Shown: positions 1 to 64,000 of the stretch, one piece after another | How the letters are laid out: every line of letters begins with the position of its first letter | Position numbering within the stretch: position 1 is the first letter of the stretch | NCBI GenBank assembly: GCA_965222075.1 | Contig: OZ244937.1 | Location: forward strand, 448,001-512,000 | Source: Candidatus Latescibacterota bacterium | GTDB lineage: Bacteria; Latescibacterota; UBA2968; GCA-2709665 | Length of the DNA: 64,000 bases | Direction: 5' to 3' | The notes under the pieces: generated by a model | What the model saw: only the letters and a program-made list of their open reading frames with translations | What the model was told of the DNA's origin: nothing | Database searches by the model: none | Made by a program: the position numbers and the translations under genes

Positions 1-327
1 GGCCTGCTCCTTTTGTGTGTTTTTACCGACTCTAAGCGCGTTCAGCTTGTCTTCCCGCTCTTTGAGCAGGGCTTCCAGGTCTTTGATTCTTTTGGCGATA
101 CCCTGTACGTCCTCCTGCTGGTCAATCGCGGCCTTTTTGCTCCCCTGAAGGTGGTTGTAGACCGCTCCGCCCAACTCGGCGAATGCCTCGTGAATGGCGT
201 GCCGGGCTCCGGCAATATCGAGACGCGCGCGTCCCAGCTTGCCGAGGTATTCGGCCTTTTCCGCTGCTGTGGATGCACTTTCCAGGAATCCCTGTTTGAT
301 CCGTTCCCAGAGGGGCTCATGTGCCAT
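1..327 (-). CDS. Hypothetical coiled-coil protein, runs off the window edge
   Basis: Read by hand: MAHEPLWERIKQGFLESASTAAEKAEYLGKLGRARLDI..., open to base 1, with an AAGAAGG RBS upstream. Not in the ORF track because there is no stop in the window. Confidence 0.7.
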   Translation of the reverse strand, partial: MAHEPLWERIKQGFLESASTAAEKAEYLGKLGRARLDIAGARHAIHEAFAELGGAVYNHLQGSKKAAIDQQEDVQGIAKRIKDLEALLKEREDKLNALRVGKNTQKEQA

Positions 328-374
328 TGGGCGCCTTCTTCTTATATGGATTTTGATCCGGAGGTCTCCGGTTG

Positions 375-830
375 TCAGGGTGTTTCTTCCACCCCTGCCC
401 GCCGGAGTTCCCGGATAAGCTGTTCCCGGTTGGCCCGAGAGATCTCGCGCCCCTGGACCGAGAGCCCGGGGGTCTGCCTGGCCAACCGACGCAATTGGAT
501 GACGGAAAGGGTTTCGAGGCCTACGCCCTGAAGGGACGGGTTGTCTGGCCCTTTCCCTTCCAGGTCGAAGGCGCGAACCAGGTCGTCGTGGGGGTTTGGG
601 ATGACGTGCTGCGCCACCAGCTGACCGACGCGCTGGGCGGCCTGAGCGCCGGCCTGGACGGCTGCCTGGACGGCCCCGACGTCTCCCAGCAGCTGGATGG
701 AGACCAGCCCGCCCTCAATTTTTTCGACAACGGTAAGGTCTACGGCTGCGGCTTTTACGGCTGCGTCGGCGGCTTCGACAGCGCCGATAAATCCCACCGT
801 TTCGATGAGGCCTAGGGCATTTTGACTCAT
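375..830 (-). CDS. BMC-H shell protein with C-terminal helical extension
   Basis: ALGLIETVGFIGAVEAADAAVKAA...GDVGAVQAAV...HVIPNPH BMC motif, then LSVIQLRRLARQ...ISRANREQLI. Start placed at ATG 830. Confidence 0.9.
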   Translation of the reverse strand: MSQNALGLIETVGFIGAVEAADAAVKAAAVDLTVVEKIEGGLVSIQLLGDVGAVQAAVQAGAQAAQRVGQLVAQHVIPNPHDDLVRAFDLEGKGPDNPSLQGVGLETLSVIQLRRLARQTPGLSVQGREISRANREQLIRELRRAGVEETP

Positions 831-1116
831 AGGAGAACGGATACAGACCATCTGGGCAGGGTGGAGGCAATCGGCAGAAACGCTTCAAAAATTGAGCGGC
901 CTTCCCGGTAACACGATATCACTCAGGTTGGCCGCCATCGTTTTCATCCAGCTTGGAGGCGATTTAAAGGGGGACAAATGTGCAGCAAATACCAATTTGT
1001 CGGAACGTCAGGAACGCCCGTTTTGTTCCAACTAAGGGTAAAGATAACAAAAATTCCGCCCTCTGTCACGTATTTTTTAGGACAAACCAGGGGATTTGTT
1101 GCTTATCCTGTGAATC

Positions 1117-2565
1117 TCAGTGATTTTTCTCGAAAAAACCCCTGGCCCAGTGGAAGCGGCTGGCCCCCTCCTGGGTGCCGAACCAGACGTAGTCGCCGTC
1201 CAGGAGGATGGCATGCACCCGATCGTGGATGAGGCCGCTGAAGCGGGTATAGTCTTTCCAGAGCTTGCGGGCGATGTCGAGCCGAAAGGCGCCCTGATCG
1301 GTAGCCACCCAGACGCGGCTGGTGTCCGCTGCGATGGCTACCCTCCGGCTACCGCCCACTTCGGAGAGGGGAAACCGCTGCCAGGTGGTGTCGGATCCGG
1401 ACTGGTGGATCAAAGCCGGAGGGGCCTCCACAGCGGCCCAGACCTTCCCTGCCCGGGCAAAGACGGCGCTGATCGGACCTTTTGTGAGGCCCTCCGGGCA
1501 CCGAACCGGCGCCCAGGTCACATCGCGGCGGGCACACCGGTAGAGTCCCCAATCCGTGCCGGCCCAGATAAAGTCAGGACCGGCGTCCAGGGCGCGAATG
1601 GCGAAGCGTTCACTGCCTTCCACCGTTCGGAGGGTATCGGCTTTGAGGTCGAGTATCCTCAGGCCGGCCCGGGTACCGATCCAGAGCCGCTGGCTGTCTC
1701 TGGCCAGCGCCGTTATCCGGTCCGAATTGCGCCCATAGAGGCGGTAGGTGAGCCACTGCCCCGATTTTTTGGTATAGCGCACCAATCCCCCCCAGGTACC
1801 AAACCAGACATCGGTGCTATCGGGGAGGATGGCCGACACCCGGACGTCGTCTAAGCCGATGATGTCTTCGGGCTGAAAGTATTCCCAGGTGTCTGTGGAC
1901 GGATGGTAGCGGGTGATCCCCCGCGCAGGGCCCCGGTAGGTATCCTCTCCGCCGAACCAGATCCTGTCTCCATCCAGGGCGATGGCGGTAACGTTTTCTG
2001 TCATGGGCCCAAAGTGGAGGAATTCAAGCTGTTCGTCCCTCAGATCGGCCCGGCCCACGCCCAGGCCACGGGTTCCGATCCAGAGGATGCGCCAGCTGTC
2101 GATCAGGATATCGGTAATGGCGTATGTCCGCCGGGGGCCTTGTATCCAGTTGTTTTCCAGGTAGTATCCAAAGGGGAGCATCACGGGGGGGATCGCCCTG
2201 GGTGGGTAGTGTTGCGGGACAGGGTCGCGGGTGGCCAGGGACATGGTTTCCAGCCTGGACATCCAGACCCCCGACCCTGAGGGGGTGTCAAACCAGAGAT
2301 CGCCGGTGTTGGGATCGTAGGCGAGGCGCTGTACGCGGTTGTCGGGCAGGCCGTCTAAGGTGGTGAGAGGGGAGAGCCAGCGGTTGGCAAACCGGTCGTA
2401 GCGCCGGATGCCGCCGGTGGTGGCCACGTAGATCTGGACATCTCCTTCGGCCAGGGCGGTCACGTGGTTCATGTTGGGATAACTGGTCCAGACCTCGCGG
2501 TCGTAGGCCCGGAGGGGCGGGGTGAGGAGGAGACAGAGGATGAGGCCGGTGGAGAGGGGTTTCAT
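1117..2565 (-). CDS. Secreted beta-propeller protein (two-component-regulator propeller repeats)
   Basis: Signal peptide MKPLSTGLILCLLLTPPLRA; repeated blades LWIGTxxG / VWFGTxxGL / DGLPDNRV. Confidence 0.8.
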   Translation of the reverse strand: MKPLSTGLILCLLLTPPLRAYDREVWTSYPNMNHVTALAEGDVQIYVATTGGIRRYDRFANRWLSPLTTLDGLPDNRVQRLAYDPNTGDLWFDTPSGSGVWMSRLETMSLATRDPVPQHYPPRAIPPVMLPFGYYLENNWIQGPRRTYAITDILIDSWRILWIGTRGLGVGRADLRDEQLEFLHFGPMTENVTAIALDGDRIWFGGEDTYRGPARGITRYHPSTDTWEYFQPEDIIGLDDVRVSAILPDSTDVWFGTWGGLVRYTKKSGQWLTYRLYGRNSDRITALARDSQRLWIGTRAGLRILDLKADTLRTVEGSERFAIRALDAGPDFIWAGTDWGLYRCARRDVTWAPVRCPEGLTKGPISAVFARAGKVWAAVEAPPALIHQSGSDTTWQRFPLSEVGGSRRVAIAADTSRVWVATDQGAFRLDIARKLWKDYTRFSGLIHDRVHAILLDGDYVWFGTQEGASRFHWARGFFEKNH

Positions 2566-2582
2566 TGGGCCTCCAGGAGAGG

Positions 2583-3461
2583 TCAGTCGCTACTCTTCAG
2601 CGCTTCCATGACGCGGCGGGTGATTTCGGTGATGAGGTCCTGGTCCGATGGGGCGTCCCCGGGCGTTGAGGAATCGGTCGTGGAGGCGCTTGCGCTGTGG
2701 GTGCGGCGGGTGGGGATATTTCCGTCTGTTGTTTGAGGGGCCCGCGGCGCCTCGCCTGTGAGGCAAGCGGGGTCGGGACCCTGAATGCCGAGGCGTTCTC
2801 GGATCTGGAGGAGTTTGCCGACCTGTTCTCGGTTGAGGAGGTTGACGCCTCCCAGTTGACGGGCCACAAGGAGGATGCGGGCGGCGTGTTCCAGGGTCTC
2901 CATCTTGAAGTAGGCGTTCATGACGTCTGACCCTACGGTGGTGGCGCCGTGGTTTTCCAAGAGGTAAGCGTCGTAGTCCTTCACCCACTGCCGGATCGGT
3001 TCGGAGATTTCCGGTCCGCCCGGGGTGCCGTACCTGGCAGTGGGGACGGAGCCGAGGGTGATGATGACCTCGGGGAGGACACAGTCGGTGAGGGGGATGC
3101 CCGCTACGGAGAAGCCGGTGGCCGTGGGGGGGTGGGCGTGAACCACGGATTTGATATCGGGCCGCTCGCGGTAGAGAAAGAGGTGCATGCCAATCTCGGA
3201 CGAAGGACGCAGCCCGCCGCTGACCCTGTTCCCGTCCATGTCGCAGATGCAGAGGTCGTCCAGGGAGAGGGTGCCTTTGCACAGCCCCGTAGGGGTCGCC
3301 ACAATGCGATCTTCTGCGGTGCGGGCGGAAATATTGCCGTCGCTGGAAGCGATGTAGCCCTTTTCGTAGAGCCTGCGCCCGGCTTCGACAATGTCCTGTT
3401 TGGTCTGGTGAAGGGTCATAGGGCGTTGAGGGTAAAGCGTGAAGTGTTTTGAATGCATCAC
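2583..3461 (-). CDS. Class II aldolase (FucA/adducin family) with C-terminal encapsulation peptide
   Basis: GNISAR, PSSE, VVHAHPP and LLENHGA motifs; C-terminal DQDLITEITRRVMEALK after a low-complexity linker. True start may be 3458 or 3419. Confidence 0.92.
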   Translation of the reverse strand: MMHSKHFTLYPQRPMTLHQTKQDIVEAGRRLYEKGYIASSDGNISARTAEDRIVATPTGLCKGTLSLDDLCICDMDGNRVSGGLRPSSEIGMHLFLYRERPDIKSVVHAHPPTATGFSVAGIPLTDCVLPEVIITLGSVPTARYGTPGGPEISEPIRQWVKDYDAYLLENHGATTVGSDVMNAYFKMETLEHAARILLVARQLGGVNLLNREQVGKLLQIRERLGIQGPDPACLTGEAPRAPQTTDGNIPTRRTHSASASTTDSSTPGDAPSDQDLITEITRRVMEALKSSD

Positions 3462-3471
3462 GCTCTACTTT

Positions 3472-3747
3472 TCACTCTGCATTCATAGTGATCCGGTCTA
3501 CGATGCCGACGATGACCGAACGGATAGGGGGGAGTTTCATCCCCAGCACCCGGGCCGCTGCGGCGCCCTGCCGGAGGACCAGGACGGTCTCGCCCGCGCC
3601 TGCGCCTGCGCTGTCGACCGCGAGCATGGAGGGGCCGTCGGGGGTTCCGTCGGGCCGGATGGGCTGGACCACCATCAGCTTGGTCTGGTCGTAGGCCGGA
3701 TGCTTGATGGTGGAGACGATGCTGCCCAAGACACGAGCGAGGAGCAT
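3472..3747 (-). CDS. BMC-P pentamer vertex protein (EutN/CcmL family)
   Basis: ARVLGSIVSTIK...AVDSAGAGAGETVLV...IVGIVD. Confidence 0.92.
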   Translation of the reverse strand: MLLARVLGSIVSTIKHPAYDQTKLMVVQPIRPDGTPDGPSMLAVDSAGAGAGETVLVLRQGAAAARVLGMKLPPIRSVIVGIVDRITMNAE

Positions 3748-3795
3748 TTCTAATCATTCCCGCAGGGCGCACACACGGGTGCGCCCCAGCTGTTT

Positions 3796-4059
3796 TCAGA
3801 CGTCGATACGATCGGCGATGCCGACGATGGTTGCATCGACGGGGCCGTAGCCTTTGGGAAGGGCGTTGGGCGCTTCGCGGGCGCTGATCCAGTAGACGGT
3901 TTCGCCCTGGTTTGCACTGACGGTATCGGCGGCCACCAGGGGGTGCCCTGTCCGGTTGCGTTCGTGATCGATAGGCTGCACGATCAGCAGCCGGATTCCG
4001 GTAAGGGACGGGTCTTTCCGGGTGGCGACAACTTTTCCGATAACGTGGCCGAGGAACAT
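3796..4059 (-). CDS. BMC-P pentamer vertex protein (EutN/CcmL family)
   Basis: GHVIGKVVATRKD...VAADTVSANQGETV...PVDATIVGIAD. Confidence 0.92.
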   Translation of the reverse strand: MFLGHVIGKVVATRKDPSLTGIRLLIVQPIDHERNRTGHPLVAADTVSANQGETVYWISAREAPNALPKGYGPVDATIVGIADRIDV

Positions 4060-5489
4060 CAGACGATCCTGAAGTAGTCGACTAAGGTACAGCGACGCTG
4101 GCGGGTGAAGGTGCGGGCCGAGGTGCAGCCTTCACCGGTGGGTGTGGCGATGGAGAAGGAGGTGTAGCCTTCACCTCCGGCGCCCAGCCCTGCGGCCGAG
4201 GGGCCGTTTTTGATGAAGAGGGTACACCGGCACTTTCGGGCCATGATGGTCATGTGTTCGACGTTTTTGGAGTGCATGACGGCGGTGTGATGGTAGCCGT
4301 GTTCCGCCTCGACGGCCATATCGATGGCGGTGAGCGCATCGGGTGTTTGGACGATAGGCATAAAGGGCATCATCTGTTCGCGGGTGACAAAGGGGTGATC
4401 GGCCTCGACCTCGCCGATGAGGAGTTCCGTATCTGCGGGGACGCCAAGCCCGATGCGCTCGGCCAGGACCTGGGCGCCCCTGCCTACGAGTTCCCGGTTG
4501 AGGGTCCACTCCCCCTTTTCGTCGAGGGGAAAGGCCTGTTTGACCAGGGCGTCGATCCGGGCGCGGTCGAGTTCCACACAGTGGTTGGCCAGGAGGTGAC
4601 GTTTGAGTTCGGCGGCGACGGACCGGACCACAAAGGTCTCTTTTTCGCCGGTGCAGAGGATGTTGTTGTCGAAACCGGCGCCTGCGACGATGTGCCGGGC
4701 GGCCTTTTCCAGGTCGGCGGTTTCGTCCACCACCACCGGGGGATTGCCGGGACCGGCGACGATGGCGCGTTTGGGCGAGGAGAGGGCGGCCCGGGCCACG
4801 CCGGCGCCCCCGGTGACCAGGATGAGGTCTATTTTGGGATGGACAAAGAGGGCCTGTCCGGTCTGGATTGTGGGCTCCTGAACAGTGGTCATCAGGTTGG
4901 GGGGACCGCCCGCTTCGACGATGGCGCGGTTGAAGATCCGAACGCCGAGGGCCGAGACGGTTTTGGCCCCGGGGTGGGGGTTGAAGACCACGCTGTTGCC
5001 TGCGGCGATGAGGCTGATGGCGTTGTTGACGATGGTGGGCACCGGGTGCGTGGAGGGCGTGATGGCGGCGGCCACGCCGAAGGGGGCCTGTTCTACCACG
5101 GTGAGCCCGTGGTCGCCCGACCAGGCCACGGGCTGGAGGTCTTCGACGCCGGGGGTAAGCTGGGCGACGATTTCGAATTTCCGGATTTTGTGGGGTACCC
5201 GGCCCATGCCGGTCTCTTCGACGGTGCGCTGTGCGAGGCCCTTGGCGTGGGCCATGCCGGCCTGGCGAATGGCGGCGATGATGGTGCGGCGTTCCTTCAA
5301 AGAGAGCGCCTCCAAGGCCCTCTGGGCCTCGACCGCGGTCTCGACGGCCTCGTCGAGGCTTTCGAAGATGCCGTCCTCGTCCTTTGAAGGTGTGGGGGAG
5401 GAGACCCCCGCCGGGGTGGACCTCTGCGGCGCCAGGCTGCGGACCACCTCTTCCACAACGGATCGGATCCGGGCTTCGTCCAGGTTCAA
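4059..5489 (-). CDS. eutE: CoA-acylating aldehyde dehydrogenase (EutE/PduP family) with N-terminal encapsulation peptide
   Basis: PFGVAAAITPSTHP, AGPGNPPVVVD, FDNNILCTGEKE (catalytic Cys), TPTGEG; N-terminal DEARIRSVVEEVVRSL helix. Confidence 0.92.
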   Translation of the reverse strand: MNLDEARIRSVVEEVVRSLAPQRSTPAGVSSPTPSKDEDGIFESLDEAVETAVEAQRALEALSLKERRTIIAAIRQAGMAHAKGLAQRTVEETGMGRVPHKIRKFEIVAQLTPGVEDLQPVAWSGDHGLTVVEQAPFGVAAAITPSTHPVPTIVNNAISLIAAGNSVVFNPHPGAKTVSALGVRIFNRAIVEAGGPPNLMTTVQEPTIQTGQALFVHPKIDLILVTGGAGVARAALSSPKRAIVAGPGNPPVVVDETADLEKAARHIVAGAGFDNNILCTGEKETFVVRSVAAELKRHLLANHCVELDRARIDALVKQAFPLDEKGEWTLNRELVGRGAQVLAERIGLGVPADTELLIGEVEADHPFVTREQMMPFMPIVQTPDALTAIDMAVEAEHGYHHTAVMHSKNVEHMTIMARKCRCTLFIKNGPSAAGLGAGGEGYTSFSIATPTGEGCTSARTFTRQRRCTLVDYFRIV

Positions 5490-5540
5490 GGTGAAACTCC
5501 TTCCGCCCTCCGCATGCCGGTGGTGGACGGGAGAGGGGTG

Positions 5541-5834
5541 CTATCCTTTCCGGTAGACTTCCCTGCCTTCGATTTCGCAGAAATCGACGATGGCCACGAT
5601 GACGGCATCGACGGGGCGGTCTTCCGTGGCGGGGGTCATGCGCGCAGAACTACCGCTGGTGCACAGGACGATCTCGCCGGTTCCGGCCCCCACGGCGTCT
5701 ACGGCGACCAGGGCGTTTTCTCCGGCCTTCAGGGTGGGGATGTCGACACTCCGGACGATCTGGAGTTTAAAGCCGTCCAGGCCGCTGTCTTTTTGGGTGG
5801 CGACTACGGTCCCCACCACTTTTCCCATAATCAT
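5541..5834 (-). CDS. BMC-P pentamer vertex protein (EutN/CcmL family)
   Basis: MIMGKVVGTVVATQKD...VAVDAVGAGTGEIVL...GSSAR...PVDAVIVAIVD. Start corrected from the ORF track. Confidence 0.93.
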   Translation of the reverse strand: MIMGKVVGTVVATQKDSGLDGFKLQIVRSVDIPTLKAGENALVAVDAVGAGTGEIVLCTSGSSARMTPATEDRPVDAVIVAIVDFCEIEGREVYRKG

Positions 5835-5850
5835 TTGATGCGCCCAGGGT

Positions 5851-6132
5851 TCAGGACGACGTTCCGATGGGGAGCACGTCTTCGAGGCTGGTGTGTGGAC
5901 GCGGAATGACGTGCACGGAGACGAGTTCGCCGATTTTGCCGGCGGCAGCGGCGCCGGCGTCGGTGGCGGCCTTAACGGCGGCCACGTCTCCCCGGACGAG
6001 GGCCGTGACGTACCCTGCGCCGATTTTTTCCCAGTTGACAAACTGGACATTGGCGGCTTTAACCATAGCGTCGGTGGCTTCGATCATGGCGACCAGACCC
6101 TTGGTTTCGATCATGCCGAGGGCTTCACCCAT
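5851..6132 (-). CDS. BMC-H hexamer shell protein (EutM/PduA-like)
   Basis: [29 protein letters not shown]...[14 protein letters not shown]...VHVIPRPH; AGGAGG RBS upstream. Confidence 0.96.
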
Positions 6133-6211
6133 GTTGTGTATCCTCCTGATGAGGGGTTCGTGTGGTTGATATGGGGCTCCGTGATTACTATGGAAACACG
6201 CGGTTGCGCAT

Positions 6212-7606
6212 TTACCCTTCTTTTCTCCGATAGAGGGCCAGCCGGTAGGGTTCGTCCGCATCAAATGTCCGCACCCGTTCGTAGCCTTTCTGAAACCAGG
6301 CCGCCGAGGCGATCGGATCTTCAAAGGAAGTCCAGAGCGGATCGTGCAGCAGCACGTAGTCGGGCCGGTAGGTCCGAATCGGCCAGGCGATATCGCCGGA
6401 GGCCATGTGGGGGCCCACGCCCGGCGTGATCAACCCGCAGACGTCTACCACCCGGCGGTTGCTGTAATAGCCTACGATGCCGATCTCCACCAGGCCGACC
6501 GAGGCCCCCTGCGGCGTTTCCGAAGCCAGCCACTTTCCAACGGTTCGGTAGGCCGGATGCCGGGGTTCCGGTTGCTCCCCGATCTCCCGGAGCGTGGGAA
6601 CCAGGAGGGCGACCAGCAGGGGGAAGAGCACCCCGGCAACCACCCACCCACGGCGCCAGGCCGGCCATTGCGCCACGATCAGATCGGTAAGATGCACCAC
6701 GCCCAGCCCCGATACCATCATCAGCGCCGGCACCATCCCGGCGTAGTAATTGAAGCCTTCGGGGATGCCCATTGCGGTATAGGCGGCACACACCAGCCCT
6801 GCCCACCCCACGATCAGATAGATGCGCCGGTCGATTTCAAACAGCTTCGCGCATCCCAGTACCCCCACGACCCCGAACCAGAGGTAGAGGGGGGTCTGCT
6901 TCAGGTAGAGGTAGCCGACCCGCAGCGCCCCATACCAGTAGGGCCGCCAGAGCCCGCTTTCTCCCATCGCCCGCTTGACGGCCAGCGTATTGGGGAAGGG
7001 CGCTCCGAACGTCCAGATCGCGTAGGCCGCCCATCCACCGACGACCGCTCCGTAGATCAGCAGGGGCATCCAGGCCCGATGCCTGTGTTTCCAGACCTCG
7101 TAAGACAGGATCAATCCGGCCGGCACCAGGCCGTCTCCCCGGGTCAGCGTGCCCAGCGCAAGCAGGAACGCGGCCAGGTTCGGGCGATCCGAAAAGGCGG
7201 CCGCATAGGCCCCCAGGATGAACGCGAGAAAGAGGTTGAGCTCAAACCCGAGGGCGTCTCCCAGGAGGGGATTGAGCACCACCAGGACCGCAGCGATCCC
7301 ACCTGCGGTGGCCTCTTTAAAGGCGGCCAGGATGCGGTAGACAAGCAGGCTGCATACCCCCAGGGCGATTCCGCTTACCGTGCTGCTCAGGAGGGGGTAA
7401 TTGTCCGACAGCCGTCCCAACAGGGCCAGCAGCAGGGCGTAGAGCGGTGCGGTGGTTCCCAGGACCTGCTCACCCGGATTGTAGAGAAACCCCCTCCCTT
7501 CGGCGAGGTTGCGGGCATAGCGGTAAGTGATAAAGGGATCGTCCATCTGCACCCGGTGGTAGCAGATCACCATCGGGGGCGTCAACGCCAGGACCAGAAG
7601 CAGCAC
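6212..7606 (-). CDS. GT-C fold membrane glycosyltransferase (ArnT/PMT-like)
   Basis: [28 protein letters not shown] lumenal motif, many TM helices, [19 protein letters not shown]...D..GL. Start uncertain. Confidence 0.8.
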
Positions 7607-7672
7607 CCGGATGTTGAGCGAGTCGAGGAAGCGAATGGAGGCTAACCCTTTCGGTAGTGCCGTTTCACAGGC

Positions 7673-8389
7673 TTAGACTTCAATCCGGACGGTGTCGCTG
7701 CAGACGAGGTCGGCGGCGTTGGCGTCGTCGGTGTCGAGGTGGAGTTCCGGGATGAAACTGTCGTCGATTTTCAGGCGGACGTTTTCAAAGATGAGGCCTT
7801 TCTCGCCCCCCACGCGCACCCGGACAGCCTGGCGCCCCTCCAGCTCCAGGCGGGCGATGTCGGAGGGGCTGAAGTGGATATGTCGGGCCGCGCGGATGGC
7901 AACGGGCTGCGTGATCGCCCCCCCGGGTCCAACCAGCGTGATGGGCTGCGCCCCTTTGAGGTCTCCGGAATTCCGAATAGGGGGATCAAGGCCGAGGCCG
8001 ATGGCGTCGGTGCGCGCCAGTTCCACCTGGGTGTAGCCGCGCATCGGACCCAGGATGCGGACCCGTTCAATGGCGCGGAGCCGGGGACCGACCACCGAGA
8101 CGGTCTCTTTGGCCGCATAGGCCCCGGGCTGGTAGAGGTCCCTGCAGGGGGTCAGTTCAGATCCGGGACCGAAGAGGACATCCATGGCATCGCGGTTGAG
8201 GTGACAGTGCCGGGCGGAGACACCAGCGGGGATCGGAATCCCCCCGCGCCTCCCTTCCCAAACGCGGCGGACCACCTCCTGGACGATCTGATCGATGGGG
8301 AGAGACCCGTTGCCCGGTATGGGGGACTGCCCGCGCTTGCAGAGGCGGCAGTCGGCACACTCAGAGGCAGGTTTGAAGCACTGGGCCAT
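7673..8389 (-). CDS. pduL: Phosphate propanoyl/acyltransferase PduL with N-terminal encapsulation peptide
   Basis: GVSARHCHL, VRILGP.R..TQVE, RHIH, ELHLDTDDANAA; N-terminal IDQIVQEVVRRV helix. Confidence 0.93.
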   Translation of the reverse strand: MAQCFKPASECADCRLCKRGQSPIPGNGSLPIDQIVQEVVRRVWEGRRGGIPIPAGVSARHCHLNRDAMDVLFGPGSELTPCRDLYQPGAYAAKETVSVVGPRLRAIERVRILGPMRGYTQVELARTDAIGLGLDPPIRNSGDLKGAQPITLVGPGGAITQPVAIRAARHIHFSPSDIARLELEGRQAVRVRVGGEKGLIFENVRLKIDDSFIPELHLDTDDANAADLVCSDTVRIEV

Positions 8390-8440
8390 AGTATGCGATC
8401 CGGAGACTGAGAAAGGGGATGGTCTCGCCTGCAAGGTGCG

Positions 8441-8469
8441 AAAATAGCAGGTTGCCGGGGCAAAGTCAA
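8441..8469 (-). promoter_or_regulatory. Sigma-70-type promoter for the BMC operon
   Basis: Minus strand TTGACT-17 bp-TATTTT, about 50 bp upstream of pduL. Confidence 0.5.
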
Positions 8470-8522
8470 GGGATTTCAGATGGTGTGGGGGGTGGAGGGC
8501 AGATACACAGGTCTGCCCCTAC

Positions 8523-8550
8523 TTGACAATTCGTCCGGTTGTCGTATAAT
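8523..8550 (+). promoter_or_regulatory. Sigma-70 consensus promoter for the polysaccharide operon
   Basis: TTGACA-16 bp-TATAAT, with perfect hexamers in high-GC DNA. Confidence 0.75.
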
Positions 8551-8626
8551 AGCGCTGGTAGACGGACTGCCGTCTGCCCGCCCGTCAGATGCCCGAATGG
8601 AACCCACCTGCCTATCGGATCCCGAT

Positions 8627-10330
8627 GTGAAACGCTTACTTCTGTTTTTTCCCTGTCTTGTCTTCCTCGTCTCCGCTGTTTCCGCCGATGATCCCACCTC
8701 CGATGTGCCGCTTTCACACAGGATCTACCAGACCGTTGACCGCTTTGAGGCCCGGGGCTGGTTCGACGAGCCCGTCTCCGGCGTCCGCCCCTACACGCGG
8801 CGTCAGGCGGCCCGGTTTCTGCTTCGGATTCTGCGACGTGCGGATTCCGGCGCCTCCCTGTCGCAGACCGAGCGCGGGGTGCTGGACAGGCACCGGGCCG
8901 AATTTGGGGTGGAACTGGCCAGGCTGGGGTATGCGTCGGCGTCTTCGTCTCCGAAACGGGGGATGGTGGGGCGGCTCTTTGGGGGAGACAACCTTTTCGC
9001 CTGGCAGGACTCGGTTGCGACCGTTGCGATCGATCCGCTGTTTCGGCAGCGCCTGCTCCTGGTGCGGGGGGGGGGACGCACCGCTGAGACCGTTTCGCAG
9101 ACCTATGTCGGCGGGATCGTGCGGGGGACCTTCCACAACCGCCTGGGGTTCCGAATCCGCCACTTCGAGGCCAGAGAGTGGAGCACCCGGATGCGCACCT
9201 CCCGGGGGGACGTGGTCGCGCGGCCGATCGAAGATGTGCAGCTGAAAGGCAAGACCGTGGATTTCCGGGAGGCGGCTTTCCAGCTGATCTGGGCGGCGCC
9301 CTGGTTCAACTTAGACATCGGCAAGGGCAGCTTAGACTGGGGGCCGGGCAGGACGGGCAACCTGTTTTTGACGGACTACGCGCCGCCCTTTGGCCTGGTC
9401 CGTCTGAGGGCGTCTTACGGCCGGGTCGTCTTCACCCACGTTGTGGGATTGCTCAGGGCGCGTGCCGGGCTGATCGACAGTACCCGCACCCGCATTGACA
9501 ACGGGCACGTGCGCACCTTCCTGCGGTCCAAACATCTGGCCGCCCACCGGGTGGAGATCGCGCTTTCCGGACGGGTCTCCCTGGGCCTGCAGGAGGCGGT
9601 CGTCTACGGCGACAGGCGGCCGGAATTCCTCTACCTTCCCCCTGCGACGGTGCTCACCGCCGCTCAGACGTACATCGGCGATCGGGACAACTTAATGGTG
9701 GGCCTGGACCTGTCAGCGCGTCCAGCCCGCAACCTCAGGGCCTATTTCGCCCTCTTTTTCGACGACCTGAAGAAGTTCAGCCCCGGCGCCTTTTCCAATA
9801 AATTCGCATTCCAGGTCGGTTTCCTGTGGGTCGATCCATTCGGTCTGCCCGACACCGATCTGCAGATGGAGTACATTCGTTTAGAGCCCTTTGTGTATTC
9901 ACACCATTTTGACATCAATACCCACGAACACTTCGACGCCCTGCTGGGCTATCCCTCAGGGCCGAATGCGGACCGCATCTTCGGTTCTGTCACCCACCGG
10001 TTTTCGCCGGCCCTGTCGCTTAGAGTTGCGCTGGACCGGGAGCGGCAGGGGGAGAATATCCTCAACCCGGACGGTTCGCTTGTCAATGTTGGGGGCGATG
10101 CCGAGCAGGGCCAGCGCCCGTTAGACCCCCTGACGAAGCGGTTTATGGACGGCATCCGGGAGACCCGCACCCGGCTGGGGGTCGGGATTGCGTATGAACC
10201 GCTCCGGGACCTGCTTTTCACCTTACAGTATCAAGCAACCGCCGCGGGGAACGTTCTGCTGCCGGGGGGAAACCGGGGAAACGGACGCATCCACATCTGG
10301 ACGATGACGGCGGATTTCAACTTTTTTTAG
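8627..10330 (+). CDS. Capsule assembly Wzi-family outer-membrane protein
   Basis: Signal peptide from GTG 8627; RPYTR N-terminal motif, WGPGRTGNL, AAHRVEI, EAVVYG, LGYPSGPNAD; terminal Phe. Confidence 0.8.
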   Translation: MKRLLLFFPCLVFLVSAVSADDPTSDVPLSHRIYQTVDRFEARGWFDEPVSGVRPYTRRQAARFLLRILRRADSGASLSQTERGVLDRHRAEFGVELARLGYASASSSPKRGMVGRLFGGDNLFAWQDSVATVAIDPLFRQRLLLVRGGGRTAETVSQTYVGGIVRGTFHNRLGFRIRHFEAREWSTRMRTSRGDVVARPIEDVQLKGKTVDFREAAFQLIWAAPWFNLDIGKGSLDWGPGRTGNLFLTDYAPPFGLVRLRASYGRVVFTHVVGLLRARAGLIDSTRTRIDNGHVRTFLRSKHLAAHRVEIALSGRVSLGLQEAVVYGDRRPEFLYLPPATVLTAAQTYIGDRDNLMVGLDLSARPARNLRAYFALFFDDLKKFSPGAFSNKFAFQVGFLWVDPFGLPDTDLQMEYIRLEPFVYSHHFDINTHEHFDALLGYPSGPNADRIFGSVTHRFSPALSLRVALDRERQGENILNPDGSLVNVGGDAEQGQRPLDPLTKRFMDGIRETRTRLGVGIAYEPLRDLLFTLQYQATAAGNVLLPGGNRGNGRIHIWTMTADFNFF

Positions 10331-10344
10331 CGAGAGGCAGCGGT

Positions 10345-11532
10345 ATGCGTGGAGAAGCAGGGGCGGTGCGCCGGGCGCTTCTGGGCCTGTTGGTGCTGGC
10401 GCTGGCCCTGCGGGTCGGGTTTGGCCTGACGCGCGAGGGGCTGACGGCCGCTTCGGACGAGCGGAACTGGGACGGCGTGGCCCGGGCGTTTCTGGTGTCG
10501 GGCGTCCTGCATCCCGGGACTTACTGGCCGCCCCTGTACCCGCTGATGTTGGCCGGGATCTATCGGGCCGCCGGACACGATCCGGGTACTGTGCGGCTGT
10601 GGCAGGCGCTTTTGGGAACGATCACGTGTATGCTCCTTTACGGGATCGGTCGGCGGATTGGAGGCGCACGGGTCGGGCTGGTTGCAGCGGGCCTGGGGGC
10701 GGTCTATCCGCTGTTTGTCTTCTTTTCAGGGGTGCTGATGGCGGAGACTCTGCTGGTTTTTTTGACGGCGGCAGCCCTGCTGCTGGCATTGCGGTTTGAG
10801 ACGGCATGTTCGACCGCACAGGCCGCTGCGCTGGGGGCTGTGCTGGGGCTGGGGGCGCTTTGCAAGCCGGTGGTGCTGGCCTGGGCGCTCCTGCTGCTGT
10901 GGGGATGGTGGCGCCGGTGCGGGCTGTCCCTGGGGCAGCGGGGCGCGCGCGTGGCGGCCGTTGTGGGGACGATGGGGCTTGTGGTTGCCCCCTGGACGGT
11001 GCGCAACGCCCTGGTGACCGGCTTTTTTGTGCCGATTTCGTCGAATCTGGGGATGAATTTGATGGTTGGAAACGAGCCGGGGGCGAATGGGCGCTACCAG
11101 AATGACGTGGATTACATCGCGATGTTCGACCGGCTGACCGGGTCGGGGCACCCGGTGGCCAGAGACCGCAGGGCGGTTCGGGAGGCGCTGGGGTGGGTGG
11201 CCGAGGCGCCGGCCCGTTTTACCGGGCTGGTGTTTCGCAAACTCGCCTGGTTCTGGAGCCCGCTGGCCCCGGACGAGCCGGCCCACCGGAACTGGGTGGC
11301 CCTCTTTTCGAGCGGCCCCCTGCTGGTCCTGGGCCTTTTGGGGACGATCAGGCTGCGGGGCCGCCCGGAGGCCTGGGCTGTGGGATCTCTGCTGCTGGGG
11401 CTGTCGCTGGTCCATGCGCTCTTTTTTGCCCACACCCGGTTCCGTTTGCCGATCGACGCGGCGCTGATGGGGCCAGCGGCATGGGTGCTGGTGCGGGGTT
11501 GGGACGGGTGGAGGCGGCGCGTAAGGATGTAA
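10345..11532 (+). CDS. GT-C membrane glycosyltransferase (GT39/GT83-like)
   Basis: SDERNW, YWPPLYP, LMAETL, PWTVRN, HTRFRLPI; multiple TM helices. Confidence 0.82.
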   Translation: MRGEAGAVRRALLGLLVLALALRVGFGLTREGLTAASDERNWDGVARAFLVSGVLHPGTYWPPLYPLMLAGIYRAAGHDPGTVRLWQALLGTITCMLLYGIGRRIGGARVGLVAAGLGAVYPLFVFFSGVLMAETLLVFLTAAALLLALRFETACSTAQAAALGAVLGLGALCKPVVLAWALLLLWGWWRRCGLSLGQRGARVAAVVGTMGLVVAPWTVRNALVTGFFVPISSNLGMNLMVGNEPGANGRYQNDVDYIAMFDRLTGSGHPVARDRRAVREALGWVAEAPARFTGLVFRKLAWFWSPLAPDEPAHRNWVALFSSGPLLVLGLLGTIRLRGRPEAWAVGSLLLGLSLVHALFFAHTRFRLPIDAALMGPAAWVLVRGWDGWRRRVRM

Positions 11533-11557
11533 AATCGATAACATAAGGAGTTGCAGC

Positions 11558-13228
11558 TTGCAGCTTGCACATTGCAAATGGACCTCCCCCCTGGTCCCCC
11601 TCCCACGAGGCGCGTTCGTTTTTGCGCTGGCCGTCTGCTGGTCGATTCTGGGGCTGGGGGTGCTGTCGCAGTTTTCCGCGGGGTCTGTCCTGGACGACGC
11701 TTTTATGTTTGTGCGATATGCAGACCGCGTGCTTTCAGAGGGCAGGGTGGCGTGGAATCCCGGGGGCGAGGCGACCTACGGGCCCACGTCCTGTCTGTAT
11801 CTGGGCGTTGTTCTGGGGGTGCGAATTTTCGCACCGGACAATGCCGCTTTCACCGCCGGACTGTCCAGCCTCACCGCCGGAATCTGCTTCCTGTGCTTGC
11901 TGGTCGGCCTTTTCAGGCGGTATACGGACGCCCCTCCTGCGGGGGAGCGCCTTTTGATTTTGGCGGCGTTTTTTTCCATAGCGGCTTCGGCGCACGATAC
12001 AGCCAGCCATTTTGTCAGCGGTATGGACACGACTTTTGCGCTGGTCTTTCTGACGGCCTATATCCGGATTGGAAAATGGCACGAATGCACACGGAGCAGG
12101 GCAGGGGCCCTGTGGATGGGGCTGTGGGGCGGGCTGGCCTTTTTTGCCAGGCCCGATTTGCTGATTTATTCGTTTCTTGTGCCTGCTTCTATGGTCGTCT
12201 TTGGGTCGGATTCCAGGATGGTGCGGCATGGGGTGTGGATTCTGGGGCTTACGGCCGCGGCGATCGGCGGGCAGGTCTGGTTTGCTTCGGCCTATTTCAA
12301 CTCCCCGCTTCCCCTGTCGTTTTACGCAAAGGGGCTGTGGCTTTACAGCGATTTTCTGGTTGAGCAGTACCGGCTGGTCCCGCTTGTGGAAGGGCTGTCC
12401 TACCTGGCGTCCTACTGGTATCTGTTTCTGATTGTTGGCGCGGATCTCGCGTTCAACTTTGGCGCGTGGCGGTGCCGGGTTTCTGCGGTTGACAAGGGGC
12501 TGCTTGTGGCCACCTGTCTGTTTCTCCTGTATTATCTGTTGTTTGTCTTGCAGATTATGCCCTCGCCCCAGCGGTTTTACTATCCGACCCTTCCTGCGCT
12601 GCTTTTCCTGGCCGCACAAGGCGCTGTGAGGCTGGTGGAGAGGATACCCGACGCCATTCGACGGGAGGTTTCGGGTAGTTCCAAATCGGTTCGCATCTTT
12701 GCGGCGTTCCTGCTGCTGGGGTGTCTCTTCCCAAGCGCGTTATCGGTATCCAGGGCCGTGGGCTCACAGATTTACAGGGGAAATCTGTTGAATTTTGATA
12801 TATTTGACAGTTATAAGAAGCGGTTGTCTACCTACTGGTTCGGGCTGGATGCATTTTCGCGTTTGCCCGACGATCTGGTGATTGCAACCACAGAGGTGGG
12901 GCGCCCTGCGGCGATGAATCCGGAAAAGCGGATTGTGGATCTCACCGGTTTGAATGAGGCGCGTTTTGCTCACGCAGGGTTTTCCGCAGATCGGCTTTTT
13001 CAGACCTACCGCCCGGATTTGATTTATATGCCGCATCCCCATTACAAGGGGATGATCGAACAGATTGCCAACCATCCCCATTTTGTGGAACACTACGAGC
13101 ATTTTTCCGCATCCGCGCTGGGGGCGGTGATGGGGGTGGCGCTGTGGCGAGACAGCGAATATTTCTCTCGTATGCACGATATTGTAAAGGGCAGGATAAC
13201 GGATGGCTGTGCGGACCAAAATCCTTGA
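11558..13228 (+). CDS. GT-C membrane glycosyltransferase-like protein
   Basis: LDDAFMFVRYA, WNPGGEATYGPTS, SGMDT, ARPD, PLPLSFYAK; AAGGAG RBS before TTG. Confidence 0.75.
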   Translation: MQLAHCKWTSPLVPLPRGAFVFALAVCWSILGLGVLSQFSAGSVLDDAFMFVRYADRVLSEGRVAWNPGGEATYGPTSCLYLGVVLGVRIFAPDNAAFTAGLSSLTAGICFLCLLVGLFRRYTDAPPAGERLLILAAFFSIAASAHDTASHFVSGMDTTFALVFLTAYIRIGKWHECTRSRAGALWMGLWGGLAFFARPDLLIYSFLVPASMVVFGSDSRMVRHGVWILGLTAAAIGGQVWFASAYFNSPLPLSFYAKGLWLYSDFLVEQYRLVPLVEGLSYLASYWYLFLIVGADLAFNFGAWRCRVSAVDKGLLVATCLFLLYYLLFVLQIMPSPQRFYYPTLPALLFLAAQGAVRLVERIPDAIRREVSGSSKSVRIFAAFLLLGCLFPSALSVSRAVGSQIYRGNLLNFDIFDSYKKRLSTYWFGLDAFSRLPDDLVIATTEVGRPAAMNPEKRIVDLTGLNEARFAHAGFSADRLFQTYRPDLIYMPHPHYKGMIEQIANHPHFVEHYEHFSASALGAVMGVALWRDSEYFSRMHDIVKGRITDGCADQNP

Positions 13229-14621
13229 GCTTCATCCCTCCAACCGGCCGCTGCTCACAGCGGTCTGTCTGGGGCAGGCCGGGCTGATTGTTCTGTCCTT
13301 TTTGCGCTACGGCGAGACGGGGCCGCTGCTTATGGTGCTGGTCCTCTTTTCGGTTGTGGCGCTGGTGGGATCTGTGACCCTGGCGGTGTTTTACCTCTGT
13401 TTGATTTCGGCCGTGATCCCCACTCAGTTTTTTGACGACCGCCTGCTGCTGCCGCTCGATTTCAAGTTTTACGAAGGGCTGTTTATGGTCGTGTGCGGCG
13501 TGGCGGTGCTCTGGTGGCTGCAGGGGCGGTGGCTGTTGTGGGAACGCCCCACCCGGTTCGACCGGCCTGTGCTGGTCTTTCTGGGCTTGCTGGTGGCCTC
13601 GATGGGGCTGGGGCTGTATTACGGTCAGTCGGTGTCGCAGATGCTTCGGGATGTGCGTTTTCCGCTTTATTACGTCCTCTTTTTTGTGGTGACCGGTTTT
13701 TTTGACCTTCGCAAGGGTCGGACGTTTCTCTCATTGGTGGTGGTCTGTGCGGTGGTTGTGGGGGTGGAATACTTAGCCGAGTTCTTAGAGGTGGTCAACC
13801 TCTCGATTTCAGGGTCTTTTTACCGGGTGGCCCGGACCGAGGGCCTGATGCTGCCGATCAGCATCCTGGTGTGCGCGGCGGGCCTGCTGTACGACCCTTC
13901 GCCGGTTCGACGGACGCTGTTCAGCCTGGCGCTGATTCCGATCGGCCTGGCCTTCGTGCTGACCATGGGACGCGGCATGTGGATCGCCTTCTTTGCAGGG
14001 CTTATCTTGATGAGCGGGCTGGTGATTCTGGACCGGCAGGCGGGTGGGCGCCGGGGGCGGCGGATTCTGATCCTGATCCTGCTGCCCCTGCTGGTGGCGG
14101 GGATGGGCTACCTCTTTCAACGGGCGACCGGCACAGGCGTGGGAGAGATGGCCCTCAAAAGGGTGAGGCGTGTGGTGTATTACCAGGAGGATACCACGAT
14201 TCTGGGCCGGTTCCTCTCCTATGGGATCGCCCTGGAGAAGATCCGGCAGCGCCCCCTGCTGGGCGGGGGACACGGGGCGACGGTGACCTATCCGATCACC
14301 GACCAGGGCGAGCCTTTTATGCAGACCGTAGGGAAGGTGGACAACCTCTACCTGACGCTGCTGCTGCGCATGGGGGTTGTGGGGTTGGCGGCCTTTCTCT
14401 GGATTTTCATCCGGGGGCTGCGGACCGCTTACGGGCTGTTTCAGCGGACGGGAGACGTTTGGGTGAAACAGTTTTGTGCAGGCTTTTTTGCGGTTTACGG
14501 GGCGATGCTGGTCTACGGGATGGCCGATGCCACGCTGATCGGCAACCGGCTGATCTTTTTCCATGCAACCTTCCTGGGCATCCTGGCCCGGTTGGACAGG
14601 GAGGCAGGAGATGGCGCATGA
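13203..14621 (+). CDS. O-antigen ligase/polymerase (WaaL/Wzy family)
   Basis: About 12 TM helices, LTMGRGMW, RPLLGGGHG, DNLYLTLLLRMGVVG. Confidence 0.82.
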   Translation: MAVRTKILELHPSNRPLLTAVCLGQAGLIVLSFLRYGETGPLLMVLVLFSVVALVGSVTLAVFYLCLISAVIPTQFFDDRLLLPLDFKFYEGLFMVVCGVAVLWWLQGRWLLWERPTRFDRPVLVFLGLLVASMGLGLYYGQSVSQMLRDVRFPLYYVLFFVVTGFFDLRKGRTFLSLVVVCAVVVGVEYLAEFLEVVNLSISGSFYRVARTEGLMLPISILVCAAGLLYDPSPVRRTLFSLALIPIGLAFVLTMGRGMWIAFFAGLILMSGLVILDRQAGGRRGRRILILILLPLLVAGMGYLFQRATGTGVGEMALKRVRRVVYYQEDTTILGRFLSYGIALEKIRQRPLLGGGHGATVTYPITDQGEPFMQTVGKVDNLYLTLLLRMGVVGLAAFLWIFIRGLRTAYGLFQRTGDVWVKQFCAGFFAVYGAMLVYGMADATLIGNRLIFFHATFLGILARLDREAGDGA

Positions 14622-15576
14622 GGTGACGGCGGTGGTTGTGAACTGGAATGCGGGCAAGCACCTGGTTCGGTGCGTGGAGGCGCTGCTGGCCGAACGCGGG
14701 CGCCTGGACCTGGAGGTGGTGGTGGTGGACAACGCCTCGTCGGACGGCAGCTTGCAGGGGCTGGACCGCTTTGGAAAAGGCGTGCGGCAGATCCAGACCG
14801 GGGAAAATCTGGGGTTCGGGCGGGGGGTCAACCGGGGGGTGGCGCTGTCGGAGGGGGCCTATGTGGCGGTGTTGAATCCGGATGTGGTCCTGCGGCCGGG
14901 CGCGCTGGAGCGGATGGTGGGCGTTCTGGAAGGGGAGGACCGGGCAGGTCTGGTTGGACCCCGCCTTTTCGACGCCACAGGGCGGGTGCGGGCGTCGTGC
15001 GGGATGGGGCCGAAGCTGGCCGATGAGATTTGCCGTAAATTCTTGTTGCATCTTGTTTTCCCTTTTTTTATCTTCCGTTGCCAACGCCCCGGAACGCTGA
15101 AAGAGGTCGGCTGGGTGACGGGGGCCTGTTTTGTGGCCCGGCGGCAGGCCCTGGAGGCGGTGGGGGGGATGGATGAGGCGATTTTTATGTATTATGAAGA
15201 TGTGGACCTCTGTCTGCGGATGCGGCAGGCCGGGTGGGGGGTGTTTTACATGCCCGGGGCGGAGGGGATGCACGTTGGGAGCGAGAGTTCAAGACAGGCC
15301 TTTGAACGGATGCTTTTGGCGAGCGAGGCGAGTTATACCTACTTTGTAAAGAAGCACTTCGGCAGGGGCGCCGCTGCGCTGCTGTGGGCACTCACACCGC
15401 TGGAGATGGGGTTGCGGTCCCTGCTTTGGGGCACCCTCTATCTGACGGCATCCGGCCGCCGCGAGGAGGCCCGGGCGAGATTGAGGGCTTACCGGACGAT
15501 GCTGAGGCAAGGGGGCGATCCGACGTTGGCCTCCGGCTCTACGGGGATCGGCGCCGATGTGGAGGACGTTTTATGA
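14611..15576 (+). CDS. Glycosyltransferase family 2
   Basis: VVVNWN, VVDNASSDGS, NLGFGRGVN, LNPD, FMYYEDVDLC. Confidence 0.92.
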   Translation: MAHEVTAVVVNWNAGKHLVRCVEALLAERGRLDLEVVVVDNASSDGSLQGLDRFGKGVRQIQTGENLGFGRGVNRGVALSEGAYVAVLNPDVVLRPGALERMVGVLEGEDRAGLVGPRLFDATGRVRASCGMGPKLADEICRKFLLHLVFPFFIFRCQRPGTLKEVGWVTGACFVARRQALEAVGGMDEAIFMYYEDVDLCLRMRQAGWGVFYMPGAEGMHVGSESSRQAFERMLLASEASYTYFVKKHFGRGAAALLWALTPLEMGLRSLLWGTLYLTASGRREEARARLRAYRTMLRQGGDPTLASGSTGIGADVEDVL

Positions 15577-16706
15577 TTCCGATTTTTCGACCCTGTTTTG
15601 GGGAAGAGGAGGTGGAGGCCGTCCGGGAGGTATTGCTGTCGGGGTGGGTCGGCCCGGGACCGAAGGTCGAGGCGTTGGAGGAGCAGTTTGCCAGGTATGT
15701 GGGTACACGGTTTGCCATCAGCGTGAACTCCTGTTCTTCGGCGCTGCTGCTGGCGCTGAAGGCCTTAGAGGTCGAGGGGCGTGAGGTTATTACCACCTCG
15801 ATGACGTTTGTCTCCACCAACCATGCCATCCTTCAAAGCGGGGCCGAGCCGGTCTTTTGCGATATCGAGCCGGATACCCTGAACATTGCTCCCGAATCCG
15901 TAGCTGATCGGGTCTCCGACCGGACCTCGGCGATCCTGGTGGTGCACTACGGGGGCCATCCCTGCGATATGGACCCGATCCTGGAGATCGCCCAGGAGCG
16001 GGGTATCCCGGTGGTGGAGGATGCGGCGCACGCGTGCGGTGCGCGTTACAAGGGGCGGATGGTGGGCAGCCTGGGTCGCATCGGCTGTTTCAGCTTTCAG
16101 GCACAGAAGAACCTGACGACCTGCGACGGGGGGATGCTCACGACGGACGACGCAGCCCTTGCCGAGCGTTTGAAGCGGCTGAGCTGGATGGGGATTTCAA
16201 AGGGGACGTGGGATCGGTTTAAGGAGGGCGGCGGGCAGCGTCGGTGGAAATACGATGTCACCGAGGCCGGTTACAAGTTCTATATGAACGATCTGAACGC
16301 GGCGATCGGGCTGGTTCAACTGGGCAAGTTGGAATCCGCCAATGCACAGCGGCGGGAGATCGCCTCCCAGTATGGCAAGGCCTTTTCGGATCTGTCCTGG
16401 TTGCAGAAACCGGTGGTCAAGTCCTATGCCCGAAGCGCCTGCCACGCCTATGTGCCCCGTGTGGTGGACCGGGACGGACTGATCGACCACCTGCTGAGCC
16501 GCGACATCGATGCGAGCGTGCACTATTATCCGAACCACTTCTATCCGATTTACGCTCCCTATCGGCGCGATCTGCCGGTGACGGAGTCGGTCTGGCAGGA
16601 CCTGATCTCCCTGCCCCTGTATCCGGGTATGACCGGGGAGGAGGAGGGCCGGGTGATTGACGCTGTACGGTGTTTCCAGCCCAACGGCTCGCTCAAAGGG
16701 CCCTGA
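15573..16706 (+). CDS. DegT/DnrJ/EryC1/StrS family sugar aminotransferase
   Basis: GPKVEALE, VEDAAHA, FSFQAQKNLTTCDGGML, ISLPLYP. Confidence 0.95.
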   Translation: MIPIFRPCFGEEEVEAVREVLLSGWVGPGPKVEALEEQFARYVGTRFAISVNSCSSALLLALKALEVEGREVITTSMTFVSTNHAILQSGAEPVFCDIEPDTLNIAPESVADRVSDRTSAILVVHYGGHPCDMDPILEIAQERGIPVVEDAAHACGARYKGRMVGSLGRIGCFSFQAQKNLTTCDGGMLTTDDAALAERLKRLSWMGISKGTWDRFKEGGGQRRWKYDVTEAGYKFYMNDLNAAIGLVQLGKLESANAQRREIASQYGKAFSDLSWLQKPVVKSYARSACHAYVPRVVDRDGLIDHLLSRDIDASVHYYPNHFYPIYAPYRRDLPVTESVWQDLISLPLYPGMTGEEEGRVIDAVRCFQPNGSLKGP

Positions 16707-16720
16707 ACAGGGCTTGAGGT

Positions 16721-17719
16721 GTGGTCGTGTTGACCCTTACCTTTTTTCTGGTTGCCGCCTTTGCGGCCGCTCTTTGTCTGACCCCCCTTCTTCGGGCTGT
16801 TGCGCTTCGGACCGAACGCTTTGGACGTCCCGGAGACGACGGTTCTGTTCCGATTCCCCCCACCGGGGGGCTGGCGATCTTTCTCGCCACGTTTCTTCTG
16901 CTTCCCTTTTCTTCTCTTTCTTTTCCTACCGGGCTGTGGATCGGGACTTGTGGGATGGCCACGATCGGGTTTATAGATGACGTCCATCCGTTTTCTCCGG
17001 TTCAAAAGCTGGGCCTGCAAATCGCTGCTGTGGGAGCCGCAGTGGGGTTTGGGCTGCGTTTTGTCGTGGTCGATCACCCGGTTGTAGACGCCCTGCTGAC
17101 GGGGGTCTGGCTGATCTGGATGTGCAACGCCTTTAATGTGCTGGATATGGTAGACGGTCTGGCGGCCGGTGTCGGGGCGATTGCCGCGATGGGCCTGGCC
17201 GGGCTGGGGCTGGTCGTTCATGCGCCCCCTGTGGTGATTCTGGCCGCAGCGATGGTTGGCGGGTTTGGGGGATTTCTGGTCTACAATTCCCATCCGGCAC
17301 GGATCTATATGGGCGATACGGGGAGCCTTTTTGCCGGGTTTGCGCTGGGGGGCATGGCCGTGGAGGTCTCACAGGGCCTGCCCGGGGCGCAGGGTATTCT
17401 CTGCCCGCTGATTGTGCTGGGAATTCCTTCTTTTGAGGCGGCCTTTCTCTGTGTGGTCCGAAGGGGCAAGGGGCTGCCGATTATGCGGGCGAGCCGGGAC
17501 CATGTGGCGCAGCGCCTGGTGCAGATGGGGTATTCGGTCCGCGGCGCGGTCGGGCGGATGTACGCCATGGGTGGGCTGCTTGTCTTTTTGGGGATTACGG
17601 GCGCGGTCGGTCCGGCTGTGGCCTGCTGGGCGGTTTTCGGGTGCACGGCAGCCCTGGCGATGTGGGCCGGGGTGCGTCTGGCCAGGGTTGGCATGGAGCG
17701 CGATGGGGAGGGGGCATGA
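16721..17719 (+). CDS. Undecaprenyl-phosphate sugar-1-phosphate transferase (WecA/MraY family)
   Basis: GFIDD, NAFNVLDMVDGLA, IYMGDTGS, DH...RL. Confidence 0.92.
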   Translation: MVVLTLTFFLVAAFAAALCLTPLLRAVALRTERFGRPGDDGSVPIPPTGGLAIFLATFLLLPFSSLSFPTGLWIGTCGMATIGFIDDVHPFSPVQKLGLQIAAVGAAVGFGLRFVVVDHPVVDALLTGVWLIWMCNAFNVLDMVDGLAAGVGAIAAMGLAGLGLVVHAPPVVILAAAMVGGFGGFLVYNSHPARIYMGDTGSLFAGFALGGMAVEVSQGLPGAQGILCPLIVLGIPSFEAAFLCVVRRGKGLPIMRASRDHVAQRLVQMGYSVRGAVGRMYAMGGLLVFLGITGAVGPAVACWAVFGCTAALAMWAGVRLARVGMERDGEGA

Positions 17720-19176
17720 AGGGTGGCCTGCGGCTTGCAACGGTCCGGGGGATCTCCTGGACAGGTCTGGCACAAGGCGCAGGATACCTGATCACCATGG
17801 GCACCCTGGGGCTGGCGGCCCGGTATTTAAGGCCCCAGGACTTCGGGGCAGAGATCGCGGTGGCTACGGTGGTGGGGGTATGGGTGATTGCCGCCGACCT
17901 GGGGCTGGGGCGGGCGCTGGTCCAGCGCTGGGATCTGACGCCTTCCCACCTGGCCGCGGCGCTCTGGATCGGTCTGATCACATCCTGTTTTTCCGCCGTC
18001 CTGCTCTGGCAGACTGCCCGGTTCTGGAGCAGGCTCTTTTTTGACGATCAGGTCGCCACGATCCTGCCGACGATGGGCTGGGGGCTGGTGTGCGCAGGTG
18101 TGGGGGCAGTGCCCCGGGCACAGATGGAGCGGGCGTTCCGGTTTGGACAACTGGCCGTTATCGATCTGTGCGCGTCGTTGCTGGGGGGAGGGACGCTGGT
18201 GGCCCTGGCCCTGCTGGAATACGGCGTCTGGAGCCTGGTGTGGGGCTACGTGGTGAGGAGCGGGGTGCTGGGGGTCGGTCCGTGGATGTTCTGTCCAGCG
18301 GTCCGGCGTTATCGTTTTGCCCTGCAGGATGCAAAGGATCTGCTCGGGTTCGGGACGAAGTGGGTCGGCTCGCGGCTGGTGGGCTACGCGCAGCAAAACT
18401 TAGACTATCTGCTGGTCGGGCGGTTCTTAGGCAGCGGGGCGCTGGGGTACTATTCCTTAGCCTACCGGTTGATCGCCTTTCCGCAGGTGCGCCTGGTGCA
18501 GGCGGTGGCGAAGGTGACCTTTCCGGCCTTTTCCGCGCTTCAGACAGATCTGCCCCGGTTGCGCGGGGCATATTTGAGCACCATCACCTATATCGCCCTG
18601 CTGGTTTTTCCGATGATGGCCGGTTTCTACGTTCTGGCCGATCCGGTTGTTGTGCTGGTTTACGGAGAAGAAAAAGCGCTTGCCGGTGGGATTCTGCCTC
18701 TGCTCTCGCCCGCCGGCGCAGTCAGGGCGGTGGCTTCCCCCGTCGGATTGATTTTTTCATCTTTGGGACGCACCGGGCTGGCCCTTATCTGGAATATCGG
18801 GGCCGCCCTTTTTATGCTGGGTGCGGTGCGGATGGGGGTTGTGGGCGGCGTTGAAGGCGTTGCGCTGGCCGTGAGCCTGGGGGCGGTGGTGCTCACCGGG
18901 GTTTCCCAAGCGATCGTCAACCGGATTGTGAACCTTCGGTTTGGGGACTACCTCAGGGCGCTGCGGCCTGCGGCGGTGTGCAGTGCGGTTATGGTGGGGG
19001 TCGTGGGATTCTACAGGTGGTTGTTGGCAGGACAGTTGCTCGATCTCGATCTGGTTGCCACGTGTGTTGTGCTGGGGGCCTGCGTCTACCTCCTTTCCTT
19101 CCGGCTGCTGGCACGAAAGACTTCCCGGGAGGCGCTGGATCTGGCAAGGCTGCTGTGGAAGCAGGCGGATGATTAA
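17716..19176 (+). CDS. Polysaccharide flippase (Wzx family)
   Basis: RYLRPQDFG, DLGLGRALVQ, LDYLLVGRFLGSGALGYYSLAY; 12-14 TM helices. Confidence 0.9.
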   Translation: MKGGLRLATVRGISWTGLAQGAGYLITMGTLGLAARYLRPQDFGAEIAVATVVGVWVIAADLGLGRALVQRWDLTPSHLAAALWIGLITSCFSAVLLWQTARFWSRLFFDDQVATILPTMGWGLVCAGVGAVPRAQMERAFRFGQLAVIDLCASLLGGGTLVALALLEYGVWSLVWGYVVRSGVLGVGPWMFCPAVRRYRFALQDAKDLLGFGTKWVGSRLVGYAQQNLDYLLVGRFLGSGALGYYSLAYRLIAFPQVRLVQAVAKVTFPAFSALQTDLPRLRGAYLSTITYIALLVFPMMAGFYVLADPVVVLVYGEEKALAGGILPLLSPAGAVRAVASPVGLIFSSLGRTGLALIWNIGAALFMLGAVRMGVVGGVEGVALAVSLGAVVLTGVSQAIVNRIVNLRFGDYLRALRPAAVCSAVMVGVVGFYRWLLAGQLLDLDLVATCVVLGACVYLLSFRLLARKTSREALDLARLLWKQADD

Positions 19177-19198
19177 CGTTCTACCGGGTAAAGCGCGT

Positions 19199-21193
19199 AT
19201 GTGCGGTTTGACGGGATTTCTGGGGCCCGAACAAAGCGATGACCTGGCCGATCTGGTTAGAGGCATGGCAGCGCCGCTCACCCCCCGTGGCCCGGACGAT
19301 TTCGGGGTGTGGACGGACGGTGCGGCCGGTGTTGCCCTGGGCCATTGTCGTTTGGCCATTCTCGACCTTTCTGCCCAAGGCCACCAACCCATGCATTCCG
19401 CATGCGGGCGCTATGTTCTGGTTGTCAACGGGGAGATCTACAATTTTAAGGTTTTGCGAGAGGAGTTAGAGGCTCTGGGCCATTCTTTCCGTGGCCGTTC
19501 GGATACAGAGGTGATGCTGGCGGCGATCGGTCAATGGGGCGTGGAAAGGGCCGTGGGACGCTTCAACGGCATGTTTGCTTTTGCGCTGTGGGACCGTCAC
19601 ACCCGAAAGCTGTACCTGGCCAGGGACAGGGTGGGCATCAAACCTTTATACTACGGTTGGATCGGCAAGGTCTTCGTGTTTGGGTCGGAGTTGAAGGCGA
19701 TCCGGGCACATCCGGAATTTCAGCGGGAGATTGACCGAAACGCTGCTGCGCTCTTGATGCGTTACACCTACATCCCTGCGCCCTGTTCCGTATACAAGGG
19801 GATCTACAAGCTTTTGCCCGGTACGATCTTAACCGTGACAGGTGACAGGGTCGCAAAGGGGGACGATTTTTCGCCTCACGCCTCACGCTGCGCCTCTGCG
19901 TGGGGGCCTGTGCCTTACTGGTCTGCGAGGGATAGCGTCGAGCAGGGGGTTGCCCACCCTTTCAAGGGCAGTGATGAAAAGGCGGTTGAACAGCTCGATC
20001 GCTTGCTGCGCGATGCGGTCGGTTTGCGCATGGTAGCAGACGTTCCTCTGGGGGCTTTTCTTTCGGGTGGGATCGATTCTTCGACGGTTGTTGCGCTTAT
20101 GCAGACACAGAGCGACCGGCCGGTGAGGACTTTTTCCATCGGGTTTAACGAAGCGGGGTACAATGAAGCGGTCTATGCCAAAGCGGTGGCCGGGCATCTG
20201 GGCACCGACCATACGGAGTTGTACGTGACTTCGAAAGAGATGTTGGGCGTGCTTTCCAGGCTGCCCACGTTATACGACGAACCGTTTGCCGATTCTTCAC
20301 AGATCCCGACGTTTCTGGTGTCGCAGCTGACCCGGCAACACGTGACGGTGAGCCTTTCCGGGGATGGGGGGGACGAACTCTTCTGCGGCTACGACCGCTA
20401 CGGTGTAAGCCGTATGCTCTGGCAGAAGACCCGGTGGTTGCCCAGGCCCATCCGGTGTACGGTATCCAGGGTCCTCTCGGCCCTGCCCACGTCCGCATGG
20501 GACCGGGCCTCCAGGTGGACGGCGCCGCTGTTCAACCAGCACGGGCATGCCGATCGGGTCAGCGACAAGCTCTACAAGCTGGCCGATGTGTTGGCCGAGG
20601 AGACGCCGGAAGCACTCTATCGCGAATTGGTCTCACACTGGGAGGACGCCCCTGCTCTTGTGCGGGGTGCGGTGGAACCAAAGACGGTTTTCACAGACTC
20701 CGAAGGGTGGGCGGACCTGCCTGACTTTACGCAGTGGATGATGTATCTGGATCTGGTCAGCTACTTGCCCTGCGATATCCTGACCAAGGTGGACCGGGCC
20801 AGCATGGGGGCAGGCTTAGAGGCCCGGGTGCCGCTGCTGGACCACCGGGTGGTCGCGTTCGCCTGGCGCGTGCCGATGTCGATGAAGGTCCGGGCCGGGC
20901 AGGGGAAGTGGCTGCTGCGGCAGGTTTTGTACAAATATGTGCCCAGGGAGCTGTTTGCGCGCCCGAAAATGGGGTTTGGCGTGCCTATCGGGACCTGGCT
21001 TCGGGGACCCTTGCGGGACTGGGCCGAGGGGTTATTGGATGAGCGGCGTTTGCGCAACGAGGGGATTTTCAACCCAAACCCACTACGCGAAAGGTGGGAC
21101 GAACACCTCTGTGGCAAGCGCAACTGGCAGCATGAGCTGTGGAGTGTGCTGATGTTTCAGGCCTGGCTGGAAGACCAGGCCGGGGCGTCCTGA
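19199..21193 (+). CDS. asnB: Asparagine synthase (glutamine-hydrolysing)-like amidotransferase
   Basis: N-terminal MCG, RGPD, RLAILDL, NGEIYN, LSGGIDSS, SGDGGDELF, LEARVPLLD. Confidence 0.95.
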   Translation: MCGLTGFLGPEQSDDLADLVRGMAAPLTPRGPDDFGVWTDGAAGVALGHCRLAILDLSAQGHQPMHSACGRYVLVVNGEIYNFKVLREELEALGHSFRGRSDTEVMLAAIGQWGVERAVGRFNGMFAFALWDRHTRKLYLARDRVGIKPLYYGWIGKVFVFGSELKAIRAHPEFQREIDRNAAALLMRYTYIPAPCSVYKGIYKLLPGTILTVTGDRVAKGDDFSPHASRCASAWGPVPYWSARDSVEQGVAHPFKGSDEKAVEQLDRLLRDAVGLRMVADVPLGAFLSGGIDSSTVVALMQTQSDRPVRTFSIGFNEAGYNEAVYAKAVAGHLGTDHTELYVTSKEMLGVLSRLPTLYDEPFADSSQIPTFLVSQLTRQHVTVSLSGDGGDELFCGYDRYGVSRMLWQKTRWLPRPIRCTVSRVLSALPTSAWDRASRWTAPLFNQHGHADRVSDKLYKLADVLAEETPEALYRELVSHWEDAPALVRGAVEPKTVFTDSEGWADLPDFTQWMMYLDLVSYLPCDILTKVDRASMGAGLEARVPLLDHRVVAFAWRVPMSMKVRAGQGKWLLRQVLYKYVPRELFARPKMGFGVPIGTWLRGPLRDWAEGLLDERRLRNEGIFNPNPLRERWDEHLCGKRNWQHELWSVLMFQAWLEDQAGAS

Positions 21194-21241
21194 TGGCAGG
21201 CGCCTGGGGAGTTGAAAATTGGCCCAACCCTTCCCCAAGCT

Positions 21242-22276
21242 ATGTCCACCTATTACGAGCGTAAAATCCGATCCCTCAAGCGTATGTTCGATACCAGGGA
21301 TATCGTTTTAGAGTCCGACGCTGTGGTTGTAAACCATAAGCGATATCCGATTGTCGAGGATGTGATTGTTTTATCCGAGCCGGATCATTATACCGATTTT
21401 GTCAGGATGAAGATAGAACCTGAAACCGGGGTAGTTGACAACCAGGCGAAAGGTTCCGCAGGCCGCTTCGACGGTTCGTTGGCGTTTGCGGAGGAGGTCC
21501 GGTTCTCTTTTGGAGAGGAGTGGAAGGCTTACGGGGATATCTTGATTGAGCATGAAGAGGAGTTCTACCAGTATTTCGATCTTGTCGATTTGACGGCTTT
21601 GCACGATCTGCGCGTGTGCGACCTGGGCTGTGGAAACGGGCGCTGGAGTTACCATTTGAAAGGGATTTGCAAAGAGATTGTGCTCGTTGATTTTTCCGAT
21701 GCGATTTTTGTGGCAAGAAGGAATCTCTCCGATGCGGACAACTGCCTGTTTTTTATGTGCGATCTGAAGACCCTTCCGTTTAAGGAGAATTTTGTCGATT
21801 TCTTATTCTGTCTGGGCGTTTTGCACCACCTGCCTACCCCCTGCCTGGATGAGGTCCGCAATCTAAAAAGGTTTGCGCCTACCCTCCTTGTTTATCTTTA
21901 TTATTCTCTGGACAACCGGCCTGTCTATTTTCGTTTGCTCCTGAGAATGGTGACGCGCTTACGCTTGCGCGTTTCCAATGTCCGCAGCGCTGTTTTCAGG
22001 AAGCTGTTCGCCCGCGTCCTGGCGGTTTCGGTATACCTGCCGCTTATCTTTCTGGGGCATGTCCTGAAGTCCCTGGGGTTGGGCCGTTATGTTCCCCTGT
22101 TTGAAGTGTATTGCAATAAAAGCGTTCAACGGATTGCACAGGATGTTTACGACCGGTTTTTTACGGGTGTTGAGCAGCGGGTTTCCCGTCAGGATATTTT
22201 GGCGCTGCAGGATGCGTTTAAGCGTGTAGAAATATCGGACAATCTGCCCTATTATCACTTCCTCTGTGAGCAGTGA
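21242..22276 (+). CDS. Class I SAM-dependent methyltransferase
   Basis: VCDLGCGNGRW, CLGVLHHLP; lower GC than the flanks. Confidence 0.85.
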   Translation: MSTYYERKIRSLKRMFDTRDIVLESDAVVVNHKRYPIVEDVIVLSEPDHYTDFVRMKIEPETGVVDNQAKGSAGRFDGSLAFAEEVRFSFGEEWKAYGDILIEHEEEFYQYFDLVDLTALHDLRVCDLGCGNGRWSYHLKGICKEIVLVDFSDAIFVARRNLSDADNCLFFMCDLKTLPFKENFVDFLFCLGVLHHLPTPCLDEVRNLKRFAPTLLVYLYYSLDNRPVYFRLLLRMVTRLRLRVSNVRSAVFRKLFARVLAVSVYLPLIFLGHVLKSLGLGRYVPLFEVYCNKSVQRIAQDVYDRFFTGVEQRVSRQDILALQDAFKRVEISDNLPYYHFLCEQ

Positions 22277-22329
22277 TCGGGGCTTGAAACGGATTTTTTG
22301 CGAAAGCCGAACGGCTGTGGAGAGATCAC

Positions 22330-23169
22330 GTGCTGCCCAATTTTCTTATCATTGGCGCGCAAAAATGCGGCACCACCTGGCTTGCCTCCTTGCTCCGGCA
22401 ACATCCCGATGTGTACATGCCAGAAGCAGAGATTCACTTCTTTGATAAAGCGTGTAATTATGCCAGGGGTACAGATTGGTATGAAAGACATTTTGCAGGT
22501 GCCAGGGGTGAGAAGGCGATTGGAGAAAAGACCCCGGATTACTTCTGGGCCAATGGACAGGGTGGGGAAGGGCATTTGCCCAATGTGCATCAAAACATCC
22601 ACGACGTTTTGCCAGACGCAAAGTTGATCGTGGCTTTGAAAAATCCGGTCGATCGCGCCATTTCCGCTGTGAGACACATTATCCGAAGCGGCCGAATTTC
22701 ACCTTTTCACAAGATGGACGATTTGCTGGTCGGTGAAAAGAGGTACCTGCTGGAGGGGTACGGCGTTTTCGAGGTGGGGAAATTCCATACGCTGTTAAAG
22801 GCCTACCTGGAGTTGTTTGACCCCGGTCAAATCTTAATCCTTGTTTTTGAAGAGGACATCGTTGAAAATCCATCCCGTGGATTGAGGAAGGTCTGTGGGT
22901 TTTTGGACATCGAGTCCTCCTGGAGATTCTTAAACGTGGACGAAAAAGCGAATGCGTTCAACAGTTCAACATTGCACCTGACGGTCAAATACTACCTTCC
23001 CTTTCTATCCTCGCTCTCTCGACATCTGGAGGCATTTTTGCCTGCGGCCCAATATACGCCCAGCCGGCCGGTTACCGAGCACCTGTACCGTGTCTATGAA
23101 GCGGAAAACAAAAGGCTGTTTGCGCTTTTAAAAAGGCAACCGCCAAAATCGTGGTTGCCGCCTCTATAA
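22330..23169 (+). CDS. PAPS-dependent sulfotransferase
   Basis: 5'-PSB IIGAQKCGTTWL, EIHFFD, GEKTPDY, 3'-PB LKNPVDRAIS. Confidence 0.92.
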   Translation: MLPNFLIIGAQKCGTTWLASLLRQHPDVYMPEAEIHFFDKACNYARGTDWYERHFAGARGEKAIGEKTPDYFWANGQGGEGHLPNVHQNIHDVLPDAKLIVALKNPVDRAISAVRHIIRSGRISPFHKMDDLLVGEKRYLLEGYGVFEVGKFHTLLKAYLELFDPGQILILVFEEDIVENPSRGLRKVCGFLDIESSWRFLNVDEKANAFNSSTLHLTVKYYLPFLSSLSRHLEAFLPAAQYTPSRPVTEHLYRVYEAENKRLFALLKRQPPKSWLPPL

Positions 23170-23436
23170 GAAATGGCGCCCTATCGTCTGACGCCCATAG
23201 ATGTGACCCTATTTCGGGAATAAGATGTTGGTGGTCAATAAGTTATGTAAATCTTATGCGCGATGCCCCGTTTGGCTGCCCTGTCGCTTTTTTTTTTTAC
23301 GTTGTTAAGGGATATTTATTACCTGTTGATTTCTATGCAACCTATGATTATATTTGTGAGGCTTTAACCGTTCGGTTGGGCAGGGTTGCTTGCCTCACGG
23401 TATTTTTTGTATCTCAGGAATACGGGAAAGAGAGTT

Positions 23437-24267
23437 GTGGATTTTGGAAATGTTTGGAGTATAACCAAACCTTATATACCGAAAAAAGCGTTTCCGCTTA
23501 TTGTATTTTTCTACAGAACCTGCATGAGAATTCGCTGCTGGTACGTGGGCCTGTGGGATCAACGGCATATCAAACAGACCGGGTTTGACCGACTGCCCCC
23601 TGCGCCCCTTCGGTATCGGGTGCACGGTTCGCCCGGGGTTGATGGTTTTTTAAAGGTGGGTAAAAGATGCAGTCAAGATATAGAAGCCGGGCTTATGAAA
23701 ATCGGCAGAGATCCGGGTTCGTTTCAGCACGTTCTGGATTTTGGCTGCGGTTGTGGGCGTACGCTGATATGGTTTGCCAACCGTTCGCACGCGTCCCGGT
23801 TTTATGGGACAGACATTGACGCCGAGGCTATTTCCTGGTGCCACAGCAACCTTGATTTTGCCCGGTGTCGCGTTAACAAGCCGTTGCCGCCCCTGGAAGA
23901 TCCCCCGGAGACGTTCGACCTTATTTTCGCAATAACCGTGTTCACGCAACTCAACGAGGAGTATCAGTTTCGCTGGCTGGGTGAACTCAAACGGGTAGCC
24001 AAACCCAAAGGCATTCTGTTATTGACGGTTCATGGTGAGCATTGCTGGCAGGATCTCGATTGTGAAGTTGCTGCCCGGATAGAAAGAGATGGGTTCCTGT
24101 TCAAAACCTCAAATACGATGCAGGGTATTTTTCCCGAATGGTATCAAACCGCATATCATACCCGGGATTACATTTTCAATAGATACGCCGAATATTTCAC
24201 CATACTGGATTATATTCCAAGAGGTTTGAACAACCATCAGGATATTGTCACCCTTCAAAAGGCTTAA
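23437..24267 (+). CDS. Class I SAM-dependent methyltransferase
   Basis: VLDFGCGCGR, GTDIDAEAI, FDLIFAITVFT, KPKG. Start uncertain (23386-23524). Confidence 0.85.
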   Translation: MDFGNVWSITKPYIPKKAFPLIVFFYRTCMRIRCWYVGLWDQRHIKQTGFDRLPPAPLRYRVHGSPGVDGFLKVGKRCSQDIEAGLMKIGRDPGSFQHVLDFGCGCGRTLIWFANRSHASRFYGTDIDAEAISWCHSNLDFARCRVNKPLPPLEDPPETFDLIFAITVFTQLNEEYQFRWLGELKRVAKPKGILLLTVHGEHCWQDLDCEVAARIERDGFLFKTSNTMQGIFPEWYQTAYHTRDYIFNRYAEYFTILDYIPRGLNNHQDIVTLQKA

Positions 24268-24295
24268 AAGGAGAGATGCATCTGCGAAGGACCGA

Positions 24296-25375
24296 ATGCG
24301 GGTTTTTTTTGTCGCATTGAACGGGCCGCTGGTTGCGGCCAGCCGCACCCGGGTTTTCGATTATCTCCCTTTCTTAGAGGCCAAAGGGGTTGGTGTTGAT
24401 GTGGTTGTTGTCATCCCGGATCGGCTGTCCGCCTGGGTCGATTCGGGAGGACGGTTGCGCCGCCTGGTCTACTACCTGCTGGTGTTGTGGCGCTCGTTCC
24501 GGACTGGGCTACGGAGCGTCCGGGCTGCTTCAAGATACGATGTGGTTTTTATTCAGCGGGCGTTTTTCCCGTCTCCGGTGGCCTGGCTGCTTCGGTTTCG
24601 CCGCCGCAAGGTCGTTTTTGACTTCGACGATGCGATCTTTACCACAGAGGCTCCTGAAGAAGACCGGATGGCCCGGCTTCGGACCTGGCATCACCGGCAG
24701 GCGTTGCCCAGGATGCTGCGTGCGGCTCATCACACGATTGTGGAGAATACCTACACCGGCGCCTATGCAAAGCAGCACTGTCCGGAGGTTTCGATTATTA
24801 CCGGTCCAATCGATACGGAGCGGTACTGTCCAGGCATACGGGAAGCGCGGTTGGAGGTTGTACTGGGTTGGATCGGCACCCGAACTTCGGTGTCCTACCT
24901 GGAGTTGATTCGGGGGCCTCTTGCCGAATTGGGCCGTCGCTATGCCCACCTTCGGCTCTGCCTGATTGGGCCTGGGGGATTTGAGGTGGAGGAGGTGCGG
25001 ACGGTGTGGCGAAACTGGTCTTTGGAGACGGAGGTTGCAGACCTCCGGAGCTTTGATATCGGCCTGATGCCGGTGCCGGATGACGCCTGGACCCGAGGCA
25101 AGGGCGGGTATAAAATTCTTCAGTATTTCGCCATGGGACTTCCGGTTGTGGCGAGTCCGGTGGGAGTTAACCGAGAGATTGTGGAGGATGGGCTCAACGG
25201 GTTTCTGGCAGCGGGCGATGCCGAGTGGGTCGACCGCTTAGAGAGACTCATTCTTGCTCCGCAGTTGTGCCGACGGATGGGAGAGGCAGGATGCCGGAAG
25301 ATGGAGGCATGCTATTCCCTCAACCGGAGCAGCCGGCGGCTCCTGCGCATCCTGGAATCTGTTGTGGACGGGTAA
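24296..25375 (+). CDS. Glycosyltransferase family 4
   Basis: ASRTRV, FDFDDAIF, GWIG, FDIGLMP, KGGYKILQY, ASPVGVN. Confidence 0.9.
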   Translation: MRVFFVALNGPLVAASRTRVFDYLPFLEAKGVGVDVVVVIPDRLSAWVDSGGRLRRLVYYLLVLWRSFRTGLRSVRAASRYDVVFIQRAFFPSPVAWLLRFRRRKVVFDFDDAIFTTEAPEEDRMARLRTWHHRQALPRMLRAAHHTIVENTYTGAYAKQHCPEVSIITGPIDTERYCPGIREARLEVVLGWIGTRTSVSYLELIRGPLAELGRRYAHLRLCLIGPGGFEVEEVRTVWRNWSLETEVADLRSFDIGLMPVPDDAWTRGKGGYKILQYFAMGLPVVASPVGVNREIVEDGLNGFLAAGDAEWVDRLERLILAPQLCRRMGEAGCRKMEACYSLNRSSRRLLRILESVVDG

Positions 25376-25384
25376 TAGAACGCT

Positions 25385-26602
25385 TTGGAAAGGATCCGCA
25401 ATCTTAAACCGGTGCGGGTGGTCCGGGTGATCGACCGCCTGAATGTGGGGGGACCGACCCACCACGTGACGCTCCTTGCCAGAGGCTTGGGAGCACGGGG
25501 CTACGAGACGGTGCTGACAAAGGGTCAGGTGGCGCAGGGCGAGGTGGAGATGGAGGATGTGGTCCGCCAGGCAGGGGTGCAGCCGCAAGAGATTGAGGGG
25601 CTGGGGCGGGCGATTTCTCCGCTTCAGGATGTACAGGCTTTTTGGGGCCTCTACCGGCTGATGCGGCGGTTTCGCCCGCAGGTGGTTCACACCCATAAAG
25701 CGAAGGCAGGCGTGCTGGGTCGGCTGGCGGCCCGGCTGGCCGGGGTGCCGGTGGTGGTTCACACCTTTCACGGGCATGTTTTTCGAGGATATTTTTCGCG
25801 CTGGAAGAGCGGCCTGATTGTGCTGGTTGAGCGGCTGCTGGCGCAGTGTACCGATGCGGTTGTTGCCGTGAGCCGGCCGCTGAGACAGGACCTCCTCTCT
25901 TTCCGGATTGCCCGGCCACCACGGCTGAAGGCCATTCCCCTGGGACTCCGTCTGGAGCCTTTTCTGGCATGCAGGCATACCGATGGTGGTTTCCGAGCGG
26001 AATTGGGGTTTGAGCCGTGTGCGCCCCTGGTGGGTATGCTCCCGCGGTTGGTCCCGATCAAAGGGGTCGATGTCTTTCTAAGGGCGGCACAGCAGGTGGT
26101 GCAGGAGATGCCGGAGGTGCGGTTTGTGGTGGTTGGAGACGGGGAACTCCGGGGGGGGTTAGAAGCACTGGCCCGCCGGTTGGGCCTTGAAGCGCAGGTC
26201 TGTTTTACAGGGTTCCGGCGGGATACGGACAGGATTTACGCCGCCTTGGATCTGGTGGCCCTTTCCTCTTTTAACGAAGGGCTGCCTGTCTCGTTGATTG
26301 AGGCCCTTGCTTCGGGGTGTTATGTGGTGGCCACCCGGGTAGGCGGAGTCTCGGATCTGGTGGTGTCGGAGCGGGTGGGGCTGACGGTTGCACCGGGGGA
26401 CGCCGGTGCTTTGGCCGGGGCGATGTTACAGGCTTTGAGGGGACGCCGCCGGGTGCCGTTGGAAGAGCGCAAGCGGGTGGGGGAACGCTATGGGATCGAT
26501 CGCTTAATGGAAGATGTGGATCGCCTCTATCGGTTACTTCTCGAAGGCAAGCAGAGCACGGGCAACGCCCCGGGCGTCTGTTGGGAGAGGACGAAAGCAT
26601 GA
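25385..26602 (+). CDS. Glycosyltransferase family 4
   Basis: RLNVGGP, HTHKAKAG, HTFHGHV, NEGLPVSLIEA. Confidence 0.92.
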   Translation: MERIRNLKPVRVVRVIDRLNVGGPTHHVTLLARGLGARGYETVLTKGQVAQGEVEMEDVVRQAGVQPQEIEGLGRAISPLQDVQAFWGLYRLMRRFRPQVVHTHKAKAGVLGRLAARLAGVPVVVHTFHGHVFRGYFSRWKSGLIVLVERLLAQCTDAVVAVSRPLRQDLLSFRIARPPRLKAIPLGLRLEPFLACRHTDGGFRAELGFEPCAPLVGMLPRLVPIKGVDVFLRAAQQVVQEMPEVRFVVVGDGELRGGLEALARRLGLEAQVCFTGFRRDTDRIYAALDLVALSSFNEGLPVSLIEALASGCYVVATRVGGVSDLVVSERVGLTVAPGDAGALAGAMLQALRGRRRVPLEERKRVGERYGIDRLMEDVDRLYRLLLEGKQSTGNAPGVCWERTKA

Positions 26603-27573
26603 AGGTTTTGATCACGGGAGGTGCAGGGTTTATCGGGTCGCATCTGGCCGAACGGCTCTTGAACCAGAATGACGAAGTCTACGTGATTGATGATTTGTCG
26701 ACGGGGAGTCTGGACAATATTCGACACCTGGAGGATAACCCCCGGTTTCATCTGAAGATCGGTACAGTGCTGGACAGGGAGGTGATGGAACCCCTGGTAG
26801 ATGGGTGCAACCTCATCTATCACCTGGCCGCTGCGGTAGGGGTCGAGTATATTATTGAAAATCCTCTCCATTCTCTGCTCAACAATATCCGGGGCACCGA
26901 GGTGGTCTTGGAGCTGGCCAATAAGCGGAAGACAAAGGTCATCCTCGCGTCGACCTCTGAGATTTATGGAAAAAAGAACGGGAAGGTGCCCTTTCGGGAA
27001 GACGACGACCGGGTGCTGGGGCCCACGACGGTCATCCGCTGGAGTTATTCCACATCGAAGGCGGTGGATGAGTACTTTGCGCTGGCCTACTGGCGGGAGA
27101 AGAAGCTGCCGGTGGTGATTGTCCGGTTTTTCAACGTGGTCGGCTCCCGGCAGACCGGATACTACGGGAATGTGGTGCCCCGGTTTATCAGACAGGCCCT
27201 GCTGGGGCATCCCATCGCCGTGCACGGCGATGGGGAGCAGCGGCGGTGTTTTACCGATATCGAGGATGCCTTAGAGGGTCTGATCGCCTTAGCCGAACAC
27301 CCCGATGCATCTGGTGAGATCTTCAACTTAGGGTCCAATTTTGAGACCAATGAGATCAGCATTAAAGATCTGGCCCATAAGATCAAGATGTTGACCGATA
27401 GCGATTCGGGCGTTGAGTTTGTGCCTTATGAAAAGGCTTTTGCAAACGGCTGGTACGAAGATCTCCACTACCGGGTGCCCAACCTGGATAAGATTCGGTC
27501 ATTCATAGGCTACGATCCCAAGGTAGACTTAGATACAACGCTGCGGAAGATTATCATATATTATGAGTCTTAA
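26599..27573 (+). CDS. NAD-dependent nucleotide-sugar epimerase/dehydratase
   Basis: LITGGAGFIGSH, ASTSEIYG, YSTSK. Confidence 0.93.
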   Translation: MKVLITGGAGFIGSHLAERLLNQNDEVYVIDDLSTGSLDNIRHLEDNPRFHLKIGTVLDREVMEPLVDGCNLIYHLAAAVGVEYIIENPLHSLLNNIRGTEVVLELANKRKTKVILASTSEIYGKKNGKVPFREDDDRVLGPTTVIRWSYSTSKAVDEYFALAYWREKKLPVVIVRFFNVVGSRQTGYYGNVVPRFIRQALLGHPIAVHGDGEQRRCFTDIEDALEGLIALAEHPDASGEIFNLGSNFETNEISIKDLAHKIKMLTDSDSGVEFVPYEKAFANGWYEDLHYRVPNLDKIRSFIGYDPKVDLDTTLRKIIIYYES

Positions 27574-27597
27574 GCAAGGTCCATCCGGGCGCCGTCT

Positions 27598-28731
27598 TCA
27601 CCCGCCAATTGTCCGGTCGTAAATTTCCTCCAGACGCCTTCCCTGCACCTGCAGATTGTGGTTCGCCTCTACATGGGCGCGGCCGGCCCGGCCTATCTTC
27701 GCATGCAGTTCGGGCGACTTCAAGAGGGCATCCAAGCCTTCGGCCAGCCTACCCACATCCCGTTCTTCAGCCAATATACCGCACTGCCCGTCTATTACGA
27801 TCTCCGGAATGTCGGCATGGTGTGAAGAGACGACCGGCACGCCCGTGGCCATCGCCTCAATCAGCGCGACCGGAGCACCGCCTTCCGTATCCTCATCCGA
27901 CGCGGTTACGCTTGGATAGAGCAGGAGGGTGGCCTTTTTCAGCTCTTGCAGGCTTTCCCCATGCGGTTTCATCCCCAGCAATACCACGCGGTCCTCAAGG
28001 CCAAGGCGTTGGATTTCACGTTCGATCTCTGCGCGCAACGGCCCGTCCCCTACAATGCGCATCCGCAGGCGGGGATGCGCGTCCAGGATTTGACGGAATG
28101 CCCGCAGGCCGTAGACGTGTCCCTTCTTCTCCCGGAATGTTGCGTACATCAACACCACGGGTTGTTCCATGCCCTGCGGTTCTGAGGGAGAAAACGGGAT
28201 CCGGGACAGATCGACGCCCAGGCGCTGGATACGGATCTTCGCCGGAGGGCACCCCAACGCGGCCAGTCGCTCTGCCATGTGCGTACCCTCTGCCAGGAAG
28301 CGTTCCCCTTCGGCGAAGAGCCTCTCAAAACGCCGCCTCCAGGTTTTCTGTTTGGGCAGGGCGGACACATCCACTCCGTAGAAGGTTGTGACCATCGGCA
28401 CGCGGGCGTCCCTGCGGGCCTCCAGACACCGGTAGCCTTCCTGCCCGAAGTGGGCATGGATGACGTCTGCCTGCTCCTGTTTTAAGATGGGGGCATATCC
28501 GGCATACGTCCCCCGCATCTTCCGAACCGCGCGGTAGAGGGTCTGCCGCCACCGGGGCAGGTCCTCCATAGAATAGACGGGGTGGAAGGGAAACGCCTCC
28601 CGGTTGCGGACCGCCTGGGTCAATACCACCGGCCGGTAGCGCGTCAGACTCCGGATCTGGTCGTAGAGCCAGACCATTGTTGGCCCCAGAAATGGAGTGG
28701 CACAGTGTGCTACGGCAGGTCGTGTTTCCAT
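27598..28731 (-). CDS. Glycosyltransferase family 4 (WcaL-like)
   Basis: IHAHFG, TFYGVD, EKKG, DTEGGAPVALIEAMATG. Confidence 0.9.
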   Translation of the reverse strand: METRPAVAHCATPFLGPTMVWLYDQIRSLTRYRPVVLTQAVRNREAFPFHPVYSMEDLPRWRQTLYRAVRKMRGTYAGYAPILKQEQADVIHAHFGQEGYRCLEARRDARVPMVTTFYGVDVSALPKQKTWRRRFERLFAEGERFLAEGTHMAERLAALGCPPAKIRIQRLGVDLSRIPFSPSEPQGMEQPVVLMYATFREKKGHVYGLRAFRQILDAHPRLRMRIVGDGPLRAEIEREIQRLGLEDRVVLLGMKPHGESLQELKKATLLLYPSVTASDEDTEGGAPVALIEAMATGVPVVSSHHADIPEIVIDGQCGILAEERDVGRLAEGLDALLKSPELHAKIGRAGRAHVEANHNLQVQGRRLEEIYDRTIGG

Positions 28732-28872
28732 ACGCCATCCTCATTGCAGACATCAACCGGTTGTGTGCGCACAGCATGGGCTGGAAGGGTATGATGCATC
28801 AGGAGGTGCTGGAAGTCAAGGACATGTTGGATTGAAAAGGTGGGCGATGCATACGGTGATGGATTTGGAGGG

Positions 28873-31800
28873 ATGTTTTTGAATCGGATCAACGTTCTTC
28901 TCCGCGCCTCGATCTATTTGATTTTGGCCCTCAGGCCGGGGGCGGCAGCGGCCCAGGCCGTCTCCGGCGAGCCCCGGCTGGTGTCGTCCGGTCCGGAGGG
29001 CGTGGTGGTGGAGATCAGCGCCCGGGATTATGGGTTGCGGCGCGTTGTGCTGGACGGCCGGGCGTTTGACCGGGTGGACCTGCCCGGTGCGGTCTGGTCG
29101 CCCGAGCCGGGGGCCCCGGCCGTGCCTGTGCGGGGGCTGTTGCTCGGGGTGCCCCACGGGGCCGAGGTTTCGGTTGAGGTGGTCGATGCGGCCTACGATG
29201 AGGTGCCGGGTGTGGACCTGATGCCGGTGCCTGCCTGCGCCGCGTTGGGCGCGGCAGGCAGGCCGGAGACGCAGTTTGTCGGGCGTGAGCATGTCCAGCA
29301 GCGCTACGAACCGGCCCCGGCGGTTTACGGCCGGGATCGGTTTTATCCGGCGCAGCAGGCGGTGATCACCCGAACGGGTCTGATGCGCGATCAGCGTGTG
29401 GTTGGGGTGTCTCTGCGGCCGATTCAGTACCATCCGGTTCGCAGGGTGCTCCGAATTGCCAGGCGGCTGCGGGTGCGGGTGCGGTTTCTGGAAAGGGGAC
29501 CGGGCAGGCCGCTCTTGCGTCCGGCCGATGGGGGCGCTGAGGGGGCGTTGGAGCCGATCTATCGAAAGGCGCTTCTGAACGCCGAGCAGGCCCGGGCCTG
29601 GCGGGGGCATCCCGCAGGGGGGCAAGGCCTCCGGAAGGTCCAGCCGGACTGGTATGACCCTGAAGGGACCTATTATAAGCTGCGCATCCGGGAGGATGGG
29701 CTGTATGGACTGGATGCGGAATGGTTTGCCGCCTCAGGGATTGACCTGGGGGCGGGGGGCTTGGGACGGCTGAAGCTTTTCCTGAACGGGGAGGAGGTTG
29801 CGCTGGCGGTTCGGGACGGGGGAGATGGACGGTTGGACGCGGGGGACAGGGTGTTCTTTTATGGGCGGTTCCGGCGGGCGCCCGACCGGGGCTTTGAGAA
29901 CGAATTTGGACGGGAAAACGTGTACTGGCTCACCTCAGACGGAGGGCCGGGCCGGCACTTCCGTCCCGTCAATGCGTCGCCCCAAAGCGGGTTGCCGGAG
30001 GCAGATCGGTTTGCGGCGGTGGTGCACGCGGAGGTTGATTCGATCTACGATCCCCTGGGACTGGCCGCGGATGTCCGGCGGGACCACTGGTACTGGGGGC
30101 GCACGGGGTCGCCCCGGCCGGGGCTTCAGGAATTTCCCGTGACGGTGCCGGTTCTTCTACCGGGGCTGGACCGGGAATCGGCACAGACCGCCCGCATCCG
30201 GGTGGGGATGCACGGGTTGACCAGCCTGCCGGGGCCGCACCCCGACCATTTGAGTGTGGTGCGCCTGGCAAATGGCACGGTGGTTTCCGAAGACCGCTGG
30301 GACGGGCAGACGGCGTTTGTGGCCAGCGGTGAGGTACCGGTTACGGAACTGGGGGATACGGTCCGGGTGACGCTGGCCACGCCCGGCTCTGTGGATTTTC
30401 CGGAACTCCATGTGGACCATGTGCTGCTGAACTGGGTTGAGATTACCTACCCCCGGCGCTACGAGGCGACGGAGGGCACCCTGCTTTTCGATCCGGGAAC
30501 GGCCGAGGGCCGCACGTTTTCGGTTGGGGGATTCCGGGCGCCGTCGGTATTGGTCTTCGGCCTGGAGCAGGAGCTTATCCTGGAGGGGGTGGAGGTGGTG
30601 GAAGACGGGGCGGGTTACCGGGCGCGGTTTGAAGTGGGTGGGGGGGGGGTGTTTCTGGCGGTCGATTCCACAGCGGTCCGGCGTCCGGATGCGGCAGAGG
30701 TGGATGCGGCTTCCAACCTGCGGGGCGAACGGTCCGGCGCGGACTATCTGATTGTGACGCATCCCCTCCTCCAGGCGGAGGCGGAGCGGCTGGCGGAGCA
30801 CCGGCGGGAAGGGGGATTGAGCGTGCAGGTGGTGTACGTGACCGATATTTACGACGAATTTGCCTTTGGGCAGGTCGTTCCGGAGGCTATCCGGGCGTTT
30901 ATGATCCACGCATTCGAGACCTGGACACAGCGGCCGATCTATCTGCTGCTGTTCGGCCGGGCGAGTTTCGACTACCGGGATAACTTCGGACAGGCCAGGG
31001 AGGGACGGCGAAATCTTGTTCCGGCACTCCCCTTCCAGCGCACCCGGCGAGGGCTGGCATACACAGACCACCGCTTCGGGACGGTGGCCGGGGAGGATGC
31101 GTTCCTGGATGTGTTCGTGGGGCGGTTTTCGGTGACCAGTACCGGTGAGGCGGAGAAGGTGGTGCAAAAGGTGATCCGCTACGACAGTGCCCCGCATGGG
31201 CGCTGGCGGGACCGGGTGCTCTACATGGCCAACTACGAGGTCGTTCCCTCGGTCTACGCAGCGCCGAGCGATTCCTTAGCGGCGCTGTACACCGAACCGC
31301 TGGGCCTGGAGACGTTCAAGGTCTACAACCGGATGGATACGCCGCCGGAGCCGAATGAGGATACCCGGGAGGTGATCCGGCAGATCAACGAGGGGCGGCT
31401 GGTGGTCAATTTTACCGGGCATGGAAGCGCTGCGATTATGGCGTTCTTTTTGCGGGGCACCTTCCAGCAGCGCTACTACAACTATATGACACAGATCGTG
31501 AATGGAGACCGGCTGCCGCTGGTGGTGGCCATGTCGTGTTTAAACGGCCTGTACGCGGACCCGACACTGGTCTGTCTGGCCGAGGAGATGACCAAAAAAA
31601 CGGACGGAGGGGCAATTGCCTATGTGTCGGCTTCGTCCCTTGCGTTTGTGTCTACCAATAACGCGATCAACGCGGGGATGTTTCGGCATCTCTTTCGGGA
31701 TAGCATCCGGACGTTTGGACCGAGTCTGGCTCTGGGCAAAGCGGACTGGCTGACCGCCTCTCCCACTGCAACGGCATCGGCGTACGGGATGAACCTGATG

Positions 31801-34680
31801 GGCGATCCGGCGCAGGTCCTGGCGGTGCCTGAAGGGCCGGATTTTTCCCTGCCGGCCGACGGCCTGCGGATTTCCCGGCAGGGGGCGCTGGTGGCGGGGG
31901 ATTCGGTCCGGATTGTGGTCCGGGTTGAGAACCTGGGCATTCTGTCGGAGGCGGGGCCGCAGGTGATGCTGGTGGATCAGAACCTGGACCGGGCCGAGAG
32001 GGATACCCTTTTTCTGGGCAGGCTGTCTCCCTTTGGACAGGCGGACAGCCTGGCGGTGCTCCGGAGGCTGCGGGCGGGGCACCATCGGCTGGAGGTTGTG
32101 CTGGATCCGGCAGACCGGATTGAGGAGTTAGATGAAACGAACAACCGCCTGGCGGTGGAGCTGGACGTTTTTGGGGCGCTTGCGGCAGTGCCGACCATGC
32201 CGGCCGAGAGCCAGGTGGTTTCCGCCCCGGAGGTGCGGCTGGCGGTGCGCGCCGGGGCGGGTGTGGATGGGGAGGTGCTGGGCGAATTTGAGGTGGGCCG
32301 GACGCTGGCGTTTGAGGGGGCAGAGGTGATCCGTTCGGGAGGGGTGGGTGGAGAGGCCGAGCTGGTGTCCTGGCAGGTGCCCGCCCTCAGCCCGGGCACC
32401 TATTACTGGCGGGCGCGGCTGTCGGATGGGCAGGCTCAGGGGGGCTGGACGCAGCCCCGGGCGTTTGTGGTCGCACCGTCTGCCCCAAAGCGGGAGGTGC
32501 TCTGGCAGCAGGGAGGGGCCGAAGCCTACGGGCTGGGCATATCGAAGGATGTGACGCTGTTTGAAGACGGGTCGGTGGGCCGGGTGCTGACGCCTCCGCC
32601 GATGCGTTTCAACCAGGAGGGGCGGGAGGCGGAGTTCGTCGCCGAGGGGGTTAAGGCCACGGCAGTGCTGTGTAGCGACGGGACCTACGTGTATGTGAAG
32701 AGGTATTATACCCCCAAAGGGCTCTATTCGGGCCGCGACGTGTTCGAGCGGATCGGGACGGGGTTTGGGGGGACGACCGCCGGGCAGAACTACGGGGTGT
32801 TGACGGAGGCGCCGATCCGGGGGACCTCGGCGACCTATCACAGCGACGGATTTATCTATGCCGACGATCGGAGCCGGGAAGAACTGGTGCGGATCTCGCC
32901 GGTGACGGGAGCGGCCGACCGGGTGCGGGTGCCCGACGGGCTGCTGGACATAGAGACCGGCCTGGTGTTCAGCGGGCACTCCCTGATTACCTCCGACGGC
33001 ACCTATATCTACAATGTGTCCTGGGGGGTGAATGGGATCAGACGCGCCGGGTGGACGGTGCGGGTGTTCGACCCGGCCGACGGGTGGCGGGTGGTCCGGG
33101 AATTTGTGGTGGGCCCGACGTCCACGGGTTTTGGTTACCTGTTTACCGACGGTGTAATCGCGGACGGCCATTACCTCTACCTGGTGGAGTTCGGAACGGG
33201 GCTGACGCACCGGGTGCGGGTGGTGGACGCGCAGGACGGGCGTTTTGTGGAGGAGTTTGAGAGCGATCAGGCGGAGACCGACATCCTGAGCGGGCAGTAC
33301 GACTGGGTGAACAACAAGGTCTGGTTCGGGCAGTTGAACGGGCCGGCCGTCTACCGGTATACCGGGCGCAGGCTGCCGGATTCCGGCAGCCTCACGTCGG
33401 GGCCGGTCGGGCCGGGGGGAGCATGGGGGGGGCTGCAGGTGGGGATTCGGCCGGGCGGTTCGGCCGGTGCCCGGGCAGAGGTGGACCTCCTGGGCGAGGA
33501 CCCCTCCGGCGCGTTCCTGCCCCTGCCGGAATGGACGGGGCTTACGCCCGGCGGCGAGATCGATTTGAGCGGCCTGGATGCCCGCCGTATTCGGATTCGG
33601 GTGCGGCTGTTCGGAGAGGGGTTCAGTCCCTCCCCGGTGCTGACGGAGTGGGCCGTTCGGTACCAGCCCGTTTCCGACTTAGCGCTTTCGGGGCTTCGGG
33701 CGGAGCCGAGGGCGGTGGAGGAGGTGCAGCCGGTGACGCTGACGGTGGATGTGCTGAATCGGGGGCCCCTGGACCTGGTGCTGGGCACGGCGATTGCCTT
33801 TTACAGCGGTCCCCCCGAAAACGGACGGTTGATCGGCCGGACAGCGGTGCCCGAACAGACGCGGTTTGGCCGGAAGACGGAGGTGTCGATGGTCTGGAAT
33901 ACGGCGCGGTTCCCGGGGGAGCATACCGTCTGGGCCCGGGTGGAAGACCTGCTGGGGCGCCCGAGCGTTTACGAGCAGCAGGCCGCTGCGGAGGACCCGG
34001 TTGAGGTGACCTCCAGCGGAGACCGGGACGCGCCGGAGGTGGTGCTTGAGGCGCTGGATGCGGCCGGGGAGGTCCGTCCGGAGGATTTCCTGCCGCCCGA
34101 GCCGAGGTTCCGGGTCGTTTTCAGGGATTCAAGCGGGATCGATCCCGAATCGGTGCGGATGCTGCTGATCGGTACGGCAGGGGAGATTTCAGAGGGGATC
34201 GTTTCGCCCGCTGTGCAGGACCGGACGGAGGATGCAATGTCGCTGGGGTTTGTCTATGCCCCCACGCTGGCGGACGACCGGTACGTGTTGGAGGTCTCTG
34301 CCCGCGACTGGTTGGAGAACGGACCGGCGCGCAAGTCGCTGGCGTTCCGCGTCTCGTCGGAACTCCGGATCGAGAAGGTGCTCAACGTGCCCAATCCGAT
34401 GGCGGACGGGACAGCATTTACCTACATTTTGTCCCATCCCGCCGAAGTGACGGTGCGGATCTATACGGTTGCGGGGCGCCTGGTGCAGGTTCTGGAGGGC
34501 CTGCCCGGACGGACGGGTTTCAACCAGGCCTTCTGGAACGGCCGGGATGGAGACGGCCACCTGCTGGCCAACGGGGTTTACCTGTATACGGTGACGGCCG
34601 AGGACGGCTCGGAGGTGGTGCGGGTGAAGGAGCGGCTGATTGTGTATAGAGCCTGGAGGGGGGGTGTTGTACCGGAATAA
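28873..34680 (+). CDS. Large C25 (gingipain/PorU-like) cysteine peptidase with propeptide, CARDB, propeller-like region and C-terminal FlgD-Ig domain
   Basis: PGAPAVP propeptide, ADYLIVTH, DIYDEF, YLLLFG, catalytic NFTGHGS and AMSCLNG, NLMGDP, DETNN (CARDB), NVPNP...WNGRDGDG..LANGVYLY. Confidence 0.88.
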   Translation: MFLNRINVLLRASIYLILALRPGAAAAQAVSGEPRLVSSGPEGVVVEISARDYGLRRVVLDGRAFDRVDLPGAVWSPEPGAPAVPVRGLLLGVPHGAEVSVEVVDAAYDEVPGVDLMPVPACAALGAAGRPETQFVGREHVQQRYEPAPAVYGRDRFYPAQQAVITRTGLMRDQRVVGVSLRPIQYHPVRRVLRIARRLRVRVRFLERGPGRPLLRPADGGAEGALEPIYRKALLNAEQARAWRGHPAGGQGLRKVQPDWYDPEGTYYKLRIREDGLYGLDAEWFAASGIDLGAGGLGRLKLFLNGEEVALAVRDGGDGRLDAGDRVFFYGRFRRAPDRGFENEFGRENVYWLTSDGGPGRHFRPVNASPQSGLPEADRFAAVVHAEVDSIYDPLGLAADVRRDHWYWGRTGSPRPGLQEFPVTVPVLLPGLDRESAQTARIRVGMHGLTSLPGPHPDHLSVVRLANGTVVSEDRWDGQTAFVASGEVPVTELGDTVRVTLATPGSVDFPELHVDHVLLNWVEITYPRRYEATEGTLLFDPGTAEGRTFSVGGFRAPSVLVFGLEQELILEGVEVVEDGAGYRARFEVGGGGVFLAVDSTAVRRPDAAEVDAASNLRGERSGADYLIVTHPLLQAEAERLAEHRREGGLSVQVVYVTDIYDEFAFGQVVPEAIRAFMIHAFETWTQRPIYLLLFGRASFDYRDNFGQAREGRRNLVPALPFQRTRRGLAYTDHRFGTVAGEDAFLDVFVGRFSVTSTGEAEKVVQKVIRYDSAPHGRWRDRVLYMANYEVVPSVYAAPSDSLAALYTEPLGLETFKVYNRMDTPPEPNEDTREVIRQINEGRLVVNFTGHGSAAIMAFFLRGTFQQRYYNYMTQIVNGDRLPLVVAMSCLNGLYADPTLVCLAEEMTKKTDGGAIAYVSASSLAFVSTNNAINAGMFRHLFRDSIRTFGPSLALGKADWLTASPTATASAYGMNLMGDPAQVLAVPEGPDFSLPADGLRISRQGALVAGDSVRIVVRVENLGILSEAGPQVMLVDQNLDRAERDTLFLGRLSPFGQADSLAVLRRLRAGHHRLEVVLDPADRIEELDETNNRLAVELDVFGALAAVPTMPAESQVVSAPEVRLAVRAGAGVDGEVLGEFEVGRTLAFEGAEVIRSGGVGGEAELVSWQVPALSPGTYYWRARLSDGQAQGGWTQPRAFVVAPSAPKREVLWQQGGAEAYGLGISKDVTLFEDGSVGRVLTPPPMRFNQEGREAEFVAEGVKATAVLCSDGTYVYVKRYYTPKGLYSGRDVFERIGTGFGGTTAGQNYGVLTEAPIRGTSATYHSDGFIYADDRSREELVRISPVTGAADRVRVPDGLLDIETGLVFSGHSLITSDGTYIYNVSWGVNGIRRAGWTVRVFDPADGWRVVREFVVGPTSTGFGYLFTDGVIADGHYLYLVEFGTGLTHRVRVVDAQDGRFVEEFESDQAETDILSGQYDWVNNKVWFGQLNGPAVYRYTGRRLPDSGSLTSGPVGPGGAWGGLQVGIRPGGSAGARAEVDLLGEDPSGAFLPLPEWTGLTPGGEIDLSGLDARRIRIRVRLFGEGFSPSPVLTEWAVRYQPVSDLALSGLRAEPRAVEEVQPVTLTVDVLNRGPLDLVLGTAIAFYSGPPENGRLIGRTAVPEQTRFGRKTEVSMVWNTARFPGEHTVWARVEDLLGRPSVYEQQAAAEDPVEVTSSGDRDAPEVVLEALDAAGEVRPEDFLPPEPRFRVVFRDSSGIDPESVRMLLIGTAGEISEGIVSPAVQDRTEDAMSLGFVYAPTLADDRYVLEVSARDWLENGPARKSLAFRVSSELRIEKVLNVPNPMADGTAFTYILSHPAEVTVRIYTVAGRLVQVLEGLPGRTGFNQAFWNGRDGDGHLLANGVYLYTVTAEDGSEVVRVKERLIVYRAWRGGVVPE

Positions 34681-34912
34681 GTGACAATTTTGTTGTCACT
34701 TCTGACATTTTTTTGTCGGTTGTTGTAAAGGACTACGGTTTAATGGGTTTAATGTATGTCTTCGGGTTGAACACAACGACAGGTGACATTTTTTTTGTCG
34801 GTTAGACGGGAAGCGCCGCGTGCGGAAACCAGGAGGTTAAAGATTCGTTCGTTAATCATTATCAATGGGTTACGCGTTTTCCGTTCCGTCTTTCTTTTTT
34901 TGTTTTGTCTTC

Positions 34913-34928
34913 TGGCACGCCGATTGCA
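34913..34928 (+). promoter_or_regulatory. Sigma-54 (-24/-12) promoter
   Basis: TGGCAC-GCCGA-TTGCA exact consensus, about 115 bp upstream of the 35043 ORF. Confidence 0.72.
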
Positions 34929-35042
34929 TTATCCTGTTTTCCCGCGTATTTGAGGCGGGAAATCGGGAAGGGTCGGCTCTCCCGGCTGGCCGGCCCTTCC
35001 CTCAACTCTCAACTTCAACACCTTTTGCAAAGGCGTTAGACT

Positions 35043-38000
35043 ATGGCCATGTGGCGTTGTCTTTTGAGCGCAGCAGCGTTTGTCATGATCGCTGGTGGGG
35101 GGATCTCTGCGCAGGAGTATTTCGGCAAGAATAAGGTGACCTACGACGACTATGACTGGCACTATATCGAGACGGAGCATTTTACGATCTACTTCGATAG
35201 GGAGTCGCTGCCGGTGGCGGAGTTTGCGGCCAAGGAGGCGGAGCGTGCGCTGGCGCAGATCGAGAAGGATCTGAAGTATACGCTTAAGGGGCGCTATCCG
35301 TTTGTGGTTTACAATTCGCACAATGGTTTTTCGGTGACGAATATTTCTCCTGAGGAGATTCCCGATGGTGTTGGTGGTTTTACGGAGTTTGCGCAGGGTC
35401 GGATTGTGATACCCTATACGGGTTCGTATGCGGATTTTCGGCATGTGATCCACCACGAGTTGGCGCACGAGGTCACGGTGGAGATGTGGACGGGAGGGGG
35501 TCTTTTGGGTGGTGTGGTGGCACAGACGGCGTCGATTCCGCCCCTGTGGGTGGTGGAGGGTGTGGCGGAGTATCTTTCGCGTGGTGGGTGGGACATAGGT
35601 GCGGACAATTTTATGCGTGATGCGACGATAACGGGATATGCGCCACCGATTGAGTTGTTGGGTGGTCTGTTCGCGTATAAGGGTGGTCAGTCTGTGATGT
35701 ATATGATCGAGCAGACGTATGGTAAGGAGAAGGTGGCGGAGTTTATTTCCAATTTTCGTTCAGCGCGTTCTGTGGACAAGGCCCTCAAGTCGTCGGTTGG
35801 CATAGGTCTGGAGGAGTTGGACGAGAAGTGGCAGTTGTGGTTGAAGCGTCAGTTTTGGAATGACATCAATCTGTATCAGCACCCCGAGGAGGTGGGCAAG
35901 AACCTGACCAAGCCGGCAGAGCAGCGGACGTATTTTGGTTATAATCTGGCTCCGAGTTTTTCTCCTCAGCGGGACAAGATCGCCTACCAGACGCTCAGCA
36001 GTCAGGGGACGTTTAACCTGCGCTTGATGTCAGCGATTGACGGCAAGGACTTAGGCAGGCTTGTGGAGGGAGAGCGGTCCTCGGATTTCGAGTCGATGTT
36101 TTTGCTTCGTCCGGGTGTTACGTGGTCTCCCGATGGGAAGCAGATTGCCTTTGCTGCGAAGTCGAACAACAAGAATACGCTTTACATTCTGGAGGTTCGC
36201 AGGAAGAAGGTGAGGAAGCGTTTCAAGTTCGACCTTGACGGTTTGTTCGAGCCGGCGTGGTCTCCGGATGGGAAGCGTATTGCTGTTGTGGGTTTGAAGC
36301 ATGGGTGGTCGGATATTTACATTGTGAACCTGGATGACGAGTCGTTGGAGCGTATCACGAACGATCCGTATGATGAGAAGCAGCTGGACTGGTCTCCGGA
36401 TGGGGCGTGGATAGCGATGAGTTCGGATCGTCCCGATACGGCATTGGCGTTTGACGGTCAGAAGGATTTTCCGTTTGGTCAGTATGATATATTTGTGGTT
36501 CGTCCGGATGGTTCTGAGATTCGTCGTGTGGTTGCCCACGAGGCGGGTGAGGTGCATCCCTCGTGGGGTGGTGACAGCGAGACGCTGGCTTTTGTGTCGG
36601 ACCGTACGGGTGTGGGTAATATCTACATTGCGCATTTGGACAGTGGTGTGGTGTATCCGGTGACGAATCTTCTTGCGGGTGGTCAGGGTGTGGACTGGCA
36701 TTATATGGACTGGTCAGCGGATGGTAAGAAGATGGCGTTTACGTCTTTGCACAAGGCTGGTTACGATATTTTTGTGATGAGTGATCCGCTTTCGAAGCGG
36801 AAGCGGGCTGAGGATTTGCCACTGACGCGTTTTGCCAAGCGGGAGCAGGGTATAGAGGATAAGACGTTTGTAGAGCGTCAGCAGGAGCGTCAGGAGCAGG
36901 CGCAGGCGGCGCAGGGGGAAGGTGAGGGAGAGTCGATTGAGTTGGCTGTGGCGCCTGAGGACACCGGCGTGGTGGATCGGAAGGTCGAGAAGTGGGTGTC
37001 CGATCAGATGTCGCTGGCCACAGAAGAGGCAAAGTCGACGTCGGGCGAAGCTGTGGAGGCGCCCTCCGACAGCAGCGCCGTGGAGGTACCCCCCGACAGC
37101 AGCGCTGGGGATGGAGAGGGTCTGGGCGCGGCGCTCAGGGAGTGGAACAAGGAGTTCAAGATCAACAAGTATAAGATCAAGCTGAAGCCTGAGTTTTTCG
37201 GTGCGAATGCGGGTTTTGATACGTTTTACGGTGTGAGCAGCCTGGTGCAGTTGTCGATGAGCGATGTGCTGGGCGACCACCGTCTGGTGCTGTTGACGAG
37301 TGTGAATTTTTCATTGAAGGACAGCGATTTTTTCCTGACGTATGCGAATTTGAAGCGTCAGACGAACTTCGCGGTTCAGGCGTTTCATACGCGTTTGTTC
37401 TTTTTCAGCGGGGGTGTGTTGAACGCCGACCGGTATTATGGCGGGGCAGTGGGGCTTGAGCGTCCGTTTAACCGGTTCACGCGTTTTGAGCTGGGCACGC
37501 GTTTTATTACCATTTCCCGAGACCGGTTGAACGCGTTCGCCAATCCCTTTGTTCGTGGGGGTTTCACGGGGGGGACCGTGCGTGGGCAGCCAGGTGAACA
37601 CGTGGACACGCGTCGTGCGGTGATTTCCGAGGCTGCGCTGGTGGATGACAATACGATGAACAGCCTGTTTGGTCCTGTGCACGGGCGTCGGTTGCGGCTC
37701 TCGTTTGAGGGGAGCTTTTCAGGGATGAAATACAGGACAGTACAGTTGGATTATCGCAAATATGTGCGTGTGCTGGACGACTATACCTTTGGGTTGCGGC
37801 TTGCGGGGGGCACCAGCTTTGGGCAAAACAGACACGTCTTCTTCGTGGGGGGTGTCAACAACCCGATCAACCCGAGGTTCTCCACCATCGCCTCTGTTGA
37901 CGACAGCCGCATTTTCTTCTCCCGTTTCATCTGGCCCCTGCGTGGGGTTGAGCTGTTTGAGATGGCGGGAGACTCTTTTGCGCTGGCCAATGTGGCGTTC

Positions 38001-38297
38001 CGTTTCCCTCTGCTTCGACAGTTGACCCTGGGCTGGCCGCTGCCCCTGTTTTTCCAGAATGTGCAGGGCGAACTGTTCCTGGATGTGGGCGGAGCGTTTG
38101 ACCGGGACAATTTCGACCCCTGGGAGGCACAAAGCGGGGGGTTTGAACTGCGGGATCTGAAGGCGGGCTACGGGCTGGGTGTTCGGGTCAATATGGGTAT
38201 TTTCCTCTTCCGCTACGACCTGGCCTGGCCTACCGACTTTGCCCAGACCTACCATCCCCGGCAGTACTTCTCAATCGATTTTACCGGGCTGTTTTGA
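35043..38297 (+). CDS. Metallopeptidase-like (HExxH) + PD40/TolB repeats + Omp85/BamA-type beta-barrel protein
   Basis: Signal peptide, YFGKNKV, HHELAHE, repeated WSPDG, LRG barrel-loop motif, GYGLGVR, C-terminal F. Confidence 0.85.
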   Translation: MAMWRCLLSAAAFVMIAGGGISAQEYFGKNKVTYDDYDWHYIETEHFTIYFDRESLPVAEFAAKEAERALAQIEKDLKYTLKGRYPFVVYNSHNGFSVTNISPEEIPDGVGGFTEFAQGRIVIPYTGSYADFRHVIHHELAHEVTVEMWTGGGLLGGVVAQTASIPPLWVVEGVAEYLSRGGWDIGADNFMRDATITGYAPPIELLGGLFAYKGGQSVMYMIEQTYGKEKVAEFISNFRSARSVDKALKSSVGIGLEELDEKWQLWLKRQFWNDINLYQHPEEVGKNLTKPAEQRTYFGYNLAPSFSPQRDKIAYQTLSSQGTFNLRLMSAIDGKDLGRLVEGERSSDFESMFLLRPGVTWSPDGKQIAFAAKSNNKNTLYILEVRRKKVRKRFKFDLDGLFEPAWSPDGKRIAVVGLKHGWSDIYIVNLDDESLERITNDPYDEKQLDWSPDGAWIAMSSDRPDTALAFDGQKDFPFGQYDIFVVRPDGSEIRRVVAHEAGEVHPSWGGDSETLAFVSDRTGVGNIYIAHLDSGVVYPVTNLLAGGQGVDWHYMDWSADGKKMAFTSLHKAGYDIFVMSDPLSKRKRAEDLPLTRFAKREQGIEDKTFVERQQERQEQAQAAQGEGEGESIELAVAPEDTGVVDRKVEKWVSDQMSLATEEAKSTSGEAVEAPSDSSAVEVPPDSSAGDGEGLGAALREWNKEFKINKYKIKLKPEFFGANAGFDTFYGVSSLVQLSMSDVLGDHRLVLLTSVNFSLKDSDFFLTYANLKRQTNFAVQAFHTRLFFFSGGVLNADRYYGGAVGLERPFNRFTRFELGTRFITISRDRLNAFANPFVRGGFTGGTVRGQPGEHVDTRRAVISEAALVDDNTMNSLFGPVHGRRLRLSFEGSFSGMKYRTVQLDYRKYVRVLDDYTFGLRLAGGTSFGQNRHVFFVGGVNNPINPRFSTIASVDDSRIFFSRFIWPLRGVELFEMAGDSFALANVAFRFPLLRQLTLGWPLPLFFQNVQGELFLDVGGAFDRDNFDPWEAQSGGFELRDLKAGYGLGVRVNMGIFLFRYDLAWPTDFAQTYHPRQYFSIDFTGLF
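37050..37103 (+). repeat. 27-bp tandem duplication in a low-complexity linker
   Basis: GCTGTGGAGGCGCCCTCCGACAGCAGC / GCCGTGGAGGTACCCCCCGACAGCAGC. Confidence 0.75.
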
Positions 38298-38315
38298 CTT
38301 CAGGGAGCAGGGGGG

Positions 38316-38935
38316 CCTGCCTGCGCCAGAGCGGCTCTCATTACTCCCCCCTTGAGGGGGAGTCGCAGAAGCCGAGCCGGTCCCCTGAGCCTTGTCCTGA
38401 GCCTGTCGAAGGGTAGTCGAAGGGCAGGCGACGGCTGATGCGGTGGGGGGACCAAGCGTGGCTACTGCCCTCAAACCCTGCAAAACCCCCAACCCTCCGC
38501 AATCCCCCCCTCCCTCCCTCCCTTCCCTCCCATGCCTTCGGCGAGGCCTTTTTCTTGCACGCCCAAGAAAAAGGCCGAAAAAGAAGGGCGCCGCTCAGGC
38601 GCCGCGGGGGCTGCTTTTCCGCGAATTGTCCCTGGGGCGGAAACGGAAGCTTCTGCCCTGCGGACCTTTGAGGTGTTCCTGGGGGTGGCGCCGGACGGAA
38701 CCGCGCGGAAAAGCCCCTTCCCTTCACCAAATACCCTTTCTCCCAACGATTCTTCCAGAGCTGTCTCCGCTTCCCTCGAAAAACCCTGGAACACGGGCGT
38801 CTCGCCGGAACGAGGGCATCTTGCCCTCGACAGCAAGCGGGCAAAGGGCAACCACGAGGGTTGCCCCTACGACAATCCAAATTCCGTCCACATCCACCCT
38901 CCCGCAGGGGCGGTTCGCGAACCGCCCCTGCATCG
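38316..38935. repeat. Cluster of palindromic repeats (REP-like and nested hairpins)
   Basis: CTCCCCCCTTGAGGGGGAG; nested CCTGAGC..GTCGAAGG (38380-38424); CCTTTTTCTTG..CAAGAAAAAGG; AGGGCAACCACGAGGGTTGCCCCTAC (38845-38870); GCAGGGGCGGTTCGCGAACCGCCCCTGC (38904-38931, second copy 50650-50677). Confidence 0.85.
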
Positions 38936-39177
38936 GTTGGGTGTAAGATCCTGGCGATCTCAGGCGCTTTGTTTTATATTATGCACTGTTGCTGCATATT
39001 CCGGCCCTTCTTTCAAGATGTCCGGTCATCGGGGGGACTGGAATACGTCTCCCGCCGTGAGGCCATCCCGGGGTTTTTTCCGGCGCGTGCTGATGGGGGC
39101 AATGTGATGCAAAACCACTTACGACCCGATTGTGCCGGATTTCCTGCCGCAAGACCGCGGTCTCTGAGGTGAGGGCT

Positions 39178-40191
39178 ATGTCGCCATTCGCCCGGTTCTC
39201 TATTGCGTTTTTGCTGCTGGCGACCCTGGTGGGAGGCGGCACGCTGGGCTATGCCTGGATCGAGGGGTGGCCGCTGTGGGACAGCCTGTACATGACAGTG
39301 ATTACGATTACCACCGTGGGCTACGGCGAGGTGCGTCCCCTGTCCGGAGGGGGGCAGCGGTTTACGGTTCTGCTTCTGATCTTCAGTCTGGGGGCAGTGG
39401 GATATTCAGCGACCACGCTGATCGGGTTTGTTTTCGAGGGCCAGATTGTCCAACTTATGCGGGGGCATCGGATGGAACGTACAATTTCAAAACTGAAAGA
39501 TCACTACATCATCTGCGGGTGCGGCGTGGTGGGCAAAGAGGTGGCGCTGGAGTTCAAGCAGGCCGGGGTGCCGTTTGTGATGGTGGATCGGGACCCCCGG
39601 CATTCGGAGCTGGGGCGGGACGAGTCGGTGCTTTTTGTGGAGGGGAATGCCGACGACGATGAGACGCTGATCGAGGCGGGCATCGAACGGTCAAAGGGGC
39701 TGATTGTGGTGATGCCGGACGATACGATCAACGTTTTCGTGGTGCTCTCGGCGCGGCAGTTGAAGTCGGATTTGACGATTGTGGCCCGTGCCGCAGAGGA
39801 GCAGACGATTGGCAAGCTGTTGAAGGCGGGGGCCGACAGGGTTATGTCGCCCTACCAGCTTGTGGGCCGCCGGATCGCGTCGGTGATCCTGCAGCCGTCG
39901 GTCGTGAATTTCCTGGATGTGGTGGTGGACAGGGGAGATATGGCGATGCGGCTGGAGGAGGTGAGGGTGAACGAAGCGTCGTTTCTGGTTGGCAAGCACC
40001 TGCAGGAGGCGAATATCAGCCAGCAGACCGGGGCGATTGTTGTGGGGATTCACGGGCTGGACGGACGGCTCCGCGTGGATATGTCGACAGAGGAGATGCT
40101 CTCGACGGCGACCCTGCAGGAGGGGGATGTGTTGATCGCTCTGGGCAGTGAAGATCAGCTGAGGCGCCTGAAGGAGATGGCTTCTGCCTGA
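39178..40191 (+). CDS. Potassium channel with RCK (TrkA-N/TrkA-C) domains
   Basis: TITTVGYGE selectivity filter, HYIICGCGVVG, AGADRVMSPY. Confidence 0.95.
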   Translation: MSPFARFSIAFLLLATLVGGGTLGYAWIEGWPLWDSLYMTVITITTVGYGEVRPLSGGGQRFTVLLLIFSLGAVGYSATTLIGFVFEGQIVQLMRGHRMERTISKLKDHYIICGCGVVGKEVALEFKQAGVPFVMVDRDPRHSELGRDESVLFVEGNADDDETLIEAGIERSKGLIVVMPDDTINVFVVLSARQLKSDLTIVARAAEEQTIGKLLKAGADRVMSPYQLVGRRIASVILQPSVVNFLDVVVDRGDMAMRLEEVRVNEASFLVGKHLQEANISQQTGAIVVGIHGLDGRLRVDMSTEEMLSTATLQEGDVLIALGSEDQLRRLKEMASA

Positions 40192-40220
40192 TTAAACCCG
40201 CTGCCGAATGCGTCGCCTGT

Positions 40221-40252
40221 ACCCCGGAAGTCGTTTTTTCGGGGGGTTTTTT
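40221..40252 (+). terminator. Probable rho-independent terminator
   Basis: CCCCGGAA...TTTCGGGG hairpin followed by a T run, 30 bp after the channel stop. Confidence 0.5.
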
Positions 40253-40494
40253 ATGGTGTTGTAAACTGTTGCAAACTGCAACACGCGCTGAAAATTGCAA
40301 CTTTTTTCGTTCCCGCCTTACAGCTTTCCCTATAACTACATTTATAAACAGGCAGTTATAAAATTCCTTCCGCATGGATTTGTTCTCCGGAGGGGTTTTT
40401 GTGTTGCATTTTGCGACAATTTCCCAAAATCCCGCTGCTCCCATATTCTGCCTAACTCGTTCAATGGAAATGAGTTAGGCAGATTTTTTATATT

Positions 40495-40510
40495 TGGCAC
40501 ACATTTTGCA
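40495..40510 (+). promoter_or_regulatory. Sigma-54 (-24/-12) promoter
   Basis: TGGCAC-ACATT-TTGCA exact consensus in an AT-rich intergenic region upstream of the first LRR gene. Confidence 0.68.
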
Positions 40511-40665
40511 TGTACATGTCGAAAAGATCGTGCCATCCATATCCATAGCAAAGCGACAAAATATGATCCGACTCAAAATAGGTCCAGTGCTCCCCGGTGT
40601 CATTCAGACTACCGATTTATGCAAATATAGACCATATAAGTGTAATAAAAACAGAAACTTACTTA

Positions 40666-40688
40666 CCCCCCCCCCCCCCCCCCCCCCC
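40666..40688. repeat. C23 homopolymer
   Basis: 23 consecutive C. Confidence 0.9.
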
Positions 40689-40799
40689 AATTTTGAGGGA
40701 GAGTGTTAGGGAACTAACAAAAGAGTTAACAGTCTGTCCGGTGAAGCTGTCAGCATCTCCGGACTCGCTGTGCATGATCGGAAAATGCCCACTCGCATT

Positions 40800-41090
40800 G
40801 CGGGTGGGTTTTATTTTGTCCATCGGAAATCCCTTTGGAAGTGGTGATGCGTAGAAGCCCATTTCTCTAAGTTTTGTCGTCGTATTCTGGTATGCGTTCG
40901 CACCTGCCTGTGCCGGGCACGGCAGACAGGTCGCTTTTTCAGCCTGAGGTTGCCAGTATTCAATTTTGTGAGCCCGTTTGGTCAACCGTCGGATAGACTC
41001 GTGGGTGGATAAGGCTGGGTCAAGCTGCGCCTCGACGACCCGCTTGACCTGGTGCCTGTCTGCGTGCAACGTGCATGCAGGCCCCTCCAC
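40800..41090 (-). pseudogene. Transposase C-terminal remnant (IS701-like) carrying two micro-insertions
   Basis: QVKRVVEAQLDP...RLTKRAHKIEYWQ...KLREMG resembles IS701 C-termini; family call from memory. Confidence 0.4.
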
Positions 41091-41111
41091 ATAATAGAAA
41101 GGAAGGAAACC

Positions 41112-44100
41112 ATGCGTAAGCTGCTGCTTCATCTGACCTGTTGGTTCGGCTCGGCACGTGTCTCAATCTTCGCAATTCTGTCCATCGCCCTTTTGATTCA
41201 CCCGCTGTCTCTTTCTTCACAGAACAGTTTTTCACTGTCTTTGGATGTGGATGGTACAGCAGGCGACCAGGGGGGCACGTCTCTGAATGTATCCCCTGAA
41301 AAAGTGGTTTCCATTCAGATTTTCGGCAGTGATCTTCAGGGGGCAACAGGTATTTCCGCTCGCTTTGAATACGGTGCGAGTCAGGTTGTTTACGAGGGGT
41401 TTGAGGGAGGCGACGTTTTGCCCAGTGCCCTGGTGCTTACGGGGCACGGCACGAATCCGACCTTTGTCACGATAAGCATGGTGTCTTCGGGTGGTCCCGC
41501 CACGGTCAATACGGGTCTGGTGGGCACGATTCGTTTTCGCACGTCGGCCACACTTTCGGGCACGACGATACGGCTGGTGGGTGCTGAGCTTGGCCGGGGC
41601 GGGCGCGTTGAAAGCGTGACGCTGAATGTCAGCGTTGCGTTGCAATCAGGTCCTTCTCCGGACTTTGACGGCGATGGTATGGTTGGTTTTACAGACTTTT
41701 TGCAATTTGCAGATAAATTCGGGTCAAGTCAGGGCGATGGGAAGTATGAAGCGCGGTTTGATCTGGATGGCGATGGGTCTATCGGGTTTTCAGATTTTCT
41801 CGAATTTGCGGCCCAGTTTGGGAAAAAAGTGCCGTCGCGCCTAAAGGCGGACCGCGAGGCGCTGGTGGCGCTGTACAATGCGACGGATGGGGACAATTGG
41901 ACGGACAAGACCAATTGGTTGACGGATAGCGACCTTTCGACCTGGTTTGGCGTCACGGTTTTGAACGGCCGGGTCACAGAACTGGACCTGGGGGAGAATA
42001 ATCTGACGGGCGAGGTCCCACCCCAATTGGGCAACCTGACCAGCCTTGACAGCCTGCGTCTTGACAGGAATCAATTGAGTGGCGCGATCCCATCCGAATT
42101 GGGCAACCTGTACAATTTGAAGGTGCTGAATCTTAGCTGGAATCGATTGGGTGGTGATATTCCCGTCGAGCTGGCCAACCTGTACAATTTGAAGGTGCTG
42201 AATCTTGACCGCCTTGAATCAGGTGGGAGCATTCCGTCTTTCTTAGGCAATATGACCAACCTTGAGACGCTGAGTCTTAGGAGCAATGCGTTGAGTGGTC
42301 CCATCCCGTCCTTCTTAGGCAACCTGGAAAACCTTGAGAGGCTGACTCTTACTCGCAATGCGTTGAGTGGTCCCATCCCGTCCTTCTTAGGCAACATGAC
42401 CAACCTGACGTTTCTATGGCTCGGTGGGAATGAGTTGAGTGGTCCCATTCCTGTGGAATTGGGCAACCTGGAAAACCTGGAGTCGCTGAGTCTTGGTGGC
42501 AATGCGTTGAGTGGTCCCATTCCGTCCTTCTTAGGCAACATGACCAACCTTAGGCAGCTGTATCTTAGTAGCAATCAGTTGAGTGGTGGGATTCCCGTGG
42601 AATTGGGCAACCTGGGAAACCTTGAGTGGCTGAATCTTAGGAACAATCAGTTGAGTGGTTCGATTCCATCCGAATTGGGCAACCTGGAAAACCTTGAGAG
42701 GCTGAGTCTTGGTGACACTCAGTTGAGCGGTTCGATTCCATCCGAATTGGGCAACCTGGAAAACCTGGAGTCGCTGGGCCTTGAGAACAATCAGTTGAGT
42801 GGTTCGATTCCATCCGAATTGGGCAACCTGGAAAACCTTGAGTGGCTAATTTTTCAGAACAATCAGTTGAGTGGTTCGATTCCATCCGAATTGGGCAACC
42901 TGGAAAACCTTGAGTCGCTGGGCCTTGACTGGAATAGATTGAGTGGTGAGATTCCCGTAGAATTGGGCAACCTGGAAAACCTGGAGTCGCTGGGTCTTGG
43001 TAACAATCAGTTGAGCGGTGGGATTCCTGTGGAATTGGGCAACCTGGAAAACCTTGAGTCGCTGGGTCTTTTTAAGAATCAGTTGAGTGGTGCGATTCCT
43101 GTGGAATTGGGCAACCTGTCCAATCTCACTTCCCTGATTCTTTGGGAGAATCAGTTGAGTGGTATGATTCCTGTGGAATTGGGCAACCTGGAAAACCTTG
43201 AGTGGCTGAATCTTGCCGACAATCAGTTGAGTGGTATGATTCCTCAGAGTCTGACAAGGCTGACAAAGCTGGGGGGATTTCACTTTGGGGGCGAGGGGGG
43301 GCTGTGTGCGCCGCTTGATGCGGCCTTTCAGACGTGGCTTCGGGGCATTGCAGATGCCAATGGCCCAAATTGCTTGAATCCGGCGACGCGTGAGGCGTTG
43401 GTGGCTTTGTACAATGCGACAGATGGAGACAATTGGACGAACAAGACCAATTGGCTCACTGACAATGACATTTCGACCTGGCATGGCGTTGGCGTTTCTA
43501 ACGGTTGGGTTACACACCTGGACATGAGAGATAATAATCTGACGGGTGAACTTCCCGTGGAATTGGGCAACCTGACCAACCTTGAGACTCTGCATCTTCC
43601 CGAAAATGCGTTGAGTGGTGAGATACCCGTGGAATTGGGTAACCTGGCCAACCTCACGCACCTGTGGCTTTACAATAATGCGTTGAGCGGTTCGATACCC
43701 GTGGAATTGGGCGGTCTGGACAGCCTCAAGGTACTGGAGCTTGGCGCGAATCAATTGAGTGGTGAGATACCAGAGGAATTGGGCAAACTGTCCAACCTTG
43801 AGGCGCTGCGTTTTGGTAGCAATGCGTTGAGTGGTGAAATTCCAGAGGAATTGGGCAATCTGACCAACCTTACTAATCTGGGTCTTGACAACAATGAGTT
43901 GAGTGGTGAGATACCCGTGGAATTGGCCAACCTGTCCAACCTTACGGTGCTATTGCTTTGGAACAATCAGTTGAGTGGTGCGATTCCTGTGGAGTTGAGC
44001 AACCTGACCAACCTGAAGGATCTGAATCTTGGCGGCAATCAGTTGAGTGGTGCGATTCCTGTGGAGTTGAGCAACCTGACCAATCTCACTCACTTGAGTT

Positions 44101-44558
44101 TTTGGAACAATCAGTTGAGTGGTACGATTCCCGTGGCATTGGGCAACCTGACCAATCTCACTGAACTGCATCTTAACGAAAATCAGTTGAGTGGTGCGCT
44201 TCCTGTCAAATTGGCCAACCTGTCCAACCTGAAGATGCTGTCTCTTGGCGGCAATCAGTTGAGTGGTACGATTCCCGTGGAATTAGGCAACCTGGCCAAT
44301 CTCACGCATCTGTGGCTTCACAGCAATGCGTTGAGCGGTGCGCTTCCCGTGGAATTGGGCAACTTGACCAATCTCACTGAACTGCATCTTAACGACAATC
44401 AGTTGAGTGGTGCGCTACCTCAGAGCCTCACAAGGCTCACAAAGCTGGAGAAATTTCACTTTGGGGGCGAGGGGGGGCTATGTGCGCCGCTTGATTCGGC
44501 CTTTCAGACGTGGCTTCGGGGCATTGAAGAGACCGGCGGTCCGAATTGCTCAAGTTAG
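41112..44558 (+). CDS. Secreted cohesin-like + dockerin/EF-hand + two-block plant-type LRR protein
   Basis: Signal peptide, beta-sandwich, paired DFDGDGMVGFTDF/DLDGDGSIGFSDF; two capped LRR blocks of about 18 and 13 24-aa units (LxxLxLxxNxLSGxIPxELGNL). Confidence 0.9.
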   Translation: MRKLLLHLTCWFGSARVSIFAILSIALLIHPLSLSSQNSFSLSLDVDGTAGDQGGTSLNVSPEKVVSIQIFGSDLQGATGISARFEYGASQVVYEGFEGGDVLPSALVLTGHGTNPTFVTISMVSSGGPATVNTGLVGTIRFRTSATLSGTTIRLVGAELGRGGRVESVTLNVSVALQSGPSPDFDGDGMVGFTDFLQFADKFGSSQGDGKYEARFDLDGDGSIGFSDFLEFAAQFGKKVPSRLKADREALVALYNATDGDNWTDKTNWLTDSDLSTWFGVTVLNGRVTELDLGENNLTGEVPPQLGNLTSLDSLRLDRNQLSGAIPSELGNLYNLKVLNLSWNRLGGDIPVELANLYNLKVLNLDRLESGGSIPSFLGNMTNLETLSLRSNALSGPIPSFLGNLENLERLTLTRNALSGPIPSFLGNMTNLTFLWLGGNELSGPIPVELGNLENLESLSLGGNALSGPIPSFLGNMTNLRQLYLSSNQLSGGIPVELGNLGNLEWLNLRNNQLSGSIPSELGNLENLERLSLGDTQLSGSIPSELGNLENLESLGLENNQLSGSIPSELGNLENLEWLIFQNNQLSGSIPSELGNLENLESLGLDWNRLSGEIPVELGNLENLESLGLGNNQLSGGIPVELGNLENLESLGLFKNQLSGAIPVELGNLSNLTSLILWENQLSGMIPVELGNLENLEWLNLADNQLSGMIPQSLTRLTKLGGFHFGGEGGLCAPLDAAFQTWLRGIADANGPNCLNPATREALVALYNATDGDNWTNKTNWLTDNDISTWHGVGVSNGWVTHLDMRDNNLTGELPVELGNLTNLETLHLPENALSGEIPVELGNLANLTHLWLYNNALSGSIPVELGGLDSLKVLELGANQLSGEIPEELGKLSNLEALRFGSNALSGEIPEELGNLTNLTNLGLDNNELSGEIPVELANLSNLTVLLLWNNQLSGAIPVELSNLTNLKDLNLGGNQLSGAIPVELSNLTNLTHLSFWNNQLSGTIPVALGNLTNLTELHLNENQLSGALPVKLANLSNLKMLSLGGNQLSGTIPVELGNLANLTHLWLHSNALSGALPVELGNLTNLTELHLNDNQLSGALPQSLTRLTKLEKFHFGGEGGLCAPLDSAFQTWLRGIEETGGPNCSS

Positions 44559-44668
44559 GCGTCGCTCGGGCGGATTACAAACCGTTCGCCTGACTCCGCG
44601 TGTTAAGTTCGTGTAAAAAAAATTGGGGTTCTTTGGCATACACCCGTGTAGAACAGGAGGAAAGCGTT

Positions 44669-45478
44669 ATGAAACGTGTGGTGGTATTCGCTCTGTGTCT
44701 GGGCCTCGCCGCGGCAGGGTCGGTCACTGCCGGTGAGATGACCAGCGGGCTGGAGATGAACGGCGGTCCGAATGCGTTTGCAGGTTTGAAGCTGGAACGG
44801 GTGCAGGATGGGACGCAGAAAGAGGGCGTGTTAAAGCTTCAGGTGACGATGGACCAGATCAAGGACCTGAAGGGCTACGGATTTGTGCTCCAGTTCGATC
44901 CGGCCAGGTACGAGTTTGTAGGGGTCAAAGAGGCTGTCGATAACCTTCTGAGTACGGGCAGCGGGCAGCCGACTCTGTTTCTCTCCGCCAGCCAATCGCC
45001 CGGCCAGGTGGCGGTGGGGGCGATGAAGGTGGACGGTCAGGCCGTAACCGGTGAAGGCAGGCTGCTGGAGGTGACGTTTAAGACCGTAGACGTGCCCCAG
45101 CCCACCGATTTTCAGATTGCCGAGGGGGTGCTGATCGATGTGGAGGGGAACATCGATCCGATCCACCACCTTGAGGTTGGCAACCTGAAGCCGCTGCCGG
45201 ACAGCTTTGGTCTGGATCAGAATATGCCCAATCCGTTCAACCCTTCCACGACCATCGGATATCAGTTGCCAGAGTCGGGGCAGGTCCATCTGGGGGTTTA
45301 CAACCTGCTGGGGCAGGAGGTTCGGACCATGGTCAGTGGAACCCTGGATGCGGGGTATTACACGCTGGATTGGGACGGGAGGGACAATTTCGGGCGTCAG
45401 CTGGCCAGTGGGATCTACCTGTACCGGATGCGGGTCAACGATTTTAGTGAGACGCGCCGGATGATGCTTTTAAAGTAA
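44669..45478 (+). CDS. Cohesin-like domain protein with C-terminal FlgD-Ig (T9SS-CTD-like) domain
   Basis: Signal peptide; DLKGYGFVLQFDP...GEGRLLEVTFK; LDQNMPNPFNPSTTIGY...WDGRD...LASGIYLYRM...MMLLK. Confidence 0.85.
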   Translation: MKRVVVFALCLGLAAAGSVTAGEMTSGLEMNGGPNAFAGLKLERVQDGTQKEGVLKLQVTMDQIKDLKGYGFVLQFDPARYEFVGVKEAVDNLLSTGSGQPTLFLSASQSPGQVAVGAMKVDGQAVTGEGRLLEVTFKTVDVPQPTDFQIAEGVLIDVEGNIDPIHHLEVGNLKPLPDSFGLDQNMPNPFNPSTTIGYQLPESGQVHLGVYNLLGQEVRTMVSGTLDAGYYTLDWDGRDNFGRQLASGIYLYRMRVNDFSETRRMMLLK

Positions 45479-45522
45479 AGGATCGGGGCACAGTACACGA
45501 CAAAACCTAATCCTTAAACAAG

Positions 45523-45827
45523 TGTCAACAACGATTTGGTTTTCGACAGATCCACCGGTTTAGAATTGTCATCGTGGTAGGGGCGCCCCTTGTGGGCGCC
45601 CGCCCCCCCTTGCTGGCTATCTTGAAGGAGTTGGAGAAGGGAGACTCGTAACGATGTCCAGGTCCGACAAACAGCCCTGCCTGCCGAGTCAGGGGCATCG
45701 ATGCCGGGTAATGCCGACGCCTGCCTGCGCCGAGTCCTGCTCGGCAGGCAGGGAGGAAAGGGGCCTGACTTCGGACACGCTTGGGAAGGGGACAAAGGTC
45801 TGGAGAGTGGCGCAAGCCTATAACCTC
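45523..45827. repeat. Composite dispersed repeat containing a GTAG-type REP
   Basis: 45523-45602 matches 50339-50418; 45563-45673 matches 50813-50923; 45649-45827 matches 59524-59706. Confidence 0.9.
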
Positions 45828-45854
45828 CAAAGAAAGACGAGGCGATCCCGGAAC

Positions 45855-46103
45855 AAGCTTGGCCTTCAGGTGAAGCCGAAGTGGCGTGTGCCTGTAGGCG
45901 ACGGCCGTCGGAACGCCGGATGCGGGAAATCCGCACGTCCGGTTCGTGGCCGGTGAGCGTGTCGAACCGACGAGCGGGACGTGGAAACGGGGCATGGAGA
46001 GGCTATTGAGGCACCGTTAGACGAAAGGGTGTGACGGTGAGCGTGTCGAACCGCGGAAACAGATAGGCCGCTCCTAAACCACCGCGCCACATCTCGACTC
46101 TAC
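45855..46103 (+). mobile_element. Group II intron 3' remnant (domains V and VI), no RT ORF
   Basis: GGAACGCCGGATGCGGGAAATCCGCACGTCCGGTTC[ins]GACGAGCGGG is domain V; ends CCACATCTCGACTCTAC. Confidence 0.85.
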
Positions 46104-46200
46104 CGGCTTTACCTCGTGGGGTCCACGGGGCGGCGCTCCCTGGACGTTTCTATTTGGAAAGGCCCGTTTTGTGCCAACATTCGGAAAAGGAGAGAAGCTG

Positions 46201-46311
46201 CTAGTGGTCAGTTTCAGAAGTCCACATGAAGGAAAAATGTCGCAGAATCACACGGAATTACTCAGAAGGAATCCACAGAAACTCATACGAACTTGAGAAA
46301 TCGACCACTAG
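46201..46311. mobile_element. MITE with imperfect 29-bp terminal inverted repeats bounded by CTAG
   Basis: Left CTAGTGGTCAGTTTCAGAAGTCCACATGA versus reverse complement of right end CTAGTGGTCGATTTCTCAAGTTCGTATGA. Confidence 0.72.
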
Positions 46312-46351
46312 GGATAACGGAATCCTAAGTCACTTACGATGGAGGTTTGCG

Positions 46352-48376
46352 ATGAATTTTAACGACAATCCAATTGAAGAGAGCCAGCAAGATAGTATCG
46401 ACAGAACTGCTCTCGCTGAAAAATTCGCTCAGCAAGTACTGGATCTTGATGCCTCCAATGGGATCGTAGTGGGCGTCCTTGGTCCTTGGGGTTCCGGAAA
46501 AACATCCTTCGTCAATCTAGCACGGAGAGAGTTCAATGAGAGGGAAATTCCGATACTCGAATTTAACCCTTGGATGTTTAGCAATACGGGGCAACTCGTT
46601 AAATCGTTCTTTGCCGAGTTCGTGGCGCAACTAGAGCTAAGAAATGATGACGACCTTGCCAAAATAGGTGCAGCTATATTGAATTACGCTCCGTTATTCC
46701 TTAGCCTGTTGCCCGGGGGCCAAATTGTCGGCACCTTTGCGAGATTAGCAGGTGATACTATTGGCCGTCGGAACAGAAGTGTTGAGCATGAGCGGAGCGA
46801 GATCGAAGAAGCGCTTTCTGGACTCGACAAACCGATTATTGTGTTACTTGATGACGTTGACCGATTGACCACATCGGAGATCCGAGATGTATTTAAGCTG
46901 GTTCGCTTGATTGCCAACTTCCCGAACGTCATTTACATCGTAGTTTTTGACCGAGACCGCGTCGAGCGTGCACTGGATGAGCGTGGTATAAAGGGTCGGG
47001 ACTACATCGAGAAAATCCTTCAATTTTCTGCAGATTTGCCGGTAGTGTCCCGTCACGTACTCTGCCAGCAGATTCGCTCAGCAATTGTTAGTGCTCTCAA
47101 CGAAGTTGATGATCCCGGCCCGTTTGATGAGCAGGTCTGGTCTGGTGTCTTGCAGCGGGTCGTCGCTCCACTAATCCAAAACATGCGAGACGTTAACCGA
47201 TATTCAGTTTCTATTCACACTGCTATAAGATCTCTTGAAGGGCGAATTCAGCTAGCCGACCTTTTCGCACTCGAAGCCGTTCGCATGTTTCTTCCGGATG
47301 TTTTCAAGCTCCTACACGGCTCTATCGATGACCTAACGAGCCCTAGAGATCCCAACAATGGACACGGTGCTTCCACGCCGCCGGCACACCCTACGGTAAT
47401 CGTCAAGGCCTTAATTAAAGCCGCCGGCGATCAGAAACAACATGTCGTTGAAAGTATGATTGAACTACTCTTTCCGGCTGCAGCACACAATGTCGGTGGC
47501 AGTGCCTTCCAAGGGGAAGGGACTAAAGAGTGGCTTAAGGAGCGTCGCATCGCGTATCCGGACATCTTGAAGCTCTATCTGGAGCGTCGCGTTAGCGAAC
47601 ACTTGCAAGCGTTCATTGACTCAGAACGGGCATGGGAAAGAATGCATGAACTCAATGACTTCGAGGAGAATTTGAACACTCTCAATCCGGCAAATATACA
47701 TAACGTGATTGCATTGCTAGAGTTGTTCGAAGACCAATTCACCTCAAATCATGTTATACCAGGTATTACCGTTCTACTCAATCTTTTTTCGGCTCCCGAA
47801 TGCCGCCGGGAAAAATACGACTTGTCTCTCAGCGATACGGTAAATCGCATCACAGGTCGGTTGTTAAGATCTCTGGATGACCATCAGAAACTCAACGAAG
47901 CAATACACGACACGTTAGGCAATTTAAGGTCATTGTCGTCCAAATGGAAACTCATCACCATCGTCGGACACCGAGAGAAGACGGGGCAAAAGCTGGTATC
48001 GGAGGATAAAGCGTTGGAACACGAGAAAGATTGGCGTGTTGAAGTCCGAAGAGCCCGAGTCGACAATCTTTTGAAGGAGTATGACCTCTTCCGAATTCTC
48101 CTTGATACGAAGCACGACGCTGCTCCTTCAGAAGACCCGCTAGCAATCGACGACTCACCGGAGATGACGTTTGCCCTACTTTATACTGCTCAGAGAGAGA
48201 CCAAAAATCAAGCAATTCAGAGTTCCGCCTGGAAAAATCTAATCTTTCTGTACAACAATGAGGACAAGTTGATAACGCAGGTTCAAAATCTGCGCAGTGC
48301 AGATCCAGAGAGATTCTGTAACTATATCAGACTTGCGAACGAATACCTCTCACCAGGGGGTCGAGGTGTTCCATAG
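46352..48376 (+). CDS. KAP-family P-loop NTPase (possible phage defence)
   Basis: DNPI...D.IDR, GPWGSGKTS, FNPWMF, LLDDVDRL, YIEKILQ; GGAGG RBS; lower GC. Confidence 0.9.
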   Translation: MNFNDNPIEESQQDSIDRTALAEKFAQQVLDLDASNGIVVGVLGPWGSGKTSFVNLARREFNEREIPILEFNPWMFSNTGQLVKSFFAEFVAQLELRNDDDLAKIGAAILNYAPLFLSLLPGGQIVGTFARLAGDTIGRRNRSVEHERSEIEEALSGLDKPIIVLLDDVDRLTTSEIRDVFKLVRLIANFPNVIYIVVFDRDRVERALDERGIKGRDYIEKILQFSADLPVVSRHVLCQQIRSAIVSALNEVDDPGPFDEQVWSGVLQRVVAPLIQNMRDVNRYSVSIHTAIRSLEGRIQLADLFALEAVRMFLPDVFKLLHGSIDDLTSPRDPNNGHGASTPPAHPTVIVKALIKAAGDQKQHVVESMIELLFPAAAHNVGGSAFQGEGTKEWLKERRIAYPDILKLYLERRVSEHLQAFIDSERAWERMHELNDFEENLNTLNPANIHNVIALLELFEDQFTSNHVIPGITVLLNLFSAPECRREKYDLSLSDTVNRITGRLLRSLDDHQKLNEAIHDTLGNLRSLSSKWKLITIVGHREKTGQKLVSEDKALEHEKDWRVEVRRARVDNLLKEYDLFRILLDTKHDAAPSEDPLAIDDSPEMTFALLYTAQRETKNQAIQSSAWKNLIFLYNNEDKLITQVQNLRSADPERFCNYIRLANEYLSPGGRGVP

Positions 48377-48594
48377 ACGAATCGTTCGGCGTGCCTGCGA
48401 TAGACGTGGTTGAGCACCTGTTGTCTGGCGGTTTGAGTCCGCCGTGTCACGCCGTCGTGCGCGGTGTCGTGCGTCCTGAGAACCGGAGAAGTGCCCCGGG
48501 TATGATGTCTTCAGCTGTGGCATAATCGCCAAGAGTTTGCTGTACCTGCTTTCGATGCCGCGCCAGAAATCGTAATGTATCTACTTAGTGGCTA

Positions 48595-49884
48595 CTAAAC
48601 ATTCGGTGTGTTGTTTTTATTGGAGTTGGGATGTTTAAGTCGAAACAAATGGCGGAACGTTCGCGCCTGTTTGGAGAGACGGTCGTGTTTGATACGCACT
48701 AAAGTGGTCGCATTGGCAGCCACAATAACCATGCCAATTTGAATGGATGCGCCTTGATGTCCACGATATTTAATCCGTGTTGCACCTCGACAGACCTGCC
48801 TGTGCGTTGCACGCAGACAGGTAAGGGTTGTGATCAGGTTTTCAACGAAGGGACGACTATAGGCACAGGCGTGAGCAATTTTGATCTGAGTGGCGTTTTG
48901 TTTTTCTTCCAAGCCGGGTATGTGAAGCGCCTCCTTGATCATTTCAGGCGTGGGCACTTTCGGGATCGGTGCGATTGAACTGGGAATGCCCAGGGTTGCG
49001 ATCCCTCGAAAGTGGAGTTGATTTCTCAGATTGGGATCATCCAATCCCAAGTCGCCAGCCAAAGATCGAATGAGCGGTTTTCGTCTTTGATATGCAAAGT
49101 CGAGCAAGTCGATGGCCCCATCAACAGTCTGCACAAGAGGCAAGGCACCTGCTTGCGCGCTGCGCGCAGGCAAGTAAGAGGCATCATGCTGGATTGCCCA
49201 CAGGCAGATGATAGCCAAAGATGAAGCCGGTTCCCATCTCAGCGATGATACCTGGTTTTTTCCCGAATTGGCAGGGACAGTTGCTCTTGCCTTTCTTGAT
49301 CGGGGCGATCGTCGGGTCACCTGTCTGCGTGCGGTGACGCACAGGCAGGTAGGCATTGACGATTTTACAGTGATCCAATTTTTCCCGTTGACCAACTGTC
49401 GTGATTGTTTTTCAATGTGTCGATGGGCCTGGAGAGCCTCGTCGAGTTTGTGCATCAACCGCTCTTGCTGCACCTGGTCTATGGCGATGTCTTTTTGCAG
49501 GTGCATTTGGGCGCAAAGGGCAAGCGGCGTAACCTGACATCCAATAGAAAGCAGCCGTTTTTCAGTCTCTCGAACCCATTTGAGATAGACTTTGCCCTTG
49601 CCCCGGCATTGTCTGCCAAAGGTGCGCATCTGCGCCTTGAGATCCGTTTGCAGGGTCTCTGCTTCGGCTTGGATGCGGCTGCCCCCTGCGGTGAAAGGGG
49701 CTATTTGTTGGATGATTTGGAGGATTTTTTTCGCTTTATAAAGCGTCGTGGCACCTGTCTGCCGTGCCGGGCACGGCACAGGCAGGTCCGTAACCCGTTG
49801 GGAGCCTTGCTCAGCGGGAAACGTATCGACCACCAGGTGCTGGGGAGAAACCAGCCCTTCCTCCATGGCCTCTGCTGCCTGGAT
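48595..49884 (-). pseudogene. DDE transposase pseudogene (IS5/IS4-like), frameshifted and 5'-truncated by IS3
   Basis: VVDTFP...TDATTL, IVNAYDPTIAPIKKGK...QFGKK (other frame), SLAGDLG; four palindromic micro-insertions. Confidence 0.75.
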
Positions 49885-50267
49885 TGGAGTTACCCCGGTT
49901 TAGTGGACGGTTTTAGGCTTGGGTATCAAGCCCATGATTGATGGTTGTTTTCGTAGGTTGTGGGTGAGTGGTACCCCAACGCTGAATGCCTGCGATGTGG
50001 ATTGTACCACCCCTCGATGTATTCGAAGAGGGCCTGTTGCGCGTCCTGGAATGTGCGGAAGCAGTGGCGGTCGAGGAGTTCGCATTCTACTGTGGCGAAG
50101 AAACGCTCGCACATCGCGTTGTCAAAGCAGTCTCCGACGGATCCTGTGGAGGGACGGACACCGGCCTTCTTGCAGCGCAGACCAAAGGCGAGTAAGGTAA
50201 ACTGCGATTCCTGGTCGGAGTGATGGATCACGTCCTTGGGACGACGCTGCCACAAGGCCATGTCCAC
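49885..50267 (-). mobile_element. IS3-family remnant (integrase core C-terminus and right inverted repeat)
   Basis: HHSDQ.SQF, GDCFDNAMCERFF, WYNPHRRHSALGY.SP; end CCGTCCACTAAACCGGGGTAACTCCA. Confidence 0.9.
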
Positions 50268-50379
50268 TCTCGGACTCGCTCTGCTGGCCTGGAAGGGCGA
50301 TTCAGGGAGGGTACCGACACGTTCCTCGCGCCCGTGACTGTCAACAACGATTTGGTTTTCGACAGATCCACCGATTTAG

Positions 50380-50853
50380 AATTGTCATCGTGGTAGGGGC
50401 GCCCCTTGTAGGCACCCGACCCTCGGAGGCGCGATGGTCACCGTTACAGAAATCAGGGCAACCACAAGGGTTGCCTGCCTGCGTAGCGGTCTGCCTGCCT
50501 GCAGCGCGGTGCGCCGCGCAGGCAGGCGCTGCAGGCAGGCCCCTACGTTGGGTGACGCGGTCGGCGCGTGCAACGGACCGGGTTTGGGGACAATTCGATG
50601 CGATGGAATACCGATACCACATACCCAATCCCATCCGCATCCACCACCCGCAGGGGCGGTTCGCGAACCGCCCCTACAAAGACCGCCATGACATCGATAT
50701 GGAATTTCTGACCGATTCCCAACCATCGAAATGGACGGATTCGTTGTCATGTCCAACCGATTCCCATCCGTGGTTATGAACACATTCGTTGCAATGCCCA
50801 ACCCCATCCACGGAATTGTCATCGTGGTAGGGGCGCCCCTTGTGGGTGCCCGC
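50380..50853 (+). pseudogene. Fragments of REP-associated tyrosine transposase (RAYT) with embedded REPs
   Basis: IEMDGFVVMSN (50725), FVAMPNPIHGIVIVVGAPLVGAR (50785; degenerate HUH), PTLGDAVGA (about 50542). Confidence 0.7.
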
Positions 50854-50960
50854 CCCCCCTTGCTGGCTATCTTGAAGGGGTTGGAGAAGGGAGGCCGATA
50901 ACGATGCTCAGGTCCGACAAACATCCCCGCCTGCCTGCGCTGGCGCGCCAGCAGGCAGGG

Positions 50961-52409
50961 ATGTCCATTCTGGTGATTGATGACGATCCGGAAATCCGGT
51001 CTTCCGTGGGGATGTTTCTGCAGGCGCGGGGGCATATGGTCTACGAGGCCGCGGACGGGTTTGTGGGTATGAAGGTGCTTCGGAGGGAGGCTGTTGACAT
51101 CGTGATCACGGATGTGAAGATGCCGGGGATGGATGGGTTCGAGGTTTTAAGGGAGGTCAAGCGTCTGTCTCCTGATACGGAGGTGATTGTGGTTACGGCC
51201 TTCAGTGAGGTCGAGCATGCGTTTCGGGCGATGCGGGATGGGGCATTTGATTTTTTCACGAAGCCGTTCAGGGTGGAGGAGCTGAACGCCTCTTTGCAGC
51301 GGACCATGCGTTACCGGGCGCTTCATCAGGAGAAGAACAGGATGCAGGCGCGTCTGGATCGCATCAAGGCGGAGTCCAGGCAGCGCTTTGGTCTGGCGGC
51401 GATTGTGGGGGAGAGTGGGGCCATTTGCGCGGTGCGGGAGCAGGTCCGGCAGGTGTGCCAGTCCGGGGATACGACGGTGCTCATCTGCGGCGAGACGGGT
51501 ACGGGCAAGGAGCTGGTGGCGCGGGCCATTCACACCGAAAGCGCCCGTGCGGGCGGACCGTTTGTGCCTGTGAATTGCTCGGCCATCCCTGAGGCGCTGT
51601 TTGAAAGCGAGTTTTACGGCCACGAGCGGGGTGCGTTCACGGATGCCCGGCAGGCACGAAAGGGCCACTTTGAGCAGGCGGACGGGGGCACGCTGTTTTT
51701 GGACGAGATCGGCGATATGGACCCGGGGATGCAGAGCAAGCTGCTGCGCACTTTAGAGGAGAAGCGGTTCCGTCCGGTGGGCGGGTCCAAAGAGGTTGCG
51801 GTGGATGTGCGGGTGGTCTCGGCCACGAACCGGGACCTGTCCGGGATGGTCCGTGAGGGTGTTTTTCGGGAGGATCTGTTCTACCGGCTGAATGTGTTCG
51901 CCATCCGGGTTCCACTGCTGCGAGAGCGTTTGGAGGATATTCTCCCACTGGCGCAGTATTTTTTAAGTCGGTATGCGGAGGAGATGCGCAAACCGATCCG
52001 GGGGTTTGCCCCGGAGGCCGTGGCGCTGCTAAAGGCCTACCCTTTTCCTGGCAATGTTCGAGAGTTGAACAATACGATTGAACGGGCTGCGATTCTGTGC
52101 GGGAACGGTCAGGTGAGGGCAGATCACCTGCAGGATCTGACTGTTGGGGCCTGCCTGCGCCGAGATCTGCCCGGCAGGCAGGCGGGTGGACCGCCTGCCT
52201 CCTGTGAGGCGGAGGGCTTGCCTGCTGCGCTGGATGTGGCCGGGGTGGAGAGCCTGAATCTGGACGCGCTTGAACGACAGGCGGTGGGGGAGGCCATCCG
52301 CAGGTGCGATGGAAATCAGGTTCAGGCTGCCGGGCTGCTTGGTATTTCGCGCAATACCCTCCGTCGCCGGATCAGGGCATACGATCTGGTGGAGGGATCA
52401 GCATTCTGA
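50961..52409 (+). CDS. Sigma-54-dependent response regulator (NtrC/AtoC family)
   Basis: REC (VIDDD, DVKMPG), GETGTGKE, GAFTDA, FLDEIG, FPGNVREL, Fis-type HTH. Confidence 0.95.
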   Translation: MSILVIDDDPEIRSSVGMFLQARGHMVYEAADGFVGMKVLRREAVDIVITDVKMPGMDGFEVLREVKRLSPDTEVIVVTAFSEVEHAFRAMRDGAFDFFTKPFRVEELNASLQRTMRYRALHQEKNRMQARLDRIKAESRQRFGLAAIVGESGAICAVREQVRQVCQSGDTTVLICGETGTGKELVARAIHTESARAGGPFVPVNCSAIPEALFESEFYGHERGAFTDARQARKGHFEQADGGTLFLDEIGDMDPGMQSKLLRTLEEKRFRPVGGSKEVAVDVRVVSATNRDLSGMVREGVFREDLFYRLNVFAIRVPLLRERLEDILPLAQYFLSRYAEEMRKPIRGFAPEAVALLKAYPFPGNVRELNNTIERAAILCGNGQVRADHLQDLTVGACLRRDLPGRQAGGPPASCEAEGLPAALDVAGVESLNLDALERQAVGEAIRRCDGNQVQAAGLLGISRNTLRRRIRAYDLVEGSAF

Positions 52410-52486
52410 ACCCGGGGTTGCTGCCTGCCTGTTGCAGGCAGGTATGAAAGATCGGGTCCGGATCAAGGAGTTGGGAGGATATGGCA

Positions 52487-55400
52487 ATGAAATTCACGAG
52501 AAGGTCTGTTGGTGGATTGTTGGTGGGGATGGGGATTGCTTTCGCAGGGCTTGCTTTTGTGTATGCCCAGACCGCAGCGGATGCGGATTTTGACGGGGAT
52601 GGCAAGGTTGGGTTCAGCGATTTTGTGTCGTTTGCAGGCAAATTCGGGACCAGTCGAGGCGATGGGAGGTACGAGGCGAAGTACGATCTGGACGGCGACG
52701 GGCAGGTGGGTTTCACGGATTTTGTGGCGTTCGCCGGGTTTTTTGGTCAGAGCGCCGTTCCCAACGAGGCGCCGATATTGGAGCGGATCGGCGACCAGGG
52801 CGTACCAAAAGGCGTTACACTGATCATCGAACTGGCCGCTTCCGATCCGGACGGGGATGATCTGGACTACCGGGTGAGCGGTCAACCGGAGGGCTCGTCG
52901 CTGTCCGGGTCCACCTTCCGCTGGACGCCCACGAGCGGTGAGGACGACACCCACCGCATCACCTTCACGGTAAGAGACAGCCGGGGCGGGAGGGCTTCGG
53001 AGACGATCACCGTGAGGGTGGTGGAATTTCGGTTCAGGCTGGTCGAGCACCGGATTACGACCGAGGAGCCCAGCTTTGTCAATATTCTCTTCCAGGTAAT
53101 CGACTCCGACAACTGGGGGGTGACGTCGCTGACCACCGAACACTTTGAAGTGCGCGAGGACGATCAGGTGGTATCCCCTACCGAGTCGGCCATGCGCGTC
53201 CAAAAGCGGGAGGCCATTCCGCATCGTTTCAAGTTGAAGACCGTTCTGATGCTCGACACCAGCACGAGCGTAAAGGACCACCTGGAGCAGATTAAACAGG
53301 CGGCGGTCATTTTGGTGGAAAACATGACCGAGAACCAGGAGATCGCCCTGTACGAATTCTCTGAAAAGCCGGAGCGCTTGCAGGATTTCACCAACGATGC
53401 AGCAGCCCTGACCAAAGCGATTCGGGAAATTCGTTTGGGCTTTCCCACCACCAACCTGTACGGAAGCATTATCACCGGAACCCGGCGGTGGGCGGATATC
53501 TTCACCACAACCGAAGTCCAGCAGGGGTTTCTGGTTATCCTGACCGACGGAAGCGACACGCAGGGGTCTTATACGCTATCGGAGGCGCTTGCGGCGCGGG
53601 GAAACAAGAATGTCTACACCATCGGGCTGGGGAACGAGATTGACCCGGACGTCCTGCAGGAGCTGGGCAACGCCGGGTTTTTCCAGATTACGGACGTGAG
53701 CAAACTGGCTGACCAGCTGGCCGAGAGGTTTATCGAGATTCAAAAAAGGATCGTCTCGTTCGCCGACAGTTTCTACTGGCTGAGATACCTCAGCCCCAAG
53801 CGTGGGGACAGAGAGCATTCGCTGGCGGTGATTGTGAAGGGGAATGAGGTCAATTACTCGATCGAAGGGAGTTTCAATAGTAGGGATTTCTATTCGGTGC
53901 GTCAGGGCGTTTTCGTCAACACCTCGCCTTCCAATGCGGAGGGAATTGAAGAACTAAGGATGGCCAAGGGCGATTCGATTCGCCTCCAGGCGGTGACATT
54001 TCCGGAGCTCAAGTCCCCACAGTATATCTGGGAGACGAGCGACCGCGATATCGTCGCGATCAAGCCGGATACGCTTGATGCATCGGTGGCGTGGACGATT
54101 GCGGTTGGGGACAGCGGTCAGACGGCGACTTTGACGGTGTTTGACCGGGCGAATGAGTTGGACGGGCAGGTGCAGGTGCATGTAGGAGTAATCGGAACAG
54201 GCTTCTTCGCCCTGCCGGGAGGCGCATTGATGGAGATGGTGCGGATACCGCCGGGGACGTTTCGGATGGGATCGCCTCCATCAGAGGAGGGTCGTTCTTC
54301 GGCTGAGGAGCCGGTGCATGAAGTGACGATCAGGCAGGGATTTTACCTGGGGAAATATGAGGTCACACAGGCGCAGTGGGAGGCGGTGATGGAGAGCTAC
54401 CCGTCAAAGTCCAAGGTATGCGGAGACTGTCCCGCGGAAAACTTATTTCGGCACGAAGCGCAGGCGTTTATTCGGAAGCTCAACGAGATAGAGGGAGAGA
54501 ACCGGTATCGTTTGCCGAGCGAGGCGGAGTGGGAGTATGCGGCGCGTGCGGGCACGACGACGAGGTATAGCTGGGGGGATGAGATCGGCACCAACCGGGC
54601 CAATTGCCGTCGTTGCGGCAGTCAGTGGGACGAAAGGGGGATAGCGCCAGTGGGATCGTTCCCTGCCAATGCCTGGGGCCTGTACGACATGCACGGAAAC
54701 GTGCGGGAGTACGTGCAGGACTGCTGGGTAAACGACTACCGGAGGGCGCCTGCTGACGGCTCGGCGGTGGAGGGCGACTGCTCTAGACGCGTGGCGCGTG
54801 GCGGTTCGTGGGACGACTTCCCCGACGCCCTCCGCTCGGCGAGCCGATCTGGGAAGGACGACAGTTACTATTCCACATATCGGATCTTCTACAATGGCTA
54901 CGGTTTTCGAGTTGCCCGGACGGTCCCGGAGGCGGACCGCGAGGCGCTGGTGGCGCTTTACAATGCGACCGATGGGGACAACTGGACGGATAAGACCAAT
55001 TGGTTGACGGACAACGACCTTTCAACCTGGTTTGGCGTCACGGTATCCAATGGTCGGGTCACGTCCCTGGACCTGAGAGAAAACAACCTGACTGGCGAGA
55101 TCCCACCCCAATTGGGCAGCCTGACCAGCCTTGACAGCCTGCGCCTCGACCACAATGCACTTTCCGGCCCGATTCCCCCAGAATTGGGGAACTTGACCAA
55201 AATGAAGAGGCTGATTCTTTTCAGCAACCAGTTGAGTGGCACGGTTCCACCCGAATTAGCCAAACTATCCAACCTTGAGCGGCTGATTCTTTTCAGCAAC
55301 CAGTTGAGTGGCACGGTTCCACCCGAATTAGCCAAACTATCCAACCTGAAGTGGCTGTATCTTTCCACCAATCAGTTGAGTGGTTCGATTCCTGTGGAAT

Positions 55401-56755
55401 TGGGCAACCTGTCCAACCTTGAGCGGCTGATTCTTTCCGCCAATCAGTTGAGTGGTGAGATACCCGTGGAATTGGGCAACCTGTCCAACCTGAAGTGGCT
55501 GTATCTTTCCACCAATCAGTTGAGTGGTTCGATTCCTGTGGAATTGGGCAACCTGGAAAACCTTGAGCGGCTGCATCTTTCCAGCAACCAGTTGAGTGGC
55601 ACGGTTCCACCCGAATTAGCCAACCTATCCAACCTGAAGTGGCTAATTCTTTCCGCCAATCAGTTGAGTGGTGAGATACCCGTGGAATTGGGCAATCTAT
55701 CCAACCTGACGCATCTGTATCTTTACGGCAATGGGTTGAGTGGTTCGATTCCTGTGGAATTGGGCAACCTGGAAAACCTTGAGCGGCTGCATCTTTCCAG
55801 CAACCAGTTGAGTGGCACGGTTCCACTCGAATTAGCCAACCTATCCAACCTGAAGTGGCTGATTCTTTCCGCCAATCAGTTGAGTGGTTCGATTCCTGTG
55901 GAATTGGGCAACCTGTCCAACCTTGAGCGGCTGATTCTTTCCGCCAATCAGTTGAGTGGTGAGATACCCGTGGAATTGGGCAATCTATCCAACCTGACGC
56001 ATCTGTATCTTTACGGCAATGGGTTGAGTGGTTCGATTCCTGTGGAATTGGGCAACCTGCCCAACCTGACGCATCTGTATCTTTACGGCAATGGGTTGAG
56101 TGGTTCGATTCCTGTGGAATTGGGCAACCTGGAAAACCTTGAGCGGCTGCATCTTTCCAGCAACCAGTTGAGTGGCACGGTTCCACCCGAATTAGCCAAC
56201 CTATCCAACCTGAAGTGGCTGATTCTTTACGGCAATGGGTTGAGTGGTTCGATTCCTGTGGAATTGGGCAACCTGCCCAACCTGACGCATCTGTATCTTT
56301 CCAGCAACCAGTTGAGTGGCACGGTTCCACCCGAATTAGCCAACCTATCCAACCTTCAGTGGCTGTGGCTTAACAACAATGGGTTGAGCGGTGGGATTCC
56401 TGTGGAATTGGGCAACCTGGAAAACCTTGAGCGGCTGCATCTTTCCAGCAACCAGTTGAGTGGCACGGTTCCACCCGAATTAGCCAACCTATCCAACCTT
56501 CAGTGGCTGTGGCTTAACAACAATGGGTTGAGCGGTGGGATTCCTGTGGAATTGGGTAACCTGGAAAACCTTGAGCGGCTGTATCTCCACGATAACGCAT
56601 CCTTGACGGGTGCACTTCCTCAGAGCCTGACAAAGCTGACGAAGCTGGTGGAGTTTTTCTTTCATGCCACGGGGCTATGTGCGCCGCTTGATTCGGCCTT
56701 TCAGACGTGGCTTTGGGGCATTGAAGAGACCCGCGGTCCGAATTGCTCGAGTTAG
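52487..56755 (+). CDS. Secreted dockerin/EF-hand + Ig-like + vWA + FGE-sulfatase (C-type lectin fold) + LRR protein
   Basis: DFDGDGKVGFSDF pair, DPDGD Ig-like, LDTSTS/LTDG MIDAS, RLPSEAEWEYAARAG...RGGSW...GFRVAR, about 22 LRR units. Confidence 0.9.
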   Translation: MKFTRRSVGGLLVGMGIAFAGLAFVYAQTAADADFDGDGKVGFSDFVSFAGKFGTSRGDGRYEAKYDLDGDGQVGFTDFVAFAGFFGQSAVPNEAPILERIGDQGVPKGVTLIIELAASDPDGDDLDYRVSGQPEGSSLSGSTFRWTPTSGEDDTHRITFTVRDSRGGRASETITVRVVEFRFRLVEHRITTEEPSFVNILFQVIDSDNWGVTSLTTEHFEVREDDQVVSPTESAMRVQKREAIPHRFKLKTVLMLDTSTSVKDHLEQIKQAAVILVENMTENQEIALYEFSEKPERLQDFTNDAAALTKAIREIRLGFPTTNLYGSIITGTRRWADIFTTTEVQQGFLVILTDGSDTQGSYTLSEALAARGNKNVYTIGLGNEIDPDVLQELGNAGFFQITDVSKLADQLAERFIEIQKRIVSFADSFYWLRYLSPKRGDREHSLAVIVKGNEVNYSIEGSFNSRDFYSVRQGVFVNTSPSNAEGIEELRMAKGDSIRLQAVTFPELKSPQYIWETSDRDIVAIKPDTLDASVAWTIAVGDSGQTATLTVFDRANELDGQVQVHVGVIGTGFFALPGGALMEMVRIPPGTFRMGSPPSEEGRSSAEEPVHEVTIRQGFYLGKYEVTQAQWEAVMESYPSKSKVCGDCPAENLFRHEAQAFIRKLNEIEGENRYRLPSEAEWEYAARAGTTTRYSWGDEIGTNRANCRRCGSQWDERGIAPVGSFPANAWGLYDMHGNVREYVQDCWVNDYRRAPADGSAVEGDCSRRVARGGSWDDFPDALRSASRSGKDDSYYSTYRIFYNGYGFRVARTVPEADREALVALYNATDGDNWTDKTNWLTDNDLSTWFGVTVSNGRVTSLDLRENNLTGEIPPQLGSLTSLDSLRLDHNALSGPIPPELGNLTKMKRLILFSNQLSGTVPPELAKLSNLERLILFSNQLSGTVPPELAKLSNLKWLYLSTNQLSGSIPVELGNLSNLERLILSANQLSGEIPVELGNLSNLKWLYLSTNQLSGSIPVELGNLENLERLHLSSNQLSGTVPPELANLSNLKWLILSANQLSGEIPVELGNLSNLTHLYLYGNGLSGSIPVELGNLENLERLHLSSNQLSGTVPLELANLSNLKWLILSANQLSGSIPVELGNLSNLERLILSANQLSGEIPVELGNLSNLTHLYLYGNGLSGSIPVELGNLPNLTHLYLYGNGLSGSIPVELGNLENLERLHLSSNQLSGTVPPELANLSNLKWLILYGNGLSGSIPVELGNLPNLTHLYLSSNQLSGTVPPELANLSNLQWLWLNNNGLSGGIPVELGNLENLERLHLSSNQLSGTVPPELANLSNLQWLWLNNNGLSGGIPVELGNLENLERLYLHDNASLTGALPQSLTKLTKLVEFFFHATGLCAPLDSAFQTWLWGIEETRGPNCSS

Positions 56756-56796
56756 GCGTCGCTCGGGCGGATTACAAACCGTTAGCCTGACTCCGC

Positions 56797-56975
56797 GTGT
56801 CAAACGGTCGGGTTCAATTTCTATCTTTCTCAGCAGGGAACTGCATCAACCTCTCCAACACGACCTTTTACGTCTATACCGCTTACACCTCAAAATGGCA
56901 GCGAAAAGACGGTGCTTCATGGGTGGATATTCCAGGCACGGAACGCGCGGGTTTGTGTTCCTACCTGGCGCAACC
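56797..56975 (+). pseudogene. Fragment of an extracellular domain gene
   Basis: SNGRVQFLSFSAGNCINLSN...SKWQRK...WVDIPGTERAGLCSY looks protein-like but has no proper start or end. Confidence 0.4.
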
Positions 56976-57174
56976 ATCGAAACGATTGCCAAACACCGCA
57001 CGACAACGCTAACCAGACGAACTTGGAAGCAAAGAGTCAAAGATGAGAAACTTGCCATTTATGGGCCAACACACGCAATCGCCAATTCGTCAGCACGGCC
57101 TACCGCTTATGGGGCGAAGCCCCTGGGTCGTTTTCGCGGCCGTGCCGTTTCGCGATGGCGATGGGAGGTGACCG

Positions 57175-59359
57175 ATGAATACTAATCCCGAAAAGGACTC
57201 CAAATGGGAACAAATCGTCACCTACCTGAAGCATCTCGCCCTTTGTCTCGCTGCCCGGGGCCTGCTATTGCTCGCGATATCGGTGACTGTTCTGATACCT
57301 CCCCTAATCCCAACCAGCATCGTCTTGGCCTTGGCATGGGCATTGGACTGGGCTTGGGCTTGGGCCTTAGCTTGGGCTTGGGCCTTGACATTGGCAGGGG
57401 CCTTGGCCTTAGCTTGGGCTTGGGCCTTGACATTGGCAGGGGCCTTGGCATGGGTCTGTGACTGGACATGGGCATGGACATGGATTCCAGAACTATTAGA
57501 ATCCCTCTGCGTATTCATCAGAGATAAACGGATAATCGAGAATGCAAACATCATTACGATTATCACCATAGGCCTGATTTCGCTTCTGCTTCTAAGAAAA
57601 GACACCAGGCAATCTCTATTGAACATCATCAAGAAGACCTTCGAAGTCTTTCGGGGTAGATGGCTGCCAAGAATGGATAGCGGAGAAAGCCTGTTGAAGA
57701 CTTGGCGGTGCTACTTCGCAAAGGTCTGGCCGTCCATGAAAGAGACGTTCACTGAGTCCCTAAAGCTGGCCGCCTACCCGGTGCATTTCGCCCTTCGTCT
57801 CGCCGCCCGGTTCCTGCTGCTGCTCGCGATACTGGTGACCGTTCTAATGACGCCCCTCCTTTACCCTGTGTATCTTGTCCTTTACCCTGTGTATCTTGTC
57901 ATTCGTCTCGATTTCCTTCGTCTCGCTCCCTTTGTCGCTTGGTTCCTGCTGTTGCTCACGATACTGGCGGCTATTCTAATATCATCCCTAATCCTAATTA
58001 GCATCGTCTCGGACTTGGGATGGAATATAGGGCTATTAGAATCTCTCCGGGCGTTCATCAGAGAAGACCTGAAAAGTGAGAATGTAAACATAATTACGAT
58101 TATCGCCTTGCTCGCTAGCATAGGCCTGTTTTCGTTTCTGCTTCAAAAATCTGTAGAAGACATCAGGAAATCTCTATCGAACATCAGAGCGAAAATCGTC
58201 GAAGTCTTTCGGGACAAATGGTGGCCAAAGATAGATATTAGGGAAAGCCTGAGGGTAACTTGGCGGTGCTACGTCGCAAGGGTCGGGTCGTACATGAAAT
58301 ATACGTTCACCCAGTCCCGAAGGCTGGCCTTCGCCGCGTTGATCTTGTGCATTATCTTGGTTTGCGGTTACATTTCGGTAAAAGAATTCAACAAATGGCA
58401 AGGGGAGGTGATGTCCAAGCTGAAGGCTATCGAGGGTAAGGTGAATGGGAGCGTCATCGTCTTGAGCGATTTTTCGCCATCTTATCCATTGGAAAAGGGC
58501 ACCCAGTTTTCGTTGTTCTATCTGTTCCAAGGCGATTTGGACAGCAAGCAAGGCATCTGTCCGGCAGACAGCAATTTGGTGGAATGGTTGACGTCGTTCA
58601 AAATGGCGATTTCAAAATGCTCCAATGAGGGCGGACGTGTGAGGCTGAAGGTACGGGCGTTTGCGAGCACCGCGCCGGTGACTAAGAAAGGTATTCTCGA
58701 CACTAAGTAGTCAAGCAGAAGTAATTGTGAACTCTCTCACTGGATTACAGGAGTAGAATTCCCTACGAAAAAATCGCCTTAACTCTTTGTAAATATTGTG
58801 CTATAGATGTAATAATCTTCAGCATAGGGCCAGTAATATTCGTTTTTTACAAAAACTATTGCATCACTACTTATCAGTAGTCTGTTGGCTCAAGAAAATC
58901 CTGCTCACAACACCCTACCAAAGCTTCGCAAATAGGGCTAAATTGGTGGTTGAAGGCATAGAAAATCACACCAAAAGCCGAAATCAACAAACCACAGTTA
59001 TGAAGTCGGATACGTTCAACTATAAGATCGCCAATGAGCGCGCCGAGGCAATCATCTACTTCCTGACGTTGGCCGACACCATACAATACAACCCGAAGAG
59101 ATGCAAGGCCGCCCTTAACGATAGCCTTATATGGCGGGGATATCCGGAGCCCGACAGCACATGGGAAGGGCAGGGCTTCACCGTGACCTACAATCCATGG
59201 GAAAGCTATGCGAAGATGACGGAGGCCAAACTGGTGAAAGACGGTTCACTGGATAACCGACGACGCGACCTTGAGTTCCTCAACCGCACGGTGGAGATCA
59301 TCATTGAGGACGGCGGCTGCCTGACTAAGCCAGTGGACAACGCCGGGAATTCAGATTAA
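57175..59359 (+). pseudogene. Membrane protein with internal duplication and OmpA-C-like domain, split by an AT-rich insertion
   Basis: VRAFAS (ORF 57175-58710) continues as FNYKIANERAEAI...NRTVEI (59003-59359). Confidence 0.6.
58709..59002. mobile_element. AT-rich insertion of about 290 bp (MITE or IS remnant)
   Basis: Abrupt GC drop; AAGT at both junctions; removal restores the reading frame (DTKSDTFN). Confidence 0.5.
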
Positions 59360-59724
59360 ACCACACAGGGCGAAGGAGTATGACAGTAGTGCGGGAGGGA
59401 GCGCGGAACAGGGCAAAAGTCGAGTGCCAACGAAGAGGTGGCACATCGTGCCTTGTGCGCGTGTGGGGTTGCACGCGGCGATAAAAGGGTTTAGCGAAGG
59501 ATTATCACCCCGGGGGAGACGCATAACGATGCTTAGGTCCGACAGACAGCCCCGCCTACCTGCCGAGTCAGGCGCATCGATGCCGGGTAATGCCGACGCC
59601 TGCCTGCGCCGAGTCCTGCGCGGCAGGCAGGGAGGAAAGGGGCCTGACTTCGGACACGCTTGGGAAGGGGACAAAGGTCTGGAGAGTGGCGCAAGCCTAT
59701 CACCTCAAAGTGTTCACAGTATTG

Positions 59725-61713
59725 TTATGGCGCAGCGGCCAGGGCTTCGAGGATGGCGTTGACGTCGTAGACGCAGCCGCCCCAGGTTCCCCCGCCGACG
59801 TTCTGGAGGGCGGCCCAGAGGCGGGTGTCGTCGGGCAGGTCGGGGTCGGGCGCCAGGTCGGGGTGGCGGGGGCGGCGGGCGAGGATGCGGGCACCGGCAC
59901 CGGCGCCGAAGCGTTCCGTTTTGTGGCCCACCAGGTTGACGCTGCCTTCGAGGGTGTTCCGGTCGATGACGATTTCGACCATGTCGCCATCGGTGAGTTT
60001 GCCGACCGGGCCGCCGGCGAGGGCCTCCGGACCGATGTGGCCGATGCAGGCACCGGTGGAGAAGCCGGAGAAGCGGGCGTCGGTGAGGACGGCGACCCGT
60101 TTCCCAAAGTCGAGGTATTTGAGCGAGGTGGTGATCTGGGCGATTTCCTCCATGCCTGCGCCCATGGGCCCCCGGCCGATGAGGACCATGACGTCGCCCG
60201 GTTTGACGCCTCCGGGGCCGGGGTCTTTCAGGGCGGCGATGGCGGCACGTTCGGTTGTGAAGGTTTTGGCAGGGCCGGTTGTGCGGTAGACGCCGTCTGC
60301 GTCGACGACGGTGGGGTCGATGGCCGTGCTTTTGATGACGGAGCCTTCGGGGGCGATGTTGCCGGTGGGGAAGCAGACGGTGCTGGTCAGCCCCCTCTCC
60401 CGCGCCCGGTCGGGGCGCATGATGACGTCTTCCGGGGCAACGCCGTCCAGGTCCCGGAGGCGCTTCCGGAAGCGGGTGCGGCGTTCTGAGGATTCCCACC
60501 AGTCGAGGTTTTCGCCAACCGAACGTCCCGAGACGGTGAGGGCGGCCTCCCTGAGGAGGCCCAGGCGGCGGAGTTGGCGCATCACTTCGGGGACGCCGCC
60601 GGCGAGGAAGGCCCGGATGGTGGGGTGATAGTGGGGGCCGTTGGGCAGGACATCGACGAGGCGGGGAACCTGGCGGTTGACCCTGTTCCAGTCGTCCACG
60701 GTAGGGCGGGAAAGGCCGGCTGCGTAGGCGACCGCCGGGATGTGCAGGAGGAGGTTGGTGGAGCCGCCGAAGGCGGCGTGTGTGACCATGGCGTTGTGGA
60801 GTGCGTCATCGGTGAGGAGGTCGCGGGTGGTGAGGCCGACGGCCTGGAGGCCCAGGAGCGCCCGAGCGGATCGGCGGGCCATGTCGAACCAGACCGGCTC
60901 TCCGGATGGGGCGAGGGCGGAGTGGGGCAGGGCGAGGCCGAGGGCCTCGGCCACGACCTGGGATGTGGCCGCTGTGCCGAGGAACTGGCAGCCGCCTCCG
61001 GGGCTGGCGCAGGCCCGGCAGCCCAGGTCCTGGACGTCTTCGATGGTTATTTCGCCGTGGGCGAGACGGGCGCCCACAGACTGGATCTTGCCGGCGTCTT
61101 CGCCCTGTTCGGGGGGGAGGGTAACGCCGCCGGGCACGATGACGGCGGGCAAGGTGTGCATGGCGGCAAGGGCTATCATCATGGCGGGGAGGCCTTTGTC
61201 GCAGGTGCCGACGCCGATGAGGCCTTTTCGGGTGGGCAGGGAGCGGACGAGGCGGCGCAGGACGGTTGCCGCGTCGTTGCGGTAGGGGAGGCTGTCGAGC
61301 ATGCCGGTTGTGCCCTGGGTGCGCCCGTCGCAGGGGTCGGAGCAGTAGCCGGCAAAGGGGATGCCACCGAGGCGAGAGATCTCCCGGGCGGCTTCCTGCA
61401 TGAGCAGGCCGACTTCCCAGTGGCCGGTGTGATAGCCCAGGGCGATGGGAGTACCGTCGGGCGCCCGGATGCCGCCCTGCGTGCTGAGGATGAGGAATTC
61501 CGGGCGGCCAAGCTCGGCCGGGTTCCACCCCATACCCGCGTTCTGGGTGTAGCCGAAGATGTCGCCGCTGGGGGCGTTGATAACCTGTTCTTCGGTGAGG
61601 GTGATCAGACGGCCTTCCGGACCGGGCGCGCGGGACCGGACGGTGTAGATCGAATCGTCGTCGGACTGGACGATGGCTTTGAAGGGGATGGAGGGGATGG
61701 TGTTGGTGGTCAT
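59725..61713 (-). CDS. YjhG/YagF-family D-xylonate dehydratase (IlvD/Edd family)
   Basis: [51 protein letters not shown]. Confidence 0.93.
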
Positions 61714-61747
61714 GGAAAAACTCAGCGATTAGGGGTCAGGGGATTGT

Positions 61748-62518
61748 CTATTTCAGGCCCATCGCCTGGAGGTTTCTGAGGCTGATGCCCAGGCTTTCAA
61801 AGGGGTCTCTCTGGCTCCTGTCCTGCTCGACGATGTACCAGCGGGTGCCGGCCTCTTTGCAGGCGTCGAGGATGGCGGGCCAGTTGAGGTTGCCTTCGCC
61901 GACTTCGGCGAAGTGCTGTTCGCGGCCTTTCATGGCCATGTCTTTGACGTGGACCAGGTCGGCGCGGCCCTTCGCTTTGCGGATCCAGGCGGCGGGATCG
62001 CCGCCTCCGTGCTGGATCCAGTAGGTGTCGATTTCCAGCTGGAAGAGGTCGGGGTCGCTCTCTTCAAAGAGGATGTCCAGGCCGGTGCGATCGCCGAATT
62101 TTTCGAGTTCGAAGCTGTGGTTGTGGTAGCCGAAGGTGAGGCCGGCCCCGGCAAGTTTGCGGGCGACTTCGGAGGCCTCCTGCGCGAATTTCTTGAACCC
62201 GTCTCCACCCGCTTCGCGGTAGGACTGCGGCAGGCCGCCAATGGCGGGATATTTGCAGTCATAGATGAGGTGCTCATCGATGACTGCCTGGGGATCATCG
62301 CGCATGCGCTCGTAGCCGGTGTGGGTGGCGCAGATGGTGAGGCCTTCGCCGTCGGCCATGGTTTTGAGTTCTGTGGGGTCGATTTCTCCCAGGGCCGAGA
62401 TCTGCATGGCGTCGTAGCCGAGGGCTTTTACCTTTTTGAGGGCGGTAGCGATGTCGGCAGGCGTTCTGGTGAAGTCTCGAACGGTATACATCTGCGCTGC
62501 CAGGACGGTGCTGGACAT
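61748..62518 (-). CDS. Sugar phosphate isomerase/epimerase (xylose-isomerase-like TIM barrel)
   Basis: QMYTVRD, YHNHSFE, EIDTYW, HVKD, EVGEG, IVEQD. Confidence 0.9.
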   Translation of the reverse strand: MSSTVLAAQMYTVRDFTRTPADIATALKKVKALGYDAMQISALGEIDPTELKTMADGEGLTICATHTGYERMRDDPQAVIDEHLIYDCKYPAIGGLPQSYREAGGDGFKKFAQEASEVARKLAGAGLTFGYHNHSFELEKFGDRTGLDILFEESDPDLFQLEIDTYWIQHGGGDPAAWIRKAKGRADLVHVKDMAMKGREQHFAEVGEGNLNWPAILDACKEAGTRWYIVEQDRSQRDPFESLGISLRNLQAMGLK

Positions 62519-62556
62519 TTTTTGCTCCTTTTGTATCCGGTTGTCTCTCACAGGGA

Positions 62557-63555
62557 TCAGAACCGCGTGTTCGGGTAATGTGCAAAAGGCGTTTCCACGC
62601 CCAGTATGTCGGCCTCTTTTTGAAGTACCTGCCGATGTTCGTCGCTGATGGGAATCCCTTTTTGTTCGTTCTCTTTTGCCCACATCCATTCGTTGCCGCC
62701 CGCCAGTTCCGCCCGCTCCATGCCGGGCAGAGGCTTCGTTTGACGGGCATCGCCGATAAAGCGGTCCATCTCCCGCTTCAGTTCGTCCAGGGGCATGAAA
62801 TGGTCCACATTGACCACGGCGATGAAGGCACCGTGGTCCGAATCCCACGGCGAGGCCTGGCATTCCGGTCTGTAAGCACCCGCGAATACACCGCCCAGGG
62901 CCCTCAGGACCGAACACAGCGCCATGGCCTTGAAGAAGGTTGTGGGCAGCCGCTGGAACAGTTCCTCCTCGAAATTGATGAGTGTTCCCCCCATATCCAT
63001 CACCAGCGGCGGCTGCTCCCCGGCCGGAATCGCCACGCTGATCGGCGAGGTGTTGACAACGTCGAAAATCATACTTCCCGGTTCGATATACGTCCCGTAC
63101 GACGAAACGGACAGCCCGATGCAGTCGTGGGCCACGGCCAGCCTGGCGTAATTGCTGGCCGCGCCGACGTGCTGGTGATTGCGCGTGGTAAGCGCCGCCA
63201 CGCCGCCCGCTCTGGCTTTTTCGATGATCTTTTGCGTCCCCTCATAGCACGGAAAGTATCCCAGACCTCCATCTCCGTCCATCACCAGGGCCGCGGGTGC
63301 CTCGGTTACCACTGAGATTTTTGGACGGGGATTGACGGCTCCGTCTTTGATCTTTTGCAGATAATAAGGCACCTGCCTGGTGCCGTGGCTGAAGAGGCAG
63401 CGCAGGTCGTTTCCGGTCAGGATATCTCCCAGCAGCTCCGCATCTTCCCGTGGCATTCCGACTTTCTTAAAGAGACTGACAATCAGCCTTAGCATTTCTT
63501 CCGCCGGCAGACGGATGCCGTGCTCGGGCGGGTAGTTTCGCTTATTCAGATTCAT
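62557..63555 (-). CDS. Ldh_2-family (malate/L-lactate/L-sulfolactate-type) oxidoreductase
   Basis: DLRCLFSHG, MDGDGGLG, RNHQHVGA, PISVAIP, LVMDM. Confidence 0.85.
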   Translation of the reverse strand: MNLNKRNYPPEHGIRLPAEEMLRLIVSLFKKVGMPREDAELLGDILTGNDLRCLFSHGTRQVPYYLQKIKDGAVNPRPKISVVTEAPAALVMDGDGGLGYFPCYEGTQKIIEKARAGGVAALTTRNHQHVGAASNYARLAVAHDCIGLSVSSYGTYIEPGSMIFDVVNTSPISVAIPAGEQPPLVMDMGGTLINFEEELFQRLPTTFFKAMALCSVLRALGGVFAGAYRPECQASPWDSDHGAFIAVVNVDHFMPLDELKREMDRFIGDARQTKPLPGMERAELAGGNEWMWAKENEQKGIPISDEHRQVLQKEADILGVETPFAHYPNTRF

Positions 63556-63597
63556 TTCTTGAAAACCTCCCAGGGAAAGTATATGGACGGGTGTCAC

Positions 63598-64000
63598 TTA
63601 ATTGAGGGATTCCATTGGCCCCAGGGCCACCAGTGAGAAGTCGCCGTCTAAGGGATAGGCCTCCAGGTATTCGGCGATGCGCTTTGGGGTGACGGCGTCG
63701 ATTTCGGCGATCTCTTCTTCAAGGGTTTTGAGTGGGGTGTTCGTACTCAGGCTGCCGACGATTTGGGAGAAGCGAGAAAGGCCGTGTTCACCGCCGCAGA
63801 CGAGGGCGGTGGCATGTTTGGTGCGGGCCCTGGCGAGGGCCTCGGCATCGACTCCCTTTTTCAGGTCGGCCATTTCCTGACGGACGATGTCGAGCACCCG
63901 GGACACATTCTTGGGATCGACCGAGGCGTAGAGGTAGAAGAGGCCGGTGTCGCTGAAGCCGTAGTAGTCGGCCGAAGCTTCGTCGGCCAGGCCTTTTTGA
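63598..64000 (-). CDS. M16 (pitrilysin-like) peptidase, C-terminal part
   Basis: KGLADEASA.YYGFSDTGLFYLYA...IDAVT...LVALGP; continues past the window edge. Confidence 0.75.
   Translation of the reverse strand, partial: QKGLADEASADYYGFSDTGLFYLYASVDPKNVSRVLDIVRQEMADLKKGVDAEALARARTKHATALVCGGEHGLSRFSQIVGSLSTNTPLKTLEEEIAEIDAVTPKRIAEYLEAYPLDGDFSLVALGPMESLN

Follow-up and report, generated by a model that had tools for sequence, protein, structure and literature searches.

Ultra-small, nesting palindromic elements with precise insertion and a largely frame-compatible design, probably mobile and of the REP or small-dispersed-repeat kind

The small dispersed repeats (SDRs) of the Nostocaceae, described by Elhai et al. 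in 2008, are reportedly shorter than 30 bp, carry signs of mobility, cause no target duplication and have no known enzyme, and they are said to insert into each other and into palindromes. Rickettsia palindromic elements (RPEs) measure about 100 to 150 bp, with RPE-4 and RPE-6 being shorter. According to the account in PMC3733652, these CGTC-tagged palindromes interrupt genes in frame, and the genes probably remain functional. REPs and REPINs are regarded as miniature transposons of the non-autonomous type (Bertels & Rainey 2011, PMC3116915; Di Nocera et al. 2013, PMC3733652), and MITEs are characterized in the latter source by terminal inverted repeats, a target-site duplication and a length of 70 to 300 bp.

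The window analyzed here, i.e., the whole stretch of 64,000 nucleotides, contains 11 matches to the pattern CCTGYCTG N{3,20} CAGRCAGG, whereas none of 100 dinucleotide-preserving shuffles contains any. Ten of them belong to the 13 copies of a preliminary description of this DNA, the other three of which were also located; the lengths given there were found again, 11 of the 13 being multiples of 3. The 11th match (29230-29262) is an addition. The presence of this micro-hairpin family in the DNA is confirmed. The copies and their hosts are listed below, with the strand where one was assigned and a slash for the insertion point.

29230..29262: 33-bp copy lying in frame within a PorU-like sortase gene of 1946 aa (28840-34680, +), beyond the range of the preliminary description
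40903..40930, + strand: 28-bp copy of the asymmetric type, reading CCTGCCTG...CAGACAGG on the + strand
41055..41081 (genome 489055): 27-bp copy in which one end is degenerate, lying at the beginning of an LRR protein ORF
45720..45752: 33-bp copy inserted into a repeat of ~350 bp (45753-46103)
48595..49866, - strand: host DDE transposase remnant carrying four copies
48795..48821, + strand: 27-bp copy in the transposase remnant; TTL/ICRGA in homologues, 8/8 of which lack the insert
49148..49174: 27-bp variant copy in the transposase remnant, CCTGCTTG...CAGGCAAG; homologues read ASY/ALPL, the insert missing in 8/8
49320..49349, - strand: 30-bp copy in the transposase remnant, within its out-of-frame middle; the corresponding stretch of homologues is shorter by 10 residues
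49754..49786, - strand: 33-bp copy in the transposase remnant; RVTD/ATTLY in the one homologue reaching the site
50474..50539: two nested copies of 33 bp each, the inner one (50494-50526) interrupting the outer one after ...GGTCTG
50904..52409, + strand: host sigma-54-dependent response regulator with receiver, AAA+, lid and Fis-type HTH domains
50930..50959: 30-bp copy in the N-terminal extension of the regulator, adding HPRLPALARQ
52150..52182: 33-bp in-frame copy in the linker that joins AAA+ lid and HTH, ACLRRDLPGRQA
52424..52442: 19-bp minimal copy directly after the regulator stop codon
59599..59631: 33-bp copy in the spacer ahead of a dihydroxy-acid dehydratase-family gene (59725-61713, -)

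The genome-wide search suggested in the preliminary description yielded, for this genome (G000), 248 raw matches, which reduce to 229 innermost copies and 207 clusters with distinct flanks, each cluster being counted as one independent site. Family members measure 19 to 36 bp and form one imperfect hairpin each, in which the invariant outer stem of 7 bp (CCTGYCT / AGRCAGG) is followed by a 2-3-nt bulge and by a variable inner stem of 4-7 bp with a loop of 3-5 nt. The mean DNA folding energy is -10.8 kcal/mol for copies and -5.0 kcal/mol for shuffled copies. Families of identical copies are present in the genome, and 13 of the 22 copies of its commonest 33-mer have both 8-nt flanks in common.

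Insertion is precise wherever filled and empty sites could be compared. All seven testable sites (7/7) are empty in the same-genus genome G001, the difference being the exact element length without target duplication. The gene purL carries one 33-bp and one 21-bp copy, both missing in 24/24 orthologues, and with both copies removed 30 nt stand against 30 nt in G001; beyond purL, 5/5 sites that have a counterpart in G001 are unoccupied there, the length difference matching exactly. In the window, the ORF of the transposase remnant stays open over 423 aa through its four copies, its middle part being out of frame relative to homologues. The junctions predicted for its excised copies (RVTD/ATTLY, ASY/ALPL and TTL/ICRGA) are exactly those of the transposase homologues, and the A/T junction claimed for all four was seen in 4/4. 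The copy at 45720 is missing from both G009 copies of the ~350-bp repeat that were examined, which read GCCGGCG/GAGGAAAGG. The linker copy of the sigma-54 regulator is in frame, as had been stated, and close homologues are polymorphic for the regulator inserts: three of the five closest have the 50930 insert and two lack it, while the 52150 copy is missing in P0087, P0088 and P0092. The nested pair at 50474-50539 sits in a GTAG-type REP between GGGTTG and CCCCTAC, and the REP that its excision had been predicted to restore, GGGTTGCCCCTAC, is intact at 38845-38870. Among the 229 copies of this genome, a purine precedes the junction (-1) in 212 and a pyrimidine follows it (+1) in 198. As judged from these alignments, a copy enters at a single phosphodiester bond, usually between purine and pyrimidine, and the target is neither duplicated nor lost. 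The claim of precise insertion, and the expectation that aligned homologues of host genes would reveal empty alleles, were thus borne out.

The same data bear on the possibility that the copies are functional hairpins (terminators, mRNA stabilizers or protein-binding sites) that selection maintains and that recombination and duplication, rather than transposition, have multiplied. It would fit the 119 of 207 independent sites that lie outside predicted genes, which make up 85% of the genome, the close flanking of genes by some copies (e.g., the sigma-70 gene 1470703-1471623), and the copies that multiply as passengers inside larger repeats. Nevertheless, this explanation is very unlikely given identical copies at unrelated sites with exact empty alleles, 88 independent sites within genes including purL and uvrA, nesting, and copy numbers that range from 0 to 265 within one genus.

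Nesting, as previously claimed, is exemplified by the pair at 50474-50539, by a four-level nest in L185 in which every level is inserted after CCTGYCTG, and by a 60-nt nested composite found at two loci with different flanks. Since copies enter other copies and a nested pair can move as a unit, the ends are what is recognized. Copies were seen in clusters as well. Ends that are inverted repeats, as in transposons, could alternatively mark footprints or solo ends of a larger transposon or MITE with CCTGYCTG termini. This is extremely improbable: this genome has no pair of ends separated by 60-4000 bp in which the inverted repeats are extended, the five candidates all being nested or tandem micro-copies, and the families of identical copies and the composite at two loci are unlike excision scars. 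Overall, the preliminary picture of a very small element that inserts precisely, nests and usually keeps the frame is supported, and the copies are probably extremely small mobile DNA elements, non-autonomous and untagged, that belong to the REP or small-dispersed-repeat kind and move as single-strand hairpins.

The family has been shown to be compatible with coding, having mostly lengths of 3n and almost no stop codons in any frame. All six frames are free of stops in 100 of the 113 distinct sequences; the same holds for 41% of shuffles, and for 53% when only the interior is shuffled. A length that is a multiple of 3 was found at 80/88 coding sites vs 84/119 other sites (p=4e-4; 207 independent sites). 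The earlier claim of frame keeping therefore stands for the excess at coding sites, but sites outside genes already show a strong length bias, and among the listed copies of the relative G009 a 28-mer variant is common, so that a length of 3n is not a strict rule. Host genes include purL, uvrA, a UvrD-like helicase gene, RND pump genes, feoB and hsdR. Because lengths are mostly 3n and the copies nearly stop-free, insertions persist where they fall in loops and linkers of proteins that still work; the micro-element is shaped to be harmless in genes. Copies add loops of 7-12 residues to proteins such as PurL, UvrA and response regulators, so that the family contributes to differences in protein length among closely related strains.

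At least 50 copies are present in 9 of 125 genomes of the phylum. Part of the number counted in relatives comes from copies carried along within larger repeats. Outside the phylum, copies were counted, by record name, in Thiorhodospira sibirica (51; ATCC 700588, a record titled as a culture-collection strain), Lentisphaerae (32), Desulfarculaceae (27) and Pelomicrobium (11), and viral contigs gave 16 matches, 11 of them with a typical interior. The same ends are found in many bacterial phyla and in phage contigs. Short-read contigs over the present stretch are fragmented. In draft genomes, part of the copy number may be unassembled.

This distribution was compared with that of enzymes that might move the copies. 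The micro-elements could be a REP family of the usual type that a RAYT (REP-associated tyrosine transposase) mobilizes, i.e., a member of a REP/REPIN-RAYT system, which is unlikely. Their size of 19-36 bp and palindromic form match the REP definition in PMC3733652, where REPs inside uvrA, uvrB and recB are reported as well; RAYT-like genes occur in 5/5 tested copy-bearing genomes outside the relatives, and in genus g2 one 201-aa RAYT-like gene was matched only in five genomes, each with 63-265 copies. However, flank logos reveal no GTAG or CGTC tag on the copies. The RAYT-like loci examined (G021, G009, G042 and G043) have their own other REPs alongside, of the GTAG type in G021, G009 and G043, and are not flanked by copies; the G021 locus alone has one copy, which is inserted after the stop codon and is missing in G009. 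Moreover, this genome has 225 copies and no RAYT-like match at E<=0.001, and Y1_Tnp matches do not track copies, with none in G019 (134 copies) and 32 and 75 in G004 and G038 (2 and 1 copies). The hairpins of the sole intact IS200-like element of this genome are unrelated to the micro-elements. A RAYT or other HUH enzyme, which the preliminary description had put forward as mover, is disfavored by Y1_Tnp matches that do not follow copy number and by RAYT-like genes flanked by their own REPs, and the suggested co-occurrence with RAYT fails in the copy-rich genomes G000, which has no RAYT-like match at that threshold, and G019, which has no Y1_Tnp match.

Spread by the cassette of a small Vsr-like (DUF559) endonuclease is quite unlikely. 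In family f1, 12/12 genomes with at least 15 copies have a strong DUF559 match and 8/8 genomes without one have <=6 copies, but these counts come from related genomes and are non-independent samples, and no DUF559 match was obtained in G024 (112 copies) or the Lentisphaerae genome (32 copies). Copies lie <=100 nt from the DUF559 domain in two G003 cassettes and 235 nt from a DUF559 gene of Pelomicrobium; nevertheless, 12 of 14 DUF559 loci are without a copy within 1.5 kb, and at their ends the G003 cassettes have hairpins of another type (ACTCCCCC..GGGGGAGT), the copy inside looking inserted. Thus, a mover was not found among the RAYT, IS200-like (Y1_Tnp) and DUF559 enzymes checked against copy number and loci.

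For the favored REP- or SDR-like mobile element, the following route is proposed. The element would be mobile in folded, single-stranded form; an enzyme acting in trans would cut at the foot of the hairpin and join the hairpin into a cut single-stranded target in the "peel and paste" manner of IS200/IS605. In this genome, the CCTGCCTG...CAGACAGG strand would be inserted 3' of a C-N-S-R tetranucleotide resembling the element's own 3' end CAGG. Among 91 independent asymmetric copies, C was observed at -4 on the 5' side in 72/91 vs G at +4 in 31/91 (p=1e-9). This one-sided motif is not replicated elsewhere: C(-4) occurs in 47/116 metagenome 27-mers vs 44/116 on the other side, and in 8/27 vs 7/27 in G009/G021, neither set having a one-sided motif, and in Thiorhodospira the target motif is symmetric (18 and 22 of 24), with many copies lying inside another copy's loop or in the middle of a different palindrome. 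With respect to replication, CCTGCCTG..CAGACAGG is the leading-strand sequence in 35/91 copies (p=0.035), a weak bias whose direction is opposite to that of IS608.

A further reading, which is decidedly unlikely, is that of a selfish hairpin without its own transposase that is moved by a ubiquitous host ssDNA-cutting enzyme, e.g., type IA topoisomerase. All element ends read C-A-G-G/ and 79% of the oriented targets of this genome read C-N-N-R/, and bacterial topoisomerase I is described as preferring cytosine 4 nt 5' of the cut (PMC3467081). If true, a host topoisomerase as mover would explain the same ends across phyla and phages without a linked gene.

Among the known systems, the mobile micro-element proposed here resembles the Nostocaceae SDRs, by their reported behavior only, in tiny size, nesting, insertion into palindromes and lack of duplication; it differs from them in its presumably unrelated sequence, in its occurrence in several phyla and in GC-rich genomes and in having many copies in frame in genes. 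Like RPEs, it is found in frame in genes, with 80/88 coding sites keeping the frame, whereas RPEs, as they have been described, are longer, CGTC-tagged and restricted to one genus. MITE membership was considered and rejected on the basis of the missing duplication at 7/7 empty sites and the size of 19-36 bp. With IS200/IS605 elements, as described for IS608 (PMC5027513, PMC3201880, PMC5934647), it shares the lack of target duplication and hairpin recognition; it may also be alike in insertion beside a short tetranucleotide and, in this genome, in a single insertion orientation and a target resembling the right end of the element. It is nevertheless not a member, being a single hairpin instead of two subterminal ones and having no tnpA. 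Its target motif varies between lineages, and its weak replication-strand bias points the other way.

The likeness to REPs and REPINs, as portrayed in the sources cited above, extends to GC-rich palindromes of 20-40 bp, tens to hundreds of copies, a patchy occurrence among relatives and some copies that are read through within genes such as uvrA. Unlike them, the micro-element is without a GTAG or CGTC tag, has both ends fixed and symmetric, has no RAYT flanked by its copies and has the same ends across many phyla, and it has shown exact insertion with nesting and a design strongly biased to 3n lengths and freedom from stops. The mode of movement of REP-like micro-repeats is described as still open, some families being without a known transposase (PMC3733652), and the exact filled and empty sites, nests, moved composite and cross-phylum fixed ends of the present family offer clean material for this question.

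The strict pattern (CCTGYCTG, 3 to 20 nucleotides, CAGRCAGG) matched 11 times in the window, versus 0 matches in 100 shuffles. Ten of these matches were already among the 13 copies that the preliminary description had listed within 40903..59631; the eleventh (29230-29262) sits in a PorU-like sortase gene beyond that range. The remaining three listed copies were also found to be present:

41055: copy with one degenerate end, outside the strict pattern
49148: variant copy CCTGCTTG...CAGGCAAG, read directly in the sequence
50474-50539: split outer copy of a nested pair, read directly in the sequence

No Rfam family matched the window. Throughout the source genome, G000 (5.36 Mb in one contig, 59% G+C), the strict pattern gave 248 raw matches and 229 innermost copies, corresponding to 207 clusters with distinct 25-nt flanks, the biggest of which (n = 11) is one 33-mer carried within a larger repeat. 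Copy lengths peak at 33 (93 copies), 27 (50), 30 (19), 25 (17), 36 (13), and 19 bp (8). The copies fold into a 7-bp outer stem (CCTGYCT/AGRCAGG), followed by a bulge of 2 to 3 nt, a variable inner stem of 4 to 7 bp, and a loop of 3 to 5 nt, with a mean DNA folding energy of -10.8 kcal/mol versus -5.0 kcal/mol for shuffled copies. The ends are symmetric in 125 copies, and in 100 copies an asymmetric combination of C/T and A/G results in a T.G wobble on one strand and a C.A mismatch on the other. CTTG/CAAG ends and longer composite palindromes represent further variants. Orientation according to bulge side was dropped because, for 34 of 100 copies, it contradicted the T.G wobble rule; under the dropped criterion, there was no bias with respect to replication (112:100) or transcription (38:49).

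The precision of insertion is exemplified by purL of G000, which holds a 33-bp copy and, 13 nt beyond, a 21-bp copy, both absent from all 24 orthologues in relatives. After subtraction of both copies, the corresponding stretch of purL is equally long, at 30 nt, in G000 and in G001, a genome of the same genus (95% protein identity). In two more 20-kb regions compared with G001 (92 to 95% DNA identity), five of six copies have a counterpart position, and all five sites are empty with exact length; the sixth copy has no G001 match. One of the five empty sites corresponds to a 60-nt composite of a 33-mer inside a 27-mer. The identical composite is present at a second G000 locus with different flanks, and the outer ends are therefore able to carry foreign content. 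Nesting reaches four levels at 319.7 kb of G000, where every level is placed right after CCTGYCTG. In the window, the nested pair at 50474-50539 indeed breaks a REP that is uninterrupted at 38845-38870, as had been proposed, and the copy at 45720 sits in a repeat of about 350 bp but is absent from both copies of this repeat read in the relative G009. The repeat itself (45753-46103) is non-coding and without an Rfam match; it has about 20 copies in G009 and also occurs in G002 and G003 (74 to 81% identity). Among the public runs listed for this DNA, none is an RNA run. Contigs from four public runs compared with positions 40800-59800 were fragmented, with other copies of the family predominating; among the contig joints listed (171 more exist), none skips exactly one element, which has no bearing on empty alleles.

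The claim that copies preserve reading frames was examined with gene calls from our own rough gene finder (3,829 genes, 85% coding, atypical genes missed), which place 88 independent sites within genes and 119 outside. The length is a multiple of 3 at 80 of the 88 genic versus 84 of the 119 non-genic sites (Fisher P = 4e-4), in agreement with the claim. This rule has exceptions: copies of 19 and 25 bp are common, and among the G009 copies listed, a 28-mer occurs frequently. No stop codon is found in any of the six frames in 100 of 113 distinct copy sequences, versus 41% of shuffles, 53% of interior-only shuffles, and 26% of random genomic pieces. The host genes include, besides purL, a double uvrA, a UvrD/PcrA-like helicase, two RND pumps, feoB, hsdR, a subunit of the xanthine dehydrogenase family, and an ABC exporter, and the added peptides read LPA..QAG, PAC..GR, or CL..RQ depending on the phase.

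Two host genes had been named in the preliminary description, i.e., a transposase remnant (48595-49866, minus strand), for which excision of the copies was said to give plausible protein, and a sigma-54-dependent response regulator (50904..52409, plus strand). The former has 83 database homologues of mostly 316 aa, a few of them with DDE transposase or InsH N-terminal Pfam domains. Two of its inserts (ASY|ALPL and TTL|ICRGA) are missing in all eight aligned homologues and the first (RVTD|ATTLY) in the sole homologue reaching that site; the third is located in an out-of-frame stretch of the window ORF that is 10 residues longer than the homologues. We therefore agree with the designation as a remnant, even though the ORF stays open. 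The regulator was aligned with 11 homologues out of 6,126 matches. Its N-terminal 10-residue insert is found in three of the five closest homologues and is missing in the other two and in all six of the less related homologues aligned. The linker insert ACLRRDLPGRQA occurs in two of the five closest and a second linker insert, PACAGAPAGR, in three of the five, and one homologue is without either linker insert. A paralogue in G000 (2829124-2831133) contains four copies, among them the same linker copy, so the regulator gene was duplicated after that insertion.

With respect to the target, a purine precedes the copy in 212 of 229 cases in G000 and a pyrimidine follows it in 198 of 229; the pairs G..C and A..T are over-represented, A is scarce at -2, and T is scarce at +2. 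Of 91 independent asymmetric copies turned to read CCTGCCTG...CAGACAGG, 72 have C at -4 (5' side), whereas 31 have G at +4 (3' side), which is background level (P = 1e-9). The motif persisted after exclusion of nested copies (63 versus 22 of 78), and the favored tetranucleotides (CCGA, CAGA, CGCG, CCCA, and CAGG) are akin to the 3' end of the element, CAGG. The sole empty site checked for the motif, at 1826664, already has TCGG in G001, and the motif there thus belongs to the target. The one-sided motif was not seen in 116 metagenomic 27-mers (47 versus 44) or in G009 and G021 (8 versus 7 of 27). The target is symmetric in Thiorhodospira (18 and 22 of 24), where many copies occupy the center of another palindrome or the loop of an inverted copy. 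G019, with copies carried along in a larger repeat, was left out of this comparison.

Copy numbers range from 0 to 265 across 41 relatives, with the same span inside genus g2, and the control pattern read in reverse gave 0 to 2 matches in these genomes. A match is present in 58 of the 125 genomes from the phylum with a completeness of 90% or more, and 9 of them hold at least 50. One genome of the phylum, G095, has 54 matches to the reversed control, suggesting that it contains another family of palindromic repeats. Counts in relatives are partly due to hitch-hiking in larger repeats. One of these (CCATCCGGGCTG|..|CGTCCGGCCCTT; loci L376-L435) carries, at the same point, a 27-mer in G019, a 28-mer in G009, and a 21-mer in G021. 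The commonest 33-mer of G000, which is also that of the biggest cluster, has common 8-nt flanks in 13 of 22 copies (two with small variants), which are therefore passengers of a larger repeat:

G000 391139, 1155662, 1905896, and 10 more: 33-mer copies with common flanks YTGAGCGG|CGCCCTTC

An exact scan for CCTGCCTGC N15 GCAGGCAGG with one genome per species yielded at least 118 stretches, from many phyla according to record names, and about two thirds of 80 loci read by eye, without a formal count, have an interior typical of the family. Five of these genomes, given here under their record names, were counted in full and hold 51 copies (Thiorhodospira sibirica ATCC 700588), 32 (a Lentisphaerae MAG), 27 (a Desulfarculaceae MAG), 11 (Pelomicrobium), and 1 (Aquamicrobium); the single Aquamicrobium match is probably due to chance. 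Matches were also present in 16 viral contigs, 11 of them with a typical interior, and several related contigs have the match at the same place.

A RAYT or other HUH enzyme had been proposed as the mover on account of adjacent RAYT debris. This candidate is not supported: Y1_Tnp matches show no correspondence with copy number among genomes, and the RAYT-like genes of G021, G009, Thiorhodospira, and Pelomicrobium have REPs of their own on their flanks, which are of the GTAG type except in Thiorhodospira. The debris does exist; GTAG-type REPs (GTAGGGGCGCCCC...) at 45530-45610 and 50340-50900 of the window are joined to short pieces that resemble coding sequence and contain an HUH-like motif, and this debris is present in several copies. 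The hairpins of an IS200-like element of G000 are unrelated to the copies. No larger element with these ends was found in G000, and the idea that the copies are the ends of such an element, or footprints left by it, was rejected. In G000, Thiorhodospira, and G003, the genes bordered by copies are ordinary (sigma-70, gltX, ilvC, ilvB, ppk, and comEC), with no recurrent enzyme. In family f1, DUF559 tracks the copies, with a strong match in all 12 genomes with at least 15 copies, and the 8 genomes without a strong match have at most 6 copies. The association fails in G024 and the Lentisphaerae genome, and no copies are near the DUF559 locus in 12 of 14 cases. Small DUF559 (Vsr-like) endonuclease cassettes of G003 (L233:1520-2070 and L443:1400-1900) have their own end hairpins (ACTCCCCC..GGGGGAGT), and several relatives encode the domain within open frames of 600 to 800 aa. 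Large DUF1156 methylases with a Y1-like segment were set aside, as the Y1_Tnp search found none in G000. These proteins of 1,235 to 1,440 aa, e.g., L236:14478-18185 (G021) and L237:1495-5817 (G003), contain one or two internal segments matching the Y1_Tnp (IS200-like) profile over its C-terminal two thirds, which gives the appearance of an in-frame insertion of a RAYT-like fragment.

In its behavior, the family resembles the small dispersed repeats (SDRs) of cyanobacteria. It also behaves like the REPs and REPINs of two reports, which describe REPs of 20 to 40 bp, some of them within uvrA, uvrB, and recB, and a REP class without a dedicated transposase (PMC3733652), and REPINs together with RAYTs (PMC3116915). 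The motif strings are absent from the main text of PMC3733652, and our literature search found no account of the family; Additional file 3 of PMC3733652 (intragenic REPs) and Elhai 2008 lay outside its scope and might bear on this point. In comparison with REP-RAYT systems, the family lacks the defining tag and REPtron, in comparison with MITEs the defining duplication, and in comparison with IS200/IS605 elements the defining gene and two hairpins. We therefore place it outside every named family and file it as an element of the REP/SDR kind.
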